From positions 372,001-436,000 of the forward strand of contig JAKIMF020000001.1 of NCBI GenBank assembly GCA_022605425.2: 64,000 nt of DNA, read 5' to 3'. Both the position numbers and the translations under genes were made by a program. Below, in pieces: positions 1-64,000 of the stretch (positions within the stretch are counted from its first letter, which is position 1; every line of letters starts with the position of its first letter). The notes under the pieces are model-generated. The model had not been told where the DNA came from and did no database searches. It saw nothing but the letters and a program-made list of their open reading frames with translations. This stretch comes from Hamiltosporidium tvaerminnensis FI-OER-3-3 (taxonomy: Eukaryota; Fungi; Microsporidia).

Positions 1-133
1 CACTAACACTTTCTAGAAGGTAGCAGTATCTTCACTATACTTATCATTTGGGGCTGACTTCTCTTTGTTAATCTCTAAGCCAATCACCTCTAAAAATTAC
101 TTTGCCTCGTCTGTCATAGCACTCAAGGTAGAA
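1..133 (-). mobile_element. 5' edge of a truncated RLE non-LTR retrotransposon fragment, running off the window start
   Basis: Reverse complement of 16341-16473. It encodes a decayed ...LEVIGLEINKEKSATND..., matching the RT region of the 1250-aa ORF. Confidence 0.85.
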
Positions 134-135
134 GG

Positions 136-375
136 AAAAAATATAAACAACTCAAATTATAAGAATTTAAAAGTTTAGGAAACTTAAGAACAACGATTAG
201 TCTATGAAATAATTGATTAAAAAATGTAAACAACTCAAATAATATGAAAATAAAAGTTTAAGAAACTTAAGAATAACGATTAGTCTATGAAATAATTGAT
301 TAAAAAATATAAAAAATTCAAATTTTAAGAAAATAAAAGTTTAGGAAATTTAAGAATAATAATCAGTCTATGAAT
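136..375. repeat. Tandem repeat, ~83-bp unit x ~3
   Basis: Unit aaaaaatataaacaactcaaattataagaatttaaaagtttaggaaacttaagaacaacgattagtctatgaaataattgatt starts at ~136, ~219 and ~302. Inverted copies lie at ~16100-16338 and ~52305-52545. Confidence 0.85.
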
Positions 376-765
376 AGAATTAATTGGTTTTTAAAAAAAA
401 ATTATAGATATAAATAAGAGAAATGAATTAGAAATATTTTAATTATTTCTTAATTTGGGTTGTTTATATCTATAATAGATTTTTTCGTTTCATGAATTCT
501 AAATTCTAAATTTTAAATTTAGTGTTTTTTTATTGCTGTTTCTTAAAATTTGGAGATTATTATTTAATTGAATTTAGAATTTAGTCCAAGGTTTAATTAT
601 TTCATTTTTATTTCTTGTATTTATTTGATTTGAATAGGCAAAGGTTTTACTTTTATATTTTCTTTAAATATTCATTCGAATCTTTTTTTGTAATTCTATT
701 ATTTTTTTAAAAAATGTGTTATTTTAAATATTTATACGAAGCTAAAACCAAAGACTTTTGGATTT

Positions 766-912
766 TTTTTAAATTTAAAAGAGGTGGAAGAAAATATATA
801 AAAAGGTAAAAAATTTTTAACCTTGAATCTTATAAACGATTTTTAAAGTTAAATGAGGTGGAAGAAAATATATAAAAATGGTAAAAATATTTTAACTCAT
901 AATTTTATTAAA
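766..912 (+). repeat. Two tandem ~75-bp copies of the retrotransposon 3' terminus
   Basis: gaggtggaagaaaatatataaaaa(t)ggtaaaaa(t)attttaac occurs twice and matches the element 3' ends at 5180-5310 and 37050-37110. Inverted copies lie at ~15560-15706 and ~51765-51910. Confidence 0.8.
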
Positions 913-2390
913 TATAAAAAATTATACTTAGATATATACTATTAGATAAGTAAAACAATTTATTCTACTACACCTTCTTCTTTAAATGTATTTTAATTTA
1001 ATTTTAATTCCCTAAAAATTAAAATCTTATATTCCATCCTAATATAATTTTACATTAATTTAATTCATTCTAATAAATTTCTTATAAATTCAATCTTAAT
1101 TTTATTCGATGATTTAATTTTAATCTTATCTAATAAAATGATGCCTGTATGATCGTTTTGGCATTTTATTCGTATACCTTTGGTTCCTAATTTTTATTTA
1201 AAGTTCTAAATACTAACCAAGTAACTTAAAGATCAAAACAATAGAATTAAGTTTTTGTATTAAGAAGATTTTTCTAAATAAATATGATAACAGGTCTAAT
1301 CTTGAATTTTATTCCTAGTTTAAACTATATAAGAATAAATCTTAAACAAAAAAATTTCTTAATTTCATTTATATTAAATTAAAATAATAATTAAATGTAT
1401 AGAATGCTAGTATGAGATATATCTCCTATATAATATTATTCTTAACATCTAATTATGTTTTATTCCCGTATGATACCAAAAAATTCTGTTGCAAAGCTAG
1501 AATGGTTTACTAGTATTTCGCAATATATTTTGCTATTAATTTACTATGTTATCTTTGTTGCCTGATAGACATCGAACGATTGCATTTACATGTGTTTTTA
1601 ATCTATCAAAGATTTTGGCACGTATTGGAGTATAAATATAGCAGATTAAAACAAAATTTTCGGTTTATAAATTATACTATGATTGCTACTTAGTATAACA
1701 GATGTGTTATAGTGAGAAATCCGAAAAAAAATATTTTTTTGATAAAATATTTAAAATTTAATTCTAAAAGTCGGACTTATAATCTCATTCAGTAGCTAAA
1801 AATTTTAAAATATATAAATTCAAATAAAATGTAGGACTTAAATAATCTCATTTGCTTGCTGATAAGGGTAAAAAAATATCTACATACTAAAATAAAATGT
1901 AAAATTCTTTTTTAATTCTATTCTATCAGATATAAAGTACTATTAAGTTAAAATTTTTATTAAATTCCGTCTAATTCGAAAAGATATATAATTTTAGCTA
2001 TTTACAATCACTCTGCCTGAATACACTTTTTTATTTAAAAAAATAATAGTTAAAAGAATAAATGATTTTAAATAATTTGGCTTAAAATTATCTCTTTTCT
2101 TACAAAACGAAAGAACATCTTCAATTGATGATTTAAAATAGTCAAATGTTTAGTATTTTATTTAAAGAATACAATATAAGATATGATAATAAATAGGTAG
2201 ATGAATTTTATTAAAAATTAATTTAATATCTGATGTAATATCATTAAGGAAATTAAAATAAGATTAAAAGATATATTAAAAACCTTTTTTCATTTTGATA
2301 CACTTTGTTTAAGATAAAGAGAATCAATGCAGATTTACAAACAAACATTCGATTTGAAATCTATATAATAAAAAAAACAATAATAAACAA

Positions 2391-3596
2391 ATGATTGGCA
2401 AAATAAAGAACAGCGGAAATATTAAAAAAATTAATATTTCAGAAGTAACAAAAAATCAGGGACTTGAATCGAGTGAACTGATTGGAATCTTAAATAAAAT
2501 CAATGAATGCAAGCAAGATATTAATGATATGGGAAATATACATAAAAGTATATTTAGAATTATTAAAAATTCGAAATTGAAGGAGAAAGAAGAAGAGAGT
2601 ATAAAATCTAAAGAAGATTCAAAAAAAGCAAATTTATCCTTTCTTGAAAATGTAGCAGTAAAAATACATGAAATAAACATTTGGAATCATAAAGATAAGA
2701 GATTCCCGATGTTAAAATATCATATGGAATATAAATTTCCTATAATGATATACAAAAAAAATGAAATTTATTTTAAATCAAAGCTGGTAAATGAACCATC
2801 TCGAGATCAAAAAAAAGAAATTCCATGCAAGAAATTAGAAAAAAAAGAAACAAAAGCTAAAGATACTTTAAAATATGATTCACTTAGTGATATAGAAAAA
2901 ATAAAATTGGCTTGTTTCTGCTTTAAGAAGCTTCGTAAATATAGATCCAGTTTTAAAGATAATATTTTAGAAAGAATTTCAGATATATTCAGATCTTCGT
3001 TTAAGAAAGATTCTTATCATATAAAAAAAGCAAATACATTTGTTTATACCGTTGGTGACCATATTATGGATGTAGGAATCAAAAAAGAGGGATTGTTTAG
3101 AATTTCCGGTAAATATGCCTATTATAAATTTATGCCGGGTGTTTTAGCTGCAGGAAAGAGATATGATTATACTGAGTTATCTGTTCATGACAACGCTTCA
3201 ATTTTCAAAGCATATATTCGGGTGATAATGAATGGGATAATTTCAGTTCAGATTGCAGAAAGGGTGATGAAAATAATAAAAAACCAGACGGATCCTTCAA
3301 TAATAGAATATATTGTGCCTTTAATAATATTTTCGATTACAAATGAAAATAGAAAGATGCTTATCTATTTGCAGAAAATCTTTCGAAAAGTTGATCAGTA
3401 TTCAAAATATAATAAAATGGGGTCAGATAATCTATACAAAATTTTTACTCCCACTATTTTTCCAAATATTGAATGTTATGATTTGCAATCCATAAATTTG
3501 CAAATTGAGATTGTAAAAAGAATTTTTGAGTCAAATTTATCAGAAATCCCTTGTTTTTTGTATGAAGAAGCACTTTCGGCAGCTAATAATCAATAA
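2391..3596 (+). CDS. RhoGAP-domain protein, copy 1 (open, 401 aa)
   Basis: The C-terminal half has RhoGAP motifs: EGLFRISG (arginine finger), HDNASIFKAYIR and NKMGSDNLYKIFTPTIF. The stop codon lies inside AATAAA. Confidence 0.85.
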   Translation: MIGKIKNSGNIKKINISEVTKNQGLESSELIGILNKINECKQDINDMGNIHKSIFRIIKNSKLKEKEEESIKSKEDSKKANLSFLENVAVKIHEINIWNHKDKRFPMLKYHMEYKFPIMIYKKNEIYFKSKLVNEPSRDQKKEIPCKKLEKKETKAKDTLKYDSLSDIEKIKLACFCFKKLRKYRSSFKDNILERISDIFRSSFKKDSYHIKKANTFVYTVGDHIMDVGIKKEGLFRISGKYAYYKFMPGVLAAGKRYDYTELSVHDNASIFKAYIRVIMNGIISVQIAERVMKIIKNQTDPSIIEYIVPLIIFSITNENRKMLIYLQKIFRKVDQYSKYNKMGSDNLYKIFTPTIFPNIECYDLQSINLQIEIVKRIFESNLSEIPCFLYEEALSAANNQ

Positions 3597-3675
3597 ATCC
3601 TTTTTATTTTCGATTTTTATTGTATTAATTTTATTTTTAAAATATATTTGAATATATTTTTAAAATTATTTAAAA

Positions 3676-5320
3676 AAGAAGATAACATAGGAATTCCAAC
3701 ACGTAGCTTATTTGAAGAAGTACGGTGCAAACTTTTATCAAGAATTGAAAGACTTTGTCATACCTGATTAAATGCGAATAATTTATTTTCTGCAATCAAT
3801 CAATCAACATGCGATATCGTTAATCAACTATCACATAGGAGTACTTCGACTTGAACCGGCTGACTTCTCTAAGATAGATGATGCAGTTCGTTCGGTGTTG
3901 GTAAACAATAAGATACATCGTCTTGTAAAGAGCGTTTGTATCTTACTAGAACAGAACTTGGAAGAGGCCTACATAGTGTTGAGTTGCGAAGCGAACATAT
4001 GCTTCTGCAACTCTCGGATTGTCTGGAAAAAAGTAAAGAAATATCAATCAGACGAGCAGCAATCTCAAGGGTGGAAAATAATAATAAAACCCATCTTGCA
4101 CTAATAAAAGGCTTCTTAAAAGTAAATCACAGGTTGGTAGAAGAAGTCACTAAGAAAAGTTTAGAAGAAGCTTAACTTGCAAAACTATACAACGAAATAG
4201 AAAAACGAAAACTTCATTCAAAGTTATATAATGCAAGGAAAAATGAGCTTGTAAGTGTTAGTGACTCTGCAAGATGGTTAAAGAGAGGGAATATTAGGCC
4301 ACGAAACGAAGCTGTGTTTTGCTATATCCAGGATAGAAATTTATTATGGGGATCAGATGGTATGTGCCAACACTGTGGGAAGTCTGGTAAGACTGTAGAT
4401 CATCTAGCAACTCGATGTGAAAAAGTGCTAGGTCATGACTACACCAGACGGCATAATGAAGTGGTTAGATGCCTACACCTACTTCTTCTAAATAGATATA
4501 AGTTTAAGTCTTCGAAACGAATTAGAAGCCACTCAGTTCAAGAAATTCCTGATAACGAATATGCAGAGATAAGAGTGGACACCAGAATAAAAAAGGAAGT
4601 CAAGATTCGGTGTATCAGACCAGATATATTTATTTTAGACAAGAGACAGAATAGGATAACCCTCATTGAAGTAGGAATCACATCCCAAGACTCTCTTCAA
4701 ATAGTTGAAACAGAGAAGCTTAGGAAGTATGACCTGTTAGCAAATGAGTTAGGTCTTATTTATAAATGCAGTGTAGAGATAATTCCTTATGTGATGACCT
4801 GGGATGGTATTGTGACAAAATACCATAAGACGTATGTTAAGAGACTGCAAATACCCATGAATGTAGAAGCATACATTCAGTCTATAGTACTTAAGAAGAC
4901 TGTTGAAACAATTTCCTTTGATCGACGAAGAGGACTTGGTCAAGACTAAATGCCGAAGAGAGCTGGGAGGAGCGTCAATGGGTGTTATTATGAGAGCAAA
5001 GATGCATGAGGAATTAAAACCTTATTTAAAAGAAGAGAAGAGAGAGGAAGATGGTGCAAAAAAATTTAAACCAAAAAATAAAGCACCCTTTATTCCACAA
5101 GGAAGAACCACTTTAGAGGAACCGACCAATAACATAAATAAAGAGTCGGATATCGAAGAAGAGACAAAATGGTTGAAGAGGTGGAAGAAAACATATAAAA
5201 ATCGTAAAAATATTTTAACTCACAATATTATAAACGATTTTTAAAGTTAAAAGAGGTGGAAGAAAATATATAAAAATGGTAAAAATATTCTAACTCATAA
5301 TTTTATATACGATTTTTAAA
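3676..5320 (+). mobile_element. 5'-truncated, decayed RLE non-LTR retrotransposon fragment (R1) with a duplicated 3' tail
   Basis: Fragmented ORFs are homologous to the C-terminal ~40% of the 20793-24545 protein (CQHC..HLATRC, RHNEV, RPDIFI..LIEVG). Frameshifts and a premature stop (EEA*) are present. Confidence 0.92.
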
Positions 5321-5324
5321 CTTA

Positions 5325-6240
5325 AATTTTTTTTTTATTTTTTGAATAACCTTCCATCATTTTAAATATTTAATTTTCTTCTTCTAAATTTTATTCTTGT
5401 TTTTTGTTTATAAAAAGAGGTAAGATAAGCACATTAAAAACCATCTGCTTGGTAATGATTATTTGAAGTTGTTGTGAAATTTATTGTTGCCATTTTGGTA
5501 GGATATAAACTACACCGGATCTATAGTTCAATTCTCTATAATACCGAGTAATAACAGATTAAAAGGAATAATTAGGTAAGTTTATTTTGTTCGAATCTCT
5601 GATATTGGCATCTTAATTCAAAATAAGGATTGGATTTTTTTTTGTTTTTACTTGTTTAAAGTCACAATACTCAATGGAGTAGACTTTAAAAGGGTATTGT
5701 TTCCTTGGGATCTCTCTTCCTTGTAAAATACTTAGGGTACTTTCTTTCAAATCTCTTTGCCATTTGGTCCTGACTCGAATTCTCTTGATTATTGAAAAGA
5801 AATTGTTTCGACTGCCTTTTTGTGTATTGTTGATTACATGCGTGTTTCTAATTCTATGAGTATTTAGAATCTTCAGGATATATCTTATGATATTTTGTCA
5901 CTGTATAATCCGAAACTAAGAAATAACAAATTTTTTTCTAATAATTTTATAAACAGAATAAAACACACAGAAGTAATTTGTATGTCTTAAGTTTGTTGGT
6001 CTACATTCTTTGAAGCGAATCTTGTTCGTGTTTACACCCTAGATAAGTGTAATCATATTTAATTTCTTTTACATCATGAATATATCTTGTCTATTTTGAT
6101 AATATTGTAATAAGCTTTATATCTCAGTTCTAGTTTTATTTCCGATAATTATTTTCAGAAATTTCTTGAACTGTGTGATATTTAATTTTTTTTTGATTTA
6201 TATGTTTAGATATTTGTTAAGTATAAATATTGGCATCCAA
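5325..6240 (-). mobile_element. Old, highly diverged relic of the same retrotransposon family, tail-to-tail with R1
   Basis: The minus strand retains gtgacaaaatatcataag, cagtcgaaacaatttc, gagtcaggaccaaatg and cacacagttcaagaaattt, all matching the RLE and C-terminal region. Repeated at ~41528-42430 and ~59270-60176. Confidence 0.7.
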
Positions 6241-9200
6241 AACTTCATTATCGGTTTTATTAATTGTATTATATTATAAATTTATAAGAAATAAGAAGGA
6301 AAATTTTTTATTCTACGTTGAAATTCGGTTGTTGTTTGTTCGAAAAGAAGCAATTTTTAAAATTTTTAGACTTAATTTCTCCATTATTCCATTCTGTTTT
6401 TACCTCTTAGTGTCGAATATGAACAAATGAAAGTTTTCCATTTGTTTTTTTTGTCTAATGTAACTCGGGATTACAGGGAATTGGCCTATAGATCAGGCGT
6501 GTTTTATATCCCACCTCAATGGAAGCAATGATTTTCACACAAATTTTATACACACATTTCCAAGCAGATAGTTTTTAATGAGATTATTCTTTCTCCACTT
6601 ATACATCTTTTTTTTAAAGAAAAAATATTTTTTATATACAAAATTCATAAGTTTTTTTTATTTTCTACATAACTTTGCGTTTAACTTCATTATTTTTCTT
6701 ATTTATTTGGTTTTGTACGAAGGATTGAGGCGATGATGTACTATTGAAAGTTATAAATATAATTATCAGAATGAAATAATGCACATCTTGGTTATCATTT
6801 CAGTAAAAATGTAAATTTTAACTAAATTAAAAACTTAAAGTTAATAAAAGAACAAATTTCTTAAAAATAAAGAAAAAAAAATTTCAGAGGCTGTTACCGA
6901 TTTAAAATTTTGAAAGAAACATGCACTTTTTGATGCACTTCCCACGCAATCAAAAAGGAATGAAGGCATGTATGAACACCTTTAAACTCGCATTATCGAA
7001 TTTAAAAGAAAAAGAAAAAATACATTTTAAATTTTTTCACTTGCAAAAAATATGAATTATTAAGTCGTTTTGTGAATAATTCACATATTTTAAGATATTC
7101 CTAAACTATAGTACAATTGGATTGATTTGATCAAAGAAATATGGAAATGAAAATGACAGATATGAATAGTTTCTAAATTTTTCAATTTGTTTTAAAGTTT
7201 CTTTTTTTATTTGTATTGAAAATTGAAACAGTGAAAACATTATATCCACTCTAAAGCAATTATTCAACCATAAAAATGCTCCTAGATTTTAAAAAGCGAT
7301 AAATATCACGAATTTTATTTTCTTATATTACAGAATTTCTATGTTTGCATTATATCAAGTTTGTAAATAAAAGTCTGAAACATCCTGGAAATCCTGGACA
7401 GGTTGCCTTAATTAGTAAATAGTCGTAAGAACAATCGCAAAAGAATTATCTTGTCGAAAAGAAACAGATGAGAAATTTCTAATAATGTATATTTTAATAT
7501 AAACATTATGAAGACGACTAGTAATTATGTTACCTATGCAGGCATTGATTTTTCGCGGTATATGGATATTTCATTGTAGTCAATTTCAATAATATTAATG
7601 AAGAAGTATTTAAAATACTAGAAAAGGAATCAGTTATATAATTAATTCAAAATTAATACAGAATATACATTATTCAAGAGATAATAGTATAGAGCCGTAT
7701 ATCACTCTTTTTGGTCTACAAGAATTTATATGAAGAACCAAAAGGCTTAGGTTTTGAGAATATTGAAAATGCGGAGCTTCGTAAAATTGTCTATAATTTA
7801 ATCCAGAAAAAGATGTATATATTCTACAATTCTTCAATGTAAACTATAGGCACAAAGAAACAAAATAAATTGCTTTATATAGAAGAAGCTGGATTATTTA
7901 AAAGAGAATTAATTCGACACTTTTAAATTCTTTATCGAAGAGCTCTAGGAATACAAAATTTATATCTGAAGACAGAACAAAGAATCTATTTAATCAAATA
8001 ATATTATTCCCGTTGTTTTTAAATTGCGTTTATTTTTTTGTATTTTTTATCATAAATTTTATTGTCTTAATGTAATTTTTGTAAATGATATACAAAATAT
8101 TCCTTATATGATAAATTCAAAATAAAAGTACGGTAACAGATATATCCGCCCAAGAGTAATATTATTTATTTAATAATAAATAAAAGACAGGTATTTTGGT
8201 TTATCTTATAATATAAAAAAAAATGAATTTATCTGATCTATTTTTTAATTTCAAAAAAATGGGTTGAACTGTTAATTTTAACTCCGTATAATTATTTCCA
8301 AATCCTTGAAAGAATTTTTTAAATAGCTTTTATTAAAGCTATATTTATATTTTGTTTAAAACAACTCAAACACACACATATTCATTGCAATTTTAAGTTA
8401 CTATAATTAAGAAAATCTTTCAAATATGTTGTTTTAAATAAAGAATGATTTGGTATAAAAAAAACCATAGCTCTTAACTAAGTCAATATACAAATAAAAT
8501 CGAATTTTCAAATTATTACATATAAATTGAATATTTTCACACAACTTACTTCTGGAAAACCTACGAATAATGATTTTAGTACTATGACAAATGTAAATAA
8601 TTTATTTGATAATAATTGACGGTCTTCAGTACTAACAAAATACTAGGAAAAAAATGCGTAGTTTTAGTTCCAAATGCTTTTACATGCATCTTGGGTCTAT
8701 AACTAGCCATTTCCTTTTTACAATATTATAAAAGAAAAATATTGTAAAAAAACTGATGGTATTGTGGTTTAAAAATTTATTTTACCTTTTTGGTAAAATA
8801 AATATTAAATTAGATTTGTAGAAATCAAAAATATAAAAATTAAATTATATTTTATTAATAAGTTTTTTATGATGATTACCGATTCCATTCCGATTTATTT
8901 ATTCCTAGAATTATTACGTTCCAACATTTTCTTCGTTATTACATTCGACGCTTTATTTTCGAATTTTGCACACAAAAAAATTCAAATGGTTTTTGAATCT
9001 TTTTTTACTTAACGAAACATATATATCTTCTCAGGTACGTCAGTATAATGAGATATGGCTTTGATCTATGTCTCCTCTCGATTACAAAGAATAAGTACGA
9101 ACTTTTGTAATCTATCTGAATTCTATCTTTATACTCCTTTTATTCTTCTATCAAAGCAAAAATTGACTATCTCTTAAACTAATATTGGCTGTTCACAGTG

Positions 9201-11227
9201 TCCTATTTTTGATTCGGATGCAAAACTTAATATTGTATACATATTATGATGTCTAGAAACAAATAATGAACAAATACTCTGTAATGATGTCAAACTCTGT
9301 GCTAATATACAAGAAATACTTTACTTATAACAAAAATAAAGTTAAATTTATTCTTTCGCATGTCCATTTTGAAGCAAAAAAAATAGTTCTGAAATAAATC
9401 TTTCTCTATAATTTCTATTCAATACAGAACCATAAGTAAATTTTTTCTTGATATTTGATATCTTTTATCTAAATTTATTTTTAGTTTCGCTTTTTTTGGC
9501 GAACTTTTGAACTGAATAGCTCATATGACGTTTAAATTCTTTGATCATTTGTATTTATAAGCATTAGATGCGCAGAAAAACAAATTTTATTTCTTAATTT
9601 GGATCTTCTTTACGTAGTTAAGATCGCGACGCAAAATTTCTGCCGTTTTTAAGTTTTTTCGTTCTCAAAAAGGCATTCTATTTAAATAATAACAAAATTC
9701 TAGTATATTTAACATCAAGGTTTCTTAATCAGCTTTTTGTAAGTGTTATTAACACCTATTATCATTTACTTCTAGGATATAAAGCTTGATTTATTTTCGA
9801 TTTTCTATCCAGCTAGATATTTTTTTATGAATTTTTTAATCTTCATCTCTTTATCTCTCTTTCTATTTTTAATTTTACACAGAAATAGTTTATTATTATT
9901 GCAAGATTGCTCCAAATCGTTTCATTTCTTAGAATTTATTTATTTTTTTTACAGAGAACCACGGAATTGCAAAATCACATATATATTCAAATTAAACATT
10001 CTGAAAGATTTCTTAAGGTTTTATTTTGACAGAAACGATTTATCGGAACCTCGAGTTCTATTTGTATAGTGTTCATAACTAGAACACAAAATAATTTATC
10101 ATCTTTGTAGATCAATTAACCGTTTGGGTTCAAAGTACTCTAAAAGAAAAATGAATAATATTTACCTAAAATTTGATTGGTAAAATAAATTTGATACATT
10201 CAACTATGTATCATTAAACGTTTAAATCTTTACTTTAAGTGTCCTTTTAATAGCTTTAGATTAATTTTTCTTGGTTTTACTTTGAGACATTCAATTTATT
10301 CAAAATGTTTGTAACCACCAACAAACTCTAATATTGTTTCGATACCTCGATAATCATTTCTTTTCTGTTTTATTTAGCTTTGGGATGAATAAAATATGTT
10401 GATGATAATTATTTATTTCAGTTTCCGTGAGACCGAAAAATATTCATCATTTTAAGAGGCACTTTTAATGCTATAAAAATTTGTAATTTTCTTTTTAAAG
10501 TTCTAAGTTTATTTTAGTTTTTCTTTATTGATTAATTTTTCTCAGGAATGAAAACAGTATACAAATATAGTATTGGTTTGCCATGTGATATAGGTATTTA
10601 CTAATGTCTCTTGTGACAAATAGATTGTTTTTTTGGCGTAAATATTTGTAATTTAAAGGTAACAGTGTAAAAATCGGTATTCAAACCCGAAATCTTTCCA
10701 ATTAATTTGTGTTATGCCGGCTACTAGAAGATTAGTATGCTTTTAGAGGAAACAAAATTTTTAATTTTCAAAAATATAATAATATTTTGAAATAGCCTTA
10801 ATATAAATTTATAATTAGCAGACAGCACACACTATTTTTCAAATTAGAAATACCTTATTAATCATTAAACCTAGATATTCTGACAAAACAAAAACTTTTA
10901 TGATGTTTAAGAACTCATTTTGTCTGGTAACATCCAAATTTTGCTTAAATCGACAAATAAATTATTTAAAATCGTCTTCAAACCAAAAAAATAGTTTTCT
11001 TTGTGAAAATATACCCTTTTGAGATTTTTTAATTCGTTCTTTGTCTCTAATATACTCAAAATAGCGTATATTAGATTTAACTCCAACACATCACGTATTA
11101 TACAAAATTCTGATATATTAATTTCTTTAACTTATATTTTGGAGGTTTTCTATTGTGATTATTCAATATATCATACATTAATATCAAAATATTCTTTTTT
11201 ATATTTTTAGAAAGATATCATATGAGT
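5325..11227 (+). repeat. Spacer cassette S, copy 1 (~5.9 kb, no intact gene)
   Basis: Near-identical to 41528-47432 (direct) and 54276-60176 (inverted). Confidence 0.92.
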
Positions 11228-12798
11228 TTTATTTAATAAAATTCTGGGTTAAAATATTTTTACCATTTGTCACATGTTTTCTTCTACCTCCTTAACCACT
11301 TCTGTCTCTTCTTCCAAATTCGACTCTTCATTTATGTTATTGGTCGGTTCCTCTAAAGTGGTTCCTCCTTGTGAAATAAAGGGTGCTTTATTTTTTAGTT
11401 TAAAATTTTTTAAACCATCTTCCTCTCTCTTCTCTTCTTTTAAATAAGGTTTTAATTCCTCATGCATCTCTGATCTCATAATAACACCCATTGACGCTCT
11501 CTCCCAGCTCTCTTCGGCATTTAGTCTTGACTCAAGTCCTCTTCGTCGATCAAAGGAAATTGTTTCGACTGTTTTCTTAAGTACTATAGACTGAATGTAT
11601 GCCTCACAATTCATGTGTATTTCTAGTCTTTTAAGATGATATTTATGGTATTTTGTCACAATACCGTCCCAGGTCATCACATAAGGGATTATCTCTTAAC
11701 TACATTTGTAAATAAGACCAAGCTCATTGGCTAGAAAGTCATACTTCCTAAGTTTTTCAGTTTCAACTATTTTAAGTCAATCTTGGGAAGTGATTCCTAC
11801 TTCAATGAGTGTTATCTTATTCTTCTTCTTATCTAAAATAAATATGTCGGGTCTGTTATTCCGAATTTTAACATCAGTTTTAATTCTGGTGTCCACTCTT
11901 ATCTCTGCATACTCATTATCAAGAATTTCTTGAACTGAGTGGCTCCTTATTCGTTTTGAAGACTTAAACTTATATCTATTTAGAAGAAGTAGGTGTAGGC
12001 ATCTAACCAATTCATTATGCCGTTCTGTGTAGTCATGACCTAGCATTTTTTCACATCGAGTTGCTAGATGATCTACCGTCTTACCAAATTTATTACAGTG
12101 TTGGCACATACCATCTGATCCCCATAATAAATTTCTATCCTGGATATAGCAAAACACAGCTTCGTTTCGTGGCCTATTATTTCCTCTTTTTAACCATCTT
12201 GAAGAGTCACTAAGACTTACAAGCTCATTTTTCCTTGCATTATATAACTTTGAATGAAGTTTTCGTTTTACTATTTCGTTATATAGTTTTGCAAGTTAAG
12301 CTTCTTCTAAACTTTTCTTAGTGACTTCTTCTACCAACCTGTACTTTACTTTTAAAAAGCCTTTTATTAGTGCAAGATGGGTTTTATTATTATTTTCCAC
12401 CCTTGAGATTGCTGCTCGTCTGATTGATATTTCTTAACTTTTTTCAAGAACATCCAAGAGTTGCAGAAGCATATGTTCGCTTTGCAACCCAAAACTATTT
12501 AGGTCTCTTCCAAGTTCTGTTCGTGTAAGATACAAACGCTCTTTACATCCTGGGCGAAGATGTATCTTATTCTTCACCAACACCGAACGAACTGCATCAT
12601 CTATCTTAGAGAAGTCAGCCGGTTCAAGTCGAAGTACTCCTATGTGATAGTTGATTAACGATATCGCATGTTGATTGATTGCAGAAAATAAATTTTTAAA
12701 GTTTAATCAGGTATGACAAAGTCTTTCAACTCTTGATAAGAGTTTGCTCTGTACCTCTTCAAATGAGCTACGTGTTGGGATTCCTTTGCTATCTTCAA
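11228..12798 (-). mobile_element. 5'-truncated, decayed RLE retrotransposon fragment (R2)
   Basis: Contains ORF pieces 11270-11680 and 11777-12157. The 3' end reads ttaacccagaattttattaaataaa. Confidence 0.92.
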
Positions 12799-12876
12799 TT
12801 TTGAATAATTCTAAAAATATATTCAAATATAGTTAAAAAATAAAATTAATACAATAAAAATCGAAAATAAAAGGAT

Positions 12877-14082
12877 TTATTGATTATTAGCTGCCGAAAG
12901 TGCTTCTTCATACAAAAAACAAGGGATTTCTGATAAATTTGACTCAAAAATTCTTTTTACAATCTCAATTTGCAAATTTATGGATTGCAAATCATAACAT
13001 TCAATATTTGGAAAAATAGTGGGAGTAAAAATTTTGTATAGATTATCTGACCCCATTTTATTATATTTTGAATACTGATCAACTTTTCGAAAGATTTTCT
13101 GTAAATATATAAGCATCTTTCTATTTTCATTTGTAATCGAAAATATTATTAAAGGCACAATATATTCTATTATTGAAGGATCCGTCTGGTTTTTTATTAT
13201 TTTCATCACCCTTTCTGCAATCTGAACTGAAATTATCCCATTCATTATCTCCCGAATATATGCTTTAAAAATTGAAGCATTGTCATGAACAGATAACTCA
13301 GTATAATCATATCTCTTTCCTGCAGCTAAAACACCCGGCATAAATTTATAATAGGCATATTTACCAGAAATTCTAAACAATCCCTCTTTTTTGATCCCTT
13401 CATCTAAAATATGGTCACCAACGGTATAAACAAATGTATTTGCTTTTTTTATATGATAAGAATCTTTCTTAAACGAAGATCTGAATATATCTGAAATTCT
13501 TTCTAAAATATTATCTTTAAAACTGGATCTATATTTACGAAGCTTCTTAAAGCAAAAACAAGCCAATTTTATTTTTTCTATATCACTAAGTGAATCATAT
13601 TTTAAAGTATCTTTAGCTTTTGTTTCTTTTTTTTCTAATTTCTTGCATGGAATTTCTTTTTTTTGATCTCGAGATGGTTCATTTACCAGCTTTGATTTAA
13701 AATAAATTTCATTTATTTTGTATATCATTATAGGAAATTTATATTCCATATGATATTTTAACATCGGGAATCTCTTATCTTTATGATTCAAAATGTTTAT
13801 TTCATGTATTTTTACTGCTACATTTTCAAGAAAGGATAAATTTGCTTTTTTTGAATCTTCTTTAGATTTTATACTCTCTTCTTCTTTCTCCTTCAATTTC
13901 GAATTTTTAATGATCCTAAATATACTTTTATGTATATTTCCCATATCATTAATATCTTGCTTGCATTCATTGATTTTATTTAAGATTCCAATCAGTTCAC
14001 TCGATTCCAGTCCCTGATTTTTTGTTACTTCTGAAATATTAATTTTTTTAATATTTCCGCTGTTCTTTATTTTGCCAATCAT
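12877..14082 (-). CDS. RhoGAP-domain protein, copy 2 (open, 401 aa)
   Basis: Differs from copy 1 at about five residues. RhoGAP motifs are intact. Confidence 0.85.
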   Translation of the reverse strand: MIGKIKNSGNIKKINISEVTKNQGLESSELIGILNKINECKQDINDMGNIHKSIFRIIKNSKLKEKEEESIKSKEDSKKANLSFLENVAVKIHEINILNHKDKRFPMLKYHMEYKFPIMIYKINEIYFKSKLVNEPSRDQKKEIPCKKLEKKETKAKDTLKYDSLSDIEKIKLACFCFKKLRKYRSSFKDNILERISDIFRSSFKKDSYHIKKANTFVYTVGDHILDEGIKKEGLFRISGKYAYYKFMPGVLAAGKRYDYTELSVHDNASIFKAYIREIMNGIISVQIAERVMKIIKNQTDPSIIEYIVPLIIFSITNENRKMLIYLQKIFRKVDQYSKYNKMGSDNLYKIFTPTIFPNIECYDLQSINLQIEIVKRIFESNLSEIPCFLYEEALSAANNQ

Positions 14083-16340
14083 TTGTTTATTATTGTTTTT
14101 TTTATTATATAGATTTCAAATCGAATGTTTGTTTGTAAATCTGCATTGATTCTCTTTATCTTAAACAAAGTGTATCAAAATGAAAAAAAGGTTATTAATA
14201 TATCTTTTAATCTTATTTTAATTTCCTTAATGATATTACATCAGATATTAAATTAATTTTTAATAAAATTCATCTACCTATTTATTATCATATCTTATAT
14301 TGTTAACTAAAGATAAAATACTAAACAATTGACTATTTTAAATCATCAATTGAAGATGTTCTTTCGTTTTGTAAGAAAAGAGATTTATTTATCTAAATTA
14401 TTTTAAAATCTTTTATTCTTTTATCTATTATTTTTTTAAATTAAAAAGTGTATTCGAGATGAGTGATTGTAAATACCTAAAATTATATATCTTTTCGAAT
14501 TAGATGGAATTTAATAAAAATTTTAACTTAATAGTACTTTATATCTGATAGAATAGAATTAAAAAAGAATTTTACATTTTATTTTAGTATGTAGATATTT
14601 TTTTACCCTTATCAGCAAGCAAATGAGATTATTTAAGTCCTACATTTTATTTGAATTTATATATTTTAAAATTTTTAGCTACTGAATGAGATTATAAGTC
14701 CGACTTTTAGAATTAAATTTTAAATATTTTATCAAAAAAATATTTTTTTTCGGATTTCTCACTATAACACATCTGTTATACTAAGTAGCAATCATAGTAT
14801 AATTTATAAACCGAAAATTTTGTTTTAATCTTTTTTATTTATACTCCAATACGTGCCAAAATCTTTGATAGATTAAAAACACATGTAAATGCAATCGTTT
14901 GATTTCTATCAGGCAACAAAGAAATACATAGTAAATTAATAGCAAAATATATTGCGAAATACTAGTAAACCATTCTAGCTTTGCAACAGAATTTTTTGGT
15001 AACATACGGGAATAAAACATAATTAGATGTTAAGAATAATATTATATAGGAGATATATCTCATAATAGCATTCTATACATTAAATTATTATTTTAATTTA
15101 ATATAAATGAAATTAAGAAATTTTTTTGTTTAAGATTTATTCTTATATAGTTTAAACTAGGAATAAAATTCAAGATTAGACCTGTTATCATATTTATTTA
15201 AAAAAATCTTCTTAATACGAAAACTTAATTCTATTATTTTGATCTTTAAGTTACTTGGTTAGTATTTAGAACTTTAAATAAAAAATAGGGACAAAAGTAT
15301 ACGAATTAAATGCCAAAACGATCATACAGGCATCATTTTATTAGATAAGATTAAAATTAAATCATCGAATAAAATTAAGATTGAATTTATAAGAAATTTA
15401 TTAGAATGAATTAAATTAATGTGAAATTATATTAGGATGGAATATAAGATTTTAATTTTTAGGGAATTAAAATTAAATTAAAATACATTTAAAGAAGAAG
15501 GTGTTGTAGAATAAACTGTTTTACTTATCTAATAGTAAATATCTAAGTATAATTTTTTATATTTAATAAAATTATGAGTTAAAATATTTTTACCATTTTT
15601 ATATATTTTCTTCCACCTCATTTAAATTTAAAAATCGTTTATAAGATTCAAGGTTAAAAATTTTTTACCTTTTTATATATTTTCTTCCACCTCTTTTAAA
15701 TTTAAAAAAAATCCAAAAGTCTTTGGTTTTAGCTTCGTATAAATATTTAAAATAACACATTTTTTAAAAAAATAATAGAATTACAAAAAAAGATTCGAAT
15801 GAATATTTAAAGAAAATATAAAAGTAAAACCTTTGCCTATTCAAATCAAATAAATACAAGAAATAAAAATGAAATAATTAAACCTTGGACTAAATTCTAA
15901 ATTCAATTAAATAATAATCTCCAAATTTTAAGAAACAGCAATAAAAAAACACTAAATTTAAAATTTAGAATTTAGAATTCATGAAACGAAAAAATCTATT
16001 ATAGATATAAACAACCCAAATTAAGAAATAATAAAAATATTTCTAATTCATTTCTCTTATTTATATCTATAATTTTTTTTAAAAAACCAATTAATTCTAT
16101 CCATAGACTGATTATTATTCTTAAATTTCCTAAACTTTTATTTTCTTAAAATTTGAATTTTTTATATTTTTTAATCAATTATTTCATAGACTAATCGTTA
16201 TTCTTAAGTTTCTTAAACTTTTATTTTCTTATTATTTGAGTTGTTTACATTTTTTAATCAATTATTTCATAGACTAATCGTTGTTCTTAAGTTTCCTAAA
16301 CTTTTAAATTCTTATAATTTGAGTTGTTTATATTTTTTCC

Positions 16341-18053
16341 TTCTACCTTGAGTGCTATGACAGACGAGGCAAAGTAATTTTTAGAGGTGATTGGCTTAGA
16401 GATTAACAAAGAGAAGTCAGCCACAAATGATAAGTATAGTGAAGATACTGCTACCTTCTAGAAAGTGTTAGTGTTTTTAAATATTTAGGAATTATAGAAG
16501 ATAGCAGAAGAATTCCAACACGTAGCTCATTTGAAGAATTACAAAGCGAACTTTTATCAAGAATTGAAAGACTTTCTCACACAAGATTAAATGCAAAAAA
16601 TTTATTTTCTGCAATCAATCAATCAACATGCGATATCGTTAATCAACTATCACATAGGAGTACTTCGACTTGAACCGGCTGACTTCTCTAAGATAGATGA
16701 TGCAGTTCGTTCGGTGTTGGTAAACAATAAGATACATCGTCTTGTAAAGAGCGTTTGTATCTTACTAGAACAGAACTTGGAAGAGGCCTACATAGTGTTG
16801 AGTTGCGAAGCGAACATATGCTTCTGCAGTTCTTGGATTGTCTTGAAAAAAGTAAAGAAATATCAATCAGACGAGCAGCAATCTCAAGGGTGGAAAATAA
16901 TAATAAAACCCATCTTGCACTAATAAAAGGCTTTTTAAAAGTAAAGTACAGGTTGGTAGAAGAAGTCACTAAGAAAAGTTTAGAAGAAGCTTAACTTGCA
17001 AAACTATATAACGAAATAGAAAAACGAAAACTTCATTCAAAGTTATATAATGCAAGGAAAAATGAGCTTGTAAGTCTTAGTGACTCTTCAAGATGGTTAA
17101 AGAGAGGGAATAATAGGCCACGAAACGAAGCTGTGTTTTGCTATATCCAGGATAGAAATTTATTATGGGGATCAGATGGTATGTGCCAACACTGTAATAA
17201 ATTTGGTAAGACTGTAGATCATCTAGCAACTCGATGTGAAAAAATGCTAGGTCATGACTACACCAGACGGCATAATGAAGTGGTTAGATGCAGACACTTA
17301 CTTCTTCTAAATAGATATAAGTTTAAGTCTTCAAAACGAATTAGGAGTCACTCAGTTCAAGAAATTCTTGATAATGAGTATGCAGAGATAAGAGTGGACA
17401 CCAGAATTAAAACTGATGTTAAAATTCGGAATAACAGACCCGACATATTTATTTTAGATAAGAAGAAGAATAAGATAACACTCATTGAAGTAGGAATCAC
17501 TTCCCAAGATTGACTTAAAATAGTTGAAACTGAAAAACTTAGGAAGTATGACTTTCTAGCCAATGAGCTGGGTCTTATTTACAAATGTAGTTAAGAGATA
17601 ATCCCTTATGTGATGACCTGGGACGGTATTGTGACAAAATACCATAAATATCATCTTAAAAGACTAGAAATACACATGAATTGTGAGGCATATATTCAGT
17701 CTATAGTACTTAAGAAAACAGTCGAAACAATTTCCTTTGATCGACGAAGAGGACTTGAGTCAGGACTAAATGCCGAAGAGAGCTGGGAGAGAGCGTCAAT
17801 GGGTGTTATTATGAGAGCAGAGATGCATGAGAAACCAACACCTTCTTTAAAAGAAGCGAAGAGAGATAAGATGGTGTTAAAATTTTAAAAACAAAAAATA
17901 CTACACCTTTTTTTTCACAAAGAGGAACCACGTTAGAGGAACCGACCAATAACATAAATAAAGAGTCGGATTTAAAAGAAAAGGCAGTATTGGTTAGAGA
18001 GGTAGAAGATTACATGTAAAAAATGGTAAAAATATTTTAACCCAGAATTTTAT
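16341..18053 (+). mobile_element. 5'-truncated, decayed RLE retrotransposon fragment (R3)
   Basis: Begins just after the RT FIDD region. ORF pieces span 16591-17888 and the 3' end reads ttaacccagaatttta. Confidence 0.92.
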
Positions 18054-18267
18054 ATCTTAAATATTATTTATATATTTAAGACTTTAATTTATAAGATATT
18101 AGATAAAAATTAAAATAATTATAAAGAGATTATAATAATGATCATTACTATTTCTAAACACTTACATTTCTTTTTAAATTCCACATATTTGAAAAATATA
18201 GATTGATTTTTCATAATACATCTTTTATTTATAAATAAATTACAAAAATAGAAGCTAATTATTACAT

Positions 18268-18270
18268 CCC
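18268..18270 (+). promoter_or_regulatory. CCC motif immediately upstream of the ATG (microsporidian-type promoter signal)
   Basis: acatCCCttagaATG at 18264-18278, preceded by an AT-rich tract. Confidence 0.5.
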
Positions 18271-18275
18271 TTAGA

Positions 18276-19458
18276 ATGAATTCATTCAGTTACAAACTTC
18301 CATTTATCCATTATAGCATTGAAAACTTTCTAAATCCAGTAGAATATAAAAAAATCTGTGATTTTTACAACAAACTAAACTTCTTTTTAAAACATACAGA
18401 TCTATATAAATTCTACCAAACTTTTGAACTAACTGAAAACAAAAATATTTTAGTTTTTAGACAAAAGGTTTTAAAAATCCTGCAAAGAAATAGAGAAACA
18501 CGAGAATAATCATACTTTAGACGAATCGGAAGATATAATGGTAGTAAATTTGAAAATAAATGGATTAGAAATGATAAGAAACAATTTGGATATTTTTGGA
18601 TCATTTTATCGTGCAGATAATTACTTATTGTGTCATGATGATTGTTTAGAAAATAGAAAATATGCATTTTCATATAATTTAGAAGATTATGAAACAGGTG
18701 AACTTGCATTATATGATAATACAGCCACTACCGAATGTAAAAGAATAAAAGTTACCAAGAATTTATTGCTATTTTTTAAAGTATCTAAAATATCCTTTCA
18801 TGAGGTATTATATTGTGTGAAAGATGGAAGGAAAGCATTTACTGGTTGGTTTCACGAAATACAATCATCAGATTACAAATCTGATAATCAATCTAATATA
18901 AACGTATTAGAAGATATAAACTACTTAGATTCAAGTGTTTTCGGCCTAAAATGTTTAGAGATTCAAGTGAAGTATAAAGATAATTACGTAAAAAATTTTA
19001 CCTTGAAAAAAAATCAGGATATATTTTATAGGACCAAAACACACCTTAATGTTCCAAACTTGAGAGAAAAGGATATTAAACCTATACTTTATAACAGAAA
19101 GCTTATAGAAATGGAATTTTTAGATCTTTTTGAAATTATTTTTGATAAAAAAATTTTACACTTAAAAGCTAAAAATCTTAAATGTGAAAAATATTCTTTT
19201 AAGATACAAAAAGATGATTATATTCTGATAAATGACACCTTAAACAATCCTAAAAATATATTTTATTTCATTTATTTTTATAATTGTGAAACAATAAAAG
19301 ATAATCTTTCAATAGTAAACAATAAAGGAGATATCAGTTACAATATTCCTATTGATAATGATTGTTTATACTTTTTACCACGAAATAATACCTCATTATT
19401 CCTTGAAAGAACACAAAGTACATTTAATATGATTATTTTCTCATATTTCATACTATAA
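18276..19458 (+). CDS. TPA1: Tpa1/OGFOD1-like 2OG-Fe(II) prolyl hydroxylase, split by a single frameshift
   Basis: The N-terminal piece has PFIHYSIENFL and HTDLYKFYQT. The second piece has YLLCHDD (HxD), SFHEV (distal His) and RKAFTGWFH (2OG-binding Arg). Removing one base between 18475 and 18509 joins the two frames. Confidence 0.8.
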
Positions 19459-20754
19459 GTTTTTAATCAAATTCTCTTAAAATCGAGGTATAGGGAGAGA
19501 AATAGAATAAATAAGTAAATGGATTAACTATGTTGGTCATATATCAAAGATTCTAAGAAATAAGAAAATTTTATTAAAAGCACTACATTATCTACAAAAG
19601 CAGTAAATTATATTTTAAATTTAAATAGTTAAGTTTAAATCATTTATAGATAGATATGTTTCAAAATTTTATTTTATATCACTTTAGTAATTATAATATG
19701 CTATAAAATATTTTAGTTTTCACAAGATTTTGTAACTTTAAAATAAAATTATTCGTTATAATATTTAGCTGGTTGATGGAATATGAGGTGGATTATAAAA
19801 TAGGAATTAGAGAAAACAAAAAAAGTAAAACAAGCCAAAATCTCTAAAAAATATCATAGTTTTAGATATTTTCTTCATAGACTTATCAATATAATATTTA
19901 ACTATTTAGTAAAACCAAAATTTTTTTGAAAGATAACGATTTTATATTTATTTATTTAATTAATTAATGAATTTTAATCTACACAATTGAAACTTGTATA
20001 TAATATGAAATAAAAACCTATGATGAAGGAAGAATAATCTCCTTAACAACTTCATCTTGGTACTATGTGTATAAAATTGATGTTAAAAACAGTGAGTCTA
20101 TTTTTTTGACAGGAATAAACACATTATATTTTTTGTTTTTAATATGAACTTTTAAAAAGAAGAAAAAAATCTAAAAAATAATATATTTTTTTATAAATCC
20201 AAGCAATGGTTCTTTATGAAACACATTTTAATAATAGTAATTAAATTGGTGATAAATGTTATGCGAAATCCTGGAAACATAACTTTTCCCACTCAGAAAT
20301 GAAGACTAATATATTTAAGATAAAATAAAATACTTTTAAAACAGTAATTATTGCTTTGTAGGAGGTACTACAGGTTGTTATGATACTCAAAAGTCTAGTT
20401 AAGTTACATAAAATTCAGCAAGAAATAACCTTTCTGAATGTCTATTGGGGTTCGAAAATAGATGAGTAAATGTAATATCCAAGGTCGCACGATGGGTTAA
20501 AATGTTTTTCCTACCGTGATCAAACTTTATACAACAAACATTATCGAACCTTAAGAAACTTCATCCGTTAATTAACAGCCTTCATATCTTCATTGTATGT
20601 AAATGTTTTGTATGTAGGAACCTAAAAACGCTACAAAGGCCCTGAGAAACAATTAGACATATAAAAACCAGAATCCCAGCCAAGACAATTTTAAATTTAT
20701 CAGGCTCTTGAATAGAGAAGACAATTATGTAAAATATATTTTATGAAGATATTA

Positions 20755-23700
20755 TTTATTTAATAAAATTCTGGGTTAACAAATTTTTCTTTTTAAATAA
20801 TTCTTTCCACCATTTCAACCACTTCTATCTCTTCCTCCAACTCCAACTCCAACTCTTCATTTGTATTAGTTGTTGGTTCCTTTGCTGTGGTTATGCCATC
20901 CAAAATAAGGGGTAAAATATTTTTTGTATTTTCCGTTTTAACATCATCTTCCTCGTTGTCTACTTGCTTTAAAGGGGGTATTGGTTGTTTATGCATCTCA
21001 GCTCCTAAGATAACACTTAATGATGCTCTCTCCCAGCTCTCCTCGGCATTTGGACCAGACTCAAGTCCTCTTCGTCGATCAAAAGAAATTGTTTCGACTG
21101 TCTTCTTGAGTACTATGGATTGTATATATGCCTCTACATTCATGGGTATTTGCAGTCTCTTAACATACGTCTTATGGTATTTTGTCACAATACCATCCCA
21201 GGTCATCACATAAGGAATTATCTCTACATTGCATTTATAAATAAGACCTAACTCATTTGCTAATAGGTCATACTTCCTAAGCTTCTCTGTTTCAACTATT
21301 TGAAGAGAGTCTTGGGATGTGATTCCTACTTCAATGAGGGTTATCCTATTCTGTCTCTTGTCTAAAATAAATATATCTGGTCTGTTACACCGGATCTTGA
21401 CATCAGTTTTTATTCTGGTGTCCACTCTTATCTCTGCATATTCGTTATCAAGAATTTCTTGAACTGAGTGGCTTCTAATTCGTTTCGAAGACTTAAACTT
21501 ATATTTATTCAGCAAGAGTAAATGTATACATCGTACCACTTCATTATGTCGTCTAGTATAGTCGTGACCAAGCATTTTTTCACATCTCGTTGCTAAGTGA
21601 TCAACAGTTTTCCTAGACTGGTTGCAGTGTTGACACATACCTTCTGCACCCCAGAAAACATTTCTATCCTGGATATAACAGAACACTGCTTCATCACGTG
21701 GTCTTACACTTCCTTTCTTTAACCATCTTGAGGAGTCATTTACACTTACCAGCTCGTTATTTCTAGCGCTATATAACTTTGAATGTAGTTTTCGGTTTTT
21801 GATTTCGTTATATAGGTTAGCTAGTTGAGCTTCTTCCAATTTGTTTTTTGTGACTTCCTCTTCCAACCCGTATTTTATTTTTAAAAAGTTTTTAATTAGT
21901 GAAAGGTGGGTTTTATTATTATTCTCAACCTTTAGGATTGCTGCTCTTCTGGTCGATGTATCTTTATGTTTTTCCAGACAATCCAAGAGTTGCAAAAGCA
22001 TATGTTCGCTTTTGAACTCGACACTATGTAAACCTCTTCCAAGTTCTTTACGTGGAAGGTATAGACGTTCTTTGCATCCTGGGCGTAGATGTATTTTGTT
22101 CTTTACTAACACTGCACGCACCGCATCATCTAACTTAGAGAAGTCAGCCGGTTCAAGTTGGAGTACACCTATATGATAGTTTAGTAAAGAAATTGCATGT
22201 TGATTAATGGCTTGAAATAAATTTCTTGCATTTAATCTCGTGCGACAAAGTCTTTCTACTCGTGCTATAAGTTTGGTCTGTACTTCCTCAAACGACTTAC
22301 TTGTTGGAATTCCTCTGCTATCTTCTATAATTCCAAGGTATTTATAAACACCTATTCCTTCAAGAAGAGTAGCAGTATCTTCACAACATGGATCATTAGT
22401 GGCTGACTTCTCTTTGTTAATTTCCAATCCTATATTATTCATAAACTTTTTAACCTCCTCTGTCATTTCTTCCAATGTTTGTCCATCTTCGGCAAGAAGC
22501 TTAAGATCATCAATAAACAAAAGATGATTAGTCGCGTGGGATTCTGCATCTGTCTTTATTGTCACTTTTGTGTATTTCTCATTAAGCTTTCGGCTCAATG
22601 GATCCATACACAACACAAACAATAATGGTGACAAACTATCTCCTTGCAGAATCCCTCTATCAATCTTCTTGCTCATGATTTTTTCAGGCCCTACTGATAT
22701 ATCAATTTTCCATTTTGATATAATTACCTTAATAAATTTCAGGATCCAATCAGGTAAATTAAGGTTTTCAATGCATTGAGTCAAATAAGCATGATCTATT
22801 GAATCATAAGCTTTTTTGACATTAATCCATGTTGCCTTAAGATTGTTTCCGTACTCTTTATTAATGGCAATATTCAATAGGGCCTGTTCTTTCGCTCCTT
22901 GCACTCCTCTAACCGCTCCCAACTGATTATCTGAAAGTAATCCTCGTCTTTCCACCTCAACCTGAACCACTTTAGTGACACATTTTGTAGTCAGTTTATA
23001 CAGGTTTGACATACAAGTTATTGGTCTGTAATCAGAGCCAGTCTTTGGTGTACCTTTAGGTATCAGATAAGTAAGTCCACAATAATACCAATCGGCTTGA
23101 GGCGTTCCTTCTAAACATATGGCTTTTACAATATCGTAAAGATATTTATGAAGGCTCGTAAGTTTCTTGATGTAAAAGTTATAAATACCATCAATTCCAG
23201 CGGCTTTCCAGTTAGGCAGCCAATTGATGATATCTATAAACTCTTCAAATGAAGGAAACGTGGTCTGTTGCGTATCTGACACGAAAGGTATCAAATACTC
23301 ATCATATGTAACTACTTTATCATTTTTATTCCACATTGTAGACCAAAATTCTGAAATTTCGTCACGATAAACCACATGCTCGGATTCAACGCGCTCAGAT
23401 AACCCTCGATAGAATCGACCTCGGAATAACTCAAACATACGATTCTCTTTTCGAAATTTTCTCCTACTTTCATACATCGTAATTTTTTTCTCGTACACAT
23501 TCAAGGCCTCATTCTTCTTAACCAAAGCCTCAGAGAGATCATTTATTTTGCTTAAGTCTAAATTAAACTCTCGCATAATTTTTCTGAGACTTTTCGTTTC
23601 CGAAGTAGAGAGCTTTTCCTGCTTGCGAGCCTTCTCGAGGAGATCTTTGGAAAGTACTAACTTAGAAATTTTACATTCTATGTTTTCCTTCCAAGCGGAT

Positions 23701-24548
23701 CTAGGTTTCTCCTTACGTGTTTCCTCGTCATAACATACCTGGGCCGCCTGGATGATTCGAGCTGCATCACTAACATTCTTAGGCACATGAGATTCAGCAT
23801 ATTCACCTGTGATCCGATTTATGAGTTCCAAAACTTTACTATCAACCAATTCACTTGGAAGTTTTCTAGTTCGGACCACTACATCTCCGATTTCCTTCTC
23901 CGAGAGTTCCTTGATTTTGCACAAGAACTTTTCTCTCAGGTTCATATAGAGTGTAGTGTCAGTTAAAGAACATGGCTCGGCGAGACAAGTGGCGATTCTA
24001 CGTCGCTCTCCATTCTCATCTTGCCTTATTTCTTTTTCTGCCTCATTATGTATTAATTTTTTTAACACATCGATATCAACAGTTCGACCAAATTTCCCAT
24101 TATAGTACCTAAGAATTGCAGACCAGCCATTTCTAGGCATTCTCTCAAACCTTTTTTGCACCGCTGACATAGCAGATCTAGGCCATTCCTGCTCTACGGC
24201 TGTGACAGAGTCAAGTATTGAATGCAATACCATCAGTCGATTTCCTTCTGGAATGGCAGGTGCATTGAGGTTTTCCATTGTGTTGGCTGGTCCACACGCA
24301 GAAGAATCGGGACAGGAAGAAGGGAGTGCGGAATCGAGCAGGCTGATTGGAGTAGCCTGAAGCGTATTGCTCGATGGGGAGTGAGTGTTATTATAGATGG
24401 TCGGTTGTGGTGGAAGCGTCTCGGATATAGTTACTACATCTCTATCACACGTTTTTATCTCTTTAGAACTAATTTCTGAGTTGTTTACAGCATTTATTTC
24501 ATCATTTTTTATATTTTCGCTGTCAACTTTTTTTCTTCTACCCATTAG
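20755..24548 (-). mobile_element. Full-length single-ORF RLE-type (R4/Dong-like) non-LTR retrotransposon with a 12-bp target-site duplication
   Basis: Flanked by the exact direct repeat atgaagatatta at 20743-20754 and 24549-24560. The 1250-aa ORF fills ~99% of the element. Confidence 0.93.
20793..24545 (-). CDS. Reverse transcriptase / CCHC zinc knuckle / restriction-like endonuclease polyprotein (1250 aa)
   Basis: RT motifs: KAAGIDG, DYRPIT, WINVKKAYDS, RGILQGDSLSP, LFIDD, YKYLG. CCHC knuckle: CQHC..HLATRC. RLE: RHNEV, RPDIFI..LIEVG..KLRKY. Confidence 0.95.
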   Translation of the reverse strand: MGRRKKVDSENIKNDEINAVNNSEISSKEIKTCDRDVVTISETLPPQPTIYNNTHSPSSNTLQATPISLLDSALPSSCPDSSACGPANTMENLNAPAIPEGNRLMVLHSILDSVTAVEQEWPRSAMSAVQKRFERMPRNGWSAILRYYNGKFGRTVDIDVLKKLIHNEAEKEIRQDENGERRRIATCLAEPCSLTDTTLYMNLREKFLCKIKELSEKEIGDVVVRTRKLPSELVDSKVLELINRITGEYAESHVPKNVSDAARIIQAAQVCYDEETRKEKPRSAWKENIECKISKLVLSKDLLEKARKQEKLSTSETKSLRKIMREFNLDLSKINDLSEALVKKNEALNVYEKKITMYESRRKFRKENRMFELFRGRFYRGLSERVESEHVVYRDEISEFWSTMWNKNDKVVTYDEYLIPFVSDTQQTTFPSFEEFIDIINWLPNWKAAGIDGIYNFYIKKLTSLHKYLYDIVKAICLEGTPQADWYYCGLTYLIPKGTPKTGSDYRPITCMSNLYKLTTKCVTKVVQVEVERRGLLSDNQLGAVRGVQGAKEQALLNIAINKEYGNNLKATWINVKKAYDSIDHAYLTQCIENLNLPDWILKFIKVIISKWKIDISVGPEKIMSKKIDRGILQGDSLSPLLFVLCMDPLSRKLNEKYTKVTIKTDAESHATNHLLFIDDLKLLAEDGQTLEEMTEEVKKFMNNIGLEINKEKSATNDPCCEDTATLLEGIGVYKYLGIIEDSRGIPTSKSFEEVQTKLIARVERLCRTRLNARNLFQAINQHAISLLNYHIGVLQLEPADFSKLDDAVRAVLVKNKIHLRPGCKERLYLPRKELGRGLHSVEFKSEHMLLQLLDCLEKHKDTSTRRAAILKVENNNKTHLSLIKNFLKIKYGLEEEVTKNKLEEAQLANLYNEIKNRKLHSKLYSARNNELVSVNDSSRWLKKGSVRPRDEAVFCYIQDRNVFWGAEGMCQHCNQSRKTVDHLATRCEKMLGHDYTRRHNEVVRCIHLLLLNKYKFKSSKRIRSHSVQEILDNEYAEIRVDTRIKTDVKIRCNRPDIFILDKRQNRITLIEVGITSQDSLQIVETEKLRKYDLLANELGLIYKCNVEIIPYVMTWDGIVTKYHKTYVKRLQIPMNVEAYIQSIVLKKTVETISFDRRRGLESGPNAEESWERASLSVILGAEMHKQPIPPLKQVDNEEDDVKTENTKNILPLILDGITTAKEPTTNTNEELELELEEEIEVVEMVERII

Positions 24549-26302
24549 ATGAAGATATTAAACAATCAAATATGAATATTTTATGTAAAATTTAAATTAT
24601 AAATGCGAAAAAATTTATTTTTATTTTAATATCGAGCATCTGAATATTCCAAATCCGATGTAAGGAATTATAGTACTTATTCAAAAAGAAATCACAAAAA
24701 TTACTTTATTATAAACTTATGACACCTTCTTTACTATCAAACAGATTAATTCTCAAAATAACTTTAGAATTTTACTTTTATAATCTACAGACATATAATA
24801 TGTGTAAAAAAGAAGCTTTTCGTATTCACAAATTATTTTACTTTGAAATAAAACTCATTTAAAATATAAGTTTAAAGAATGTTGAATTTGAGTGTAATAG
24901 TTATGGAATGTGTGTATTTATAATTTAACGCTTTAATAATATTGGCGCTTTTAAACTAAAAACAAGTTTGTTCTATTGATATTTACTCAAATTTATAAAT
25001 TTACATACAAATAATTTGATTCGCTATCATGAATCGAATTATTAAAGTATTTAGATAATTAGACAATATATATTCTATTGAATTTTTATTAAAGGAATTA
25101 AATGTGGATACTATTTGAAAAAGGAAATTTATCTTTCAAGGCAGAGCAGAAAAATAATGCCTAAAATATTCATAAAATAGTGAGTTGGTAGATGATTTAA
25201 GATACAAACATTCAAAATAAACCTTTATTTCATGATATAAAAAAATGTCTTAATTAATAGGAAAATTAAATTTTAGAACAAAAAATTTAGAAGCCACAAA
25301 TATAATCATAAATTTTAGATGTTTAAAAACGAATTTTAATCATATAATATATAGTAACGATATAAACTTCACAGAGGTCATTATAAGAAACGATGAATGT
25401 ATTAAAAACTTTGGTTGTGCTTTTTTTCATCCGAAGAATTTTATCGATAAGAAACCTACATAGATTTGAAAAATAAAGATTTTCTTATTAAAAAAAGATA
25501 ATTATATTTCATGAGAAAATAAAAAAACTCTACCTTTCTTCAATTTCTTAATCTATTAGTGATTTTTGTTCGTTAAAAACATAAAATAAGCTCAGATCAT
25601 GGTAAAATAGAATGTATTAAAAGATCCAAAAGAACACCTAGATAATTTAAGATGATGATTTTATATGTATGTCTCATTGAATATTCCAATCCAAGGTTTA
25701 TTGAAAGAGAAACAAGTTAAGATAAGATGCAAAGCTTTATCTAAGAAACCAAAATTATCAAAATATTTTTCTAATTTATAAAGAATAGCTGATAAAAATT
25801 AAACATACAAATAAAATAAATCAATAAAAACGCGAGGAAATTTCATATGGAACAAATATTAAACATAAATATTTGCCAAATCGTATGTATATTGTAAATA
25901 ATATACATTTAAAATTTCTGTTGTAATTGGATAAATTAGAAGATACAGGTATAAAATAAGAAAAAAGTAAGACATATAATATAATTGGTAAAACTCTTTA
26001 AACTAAGCAATTTGAATAATTATTTAGATAGGGTACTTACGCCAGTACACTTTAAAAGCTATATGTGCCAAAAAAATAATGATTACAAAAGAACCAAACA
26101 ATTTGAGTTTCAATATCTATAATGTATTTTTATAATAGCTTATGAAATATCTAAGAAGATAAATATAAAAATTGATTTAAGAATAATCAAATTTCCGTAT
26201 AATTCAGCTAAAATTCATGCCAAAAATTATTAGCTTTGTATCAATTCTCAACTAACATAAAGAAATTAGGTTTACTTCACAATAGCAATCATTTGTTTAG
26301 AT

Positions 26303-27059
26303 CAGGGGTCTCCAAAATTCGGCTTGCGGACACTTTTAATTCAGCCCGATGCCACATTTTTCCGGGTTGCCAATTTGTTTTATTGAGTAGATTTTTTTCA
26401 AATAAGGTAATAAAAGAAAAAAATAAAGTTAAATCATATAAAAAGAATTGCAATTGTAGATAATTTAGGCCTGGACTTGTAATACAAAGAAGATTCCTAG
26501 AGTTTTTATTATTTTTTCCAAACTAGCAATTATTTTATACTAAAAAATCAAAATTAAATAACAAAAAAATATATGGCACAATTAATTATTAATGAGATTG
26601 ATATAGTTGTGATTTTTAGGTGATAATTCTTAGAAATATTAGGTTATATTAACAGGTTGAATTTACTAGAAACGAATTCCATTACTTATCTGTTAATTGC
26701 GATCTATAAATGATTTTTTAAAATTTCATTTTAGAGAATGTTCCTTCGCACAACTACGTAGAGCCGAAAGCGGAAATAAAACACTGAGAAAATGTATGAA
26801 CGTAAATGGATTGTGTAGCTGGAAGACTCTTATAAAATTTCAATAACTAATCTATTCATTTTTTATAAATATATTGTTCATAGATATGTTTGATTTTATT
26901 AACATCAATATGAAATCTAAAAATTTGATTTAAAATATTCAGAATTAAAATTGCAGAAACATTTTGGAGTATGGTGGCATAAAAAACAATGATTTCATGG
27001 CCCGCGGGATTTTTTTTAGATGTCAATGTGGCCCGAACAATTAACTTTGTATACCCTTG
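26303..27059. mobile_element. Non-autonomous hAT (Buster/Charlie-like) DNA transposon relic, ~757 bp
   Basis: Left TIR caggggtctccaaa; right TIR tttgtatacccttg (11/14 match to the reverse complement). Subterminal ggcccgcggg and atgtggcccg motifs. The 8-bp flanks gtttagat and gttcaaat match at 6/8, and the left flank fits nnnTAnnn. Confidence 0.72.
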
Positions 27060-29599
27060 GTTCAAATAAACCCAAAATAATCGATTTATTTCAACTTGGC
27101 TTAAAATACTTCGAAATAAATCACAATTACATCTATATTTTCTATTCTAATCATAGATATATTTGAATTTTTCAAAAACTCGGATTTTAAAACGTGTAAT
27201 ATTCTTTATCAAAAATCAGTGAAATAATTCTATTTTAAAACAGTGAAGGTAAGTGGTTACAAAACCTTTACATTTTTAGTTGAAATAAACTACTCAGGAG
27301 AAACAATGATATCTAAACTTCAAAAGGCATTAACTACAATAAGAGCTATAATGAAAAGTCAAATTGTTTTATATCTCAGATGATAACCATATATCAGAAT
27401 GTTTAAAAAAACACTTTATAAATAATTAAAAGTTGTTAAAACCCAGCTGAATAAGAGGCATTATTTTAACGGATTGATAAAAATAGATCATATGACATTA
27501 AAAAACCGAGAAATAGGCAGCTTTGAAATAAATGAATAATATCATTTTAACTAACCTTATTAATCCAATGTATTATAATCAACGATACAATGCTCTAATT
27601 TATGATTACAAGACCGATTCTCCTGAAATGGCTTCGTATCTTTCTAAAAATTTTAACTAAAGACATGTGTTTAGTTCCTAGCCGCATCGTTTTTATTTTT
27701 TGTGCGTTTGACAAATTTTAAATGCTTTTCATTGTTAATAACATAATTAGAAATCTTCAAATGAATAAAGATAATCAGGATTGAACTGAAAAAAATACTT
27801 AAATATTCTAAATTATCTATTGGATTTTAGATGAAAGATATATATATTATACGGCTTATGCGTTAAAATTTCAAGAAATTCACGATTACTTACGATTGAA
27901 AATATATCTAATCCTAATAAAACTATTTCACTTTCTGTTTCTATATAACTTTTCATTACAAAACCAATCAAGACCGCTTAATAATAACAATAAGATTCCT
28001 TATTTACATTAATAATCATATAATAACATAAATGCATTCACAATAATATAATTGTAGCAAAAAAACAATTTTAGCTGATTTCTACAAAAACGGGTTTAAA
28101 ATTCTTCTAAAGTAAAACCGGTGAGATTCATTCATTTAATGAAATTATGAATAAGTTAGAATTACCAACGCAAATCTTTGAATAGCCAGACATCAATAAG
28201 AGCTCATAGTAATCACTAGAAACCAAAAACGACACCAAAAAGTAAATATTTTAAAATATTGCCTATCATTTCTTTACTTTTAAGATTTAAAAATATAATA
28301 ACCAAAAATTTGATGAGAATTTCTTCAATTCCAGTTATTATAAGAAAAGCCATGATCATTGTTAAATTACACTGGATTCAGATATGAAAATAAATGTTAA
28401 AATATTATTTATATATTAGCCTTGTGGCAAAATCTAGCATATTTAAATTCATTTTGCAAGTAAAAAAGCTAATTTCAGTTATTTTTTTACAATTTAAAGT
28501 TCTCTAAAAAAAACTTTTTTGGTAAAATTACAAAATTTAACCTTTTTAGATTTTTTGCTTGATTTTAATTTTGTCTTATGTTTTCATGTAGGTTTGCCTT
28601 TGGTTGCTTTTTTTAAGAAATTTTAATTTTTTTGTTTCATTTTGTGTAGAACTTTAATTGTATTTATTTCGCTCAAATTTAACCGGAAGAAAATAAATTA
28701 AACAAAAAAAAAATTCTTAACCAAAGAATATAATTCTGCGAGCATTTCTACGAAAAGAATAAAACAATATATGAATTTTTTACGTAATTCATAGATTTCC
28801 TATGATGAAAAATTAAAAACCAGCAATTTAATATCCCTTTTTATTGCAAGCACTCTTTTGTGTTAAAGGAAGGTCATTGGATATCATTAATGGTAAATCT
28901 ATAGACTACACGGAAACCTATTCGTTAATGCTTGATGATGCACACGGGAATATCATATTCAAAGTATATTCATTAGCCTTTATAAATTCTGATATATATT
29001 GAATAGCAGCGAGACATAAGTTGATTAAAAATGATAAAAAAAATCCAAATTTTTATCGATAAGAAATTTCAGGCATAAGCGAATAGTTAATACCGAGGAA
29101 GTAAAAGAGGCGTTCATATTTAAAGATCGAACTTCGTAATATTTCATAAATTGGAAAAGTAAAATAGTAGGACATTTTTTTAGATAAATATTTTTATAAT
29201 TCAATGTTAAAACACGTTTTTTTCATTTTTTAAATGCTCTTATCTGTTTTTCAAATTAATATAATCAAGTTGAATATTTTTTTCTCGACTTTATATTTCT
29301 GTAATTGTGAACTAAAGCAAAAATTATATATAAGACTATTTTAGTATCGAAGACGTAAAACGTACGTTTAAGAAATTCTTGCTTTCCTCACCCTTAAAAT
29401 GAGATGTGGCAGTCATGTTTGCACATCGAAATGTATTTTATTCAAAAATCAAATAAACAGACAAACTACATATTAAAATATTTTAAAATAATGGCTAAAA
29501 CGAAAAAATTGATTAAAAATGATTTTTACTTTATTCTAAGTTGAGAGATATCAGAATATATTTTTCATATAAAACGTAACACAAAATATATAAGAAAAT

Positions 29600-32181
29600 A
29601 AAAACAGTTATTATTTTAATTCAGATGTAATTATGTTAACCCCGTTCAAAAAACCCGAAGAATCACCATTCAATCACAATATTTAACGGAATTTCAGTAA
29701 ACACTGAATATTTAATTTAATTACGATATTTACCTGTAGTTAAATTGTATGGAGTGATTTTCAAGTATAAAATATATTCCTTTTGATATCATAGAAATTT
29801 TTTTTCAATGCTTTCTTCGTAGAGATAATATCGTAACTTCGGATTATTAAATTGAAAACTGATTTTGTTTGAAAAAAAATAGCTTTTATGTAAAGGAATT
29901 TTAAAAAATTTTACTTGAAATATAAACGCGCCGCAAATCGATACCGTTAAAGTCTTTAAATTCTTGAAATTCTTTATATATTGATAATCATTGAAATCGA
30001 TTCACACACCCCAAATATTAGAGTGTTTAAGAGAATCTAGAAATCTACAATCGTTACCTAATTTATATAATTTCATATACTCGGTGAATTTACATTCTGT
30101 AAGATCTAATTTTTCTAGAACCTCTAGATATTTTATTCTGTTTAGATCATTATATGATATATTACCCCATTTATAAGTAAGTTTTTTTAATCTTAAATTA
30201 CAACCAATACTTAATTTAGTAGGATTACACAAATAAGATTTACATCCTGAAACAAAAAGAGTTTCAAGATATTCAAGCCTGGCTAAAATATCTAAATTTT
30301 TAAATGCCTTTAGATTAGAACCGCACAAACATAACGATTTAATGCTCAAAGACCTATAATCAAGCAATTTTATATTTCTGATAGATTTTAATTCGCAAAA
30401 CTCTAGAGACAACACCTTCAGGTTTTCACATTTAAATATCTCGATTAAACTTAATCCGCTTATCTTAATACTATTTAAATTTAGACGAGTCAAATATTTA
30501 AAATCGCTAAACGGTTTAAGTTCTAAAGTTTTTTTGTGTAGAAAAAAGTTATTTATAATTAGAGTTTCTATTCTTGGTATTTGAAACAAATAATTGTAAA
30601 ATTTGCTGCTAAAGAAATTATTTCCAACAGTTAAATTTTCAAAAATTTCAAGTTACCAATCGCATTTAGTAGCAATAGATCCGTCTTCTTATCCGATCTA
30701 TAATTCAAAAGTATTAAAGTCTGTAATGATCTAATATTTTTTAAAAAAATAAAAAATTCTTCTGATATTTTATATGAATAGAATCTTATTTGCAAATATA
30801 GAAGAACATCAATGTTCAAATCTTTTAATTTAGCACATTCTCGAATAAAATATTGCTCCGAGAAAGATAGATCAAAGAATAATATACATTTTTGAATATT
30901 GATGAACGTGTTAAGGTTACCAACCATGAAAAATTAAACTTAACCTTTCGCAATTCAATATATTCCAAAGATTGATTTCAATCAATGTAAGCATCTAAAA
31001 AAGAAACATCTGCATCCATATTTACATTATCCAGTTTCAATCCTTTAAGATTATGCTTTTTTAAAAATGTATCAACATATCTCCCATCAACTATGGAATT
31101 TCTGAGAGTAAAAATTTCCAAATTATCATCGATCGATTCATTTAATTGACTACAAAAATACCGAGTCGCAATTGTAAGGTTTGAAATCGTTAATGCTTAA
31201 AACAGATGCTTAAAATTCGAAAAAAAATTGAAACTTTGACTTTTTGTTAGCGATACTTGATAATAATTTAATATAAATGCCTTTATATTTATTTGCTCTA
31301 ATAAAAACATGAAATTATTAAGAATATGACGATTAGTAATGATTTTTTCTAAGATCGAAAACACTTTAAAATCATTTATAAGCAGACTTTTATATGGAAT
31401 ATGTTCATTTAAAAAAGAAGGATCAATTTATCCTTCATATTTCTACAAAGTATCAAATTTTCATCATAGAAAACATGTCTTATCATCAAGGCGTTTAATA
31501 ATTCTATAATCAACTTTGTTTTAAAAATAGAGTAGATTTCTAATGAGTGATATAAACTTAAAACCACTTTCAAGTTTTGGTTTTCGTTCTTCGAATTATT
31601 GATGTTTTGATTTAGAAGAATATTGAAATATACTGCTTTTATAAATTTCGAAAGATTTTGATTTTCAATAACTTTTAAATATTGAAAACTAAATAGCAGT
31701 CATTTAAATTTAACATGCGTTATTTCATCAGCCAGTTCCGAAATGTCACTGGTGAGTTTTAAAATATATAAAAATTAAAATTACACTCAATTTTCCAGAT
31801 TATATGATCAGATATATTTTGATGTGGAATATCATCTAAAATTTCGAATCGAATAAAATTATTTTTTTTATACGTTAAAACATGTTTTTCATTATTTATT
31901 GATCTTGTATTTTGGTCATTTAATATCCTTAGATACAAATGGTTCTCGTTTTTCTCAAATACTAACTTTTCTTTTGGTATTTTGTAATATAAATACAGAT
32001 TAGAATCACCTTCTTTTTTCAACAAATATATGAATCTATGCGTAAGTACGATGCGATAAAATATAAATATATTCAGCATCAGACAGCAATTATTAGATTT
32101 TAAAAATCTTAATGATATATTTTTACTAAAAAAGGCGTTACTATTCATTAATAATAAAGGAAGGATAAAATATAATTCCAT
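29600..32181 (-). pseudogene. Decayed secreted leucine-rich-repeat protein gene
   Basis: Hydrophobic N-terminus MELYFILPLLLMNSNAFFS. Collinear fragments at 31759-32181, 30631-30927 and 30002-30589 carry LxxLxL repeats (LTRLNLNS, LKVLSLEFC, LEKLDLTEC). A GGG motif lies just upstream of the ATG. Multiple frameshifts and stops; the 3' limit is approximate. Confidence 0.72.
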
Positions 32182-33335
32182 ATACCCAATTTAGATTAGA
32201 TATTAGAATATTTGTAACTGATAAAATTAAATAAATATTAATGATAAATTAATATGTAATTATTAAATTAATTTTTGATTATATTAATGGCTTTGAATTG
32301 TTCAGATTTTCATAGATTTTATTTTTGTATATTATATATTGGAACTATTCATATTTTACTTATGATTTGTGTTATTTTAATATAATATAAGTTAACCGAT
32401 GAGTTGCAAGTTCTTTTGCTTTTCAATTATATTTATGTCTTTTTTCCAGTCTTTTTGTTCGTTTAATTTTTTATTTATCATCTCATTTATGTTTGTTTTT
32501 ACAATATGTTTTTTTATAAAGTCTAAACCTCTGATTTTGCAGTATATTTTTCCTCCCGTTTTGAATAAGAAAATTTCAAATTGATTTTTTTAATCATTTT
32601 TCTAAGCTCGTATACCTTACCTCTTAAATCTGTAAATAAATAGACCAAAAAATATTTTTTTGTGATATCTACCATAATAACTTTTAAAATTACACTGTAT
32701 GTCCGGTATCGAAGAAGAAAATTCCAATCTTTAATTCTCATTTGTATTCCACTTCGTCTTTGATACTCATATAAATATACGCAATTAGATAAATATTTTG
32801 TAAAGCGTTAGGTATACAAATTATTCTAATTAGTTAAAACAAAGTCATAATTCTCATATTCCTGATCAATGATTATAATCGTATCTTTGTAGTTATTTTT
32901 GCCTGTTTTAGAATTATCCTTTTTCATTTCTATTGAAACATATCTGATATAGCTTTTGATTCTGTATATTCCTATTTTCCTTTTCAAGTCCAAATTACGT
33001 TAATACATTCTATAAATTTAGCTGAAGAACAATCTTTAAAATTTATAGAAATACGCCATAGTTGTTGTAATTTGACTGGCCATAAAATGTTTAAAAACTT
33101 CGTTACGATTATTATAGACAGTGTTATGTATTTGCTGTTGCACTAATATAGAATAATTTGCTTATAATAGCCAAAATGCATCATTCCTAATCACATATAA
33201 AATATTCAGTCGAGCATTCTTTTTACAAAATAACTTTTTTTCTTATACTTTAAATTATATATCTACATTTTTTTATAAAAAAATTTAATTATACTTTAGA
33301 ATTTTTATTTAATTAATATATGAGTTAATAACAAA

Positions 33336-36300
33336 ATGAGTAGAAGGAAAAAAGTAGACAGCGAAAATATAAAAAATGAAAAAATAAAGGCTGTAAACAA
33401 CTCGGAGAACAGTGCAGGAGAGATTTTGATGTGTGATGTAGATGTAGCAATGTTATCCCAGAGACTTCCACCTCCACCGACCTTACCAATAACACCAACC
33501 ACTAAGCAGTAGTTGCCAGACTAGCCCAGTCTGCTTGGTTGACATCATACCCTCGTCTTCTGGTACCGATGTCACTTCGTTTGGACCAGCCAACGGCATG
33601 AAAAACCTCATTACAGATGCCATTTTATAAGAGAATCGACTGATAGTATTGCACTCAATACAGTACTCTGTCACAGTCGTAGGGCAAAAATGGCTTAGAT
33701 CTGCTATTCTAGCAGTGCAGAAGAGGTTTGAGAGAATGCCCAGAAATGGCTGGCCCGCTACTCTGAGGTACTATAATGAGAAATTTGGCTGCACATTAGA
33801 TATCGATGCGTTTAAAAAACTCGCACAAAATATGGCAGAAAAGGAAATAAGGCAAGAAGAGAATAGAGAGCGACGTAGAATCGCCACTTGTCTCACCGAG
33901 CCATGCACCCTGACTGACACCAAGGAGTACATAAACCTGAGCGATAAATTTTTGAGTAAAATCAAAAAATCTCGGAGAAGGAAATTGGAAAAGTGGTGGT
34001 CCGAACTCGAAAGCTTCCAAGTGAATTAGTTGATAGTAAAATTTTGGACCTCATTAATCTAGTAGCCGGTGAATATGCAGGAGATATTGTACCTGAGTCA
34101 ATTACGGAAGCCGCGTATATCATGCAAACTGCCCAGGTATGCTATGACGAGGCAACACGCAAAGAAAAGCCTAGATCCGCTTGGAAGGAAAACATAGAAA
34201 GTAAAATTTCTAAGTTATTACTTTCCAAAGATCTTCTCGAGAAGGCTCGTAAGCCGGAAAAGTTCTCCACTTCGTAAACGAAGCGCCTTAAGGCAATCAT
34301 GCGAGAGTTTAATTTAAACTTGAGCAGCGTAACTGATCTTTCTGAGGCTTTAGTTAAGAAGAATGAGTCTTTGAATGTGTACGAGAAAAAAATTACGATG
34401 CATGAAAGAAGGAAGCAATTCCGAAAAGAGAATCGTATGTTTGAGCTTTTCCGAGATCGATTTTATAAAGGTTATCTGAGCTTTTGGAATCCGAGCATGT
34501 GGTTAGTGGTGATGAAATTGTGAGTTTTTGGTCTACAATGTGGAACAAAAATGATGACACAGTCACGTATGATGATTATTTGATTCCATTTGTATCAGAT
34601 AATCATCCGACCACGTTTCCTTCACTTGATGAATTTGTAAATATCATTAATTGGCTCCCTAATTGGAAAGCTGCTGGAATTGATGGTATTTACAATTTTT
34701 TCATTAAGAAACTTACAACTCTTCACAAATATATTTATGATATTGTGAAAGTTATATGTTTAGAAGGAACACCACAAGCTGATTGGTTTTACTGCGGGCT
34801 TACGTATTTGATACCGAAAGGAATTCCACGAAGAGGCTCTGACTACAGGCCAATCACTTGTATGTCCAACCTCTATAAGTTAACGACAAAGTGTGTAACG
34901 AAAGTTGTTCAAATTGAAGTGGAAAGGCGAGGGTTGCTTGCAGGGAACCAATTAGGGGTGGTAAGAGGTGTGCAGGGAGCGAAAGAGCAGGCTCTACTGA
35001 ATATTGCGCTGAATAAAGATTACGGAAACAATCTTAAGGCAACATGGATTGATGTTAAAAAAGCTTATGATTCAATAGATTATGCTTATTTAACTCAATG
35101 CATTGAAAACCTTAATTTACCTGATTGGATCCTGAAATTTATTAAGGTAATTATATCAAAATGGAAAATTGATATATCAGTAGGGCCTGAAAAAATCATG
35201 AGCAAGAAGATTGATAGAGGGATTCTAAGGAGAGATTGTTTGTCACCATTGTTATTTGTGTTGTGTATGGATCCATTAAGCCAAAGCTAAATGAAAAATA
35301 CACAAGTGTGGCAGTACAAACAGATGCAGAATCCCTTTTGACTGTTCATCTCTTGTTTACTGATGATCTAAAGCTCTTTGCTAAAAACAGTGGCGAGATT
35401 GAGTACTATGACAGACGAGGCAAAGGAATTTTCAAAGGTGATTGAGTTAGAGATCAACAAAGAGAAGTCAGCCACAAATGATACGTGTTGTGATGATACT
35501 GCTACTCTTCTAGAAGGTATTAGTGTAGACAAAAATTAAAGAAAGATAGAAAATAGCAGAGGAATTTTAACACGTAGGTCATTTGAAGAAGTATAGAGCA
35601 AACTTTTATCAAGAGTTGAATTACTTTCTCACACTAGATTTATGCAAAAAATTTATTTTCTGCAAACAAATACCATGCGATATCGTTAATCAACTATCAC
35701 CTGGGAGTACTTCGACTTGAACCGGCTGACTTCTCTAAGTATGATGATGCAGTTCGTTCGGTGTTGGTGAAGAAGAAGATACATCTTTAGCGAAGCTGTA
35801 AAGAGCGTTTGTATCTTCCTAGAACATAACATGGAAGAGGCCTAAATAGTTTTGGGTTGCGAAGAAACATATGCTTCTGCAACTCTTGGATGTTCTTGAA
35901 AAAAGTAAAGAAAATTCAACTAGACGAGCAGAAATCCTTAAAGTGGAGAATAATAATAAAACCAATCTCTCACTCATAAAAGGCTTCTTAAAAGTAAAGT
36001 ACAGGTTCGTAGAAGAAGTCACTAAGAAAAGTTTAGAAGAAGCTTAACTTGCAAAACTATATAACGAAATAGAAAAACGAAAACTTCATTCAAAGTTATA
36101 TAATGCAAGAAAAAATGAGCTTGTGAGTGTTAGTGACTCTCCAAGATAGCTAAAGAGAGGAAATATTAGGCCACGAAATGAAGCTGTGTTCTGCTATATC
36201 CAGGATAGAAATGTATTCTGGGGAGCAGATGGTGTGTGTCAACATTGTGGGAAGTCTGGTAAGACTGTAGATCATCTAGCAGCTCGATGTGAAAAAATGC

Positions 36301-37111
36301 TAGGTCATGACTACACCAGACGGCATAATGAAGTGGTTAGATGCAGACACTTACTTCTTCTAAATAGATATAAGTTTAAGTCTTCAAAACGAATAAGGAG
36401 TCACTCAGTTCAATAAATTCTTGATAATGAGTATGCAGAGATAAGAGTGGACACCAGAATTAAAACTGATGTTAAAATTCGGAATAATAGACCCGACATA
36501 TTTATTTTAGATAAGAAGAAGAATAAGATAATACTCATTGAATTAGGAATCACTTCCCAAGATTCACTTAAATAGTTGAAACTGAAAAACTTAGGAAGTA
36601 TGACTTTCTAGCCAATGAGCCGGGTCTTATTTACAAATGTAGATAAGAGATAATCCCTTATGTGATGACCTGGGACGGTATTGTGACAAAATACCATAAA
36701 TATCATCTTAAAAGACTAGAAATACCCATGAATGTTGAGGCATATATTCAGTCTATAGTACTTAAGAAAACAGTCGAAACAATTTCCTTTGATCGACGAA
36801 GAGGACTTGAGTCAGGACTAAATGCCGAAGAGAGCTGGGAGAGAGCGTCAATGTGTGTTATTATGAGAGCAGAGATGCATGAGGGATTAAAACCTTATTT
36901 AAAAGAAGAGAAGAGAGAGGAAGATGGTGCAAAAAATTTTAAACCAAAAAATAAAGCACCCTTTATTTCACAAGGAGGAACCACTTTAGAGGAACCGACC
37001 AATAACATAAATAAAGAGTCGGATTTGGAAGAAGAGACAAAAGTGGTTAAAGAGGTAGAAGAAAACATATAAAAATCGTAAAAATATTTTAACCTAGAAT
37101 TTTATTAAATA
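33336..37111 (+). mobile_element. Decayed full-length copy of the RLE retrotransposon (second subfamily)
   Basis: Starts ATG AGT AGA AGG AAA (MSRRKKVDSENIKNE, versus MGRRKKVDSENIKND in the open copy). Fragmented ORFs cover RT (WIDVKKAYDS, FTDD), CCHC and RLE. The 3' end reads ttaacctagaattttattaaat. Confidence 0.93.
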
Positions 37112-38590
37112 TAAAAAATTATACTTAGATATATACTATTAGATAAGTAAAACAATTTATTCTACTACACCTTCTTCTTTAAATGTATTTTAATTCTATT
37201 TTAATTCTTTAAAAATTAAAATCTTATATTCCATTCTAATATAATTTCACATTTATTTAATTCATTCTAATAAATTTCTTATAAATTCAATCTTAATTTT
37301 ATTCGATGATTAATTTTAATCTTATCTAATAAAATGATGCCTGTATGATCGTTTTTGCATTTAATTCGTATACCTTTGGTTCCTAATTTATATATACAAG
37401 TTCTAAATACTAACCAAGTAACTTAAAGATCAAAACAATAGAATTAAGTTTTTGTATTAAGAAGATTTTTCTAAATAAATATGATAACAGGTCTAATCTT
37501 GAATTTTATTCCTAGTTTAAACTATATAAGAATAAATCTTAAACAAAAAAATTTCTTAATTTCATTTATATTAAATTAAAATAATACTTTAATGTATAGA
37601 ATGCTATTATGAGATATATCTCCTATATAATATTATTCTTAACATCTAATTATGTTTTATTCCCGTATGATACCAAAAAATTCTGTTGCAAAGCTAGAAT
37701 GGTTTACTAGTATTTCGCAATATATTTTGCTATTAATTTACTATGTATTTCTTTGTTGCCTGATAGAAATCAAACGATTGCATTTACATGTGTTTTTAAT
37801 CTATCAAAGATTTTGGCACGTATTGGAGTATAAATATAGCAGATTAAAACAAAATTTTCGGTTTATAAATTATACTATGATTGCTACTTAGTATAACAGA
37901 TGTGTTATATTGAGAAATCCGAAAAAAAATATTTTTTTGATAAAATATTTAAAATTTAATTCTAAAAGTCGGACTTATAATCTCATTCAGTAGCTAAAAA
38001 TTTTAAAATATATAAATTCAAATAAAATGTAGGACTTAAATAATCCCATTTGCTTGCTGATAAGGGTAAAAAAATATCTACATACTTAAATAAAATGTAA
38101 AATTCTTTTTTTAATTCTATTCTATCAGATATAAAGTACTATTAAGTCGATATTTTTATTAAATTACGTCTAATTCGAAAAGATATATAATTTCAGCTAT
38201 TTACAATCACTCATCTCGAATACACTTTTTAATTTAAAAAAATAATAGATAAAAGAATAAATGATTTTAAATAATTTAGATTAAATAAATCTCTTTTCTT
38301 ACAAAACGAAAGAACATCTTCAATTGATGATTTAAAATAGTCAATTGTTTAGTATTTTATCTTTAGTTAACAATATAAGATATGATAATAAATAGGTAGA
38401 TGAATTTTATTAAAAATTAATTTAATATCTGATGTAATATCATTAAGGAAATTAAAATAAGATTAAAAGATATATTAATAACCTTTTTTTCATTTTGATA
38501 CACTTTGTTTAAGATAAAGAGAATCAATGCAGATTTACAAACAAACATTCGATTTGAAATCTATATAATAAAAAAAACAATAATAAACAA

Positions 38591-39797
38591 ATGATTGGCA
38601 AAATAAAGAACAGCGGAAATATTAAAAAAATTAATATTTCAGAAGTAACAAAAAATCAGGGACTGGAATCGAGTGAACTGATTGGAATCTTAAATAAAAT
38701 CAATGAATGCAAGCAAGATATTAATGATATGGGAAATATACATAAAAGTATATTTAGGATCATTAAAAATTCGAAATTGAAGGAGAAAGAAGAAGAGAGT
38801 ATAAAATCTAAAGAAGATTTAAAAAAAGCAAATTTATCCTTTCTTGAAAATGTAGCAGTAAAAATACATGAAATAAACATTTGGAATCATAAAGATAAGA
38901 GATTCCCGATGTTAAAATATCATATGGAATATAAATTTCCTATAATGATATACAAAATAAATGAAATTTATTTTAAATCAAAGCTGGTAAATGAACCATC
39001 TCGAGATCAAAAAAAAGAAATTCCATGCAAGAAATTAGAAAAAAGAGAAACAAAAGCAAATGAAACTATAAAATATGATTTAATTAGCCATAAAGAAAAA
39101 ATAAAATTGGCTTGTTTTTGCTTTAAGAAGCTTCGTAAATATAGATCCAGTTTTAAAGATAATATTTTAGAAAGAATTTCAGATATATTCAGATCTTCGT
39201 TTAAGAAAGATTCTTATCATATAAAAAAAGCAAATACATTTGTTTATACCGTTGGTGACCATATTTTAGATGAAGGGAATCAAAAAAGAGGGATTGTTTA
39301 GAATTTCTGGTAAATATGCCTATTATAAATTTATGCCGGGTGTTTTAGCTGCAGGAAAGAGATATGATTATACTGAGTTATCTGTTCATGACAACGCTTC
39401 AATTTTCAAAGCATATATTCGGGAGATAATGAATGGGATAATTTCAGTTCAGATTGCAGAAAGGGTGATGAAAATAATAAAAAACCAGACGGATCCTTCA
39501 ATAATAGAATATATTGTGCCTTTAATTATATTTTCGATTACAAATGAAAATAGAAAGATGCTTATCTATTTGCAGAAAATCTTTCGAAAAGTTGATCAGT
39601 ATTCAAAATATAATAAAATGGGGTCAGATAATCTATACAAAATTTTTACTCCCACTATTTTTCCAAATATTGAATGTTATGATTTGCAATCCATAAATTT
39701 GCAAATTGAGATTGTAAAAAGAATTTTTGAGTCAAATTTATCAGAAATCCCTTGTTTTTTGTATGAAGAAGCACTTTCGGCAGCTAATAATCAATAA
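38591..39797 (+). pseudogene. RhoGAP-domain gene, copy 3, with one +1 frameshift near 39275
   Basis: ORFs 38591-39301 and 39270-39797. The site reads gatgaagggaatc versus gatgaagggatc and gatgtaggaatc in other copies, so it may be a consensus error. Confidence 0.75.
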
Positions 39798-39875
39798 ATC
39801 CTTTTATTTTCGATTTTTATTGTTTTAATTTTATTTTTTAACTATATTTGAATATATTTTTAAAATTATTTAAAA

Positions 39876-41523
39876 AAGAAGATAACATAGGAATTCCAAC
39901 ACGTAGCTTATTTTAAGAAGTACGGAGCAAACTTTTATCAAGAATTGAAAGACTTTGTCATACCTGATTAAACTTTAAAAATTTATTTTCTGCAATCAAT
40001 CAACATGCGATATCGTTAATCAACTATCACATAGGAGTACTTCGACTTGAACCGGCTGACTTCTCTAAGATAGATGATGCAGTTCGTTCGGTGTTGGTGA
40101 AGAATAAGATACATCTCCGCCTAGGATGTAAAGAGCGTTTGTATCTTACACGAACAGAACTTGGAAGAGACCTAAATAGTTTTGGGTTGCAAAGCGAACA
40201 TATGCTTCTGCAACTCTTGGATTGTCTTGAAAAAAGTAAAGAAATATCAATCAGACGAGCAGCAATCTCAAGGGTGGAAAATAATAATAAAACCCATCTT
40301 GCACTAATAAAAGGCTTTTTAAAAGTAAAGTACAGGTTGGTAGAAGAAGTCACTAAGAAAAGTTTAGAAGAAGCTTAACTTGCTAAACTATATAACGAAA
40401 TAGTAAAACGAAAACTTCATTCAAAGTTATATAATGCAAGGAAAAATGAGCTTGTAAGTCTTAGTGACTCTTCAAGATGGTTAAAAAGAGGAAATAATAG
40501 GCCACGAAACGAAGCTGTGTTTTGCTATATCCAGGATAGAAATTTATTATGGGGATCAGATGGTATGTGCCAACACTGTAATAAATTTGGTAAGACTGTA
40601 GATCATCTAGCAACTCGATGTGAAAAAATGCTAGTTCATGACTACACCAGACGGCATAATGAATTGGTTAGATGCCTACATCTACTTCTTCTAAATAGAT
40701 ATAAGTTTAAGTCTTCAAAACGAATAAGGAGCCACTCAGTTCAAGAAATTCTTGATAATGAGTATGCAGAGATAAGAGTGGACACCAGAATTAAAACTGA
40801 TGTTAAAATTATGAATAACAGACCCGACATATTTATTTTAGATAAGAAGAAGAATAAGATAACACTCATTGAAGTAGGAATCACTTCCCAAGATTGACTT
40901 AAAATAGTTGAAACTGAAAAACTTAGGAAGTATGACTTTCTAGCCAATGAGCTGGGTCTTATTTACAAATGTAGTTAAGAGATAATCCCTTATGTGATGA
41001 CCTAGGACGGTATTGTGACAAAATACCATAAATATCATCTTAAAAGACTAGAAATACCCATGAATGTTGAGGCATATATTCAGTCTATAGTACTTAAGAA
41101 AACAGTCGAAACAATTTCCTTTGATCGACGAAGAGGACTTGAGTCAGGACTAAATGCCGAAGAGAGCTGGGAGAGAGCGTCAATGGGTGTTATTATGAGA
41201 GCAAAGATGCATGAGGAATTAAAACCTTATTTAAAAGAAGAGAAGAGAGAGGAAGATGGTGCAAAAAATTTTAAACCAAAAAATAAAGCACCCTTTATTC
41301 CACAAGGAAGAACCACTTTAGAGGAACCGACCAATAACATAAATAAAGAGTCGGATATCGAAGAAGAGAGAAAATGGTTGAAGAAGTGGAAGAAAACATA
41401 TAAAAATCGTAAAAATATTTTAACTCACAATATTATAAACGATTTTTAAAGTTAAAAGAGGTGAAGAAAATATAAAAAATGGTAAAAATATTTTAACTCA
41501 TAATTTTATATACGATTTTTAAA
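39876..41523 (+). mobile_element. 5'-truncated RLE retrotransposon fragment (R1') with a duplicated 3' tail
   Basis: ORF pieces span 40091-41449. The junctions are the same as in R1. Confidence 0.92.
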
Positions 41524-41527
41524 CTTA

Positions 41528-44500
41528 AATTTTTTTTTTATTTTTTGAATAACCTTCCATCATTTTAAATATTTAATTTTCTTCTTCTAAATTTTATTCT
41601 TGTTTTTTGTTTATAAAAAGAGGTAGGATATGCACATTAAAAACCATCTGCTTGGTAATGATTATTTGAAGTTGTTGTGAAATTTATTGTTGCCATTTTG
41701 GTAGGATATAAACTACACCGGATCTATAGTTCAATTCTCTATAATACCGAGTAATAACAGATTAAAAGGAATAATTAGGTAAGTTTATTTTGTTCGAATC
41801 TCTGATATTGGCATCTTAATTCAAAATAAGGATTGGATTTTTTTTTGTTTTTACTTGTTTAAAGTCACAATACTCAATGGAGTAGACTTTAAAAGCGTAT
41901 TGTTTCCTTGGGATCTCTCTTCCTTGTAAAATACTTATGGTACTTTCTTTCAAATCTCTTTGCCATTTGGTCCTGACTCGAATTCTCTTGGTTATTGAAA
42001 AGAAATTGTTTCGACTGCCTTTTTGTGTATTGTTGATTACATGCGTGTTTCTAATTCTATGAGTATTTAGAATTTTCATGATATATCTTATGGTATTTTG
42101 TCATGTATAATCCGAAACTAAGAAATAACAAATTTTTTTCTAATAATTTTATAAACAGAATAAAACACACAGAAGTAATTTGTATGTCTAAAGTTTGTTG
42201 GTCTACATTCTTTGAAGCGAATCTTGTTCGTGTTTACACCCTAGATAAGTGTAATCATATTTAATTTCTTTTACATCATGAATATATCTTGTCTATTTTG
42301 AAAATATTGTAATAAGCTTTATACCTCAGTTCTAGTTTTATTTCTGATCATTATTTTCAGAAAGTTCTTGAACTGTGTGATATTTAATCTTTTTTTGGAT
42401 TTGAATGTTTAGATACTTGTTAAGTATAAATATTGGCATCCAAAACTTCATTATCGGTTTTATTAATTGTATTATTTATAAATTTATAAGAAATAAGAAG
42501 GAAAAATTTTTATTCTACGTAGAAATTCGAGTGTTGTTTGTTCGAAAAGAAGCAATTTTGAAAATTTTTAGACTTACTTACTCAATTATTCCATTCTGTT
42601 TTTACCTCTTGGCATCGAATATGAACAAATGAAAGTTTTCCATTTGTTTTTTTTGTCTATTGTAACTCGGGATTACAGGGAATTGGCCTATAGATCAGGG
42701 GTGTTTTATATCCTACCTCAATGGAAGCAATGATTTTCACACAAATTTTATACACACATTTCCAAGCGATAGTTTTTAATGAGATTATTCTTTCTCCACT
42801 TATACATCTTTTTTTTAAAGAAAAAATATTTTTTATATACAAAATTCATAAGTTTTTTTTTATTTTCTACAGAACTTTGCGTATAACTTCATTATTTTTC
42901 TTATTTATATGGTTTTGTGAGAAGGATTGAGGCGATAATTTATTTTTTGAAAGTGATAAAAATGATTATCAGAATGAAACAATGCACATCTTGGCTATCA
43001 TTTCAGTAAAAATGTAAATTTTAACTAAATTAAAAACTTAAAGTTAATAAAAGAACAAATTTCTTAAAAATAAATAAAAAAATATTTCAGAGGCTGTTAC
43101 CGATTTAAAATTTTAGAAGAAACATGCACTTTTTGATACACTTCCCACGCAATCAAAAAGGAATGAAGGCATGTATGAACACCTTGTAAACTCGCATTAT
43201 CGAATTTAAAAGAAAAAGAAAAAATATATTTTAAATTTTTTCACTTGCAAAAAATATGAATTATTAAGTCGTTTTGTGAATAATTCACATATTTTAAGAT
43301 ATTCCTAAACTATAGTACAATTGGATTGATTTGATCAAAGAAATATGGAAATGAAAATGACAGATATCAATAGTTTCTAAATTTTTCTATTTGTTTTAAA
43401 GTTTCTTTTTTTATTTGTATTGAAAATTGAAACAGTGAAAACATTATATCCACTCTAAAGCAATTATTCAACCATAAAAATGCTCCTAGATTTTAAAAAG
43501 CGATAAATATCACGAATTTTATTTTCTTATATTACAGAATTTCTATGTTTGCATTATATCAAGTTTGTAAATAAAAGTCTGAAACATCCTGGAAATCCTG
43601 GACAGGTTGCTTTAATTAGTAAATAGTTGTAAGAACAATCGCAAAAGAATTATCTTGTCGAAAAGAAACAGATGAGAAATTTCTAATAATGTATATTTTA
43701 ATATAAACATTATGAAGACGACTAGTAATTATGTTACCTATGCAGGCATTGATTTTTCGCGGTATATGGATATTTCATTGTAGTAAATTTCAATAATATT
43801 AATGAAGAAGTATTTAAAATACTAGAAAAGGAATCAGTTATATAATTTAATTCAAAATTAATACAGAATATACATTATTCAAGAGATAATAGTATAGAGC
43901 CGTATATCACTCTTTTTGGTCTACAAGAATTTATATGAAGAACCAAAAGGCTTAGGTTTTGAGAATATTGAAAATGCTGAGCTTCGTAAAATTGTCTATA
44001 ATTTAATCCAGAAAAAGATGTATATATTCTACAATTCTTCAATGTAAACTATAGGCACAAAGAAACAAAATAAATTGCTTTATATAGAAGAAGCTGGATT
44101 ATTTAAAAGAGAATTAATTCGACACTTTTAAATTCTTTATTGAAGAGCTCTAGGAATACAAAATTTATATCTGAAGACAGAACAAAGAATCTATTTAATC
44201 AAATAATATTATTCCCGTTGTTTTTAAATTGCGTTAATTTTTTTGTATTTTTTATCATAAATTTTATTGTCTTAATGTAATTTTTGTAAATGATATACAA
44301 AATATTCCTTATATGATAAATTCAAAATAAAAGTACGGTAACAGATATATCCGCCCAAGAGTAATATTATTTATTTAATAATAAATAAAAGACAGGTATT
44401 TTGGTTTATCTTATAATATAAAAAAAAATGAATTTATCTGATCTATTTTTTAATTTCAAAAAAATGGGTTGAACTGTTAATTTTAACTCCGTATAATTAT

Positions 44501-47432
44501 TTCCAAATCCTTGAAAGAATTTTTTAAATAGCTTTTATTAAAGCTATATTTATATTTTGTTTAAAACAACTCAAACACACACATATTCATTGCAATTTTA
44601 AGTTACTATAATTAAGAAAATCTTTCAAATATGTTGTTTTAAATAAAGAATGATTTGGTATAAAAAAAACCATAGCTCTTAACTAAGTCAATATACAAAT
44701 AAAATCGAATTTTCAAATTATTACATATAAATTGAATATTTTCACACAACTTACTTCTGGAAAACCTACGAATAATGATTTTAGTACTATGACAAATGTA
44801 AATAATTTATTTGAAAATAATTGACGGTCTTCAGTACCAACAAAATAGTAGGAAAAAAATGCGTAGTTTTAGTTCCAAATGCTTTTACATGCATCTTGGG
44901 TCTATAACTAGCCATTTCCTTTTTACAATATTATAAAAGAAAAATATTGTAAAAAAACTGATTGTATTGTGGTTTAAAAATTTATTTTACCTTTTTGGAA
45001 AAATAAATATTAAATTAGATTTGTAGAAATCAAAAATATAAAAATTAAATTATATTTTATTAATAAGTTTTTTATGATGATTACCGATTCCATTCCGATT
45101 TATTTATTCCTAGAATTATTACGTTCCAACATTTTCTTCGTTATTCAATTCGACGCTTTATTTTCGAATTTTGCACACAAAAAGAGTTCAAATGGTTTTT
45201 GAATCTTTTTTTACTTAACGAAACATATATATCTTCTCAGGTACGTCAGTATAATAAGATATGGCTTTGATCTATGTTTCCTCTCGATTACAAAGAATAA
45301 GTACGAACTTTTGTAATCTATCTGAATTCTATCTTTATACTTCTTTTATTCTTCTATCAAAGCAAAAATTGACTATCTCTTAAACTAATATTGGCTGTTC
45401 ACGTGTCCTATTTTTGATTCGGATGCAAAACTTAATATTGTATACATATTATGATGTCTAGAAACAAATAATGAACAAATACTCTGTAATGATGTCAAAC
45501 TCTGTTCTAATATACAAGAAATACTTTACTTATAACAAAAATAAAGTTAAATTTATTCTATCGCATGTCCAGTTTGAAGCAAAAAAAATATTTCTGAAAT
45601 AAATCTTTCTCTATAATTTCTATTCAATACAGAACCATAAGTAAATTTTAACTTGATATTTGATATCTTTTATCTAAATTTATTTTTAGTTTCGCTTTTT
45701 TTGGCGAACTTTTGAACTGAATAGCTCATATGACGTTTAAATTCTTTGATCATTTGTATTTATAAGCATTAGATGCGCAGAAAAACAAATTTTATTTCTT
45801 AATTTGGATCTACTTTACGTAGTTAAGATCGCGACGCGAAATTTCTGCCGTTTTTAAGTTTTTTCGTTCTCAAAAAGGCATTCTATTTAAATAATAACAA
45901 AATTCTAGTATATTTAACATCAAGGTTTCTTAATCAGCTTTTTGTAAGTGTTATTAACACCTATTATCATTTACTTCTAGGATATAAAGCTTGATTTATT
46001 TTCGATTTTCTACTCCGCTAGATATTTTTTTTTAGAATTTTTTAGTTTCATCTCTTTATCTCTCTTTCTATTTTTAATTTTACACAGAAATAGTTTATTA
46101 TTGTTGCAAGATTGCTCCAAATCGTTTCATTTCTTAGAATTTATTTATTTTTTTTACAGAGAACCACGGAATTGCAAAATCACATATATATTCAAATTAA
46201 ACATTCTGAAAGATTTCTTAAGGTTTTATTTTGACAGAAACGATTTATCGGAACCTCGAGTCCTATTTGTATAGTGTTCATAACTAGAACACAAAATAAT
46301 TTATCATATATCTAGATCAATTAAATGTTTGGCTACAAATACTCTATAAGAAAAATGAATAATATTTACCTAAAATTTGATTGGTAAAATAAATTTGATA
46401 CATTCAACTATGTATCATTAAACGTTTAAATCTTTACTTTAAGTGTCCTTTTAATAGCTTTAGATTAATTTTTCTTGGTTTTACTTTGAGACATTCAATT
46501 TATTCAAAATGTTTGTAACCACCAACAAACTCTAAAATCGTTTCGATACCTCGATAATCATTTCTTTTCTGTTTTATTTAGCTCTACAGATGAATAAAAT
46601 ATGTTGATGAGCATTATTTATTTCAGTTTCCGTGAGACCAAAAAATATTCATCATTTTTAGAGGCACTTTTAATGCTATAAAAATTTGTAATTTTCTTTT
46701 TAAAGTTCTAAGTTTATTTTAGTTTTTCTTTATTGATTAATTTTTCTCAGGAATGAAAACAGTATACAAATATAGTATTGGTTTGCCATGTGATATAGGT
46801 ATTTACTAATGTCTCTTGTGACAAATAGATTGTTTTTTTGGCGTAAATATTTGTAATTTAAAGGTAACAGTGTAAAAATCGGTATTCAAACCCCGAATCT
46901 TTCCAATTAATTTGTGTTATGCCGGCTACTAGAAGATTAGTATCCTTTTAGAGTAAACATAATTTTTAATTTTCAAAAATATAATAATATTTTGAAATAG
47001 CCTTAATATAAATTTATAATTAGCAAACAGCACACACTATTTTTCAAATTAGAAATACCTTATTAATCATTAAACCTAGATATTCTGATAAAACAAAAAC
47101 TTTTATGATGTTTAAGAACTCATTTTGTCTGGTAACATCCAAATTTTGCTTAAATCGACAAATAAATTATTTAAAATCGTCTTCAAACCAAAAAAATAGT
47201 TTTCTTTGTGAAAATATACCCTTTTGCGATTTTTTAATTCGTTCTTTGTCTCTAATATACTCAAAATAGCGTATATTAGATTTAACTCCAACACATCACG
47301 TATTATACAAAATTCTGATATATTAATTTCTTTAACTTATATTTTGGAGGTTTTCTATTGTGATTATTCAATATATCATACATTAATATCAAAATATTCT
47401 TTTTTATATTTTTAGAAAGATATCATATGAGT
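41528..47432 (+). repeat. Spacer cassette S, copy 2
   Basis: Direct copy of 5325-11227. Confidence 0.92.
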
Positions 47433-49003
47433 TTTATTTAATAAAATTCTGGGTTAAAATATTTTTACCATTTGTCACATGTTTTCTTCTACCTCCTTAA
47501 CCACTTCTGTCTCTTCTTCCAAATTCGACTCTTCATTTATGTTATTGGTCGGTTCCTCTAAAGTGGTTCCTCCTTGTGAAATAAAGGGTGCTTTATTTTT
47601 TAGTTTAAAATTTTTTAAACCATCTTCCTCTCTCTTCTCTTCTTTTAAATAAGGTTTTAATTCCTCATGCATCTCTGATCTCATAATAACACCCATTGAC
47701 GCTCTCTCCCAGCTCTCTTCGGCATTTAGTCTTGACTCAAGTCCTCTTCGTCGATCAAAGGAAATTGTTTCGACTGTTTTCTTAAGTACTATAGACTGAA
47801 TGTATGCCTCACAATTCATGTGTATTTCTAGTCTTTTAAGATGATATTTATGGTATTTTGTCACAATACCGTCCCAGGTCATCACATAAGGGATTATCTC
47901 TTAACTACATTTGTAAATAAGACCCAGCTCATTGGCTAGAAAGTCATACTTCCTAAGTTTTTCAGTTTCAACTATTTGAAGTGAATCTTGAGAAGTGATT
48001 CCTACTTCAATAAGTGTTATCTTATTCTTCTTCTTATCTAAAATAAATATGTCGGGTCTGTTACTCTAAATTTTAACATCAATTTAAATTCTGGTGTCCA
48101 CTCTTATCTCTGCATACTCATTATCAAGAATTTCTTAAACTGAGTGACTCCAAATTCGTTTTGAGGACTTAAACTTATATCTATTTAGAAGAAATAAGTG
48201 TCTGCATCAAACCACTTCATTATGCCGTCTGGTGTAGTCATGACCTAGCATTTTTTCACATCGAGTTGCTAGATGATCTACAGTCTTACCAAATTAATTA
48301 CAGTGTTGACACATACCATCTGATCCCCATAATAAATTTCTATCCTGGATATAGGAAAACACAGCTTCGTTTCGTGGCCTAATATTCCCTCTCTTTAACC
48401 ATCTTGCAGAGTCACTAACACTTACAAGCTAGTTTTTCCTTGCATTATATAACTTTGAATGAAGTTTTCGTTTTTCTATTTCGTTATATAGTTTTGCAAG
48501 TTAAGCTTCTTCTAAACTTTTCTTAGTGACTTCTTCTACGAACCTGTACTTTACTTTTTAGAAGCCTTTTATGAGTGAGAGATTGGTTTTATTATTATTC
48601 TCCACTTTAAGGATTTCTGCTCGTCTAGTTGAATTTTCTTTACTTTTTTCAAGAACATCCAAGAGTTGCAGAATCCATTGTTCGCTTCGCAACTCAACAC
48701 TATTTAGGTCTCTTCCAAGTTCTGTTGTAAGAAGATACAAACGCTCTTTACATCCTAGGCGGAGATGTATCTTATTCTTCACCAACACCGAACGAACTGC
48801 ATCATCTATCTTAGAGAAGTCAGCCGGTTCAAGTCGAAGTACTCCTATGTGATAGTTGATTAACGATATCGCATGTTGATTGATTGCAGAAAATAAATTT
48901 TTAAAGTTTAATCAGGTATGACAAAGTCTTTCAACTCTTGATAAGAGTTTGCTCTGTACCTCTTCAAATGAGCTACGTGTTGGGATTCCTTTGCTATCTT
49001 CAA
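47433..49003 (-). mobile_element. 5'-truncated RLE retrotransposon fragment (R2')
   Basis: ORF pieces at 47475-47885 and 48558-48788. The junctions are the same as in R2. Confidence 0.92.
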
Positions 49004-49082
49004 TTTTGAATAATTCTAAAAATATATTCAAATATAGTTAAAAAATAAAATTAAAACAATAAAAATCAAAAATAAAAAGGAT

Positions 49083-50288
49083 TTATTGATTATTAGCTGC
49101 CGAAAGTGCTTCTTCATACAAAAAACAAGGGATTTCTGATAAATTTGACTCAAAAATTCTTTTTACAATCTTAATTTGCAAATTTATGGATTGCAAATCA
49201 TAACATTCAATATTTGGAAAAATAGTGGGAGTAAAAATTTTGTATAGATTATCTGACCCCATTTTATTATATTTTGAATACTGATCAACTTTTCGAAAGA
49301 TTTTCTGTAAATAGATAAGCATCTTTCTATTTTCATTTGTAATCGAAAATATAATTAAAGGCACAATATATTCTATTATTGAAGGATCCGTCTGGTTTTT
49401 TATTATTTTCATCACCCTTTCTGCAATCTGAACTGAAATTATCCCATTCATTATCTCCCGAATATATGCTTTGAAAATTGAAGCGTTGTCATGAACAGAT
49501 AACTCAGTATAATCATATCTCTTTCCTGCAGCTAAAACACCCGGCATAAATTTATAATAGGCATATTTACCAGAAATTCTAAACAATCCCTCTTTTTTGA
49601 TCCCTTCATCTAAAATATGGTCACCAACGGTATAAACAAATGTATTTCTTTTTTTATATGATAAGAATCTTTCTTAAACGAAGATCTGAATATATCTGAA
49701 ATTCTTTCTAAAATATTATCTTTAAAACCGGATCTATATTTACGAAGCTTCTTAAAGCAAAAACAAGCCAATTTTATTTTTTCTTTATGGCTAAGTAAAT
49801 CATATTTTATAGTTTCATTTGCTTTTGTTTCTCTTTTTTCTAATTTCTTGCATGGAATTTCTTTTTTTTGATCTCGAGATGGTTCATTTACCAGCTTTGA
49901 TTTAAAATAAATTTCATTTATTTTGTATATCATTATAGGAAATTTATATTCCATATGATATTTTAACATCGGGAATCTCTTATCTTTATGATTCCAAATG
50001 TTTATTTCATGTATTTTTACTGCTACATTTTCAAGAAAGGATAAATTTGCTTTTTTTAAATCTTCTTTAGATTTTATACTCTCTTCTTCTTTCTCCTTCA
50101 ATTTCGAATTTTTAATGATCCTAAATATACTTTTATGTATATTTCCCATATCATTAATATCTTGCTTGCATTCATAAATAATTATTTAAGATTCTAATCA
50201 GTTCACTCGATTCCAGTCCCTGATTTTTTGTTACTTCTGAAATATTAATTTTTTTAATATTTCCGCTGTTCTTTATTTTGCCAATCAT
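49083..50288 (-). pseudogene. RhoGAP-domain gene, copy 4, frameshifted
   Basis: ORF pieces at 49610-50149 and 49083-49586. A 1-bp deletion near 49647 is shared with copy 5, and there are further lesions near 50175-50230. Confidence 0.8.
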
Positions 50289-52547
50289 TTGTTTATTATT
50301 GTTTTTTTTATTATATAGATTTCAAATCGAATGTTTGTTTGTAAATCTGCATTGATTCTCTTTATCTTAAACAAAGTGTATCAAAATGAAAAAAAGGTTA
50401 TTAATATATCTTTTAATCTTATTTTAATTTCCTTAATGATATTACATCAGATATTAAATTAATTTTTAATAAAATTCATCTACCTATTTATTATCATATC
50501 TTATATTGTTAACTAAAGATAAAATACTAAACAATTGACTATTTTAAATCATCAATTGAAGATGTTCTTTCGTTTTGTAAGAAAAGAGATTTATTTATCT
50601 AAATTATTTTAAAATCTTTTATTCTTTTATCTATTATTTTTTTAAATTAAAAAGTGTATTCGAGATGAGTGATTGTAAATACCTAAAATTATATATCTTT
50701 TCGAATTAGATGGAATTTAATAAAAATTTTAACTTAATAGTACTTTATATCTGATAGAATAGAATTAAAAAAGAATTTTACATTTTATTTTAGTATGTAG
50801 ATATTTTTTTACCCTTATCAGCAAGCAAATGAGATTATTTAAGTCCTACATTTTATTTGAATTTATATATTTTAAAATTTTTAGCTACTGAATGAGATTA
50901 TAAGTCCGACTTTTAGAATTAAATTTTAAATATTTTATCAAAAAAATATTTTTTTTCGGATTTCTCACTATAACACATCTGTTATACTAAGTAGCAATCA
51001 TAGTATAATTTATAAACCGAAAATTTTGTTTTAATCTTTTTTATTTATATTCCAATACGTGCCAAAATCTTTGATAGATTAAAAACACAGGTAAATGCAA
51101 TCGTTTGATGTCTATCAGGCAACAAAGATAACATAGTAAATATATAGCAAAATATATTGCGAAATACTAGTAAACCATTCTAGCTTTGCAACAGAATTTT
51201 TTGGTATCATACGAGAATAAAACATAATTAGATGTTAAGAATAATATTATATAGGAGATATATCTCATAATAGCATTCTATACATTAAATTATTATTTTA
51301 ATTTAATATAAATGAAATTAAGAAATTTTTTTGTTTAAGATTTATTCTTATATAGTTTAAACTAGGAATAAAATTCAAGATTAGACCTGTTATCATATTT
51401 ATTTAAAAAAATCTTCTTAATACAAAAACTTAATTCTATTATTTTGATCTTTAAGTTACTTGGTTAGTATTTAGAACTTTAAATAAAAAATAGGGACAAA
51501 AGTATACGAATTAAATGCCAAAACGATCATACAGGCATCATTTTATTAGATAAGATTAAAATTAAATCATCGAATAAAATTAAGATTGAATTTATAAGAA
51601 ATTTATTAGAATGAATTAAATTAATGTAAAATTATATTAGGATGGAATATAAGATTTTAATTTTTAGGGAATTAAAATTAAATTAAAATACATTTAAAGA
51701 AGAAGGTGTAGTATAATAAACTTTTTTACTTATCTAATAGTAAATATCTAAGTATAATTTTTTATATTTAATAAAATTATGATTTAAAATATTTTTACCA
51801 TTTTTATATATTTTCTTCCACCTCATTTAACTTTAAAAATCGTTTATAAGATTCAAGGTTAAAAATTTTTTACCTTTTTATATATTTTCTTCCACCTCTT
51901 TTAAATTTAAAAAAAATCCAAAAGTCTTTGGTTTTAGCTTCGTATAAATATTTAAAATAACACATTTTTTAAAAAAATAATAGAATTACAAAAAAAGATT
52001 CGAATGAATATTTAAAGAAAATATAAAAGTAAAACCTTTGCCTATTCAAATCAAATAAATACAAGAAATAAAAATGAAATAATTAAACCTTGGACTAAAT
52101 TCTAAATTCAATTAAATAATAATCTCCAAATTTTAAGAAACAGCAATAAAAAAAAACACTAAATTTAAAATTTAGAATTTAGAATTCATGAAACGAAAAA
52201 ATCCATTATAGATATAAACAACCCAAATTAAGAAATAATTAAAATATTTCTAATTCATTTCTCTTATTGAAATCTAAAATTTTTTTTAAAAAACCAATTA
52301 ATTCTATTCATAGACTGATTATTATTCTTAAATTTCCTAAACTTTTATTTGCTTAGAATTTGAATTTTTTATATTTTTTAATCAATTATTTCATAGACTA
52401 ATCGTTATTCTTAAGTTTCTTAAACTTTTATTTTCTTATTATTTGAGTTGTTTACATTTTTTAATCAATTATTTCATAGACTAATCGTTGTTCTTAAGTT
52501 TCCTAAACTTTTAAATTCTTATAATTTGAGTTGTTTATATTTTTTCC

Positions 52548-54275
52548 TTCTACCTTGAGTGCTATGACAGACGAGGCAAAGGAATTTTTAGAGGGGATTG
52601 GCTTAGAGATTAACAAAGAGAAGTCAGCCACAAATGATAAGTATAGTGAAGATACTGCTACCTTCTAGAAAGTGTTAGTGTTTTTAAATATTTAGGAATT
52701 ATAGAAGATAGCAGAAGAATTCCAACACGTAGCTCATTTGAAGAAGTACAAAGCAAACTGATAGCAAGAATTGAAAGACTTTCTCACACAAGATTAAATG
52801 CAAAAAATTTATTTTCTGCAATCAATCAATCAACATGCGATATCGTTAATCAACTATCACATAGGAGTACTTCGACTTGAACCGGCTGACTTCTCTAAGA
52901 TAGATGATGCAGTTCGTTCGGTGTTGGTGAAGAATAAGATACATCTCCGCCTAGGATGTAAAGAGCGTTTGTATCTTACACGAACAGAACTTGGAAGAGA
53001 CCTAAATAGTTTTGGGTTGCAAAGCGAACATATGCTTCTGCAGTTCTTGGATTGTCTTGAAAAAAGTAAAGAAATATCAATCAGACGAGCAGCAATCTCA
53101 AGGGTGGAAAATAAAAATAAAACCCATCTTGCACTAATAAAAGGCTTTTTAAAAGTAAAGTACAGGTTGGTAGAAGAAGTCACTAAGAAAAGTTTAGAAG
53201 AAGCTTAACTTGCAAAACTATATAACGAAATAGAAAAACGAAAACTTCATTCAAAGTTATATAATGCAAGGAAAAACTAGCTTGTAAGTCTTAGTGACTC
53301 TTCAAGATGGTTAAAAAGAGGAAATAATAGGCCACGAAACGAAGCTGTGTTTTGCTATATCCAGGATAGAAATTTATTATGGGGATCAGATGGTATGTGC
53401 CAACACTGTAATAAATTTGGTAAGACGGTAGATCATCTAGCAACTCGATGTGAAAAAATGCTAGGTCATGACTACACAGAACGGCATAATGAATTGGTTA
53501 GATGCCTACACCTACTTCTTCTGAATAGATATAAGTTTAAGTCTTCAAAACGAATAAGGAGCCACTCAGTTCAAGAAATTCTTGATAATGAGTATGCAGA
53601 GATAAGAGTGGACACCAGAATTAAAACTGATGTTAAAATTCGGAATAACAGACCCGACATATTTATTTTAGATAAGAAGAAGAATAAGATAACACTCATT
53701 GAAGTAGGAATCACTTCTCAAGATTCACTTCAAATAGTTGAAACTGAAAAACTTAGGAAGTATGACTTTCTAGCCAATGAGCTGGGTCTTATTTACAAAT
53801 GTAGTTAAGAGATAATCCCTTATGTGATGACCTGGGACGGTATTGTGACAAAATACCATAAATATCATCTTAAAAGACTAGAAATACACATGAATTGTGA
53901 GGCATACATTCAGTCTATAGTACTTAAGAAAACAGTCGAAACAATTTCCTTTGATCGACGAAGAGGACTTGAGTCAAGACTAAATGCCGAAGAGAGCTGG
54001 GAGAGAGCGTCAATGGGTGTTATTATGAGATCAGAGATGCATGAGGAATTAAAACCTTATTTAAAAGAAGAGAAGAGAGAGGAAGATGGTTTAAAAAATT
54101 TTAAACTAAAAAATAAAGCACCCTTTATTTCACAAGGAGGAACCACTTTAGAGGAACCGACCAATAACATAAATGAAGAGTCGAATTTGGAAGAAGAGAC
54201 AGAAGTGGTTAAGGAGGTAGAAGAAAACATTTGACAAATGGTAAAAATATTTTAACCCAGAATTTTATTAAATAA
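52548..54275 (+). mobile_element. 5'-truncated RLE retrotransposon fragment, chimeric (R3-type 5' junction, R2-type 3' junction)
   Basis: The 5' flank equals that of 16341. The 3' end and flank (…aataaaactcatatgatatc) equal the reverse complement of 11215-11270. Confidence 0.9.
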
Positions 54276-57200
54276 AACTCATATGATATCTTTCTAAAAA
54301 TATAAAAAAGAATATTTTGATATTAATGTATGATATATTGAATAATCACAATAGAAAACCTCCAAAATATAAGTTAAAGAAATTAATATATCAGAATTTT
54401 GTATAATACGTGATGTGTTGGAGTTAAATCTAATATACGCTATTTTGAGTATATTAGAGACAAAGAACGAATTAAAAAATCTCAAAAGGGTATATTTTCA
54501 CAAAGAAAACTATTTTTTTGGTTTGAATACGATTTTAAATAATTTATTTGTCGATTTAAGCAAAATTTGGATGTTACCAGACAAAATGAGTTCTTAAACA
54601 TCATAAAAGTTTTTGTTTTGTCAGAATATCTAGGTTTAATGATTAATAAGGTATTTCTAATTTGAAAAATAGTGTGTGCTGTTTGCTAATTATAAATTTA
54701 TATTAAGGCTATTTCAAAATATTATTATATTTTTGAAAATTAAAAATTATGTTTACTCTAAAAGGATACTAATCTTATAGTAGCCGGCATAACACAAATT
54801 AATTGGAAAGATTCGGGGTTTGAATACCGATTTTTACACTGTTACCTTTAAATTACAAATATTTACGCCAAAAAAACAATCTATTTGTCACAAGAGACAT
54901 TAGTAAATACCTATATCACATGGCAAACCAATACTATATTTGTATACTGTTTTCATTCCTGAGAAAAATTAATCAATAAAGAAAAACTAAAATAAACTTA
55001 GAACTTTAAAAAGAAAATTACAAATTTTTATAGCATTAAAAGTGCCTCTAAAAATGATGAATATTTTTTGGTCTCACGGAAACTGAAATAAATAATGCTC
55101 ATCAACATATTTTATTCATCTGTAGAGCTAAATAAAACAGAAAAGAAATGATTATCGAGGTATCGAAACGATTTTAGAGTTTGTTGGTGGTTACAAACAT
55201 TTTGAATAAATTGAATGTCTCAAAGTAAAACCGAGAGAAATTAATCTAAAGCTATTAAAAGGACACTTAAAGTAAAGATTTAAACGTTTAATGATACATA
55301 GTTGAATGTATCAAATTTATTTTACCAATCAAATTTTAGGTAAATATTATTCATTTTTCTTATAGAGTATTTGTAGCCAAACATTTAATTGATCTAGATA
55401 TATGATAAATTATTTTGTGTTCTAGTTATGAACACTATACAAATAGGACTCGAGGTTCCGATAAATCGTTTCTGTCAAAATAAAACCTTAAGAAATCTTT
55501 CAGAATGTTTAATTTGAATATATATGTGATTTTGCAATTCCGTGGTTCTCTGTAAAAAAAATAAATAAATTCTAAGAAATGAAACGATTTGGAGCAATCT
55601 TGCAACAATAATAAACTATTTCTGTGTAAAATTAAAAATAGAAAGAGAGATAAAGAGATGAAACTAAAAAATTCTAAAAAAAAATATCTAGCGGAGTAGA
55701 AAATCGAAAATAAATCAAGCTTTATATCCTAGAAGTAAATGATAATAGGTGTTAATAACACTTACAAAAAGCTGATTAAGAAACCTTGATGTTAAATATA
55801 CTAGAATTTTGTTATTATTTAAATAGAATGCCTTTTTGAGAACGAAAAAACTTAAAAACGGCAGAAATTTTGCGTCGCGATCTTAACTACGTAAAGAAGA
55901 TCCAAATTAAGAAATAAAATTTGTTTTTCTGCGCATCTAATGCTTATAAATACAAATGATCAAAGAATTTAAACGTCATATGAGCTATTCAGTTCAAAAG
56001 TTCGCCAAAAAAAGCGAAACTAAAAATAAATTTAGATAAAAGATATCAAATATCAAGTTAAAATTTACTTATGGTTCTGTATTGAATAGAAATTATAGAG
56101 AAAGATCTATTTCAGAAATATTTTTTTTGCTTCAAACTGGACATGCGATAGAATAAATTTAACTTTATTTTTGTTATAAGTAAAGTATTTCTTGTATATT
56201 AGAACAGAGTTTGACACCATTACAGAGTATTTGTTCATTATTTGTTTCTAGACATCATAATATGTATACAATATTAAGTTTTGCATCCGAATCAAAAATA
56301 GGACATGTGAACAGCCAATATTAGTTTAAGAGATAGTCAATTTTTGCTTTGATAGAAGAATAAAAGGAGTATAAAGATAGAATTCAGATAGATTACAAAA
56401 GTTCGTACTTATTCTTTGTAATCGAGAGGAAACATAGATCAAAGCCATATCTTATTATACTGACGTACCTGAGAAGATATATATGTTTCGTTAAGTAAAA
56501 AAAAATTCAAAAAACATTTGAACTCTTTTTGTGTGCAAAATTCGAAAATAAAGCGTCGAATTGAATAACGAAGAAAATGTTGGAACGTAATAATTCTAGG
56601 AATAAATAAATCGGAATGGAATCGGTAATCATCATAAAAAAACTTATTAATAAAATATAATTTAATTTTTATATTTTTGATTTCTACAAATCTAATTTAA
56701 TATTTATTTTTCCAAAAAGGTATAATAAATTTTTAAACCACAATACAATCAGTTTTTTTACAATATTTTTCTTTTATAATATTGTAAAAAGGAAATGGCT
56801 AGTTATAGACCCAAGATGCATCTAAAAGCATTTGGAACTAAAACTACGCATTTTTTTCCTACTATTTTGTTGGTACTGAAGACCGTCAACTATTATCAAA
56901 TAAATTATTTACATTTGTCATAGTACTAAAATCATTATTCGTAGGTTTTCCAGAAGTAAGTTGTGTGAAAATATTCAATTTATATGTAATAATTTGAAAA
57001 TTCGATTTTATTTGTATATTGACTTAGTTAAGAGCTATGGATTTTTTTATACCAAATCATTCTTTATTTAAAACAACATATTTGAAAGATTTTCTTAATT
57101 ATAGTAACTTAAAATTGCAATGAATATGTGTGTGTTTGAGTTGTTTTAAACAAAATATAAATATAGCTTTAATAAAAGCTATTTAAAAAATTCTTTCAAG

Positions 57201-60176
57201 GATTTGGAAATAATTATACGGAGTTAAAATTAACAGTTCAACCCATTTTTTTGAAATTAAAAAATAGATCAGATAAATTCATTTTTTTTATATTATAAGA
57301 TAAACCAAAATACCTGTCTTTTATTTATTATTAAATAAATAACATTACTCTTGGGCGCATATATCTGTTACCGTACTTTTATTTTGAATTTATCATATAA
57401 GGAATATTTTGTCCATCATTTACAAAAATTAGATTAAGACAATAAAATATATGATAAAAAATACAAAAAAATTAACGCAATTTAAAAACAACGGGAATAA
57501 TATTATTTGATTAAATAGATTCTTTGTTCTGTCTTCAGATATAAATTTTGTATTCCTAGAGCTCTTCAATAAAGAATTTAAAAGTGTCGAATTAATTCTC
57601 TTTTAAATAATCCAGCTTCTTCTATATAAAGCAATTTATTTTGTTTCTTTGTGCCTATAGTTTACATTGAAGAATTGTAGAATATATACATCTTTTTCTG
57701 GATTAAACTATATACAATTTTACGAAGCTCCGCATTTTCAATATTCTCAAAACCTAAGCCTTTTGGTTCTTCATATAAATTCTTGTAGACCAAAAAGAGT
57801 GATATACGGCTCTATACTATTATCTCTTGAATAATGTATATTCTGTATTAATTTTGAATTAAATTATATAACTGATTCTTTTTCTAGTATTTTAAATATT
57901 TCTTCATTAATATTATTGAAATTGACTACAATGAAATATCCATATACCTCGAAAAATCAATGCCTGCATAGGTAACATAATTACTAGTCGTCTTCATAAT
58001 GTTTATATTAAAATATACATTATTAGAAATTTCTCATCTGTTTCTTTTCGACAAGATAATTCTTTTGCGATTGTTCTTACAACTATTTACTAATTAAGGC
58101 AACCTGTCCAGGATTTCCAGGATGTTTCAGACTTTTATTTACAAACTTGATATAATGCAAACATAGAAATTCTGTAATATAAGAAAATAAAATTCGTGAT
58201 ATTTATCGCTTTTTAAAATCTAGGAGCATTTTTATGGTTGAATAATTGCTTTAGAGTGGATATAATGTTTTCACTGTTTCAATTTTCAATACAAATAAAA
58301 AAAGAAACTTTAAAACAAATTGAAAAATTTAGAAACTATTCATATCTGTCATTTTCATTTCCATATTTCTTTGATCAAATCAATCCAATTGTACTATAGT
58401 TTAGGAATATCTTAAAATATGTGAATTATTCACAAAACGACTTAATAATTCATATTTTTTGCAAGTGAAAAAATTTAAAATATATTTTTTCTTTTTCTTT
58501 TAAATTCGATAATGCGAGTTTAAAGGTGTTCATACATGCCTTCATTCCTTTTTGATTGCGTGGGAAGTGTATCAAAAAGTGCATGTTTCTTTATAAAATT
58601 TTAATCCGGTAACAGCCTCTGTAATATTTTTTTCTTTATTTTTAAGAAATTTTTACTTTTGTTAATTTTAAGTTTTTAATTTAGTTAAAATTTACATTTT
58701 TACTGAAATGATAACCAAGATGTGCATTATTTCATTCTGATAATTTTATTTATAACTTTCAATAGTACATTATCGCCTCAATCCTTCTCACAAAACCATA
58801 TAAATAAGAAAAATAATGAAGTTATACGCAAAGTTCTTAAAAATAAAAAAAAACTTATGAATTTTGTATATAAAAAATATTTTTTCTTTAAAAAAAAGAT
58901 GTATAAGTGGAGAAAGAATAATCTCATTTTAAACTATCGCTTGGAAATGTGTGTATAAAATTTGTGTGAAAATCATTGCTTCCATTGAGGTGGGATATAA
59001 AACACCCCTGATCTATAGGCCAATTCCCTGTAATCCCGAGTTACAATAGACAAAAAAAACAAATGGAAAACTTTCATTTGTTCATATTCGACGCCAAGAG
59101 GTAAAAACAGAATGGAATAATTGAGTAAGTAAGTCTAAAAATTTTCAAAATTGCTTCTTTTCGAACAAACAACACTCGAATTTCTACGTAGAATAAAAAT
59201 TTTTCCTTCTTATTTCTTATAAATTTATAAATAATACAATTAATAAAACCGATAATGAAGTTTTGGATGCCAATATTTATACTTAACAAGTATCTAAACA
59301 TTCAAATCCAAAAAAAGATTAAATATCACACAGTTCAAGAACTTTCTGAAAATAATGATCAGAAATAAAACTAGAACTGAGGTATAAAGCTTATTACAAT
59401 ATTTTCAAAATAGACAAGATATATTCATGATGTAAAAGAAATTAAATATGATTACACTTATCTAGGGTGTAAACACGAACAAGATTCGCTTCAAAGAATG
59501 TAGACCAACAAACTTTAGACATACAAATTACTTCTGTGTGTTTTATTCTGTTTATAAAATTATTAGAAAAAAATTTGTTATTTCTTAGTTTCGGATTATA
59601 CATGACAAAATACCATAAGATATATCATGAAAATTCTAAATACTCATAGAATTAGAAACACGCATGTAATCAACAATACACAAAAAGGCAGTCGAAACAA
59701 TTTCTTTTCAATAACCAAGAGAATTCGAGTCAGGACCAAATGGCAAAGAGATTTGAAAGAAAGTACCATAAGTATTTTACAAGGAAGAGAGATCCCAAGG
59801 AAACAATACGCTTTTTAAGCTTAGCTCCATTGGGTATTGTGACTTTAAACAATAAAAAACAAAAAAAAATCCACTCCTTATTTTGAATTAAGATGCCAAT
59901 ATCAGAGATTCGAACAAAATAAAACTTACCTAATTATTCCTTTTAATCTGTTATAACTCGGTATTATAGAGAATTGAACTATAGATACAGTGTGGTTTAT
60001 ATCCTACCAAAATGGCAACAATGAATTTCACAACAACTTATGATCATTACCAAGCAGATGGTTTTTAATGTGCATATCCTACCTCTTTTTATAAACAAAA
60101 AACAAGAATAAAATTTAGAAGAAGAAAATTAAATATTTAAAATGATGGAAGGTTATTCAAAAAATAAAAAAAAATT
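54276..60176 (-). repeat. Spacer cassette S, copy 3 (inverted)
   Basis: Reverse complement of 41528-47432. Confidence 0.92.
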
Positions 60177-60179
60177 TAA

Positions 60180-61829
60180 GTTTAAAAATCGTATATAAAA
60201 TTATGAGTTAAAATATTTTTACCATTTTTTATATTTTCTTCACCTCTTTTAACTTTAAAAATCGTTTATAATATTGTGAGTTAAAATATTTTTACGATTT
60301 TTATATGTTTTCTTCCACTTCTTCAACCATTTTGTCTCTTCTTCGATATCCGACTCTTTATTTATGTTATTGGTCGGTTCCTCTAAAGTGGTTCTTCCTT
60401 GTGGAATAAAGGGTGCTTTATTTTTTGGTTTAAATTTTTTTGCACCATCTTCCTCTCTCTTCTCTTCTTTTAAATAAGGTTTTAATTCCTCATGCATCTT
60501 TGCTCTCATAATAACACATATTGACGCTCTCTCCCAGCTCTCTTCGGCATTTAGTCCTGACTCAAGTCCTCTTCGTCGATTAAAGGAAATTGTTTTGACT
60601 GTCTTCTTAAGCTCTATAGACTGAATGTATGCCTCTACATTCATGTGTATTTCTAGTCTTTTAAGATGAGATTTATGGTATTTTGTTACAATACCGTCCC
60701 AGGTCATCACATAAGGGATTATCTCTTAACTACATTTGTAAATAAGACCCAGCTTATTGGCTAGAAAGTCATACTTCCTAAGTTTTTCAGTTTCAACTAT
60801 TTTAAGTAAATCTTGGGAAGTGATTCCCAATTCAATGAGTATTATCTTATTCTTCTTCTTATCTAAAATAAATATGTCGGGTCTGTTATTCCGAATTTAC
60901 ACATCAGTTTAAATTCTGGTGTCCACTCTTATCTCTGCATACTCATTATCAAGAATTTCTTGAACTGAGTGACTCCTTATTCGTTTTGAAGACTTAAACT
61001 TATATCTATTTAGAAGAAGTAGGTGTCTGCATCAAACCACTTCATTATGCCGTCTGGTGTAGTCATGACCTAGCATTTTTTCACATCGAGTTGCTAGATG
61101 ATCTACAGTCTTACCAAATTAATTACAGTGTTGACACATACCATCTGATCCCCAGAATACATTTCTATCCTGGATATAGCAGAACACAGCTTCATTTCGT
61201 GGCCTAATATTTCCTCTCTTTAGCTATCTTGGAGAGTCACTAACACTCACAAGCTCATTTTTTCTTGCATTATATAACTTTGAATGAAGTTTTCGTTTTT
61301 CTATTTCGTTATATAGTTTTGCAAGTTAAGCTTCTTCTAAACTTTTCTTAGTGACTTCTTCTACGAACCTGTACTTTACTTTTTAGAAGCCTTTTATGAG
61401 TGAGAGATTGGTTTTATTATTATTCTCCACTTTAAGGATTTCTGCTCGTCTAGTTGAATTTTCTTTACTTTTTTCAAGAACATCCAAGAGTTGCAGAATC
61501 CATTGTTCGCTTCGCAACTCAACACTATTTAGGTCTCTTCCAAGTTCTGTTGTAAGAAGATACAAACGCTCTTTACATCCTAGGCGGAGATGTATCTTAT
61601 TCTTCACCAACACCGAACGAACTGCATCATCTATCTTAGAGAAGTCAGCCGGTTCAAGTCGAAGTACTCCTATGTGATAGTTGATTAACGATATCGCATG
61701 TTGATTGATTGCAGAAAATAAATTTTTAAAGTTTAATCAGGTATGACAAAGTCTTTCAATTCTTGATAAAAGTTCGCTTTGTAATTCTTCAAATGAGCTA
61801 CGTGTTGGGATTCCTCTGCTATCTTCTAT
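60180..61829 (-). mobile_element. 5'-truncated RLE retrotransposon fragment (R1'') with a duplicated 3' tail
   Basis: ORF pieces at 60255-60710 and 61383-61613. Confidence 0.92.
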
Positions 61830-61906
61830 TTTAAATAATTTTAAAAATATATTCAAATATAGTTAAAAAATAAAATTAAAACAATAAAAATCGAAAATAA
61901 AAGGAT

Positions 61907-63113
61907 TTATTGATTATTAGCTGCCGAAAGTGCTTCTTCATACAAAAAACAAGGGATTTCTGATAAATTTGACTCAAAAATTCTTTTTACAATCTCAATT
62001 TGCAAATTTATGGATTGCAAATCATAACATTCAATATTTGGAAAAATAGTGGGAGTAAAAATTTTGTATAGATTATCTGACCCCATTTTATTATATTTTG
62101 AATACTGATCAACTTTTCGAAAGATTTTCTGTAAATAGATAAGCATCTTTCTATTTTCATTTGTAATCGAAAATATAATTAAAGGCACAATATATTCTAT
62201 TATTGAAGGATCCGTCTGGTTTTTTATTATTTTCATCACCCTTTCTGCAATCTGAACTGAAATTATCCCATTCATTATCTCCCGAATATATGCTTTGAAA
62301 ATTGAAGCGTTGTCATGAACTGATAACTCAGTATAATCATATCTCTTTCCTGCAGCTAAAACACCCGGCATAAATTTATAATAGGCATATTTACCAGAAA
62401 TTCTAAACAATCCCTCTTTTTTGATCCCTTCATCTAAAATATGGTCACCAACGGTATAAACAAATGTATTTCTTTTTTTATATGATAAGAATCTTTCTTA
62501 AACGAAGATCTGAATATATCTGAAATTCTTTCTAAAATATTATCTTTAAAACTGGATCTATATTTACGAAGCTTCTTAAAGCAAAAACAAGCCAATTTTA
62601 TTTTTTCTATATGGCTAAGTGAAATCATATTTTATAGTTTCATTTAGCTTTTGTTTCTCTTTTTTCTAATTTCTTGCATGGAATTTCTTTTTTTTGATCT
62701 CGAGATGGTTCATTTACCAGCTTTGATTTAAAATAAATTTCATTTATTTTGTATATCATTATAGGAAATTTATATTCCATATGATATTTTAACATCGGGA
62801 ATCTCTTATCTTTATGATTCCAAATGTTTATTTCATGTATTTTTACTGCTACATTTTCAAGAAAGTATAAATTTGCTTTTTTTGAATCTTCTTTAGATTT
62901 TATACTCTCTTCTTCTTTCTCCTTCAATTTCGAATTTTTAATGATCCTAAATATACTTTTATGTATATTTCCCATATCATTAATATCTTGCTTGCATTCA
63001 TTGATTTTATTTAAGATTCTAATCAGTTCACTCGATTCCAGTCCCTGATTTTTTGTTACTTCTGAAATATTAATTTTTTTAATATTTCCGCTGTTCTTTA
63101 TTTTGCCAATCAT
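61907..63113 (-). pseudogene. RhoGAP-domain gene, copy 5, frameshifted
   Basis: ORF pieces at 62640-63113, 62434-62628 and 61907-62410. Confidence 0.8.
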
Positions 63114-64000
63114 TTGTTTATTATTGTTTTTTTTATTATATAGATTTCAAATCGAATGTTTGTTTGTAAATCTGCATTGATTCTCTTTATCTTAAACAAA
63201 GTGTATCAAAATGAAAAAAAGGTTATTAATATATCTTTTAATCTTATTTTAATTTCCTTAATGATATTACATCAGATATTAAATTAATTTTTAATAAAAT
63301 TCATCTACCTATTTATTATCATATCTTATATTGTTAACTAAAGATAAAATACTAAACAATTGACTATTTTAAATCATCAATTGAAGATGTTCTTATGTTT
63401 TGTAAGGAAAGAGATTTATTTATCTAAATTATTTTAAAATCTTTTATTCTTTTATCTATTATTTTTTTAAATTAAAAAGTGTATTCGAGATGAGTGATTG
63501 TAAATACCTAAAATTATATATCTTTTCGAATTAGATGGAATTTAATAAAAATTTTAACTTAATAGTACTTTATATCTGATAGAATAGAATTAAAAAAGAA
63601 TTTTACATTTTATTTTAGTATGTAGATATTTTTTACCCTTATCAGCAAGCAAATGGGATTATTTAAGTCCTACATTTTATTTGAATTTATATATTTTAAA
63701 ATTTTTAGCTACTGAATGAGATTATAAGTCCGACTTTTAGAATTAAATTTTAAATATTTTATCAAAAAAATATTTTTTTTCGGATTTCTTAATATTACAA
63801 ATCTGTTATATTAAGTCGCAATCATAGTATAATTTATAAACCGAAAATTTTGTTTTAATCTGCTATATTTATACTCCAATACGTGCCAAAATCTTTGATA
63901 GATTAAAAACACATGTAAATGCAATCGTTTGATGTCTATCAGGCAACAAAGATAACATAGTAAATATATAGCAAAATATATTGCGAAATACTAGTAAACC

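Follow-up and report, generated by a model that had tools for sequence, protein, structure and literature searches.

A tandem RhoGAP cassette array in Hamiltosporidium tvaerminnensis whose inversions probably reflect homologous recombination between LINE fragments

Introduction

A stretch of 64,000 nucleotides of contig C12 of H. tvaerminnensis FI-OER-3-3 (JAKIMF020000001.1 of assembly GCA_022605425.2, positions 372,001 to 436,000; hereafter the window) contains two kinds of cassette, A (a RhoGAP gene, G, with its upstream DNA, X) and a spacer, S. Each occurs in both orientations, and retrotransposon fragments (R) form the boundaries. The question raised by this locus is how its cassettes came to lie either way round, and whether turning them has any effect. 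The original prediction, made from the sequence of the window, was a shufflon-like array in which dead retroelement ends act as recombination hinges that flip and amplify a RhoGAP cassette. The analysis reported here favours, as the probable explanation, a tandem array whose cassettes were inverted by ordinary homologous recombination between R copies and not by a programmed system.

Organization of the array

A map made by self-BLAST and by placing reference pieces onto C12:352,001-486,000 reproduced the predicted cassette order in the window exactly; every S in the window lies between converging R copies and every complete A between diverging ones (Table 1). The array extends past the window on both sides, occupying C12:364,424-475,715 (~111 kb) as ~8 tandem units of 12.8 kb, each in the order inverted R, A, R, S; the R spacing alternates between ~7.58 and ~5.24 kb, giving the 12.8-kb period. 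Across the whole array there are eight A cassettes, seven S and fourteen 1.58-kb R fragments; ~17 kb of unique genes split it into sub-arrays, and it is internal to a 2.68-Mb contig with housekeeping genes on both sides. Copies of A are 97.2-99.9% identical to one another and copies of S 97.6-99.5%, far beyond chance. Inverted R copies bracket six of the seven S and six of the eight A, the exceptions being S0 and A8, both edge copies, and A3, which is truncated and is preceded by a direct 3.8-kb R and not by an inverted one. Two R 5' ends are known, the X-side R being longer than the G-side R by 126 bp. The block A+ R S R' A- is present three times, and self-BLAST identifies an 11.3-kb inverted duplication (37701-49004 versus 64000-52701, 97.4% identity).

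Table 1. Features of the 64-kb window (window coordinates, except those prefixed C12). R junctions are given as 5' side/3' side.
Feature	Position	Strand	Remarks
Inverted X-side R, 5' tip	1-126	-	Remainder at C12:370419-372000, upstream of window
Cassette A1	127-3656	+	Intact 401-aa RhoGAP ORF 2391-3596
A1 X-left	127-847	+	Includes 83-bp repeats
A1 remnant of R 3' end, 64 bp	848-911		Upstream DNA comes next
R1, 1.58 kb, without RT domain	3657-5234	+	Junction G/S-start
Spacer S1, non-coding, array-only	5235-11231	+	Holds ~230-bp dispersed small repeat
R2	11232-12817	-	Junction G/S-end, recombinant type
Cassette A2	12818-16347	-	Intact RhoGAP ORF 12877-14082
R3, X-side with 126-bp 5' extension	16348-18054	+	3' end adjoins unique DNA, the edge of sub-array 1
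Unique DNA	18055-33334		Between sub-arrays
2OG-Fe(II) oxygenase gene, single-copy (TPA1 of the original prediction)	18538-19458	+	In 17-kb unique interval
Divergent R-family copy, ~80% identical to array R	20757-24546	-	Intact 1250-aa ORF 20793-24545
R5, degenerate, 3.8 kb, direct	33335-37111	+	R5, A3 and R6 form the canonical composite layout
Cassette A3, truncated, without X-left	37112-39856	+	RhoGAP frameshifted, 38591-39797
R6	39857-41439	+	Junction G/S-start; 73-bp duplication of 3' end across S junction
Spacer S2	41440-47436	+	
R7	47437-49022	-	Junction G/S-end
Cassette A4	49023-52554	-	RhoGAP broken, 49083-50288
R8	52555-54272	+	Junction X/S-end; 5' part like R3, 3' part like R2 and R7
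Spacer S3	54273-60264	-	Inverted versus S2 inside like R framework
R9	60265-61847	-	Junction G/S-start
Cassette A5	61848-64000	-	Runs beyond window to C12:437376; RhoGAP broken, 61907-63113

Gene content

The identification of G as RhoGAP was confirmed by Pfam (E ~1e-20 to 1e-22). The only Pfam domains encoded by the window and its flanks are RhoGAP, RT, 2OG oxygenase, LRR, Dus, ankyrin, coatomer beta and TFIIF beta; none of the ORFs scanned (all those of sizeable length in the window and both flanks) contains a recombinase or transposase domain, in agreement with the prediction that no dedicated recombinase would be visible. S is restricted to the array, with no other genomic location, and has no ORF longer than 87 aa and no Rfam match; an Rfam scan of the window gave no matches, nor did a Pfam scan of the small ORFs in S and in the unique interval. 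A centromere-like repeat was considered for S and ruled out by its confinement to one locus among apparently functional genes. Cassette A encloses the whole RhoGAP ORF together with the 2.2 kb upstream of it, in which any ORF is shorter than 50 aa, so that the gene and its upstream DNA invert together. Because these move as one and every ORF in S is shorter than 90 aa, a flip would be without coding or regulatory consequence.

Exchange within the R fragments

Each R junction was classified by its 5' side (G-side or X-side) and its 3' side (S-start or S-end). All four combinations are present (G/S-start five times, G/S-end three, X/S-end three and X/S-start two), and each junction is identical base for base across copies, which requires exchange inside R. 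The R interiors are shuffled mosaics: internal variants are associated with the 5' junction type over the first 200 bp (r2 = 0.43, against at most 0.08 further in) and with the 3' junction type over the last 200 bp (r2 = 0.68, against at most 0.17 elsewhere). Variants in the central 1.2 kb show no linkage with either type of junction, so the exchange points are scattered. The Hudson-Kaplan minimum number of recombination events is 30 for R (in 1.58 kb), 21 for A and 26 for S. Inverted R pairs around one cassette share identical runs of up to 533, 528 and 561 bp at an overall divergence of 5-8%, although part of these runs falls where R diversity is low, which inflates the significance calculated under uniform placement. 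Some cassettes have their closest relatives in the opposite orientation (A2- and A7+, 99.3% identical; S2+ and S6-, 99.5% identical).

Comparison of the R junctions revealed, at any one cassette, none of the clean reciprocal chimeras expected of a single crossover. Gene conversion has also affected A and S pervasively, and for this reason the order of duplications and inversions is not recoverable from the identities, the tree or the R mosaic. Repeated exchange at points scattered through R would be homologous recombination, and not site-specific. The predicted role of R as a hinge holds as far as R copies are sites of exchange, as indicated by the four junction combinations, the lost linkage and the oppositely oriented sister cassettes; it does not extend to amplification of RhoGAP, which has other routes.

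A composite LINE with RhoGAP as cargo

Cassette A together with its downstream R constitutes a composite RLE-type LINE that carries RhoGAP as cargo. At least 13 further composite copies are dispersed over eight contigs of the genome, with variable 5' truncation, in the layout R (from 135, 508, 2230, 2427, 2965 or 3290 to its end), A (722-3530), R (2343-3912). These copies have identical internal junctions and a fixed 3' end at unlinked loci, and a second assembly shows a like composite layout. Among eight composite copies around which target-site duplications were sought, only C6 was convincing, with a clear duplication of 12 bp (CTTATTATAACT); the others are ambiguous, having AT-rich flanks. 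The G-side R is the built-in 3' end of the composite and not an independent dead insertion. The description of the retroelement fragments as dead suits R1 of the array, which has no RT domain, but not the divergent family member in the unique interval, whose intact 1250-aa ORF (20793-24545, minus strand) encodes an RT (Pfam 7.7e-28; PDB matches to L1 ORF2p and R2), a CCHC knuckle (residues 971-988) and the RPD...E..K motif of restriction-like endonucleases; an APE domain was not found in it. The element encoding this ORF, with both RT and endonuclease, is a putative autonomous partner for the composite.

The RhoGAP family numbers ~24 copies, of which 14 are intact and appear to be under purifying selection. 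Three of the eight array genes are broken, and dispersed cassettes are intact at nine loci. The dispersed copies form a star phylogeny (dN/dS 0.2-0.4), among which the array A copies are nested as a single clade (100/100) with no monophyly of orientation inside it. All array copies stem from one insertion. The edge copy A8 retains 18 bp of extra composite 5' sequence and adjoins the coatomer-beta gene, as expected of the founder insertion. RhoGAP has been amplified genome-wide through retrotransposition of the composite LINE and within the array through tandem duplication of the 12.8-kb unit, not by the hinges as had been proposed.

A direct-only composite tandem with two A copies is present on C4, too small to serve as a control for whether flips are absent where inverted R are absent. 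The RhoGAP relatives looked up in other assemblies are either dispersed composites near housekeeping genes or a partial H. magnivora fragment, with no array sequence; contigs of the other H. tvaerminnensis assembly reached by protein look-ups have dispersed copies only. Literature searches turned up no previous account of the array or, in microsporidia, of a LINE with RhoGAP as cargo.

Proposed origin and alternative explanations

The array was probably founded when one composite RhoGAP-carrying RLE-type non-LTR retrotransposon inserted beside the unique S, a second R pointing the opposite way. Tandem segmental duplication would then have generated the ~8 units of 12.8 kb over ~111 kb, and both the regular period and the monophyly of the A copies accord with such duplication from a single origin. 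With two inversely oriented R in each unit, every A and S is bracketed by inverted 1.6-kb homologies, between which crossover, or template switching in repair or replication, would repeatedly invert single cassettes. Gene conversion without crossover would shuffle the R interiors, and unequal exchange of direct units would change the copy number and partially homogenize A and S. The flips would be a by-product of the repeat architecture, with no visible functional readout.

Alternatively, the inverted units may have been made during amplification, by replication-based template switching between inverted R (of the DUP-TRP/INV-DUP or break-induced-replication type). The three A+ R S R' A- blocks and the 11.3-kb inverted duplications fit this route, and chimeric R such as R8 are equally expected of it, but the lone A7+ lies within a run of A- and has A- copies as its nearest relatives, for which one local inversion is simpler. 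Amplification of this kind is an unlikely source of the inversions; it relies on the same R homology as later inversion, and the two are not mutually exclusive. In the human examples (MECP2, PLP1), inverted low-copy repeats likewise serve as substrates for template switching or recombination and give rise to inverted duplicated blocks joined by chimeric repeats; those are single events in patients, whereas the array has many units, repeated events and later gene conversion.

It is somewhat less probable again that recombination between R copies is frequent today, so that clonal populations mix orientation isomers without any dedicated recombinase; such an ongoing flip-flop would be akin to plastid inverted-repeat isomers or those of herpesvirus segments. 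Inverted neighbours share identical tracts of at least 500 bp, which implies that exchange was very recent, closest relatives opposite in orientation differ by just 0.5-0.7%, and the architecture allows a flip at every cassette. Nevertheless, the overall identity between R copies that flank a cassette is only 90-95.5%, units retain private differences of 1-3%, and the assembler resolved a single arrangement. Divergence such as that between flanking R copies strongly reduces mitotic recombination in yeast and mammals. Flipping is probably rare at present. The fuller proposition of a living, recombinase-free flip-flop in clonal H. tvaerminnensis, with mixtures of isomers, on a LINE that amplifies a captured functional RhoGAP, is doubtful.

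The copy number, the order or some of the orientations might be errors of long-read assembly, merging or polishing. An assembly of ONT reads (N50 32.7 kb) was merged with a short PacBio CLR one, with manual curation and short-read polishing, and the assembly authors noted that large tandem repeats hindered assembly (PMC10542269). The 66-kb sub-array is longer than typical reads, and some of the mosaic blocks could have been introduced or obscured when repeats were polished with short reads. On the other hand, A-R-S neighbourhoods (~9-11 kb) fall well within single ONT reads, each unit has consistent private variants within a strict 12.8-kb period, unit-specific sequence surrounds each of five recombinant-type R junctions, and the array is well inside its contig with housekeeping genes either side, all of which makes an artefact improbable.

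Least credible by far is the originally predicted programmed, shufflon-like multiple inversion that varies or regulates RhoGAP expression, for which there is a formal resemblance only (a number of segments that can invert, with inverted repeats at the ends of each), against the absence of a recombinase gene from the window and flanks, the spread of exchange points over 1.6 kb with no short site, the enclosure of the RhoGAP ORF and its upstream DNA in the cassette such that inversion alters no coding joint, the non-coding nature of S, the pseudogenes among the array RhoGAP genes (3/8) and the nine dispersed loci where the cassette is intact without an invertible context. The locus reveals no new kind of programmed DNA switch.

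Comparison with known systems

The array resembles inversions by non-allelic homologous recombination (NAHR), such as human inversion polymorphisms, Y palindromes with spacers and yeast Ty inversions: long inverted repeats bracket the segment, breakpoints within the repeats give chimeric repeats, the arms undergo gene conversion, and no dedicated enzyme is involved. It differs from these in that its inverted repeats recur in regular alternation along a tandem array, which renders every cassette of two kinds invertible, in that its arms are dead LINE fragments only 90-95% identical, and in that its host is an asexual microsporidian. With the IncI plasmid shufflon (Rci, sfx sites, pilV C-terminal segments), it shares adjacent segments that lie either way round between inverted repeats, but this eukaryotic locus has no recombinase, short sites or alternative coding joints, and its repeats are 1.6 kb long and divergent, with dispersed exchange points.

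The composite is comparable to L1 3' transduction and to the SVA-mediated duplication of AMAC1, in which a cellular gene is copied to new loci with retroelement sequence, the copies being truncated to differing extents at the 5' end but constant at the 3' end; a target-site duplication, also typical of such copies, is clear here for the C6 copy. Unlike these, its cargo is internal, between a full R and the 3' half of a second R, so that the composite ends in the element's own 3' end. Further differences are the re-mobilization on at least 13 occasions, the RLE-type rather than L1-type element, and the many cargo copies that are intact with dN/dS <1.

Significance

This locus offers a dissected case of the tandem repeats that hamper assembly, with a list of junctions verifiable by long reads. 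It is also a case of a gene family, RhoGAP, expanded by a retrotransposon as internal cargo. Dead LINE ends that alternate in orientation allow cellular recombination to invert any block in a tandem array, and the locus is a clear natural case of transposon fragments moulding the structure of a large genome in a microsporidian.

Organization of the array

Self-BLAST of the window, together with reference pieces mapped onto 134 kb of contig JAKIMF020000001.1 (C12), reproduced exactly the predicted order of RhoGAP cassettes (A), spacers (S) and retrotransposon fragments (R), with converging R copies around every S and diverging R copies around every complete A; the arrangement is real, and larger than described, as the array exceeds the window. 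It comprises eight copies of A (97.2-99.9% identity), seven copies of S (97.6-99.5% identity), fourteen short R fragments and one long R fragment (R5, 3.8 kb) in approximately 111 kb, with an R spacing that alternates between 7.58 kb and 5.24 kb from C12:370,419 to 472,275. With r and r' denoting short R fragments in the forward and inverted orientations, respectively, the left part reads S- r' A+ r S+ r' A- r, followed by 17 kb of unique DNA and a right part that reads R5 A+ r S+ r' A- r S- r' A- r S- r' A- r S- r' A+ r S- r' A-. Housekeeping genes border the array, with dihydrouridine synthase to its left and coatomer beta and TFIIF beta to its right.

Components of the array and associated features (window coordinates unless a contig is named)
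Feature	Coordinates	Strand	Description
R			1.58-kb retroelement fragment
A			3.53-kb cassette, 401-aa RhoGAP ORF
S			6.0-kb spacer
Intact R-family relative	20793-24545	minus	1250-aa ORF, in unique interval
Second intact R-family ORF	C12:358563-362345	minus	1260 aa, in left flank
Small repeat in S	42551-42828		~230 bp, S 1112-1389
Inverted partial copy of small repeat	~41609-41795
Tandem repeat at X end of A (example)	52307-52545		83-bp unit, 2.9 copies
Tandem duplication of R 3' end (example)	41381-41529		73 bp
Remnant of R 3' end	848-911		64 bp, A 722-785
Composite tandem	C4:910668-930785		8.2 kb, head-to-tail
Composite cluster	C14:364751-374707
H. magnivora match	PITI01001120.1:1993-2992		1 kb, 90% identity to A 1986-2990

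RhoGAP as cargo of a composite LINE

The ORF of the intact R-family relative in the window encodes a reverse transcriptase (RT) domain (Pfam, 7.7e-28), has PDB matches to L1 ORF2p and R2 proteins, and includes a CCHC knuckle (residues 971-988) and an RPD...E..K restriction-like endonuclease motif near residue 1055, with no APE domain found in it; this combination makes the R family, which is abundant in the genome (1,289 candidates at first look), an RLE-type non-LTR retrotransposon by its predicted protein. The array R fragments start at approximately residue 740 of this ORF beside the RhoGAP end of A (G) or residue 698 beside its upstream-DNA end (X), have disrupted frames and no RT domain, and were correctly described as dead 3' halves.

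The main correction to the original prediction is that A is not array-specific. A 722-3530 and the same 1.57-kb R 3' half are found at 13 further loci outside the array (92-94% identity; contigs C1, C3, C4, C5, C6, C12, C14 and C15), most of which have a same-orientation R copy upstream of A. In these dispersed copies, the internal junctions are identical everywhere and the 3' end does not vary, the start of the upstream R differs (element positions ~135, 508, 2230, 2427, 2965 and 3290), and the C6 copy has a 12-bp target-site duplication (CTTATTATAACT) on both sides. A maximum-likelihood tree of A places the eight array copies in a single clade (100/100 support), and the dispersed copies are star-like. 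From these junctions, ends and tree, RhoGAP is apparently the internal cargo of a composite LINE (R, A and R 3' half) whose parts have been retrotransposed together, and in the array, the G-side R is the 3' end of the composite itself. The composite layout, adjoining housekeeping genes, also appears in an independent assembly of H. tvaerminnensis made from short reads.

The cargo ORF encodes a RhoGAP domain (Pfam E 1e-20 to 1e-22) with the arginine-finger motif GLFRISG. Approximately 24 copies exist genome-wide (six-frame search, all 48 candidates scored). The gene is intact in 5 of the 8 copies within the array and in 9 of the 13 that are dispersed and full-length, and dN/dS values of 0.22-0.42, in a comparison restricted to intact copies, point to purifying selection on these.

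Two intact R-family ORFs adjoin the array and might supply the composite with RT in trans. The C4 tandem repeats the canonical composite (R, A, 3.4-kb R, R 3' half) in direct orientation throughout, with intact RhoGAP ORFs in both of its A copies, and the C14 cluster, in which one intact composite is followed by degenerate A (78-87% identity) and pieces of X-left (the outermost part of X), looks like an older local duplication. The H. magnivora match spans the 5' half of RhoGAP and 280 bp upstream, with no recognisable R or other A sequence around it, and may represent a fragment, or else hint at the gene from which the cargo came.

Origin of the array and its small repeats

The rightmost cassette (A8), which adjoins unique DNA 83 bp from the coatomer beta ORF, has kept 18 bp of the composite 5' sequence beyond what the other units have. 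These 18 bp come after the 3' end of the upstream R in dispersed copies. In all other units, one identical junction links the equivalent end of the cassette to the truncated 5' end of an inverted R. The A8 edge and the single junction shared elsewhere fit a founder locus, composed of a composite fragment, S and an inverted R, that was later duplicated in tandem as a 12.8-kb unit.

In a search of the genome, S was confined to the array; it has no ORF longer than 87 aa and no Pfam or Rfam matches. The small repeat within S is dispersed on nearly every contig in both orientations (74-81% identity) and may be a MITE-like or SINE-like element. The 83-bp tandem repeat is present in X-left of every A copy, A8 having exactly one unit fewer and a hybrid repeat. 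The 73-bp duplication occurs at every R|S-start junction and at no R|S-end junction, and the R tail at S-start departs from the usual end of the R family (...AACCCAGAATTTTAT). Every X-left-bearing cassette contains the 64-bp remnant. X-left itself, 720 bp long, is bracketed by two R 3' ends, an arrangement shared by the C5 and C14 copies, and may represent a short non-autonomous element with the R tail at its end.

Recombination between R fragments

Each type of R junction (G or X on the 5' side, S-start or S-end on the 3' side) is base-identical across its copies, and all four combinations are seen (G|S-start five times, G|S-end and X|S-end three times each, X|S-start twice), a four-gamete result at the junction level that requires exchange within R. 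The interiors of R are mosaics of a few haplotypes, whose variants track the 5' junction type over the initial 200 bp (r2 0.43; <=0.08 beyond) and the 3' junction type over the final 200 bp (r2 0.68; <=0.17 elsewhere). Linkage is lost away from the R ends and the exchange points are therefore scattered along R, as would be expected for homologous, not site-specific, recombination. The R fragments are thus confirmed as recombination hinges in the sense of exchange sites. Hudson-Kaplan Rmin values are 30 for R, 26 for S and 21 for A, and the entire unit is pervaded by gene conversion or unequal exchange, most densely in R. Inverted R pairs around one cassette are 90-95.5% identical overall, several with identical runs of 200-561 bp, the significance of which is overstated because they fall partly in a low-diversity zone of R.

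We infer that the inverted LINE fragments of this tandem array underwent ordinary recombination with one another. That some inverted blocks originated by replicative template switching would be compatible with this explanation, and is unlikely. C12 belongs to a 17-contig, 21.64-Mb genome of this microsporidian parasite of Daphnia, the near-chromosome assembly of which was published from ONT reads (N50 32.7 kb), short PacBio CLR reads and Illumina polishing (PMC10542269); large tandem repeats hindered assembly according to its authors (PMC10542269), which favors partial misassembly of the array, a prospect that we consider quite improbable. Exchange at R is further supported by copies whose nearest relatives lie in the opposite orientation (A2- and A7+, 99.3% identity; S2+ and S6-, 99.5% identity) and by the A tree, in which copies do not group by orientation. 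That cassettes flip back and forth in the present day is very doubtful.

The proposed shufflon-like system is unsupported. Its defining features fail at the array: no recombinase or transposase domain was found in the window or its flanks, as the original prediction had noted of a dedicated recombinase in the window; no short crossover site was found in R; and inversion cannot alter a coding joint, the cassette enclosing both the ORF and 2.2 kb of upstream DNA free of ORFs. Also against a shufflon, S is non-coding, 3 of the 8 array RhoGAP genes are pseudogenes, and nine loci lacking any invertible context carry an intact RhoGAP.

Amplification of the RhoGAP cassette by the hinges was not borne out, the genome-wide amplification being by retrotransposition and the local amplification by tandem duplication. 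The most interesting element of the locus is the composite LINE that carries RhoGAP.
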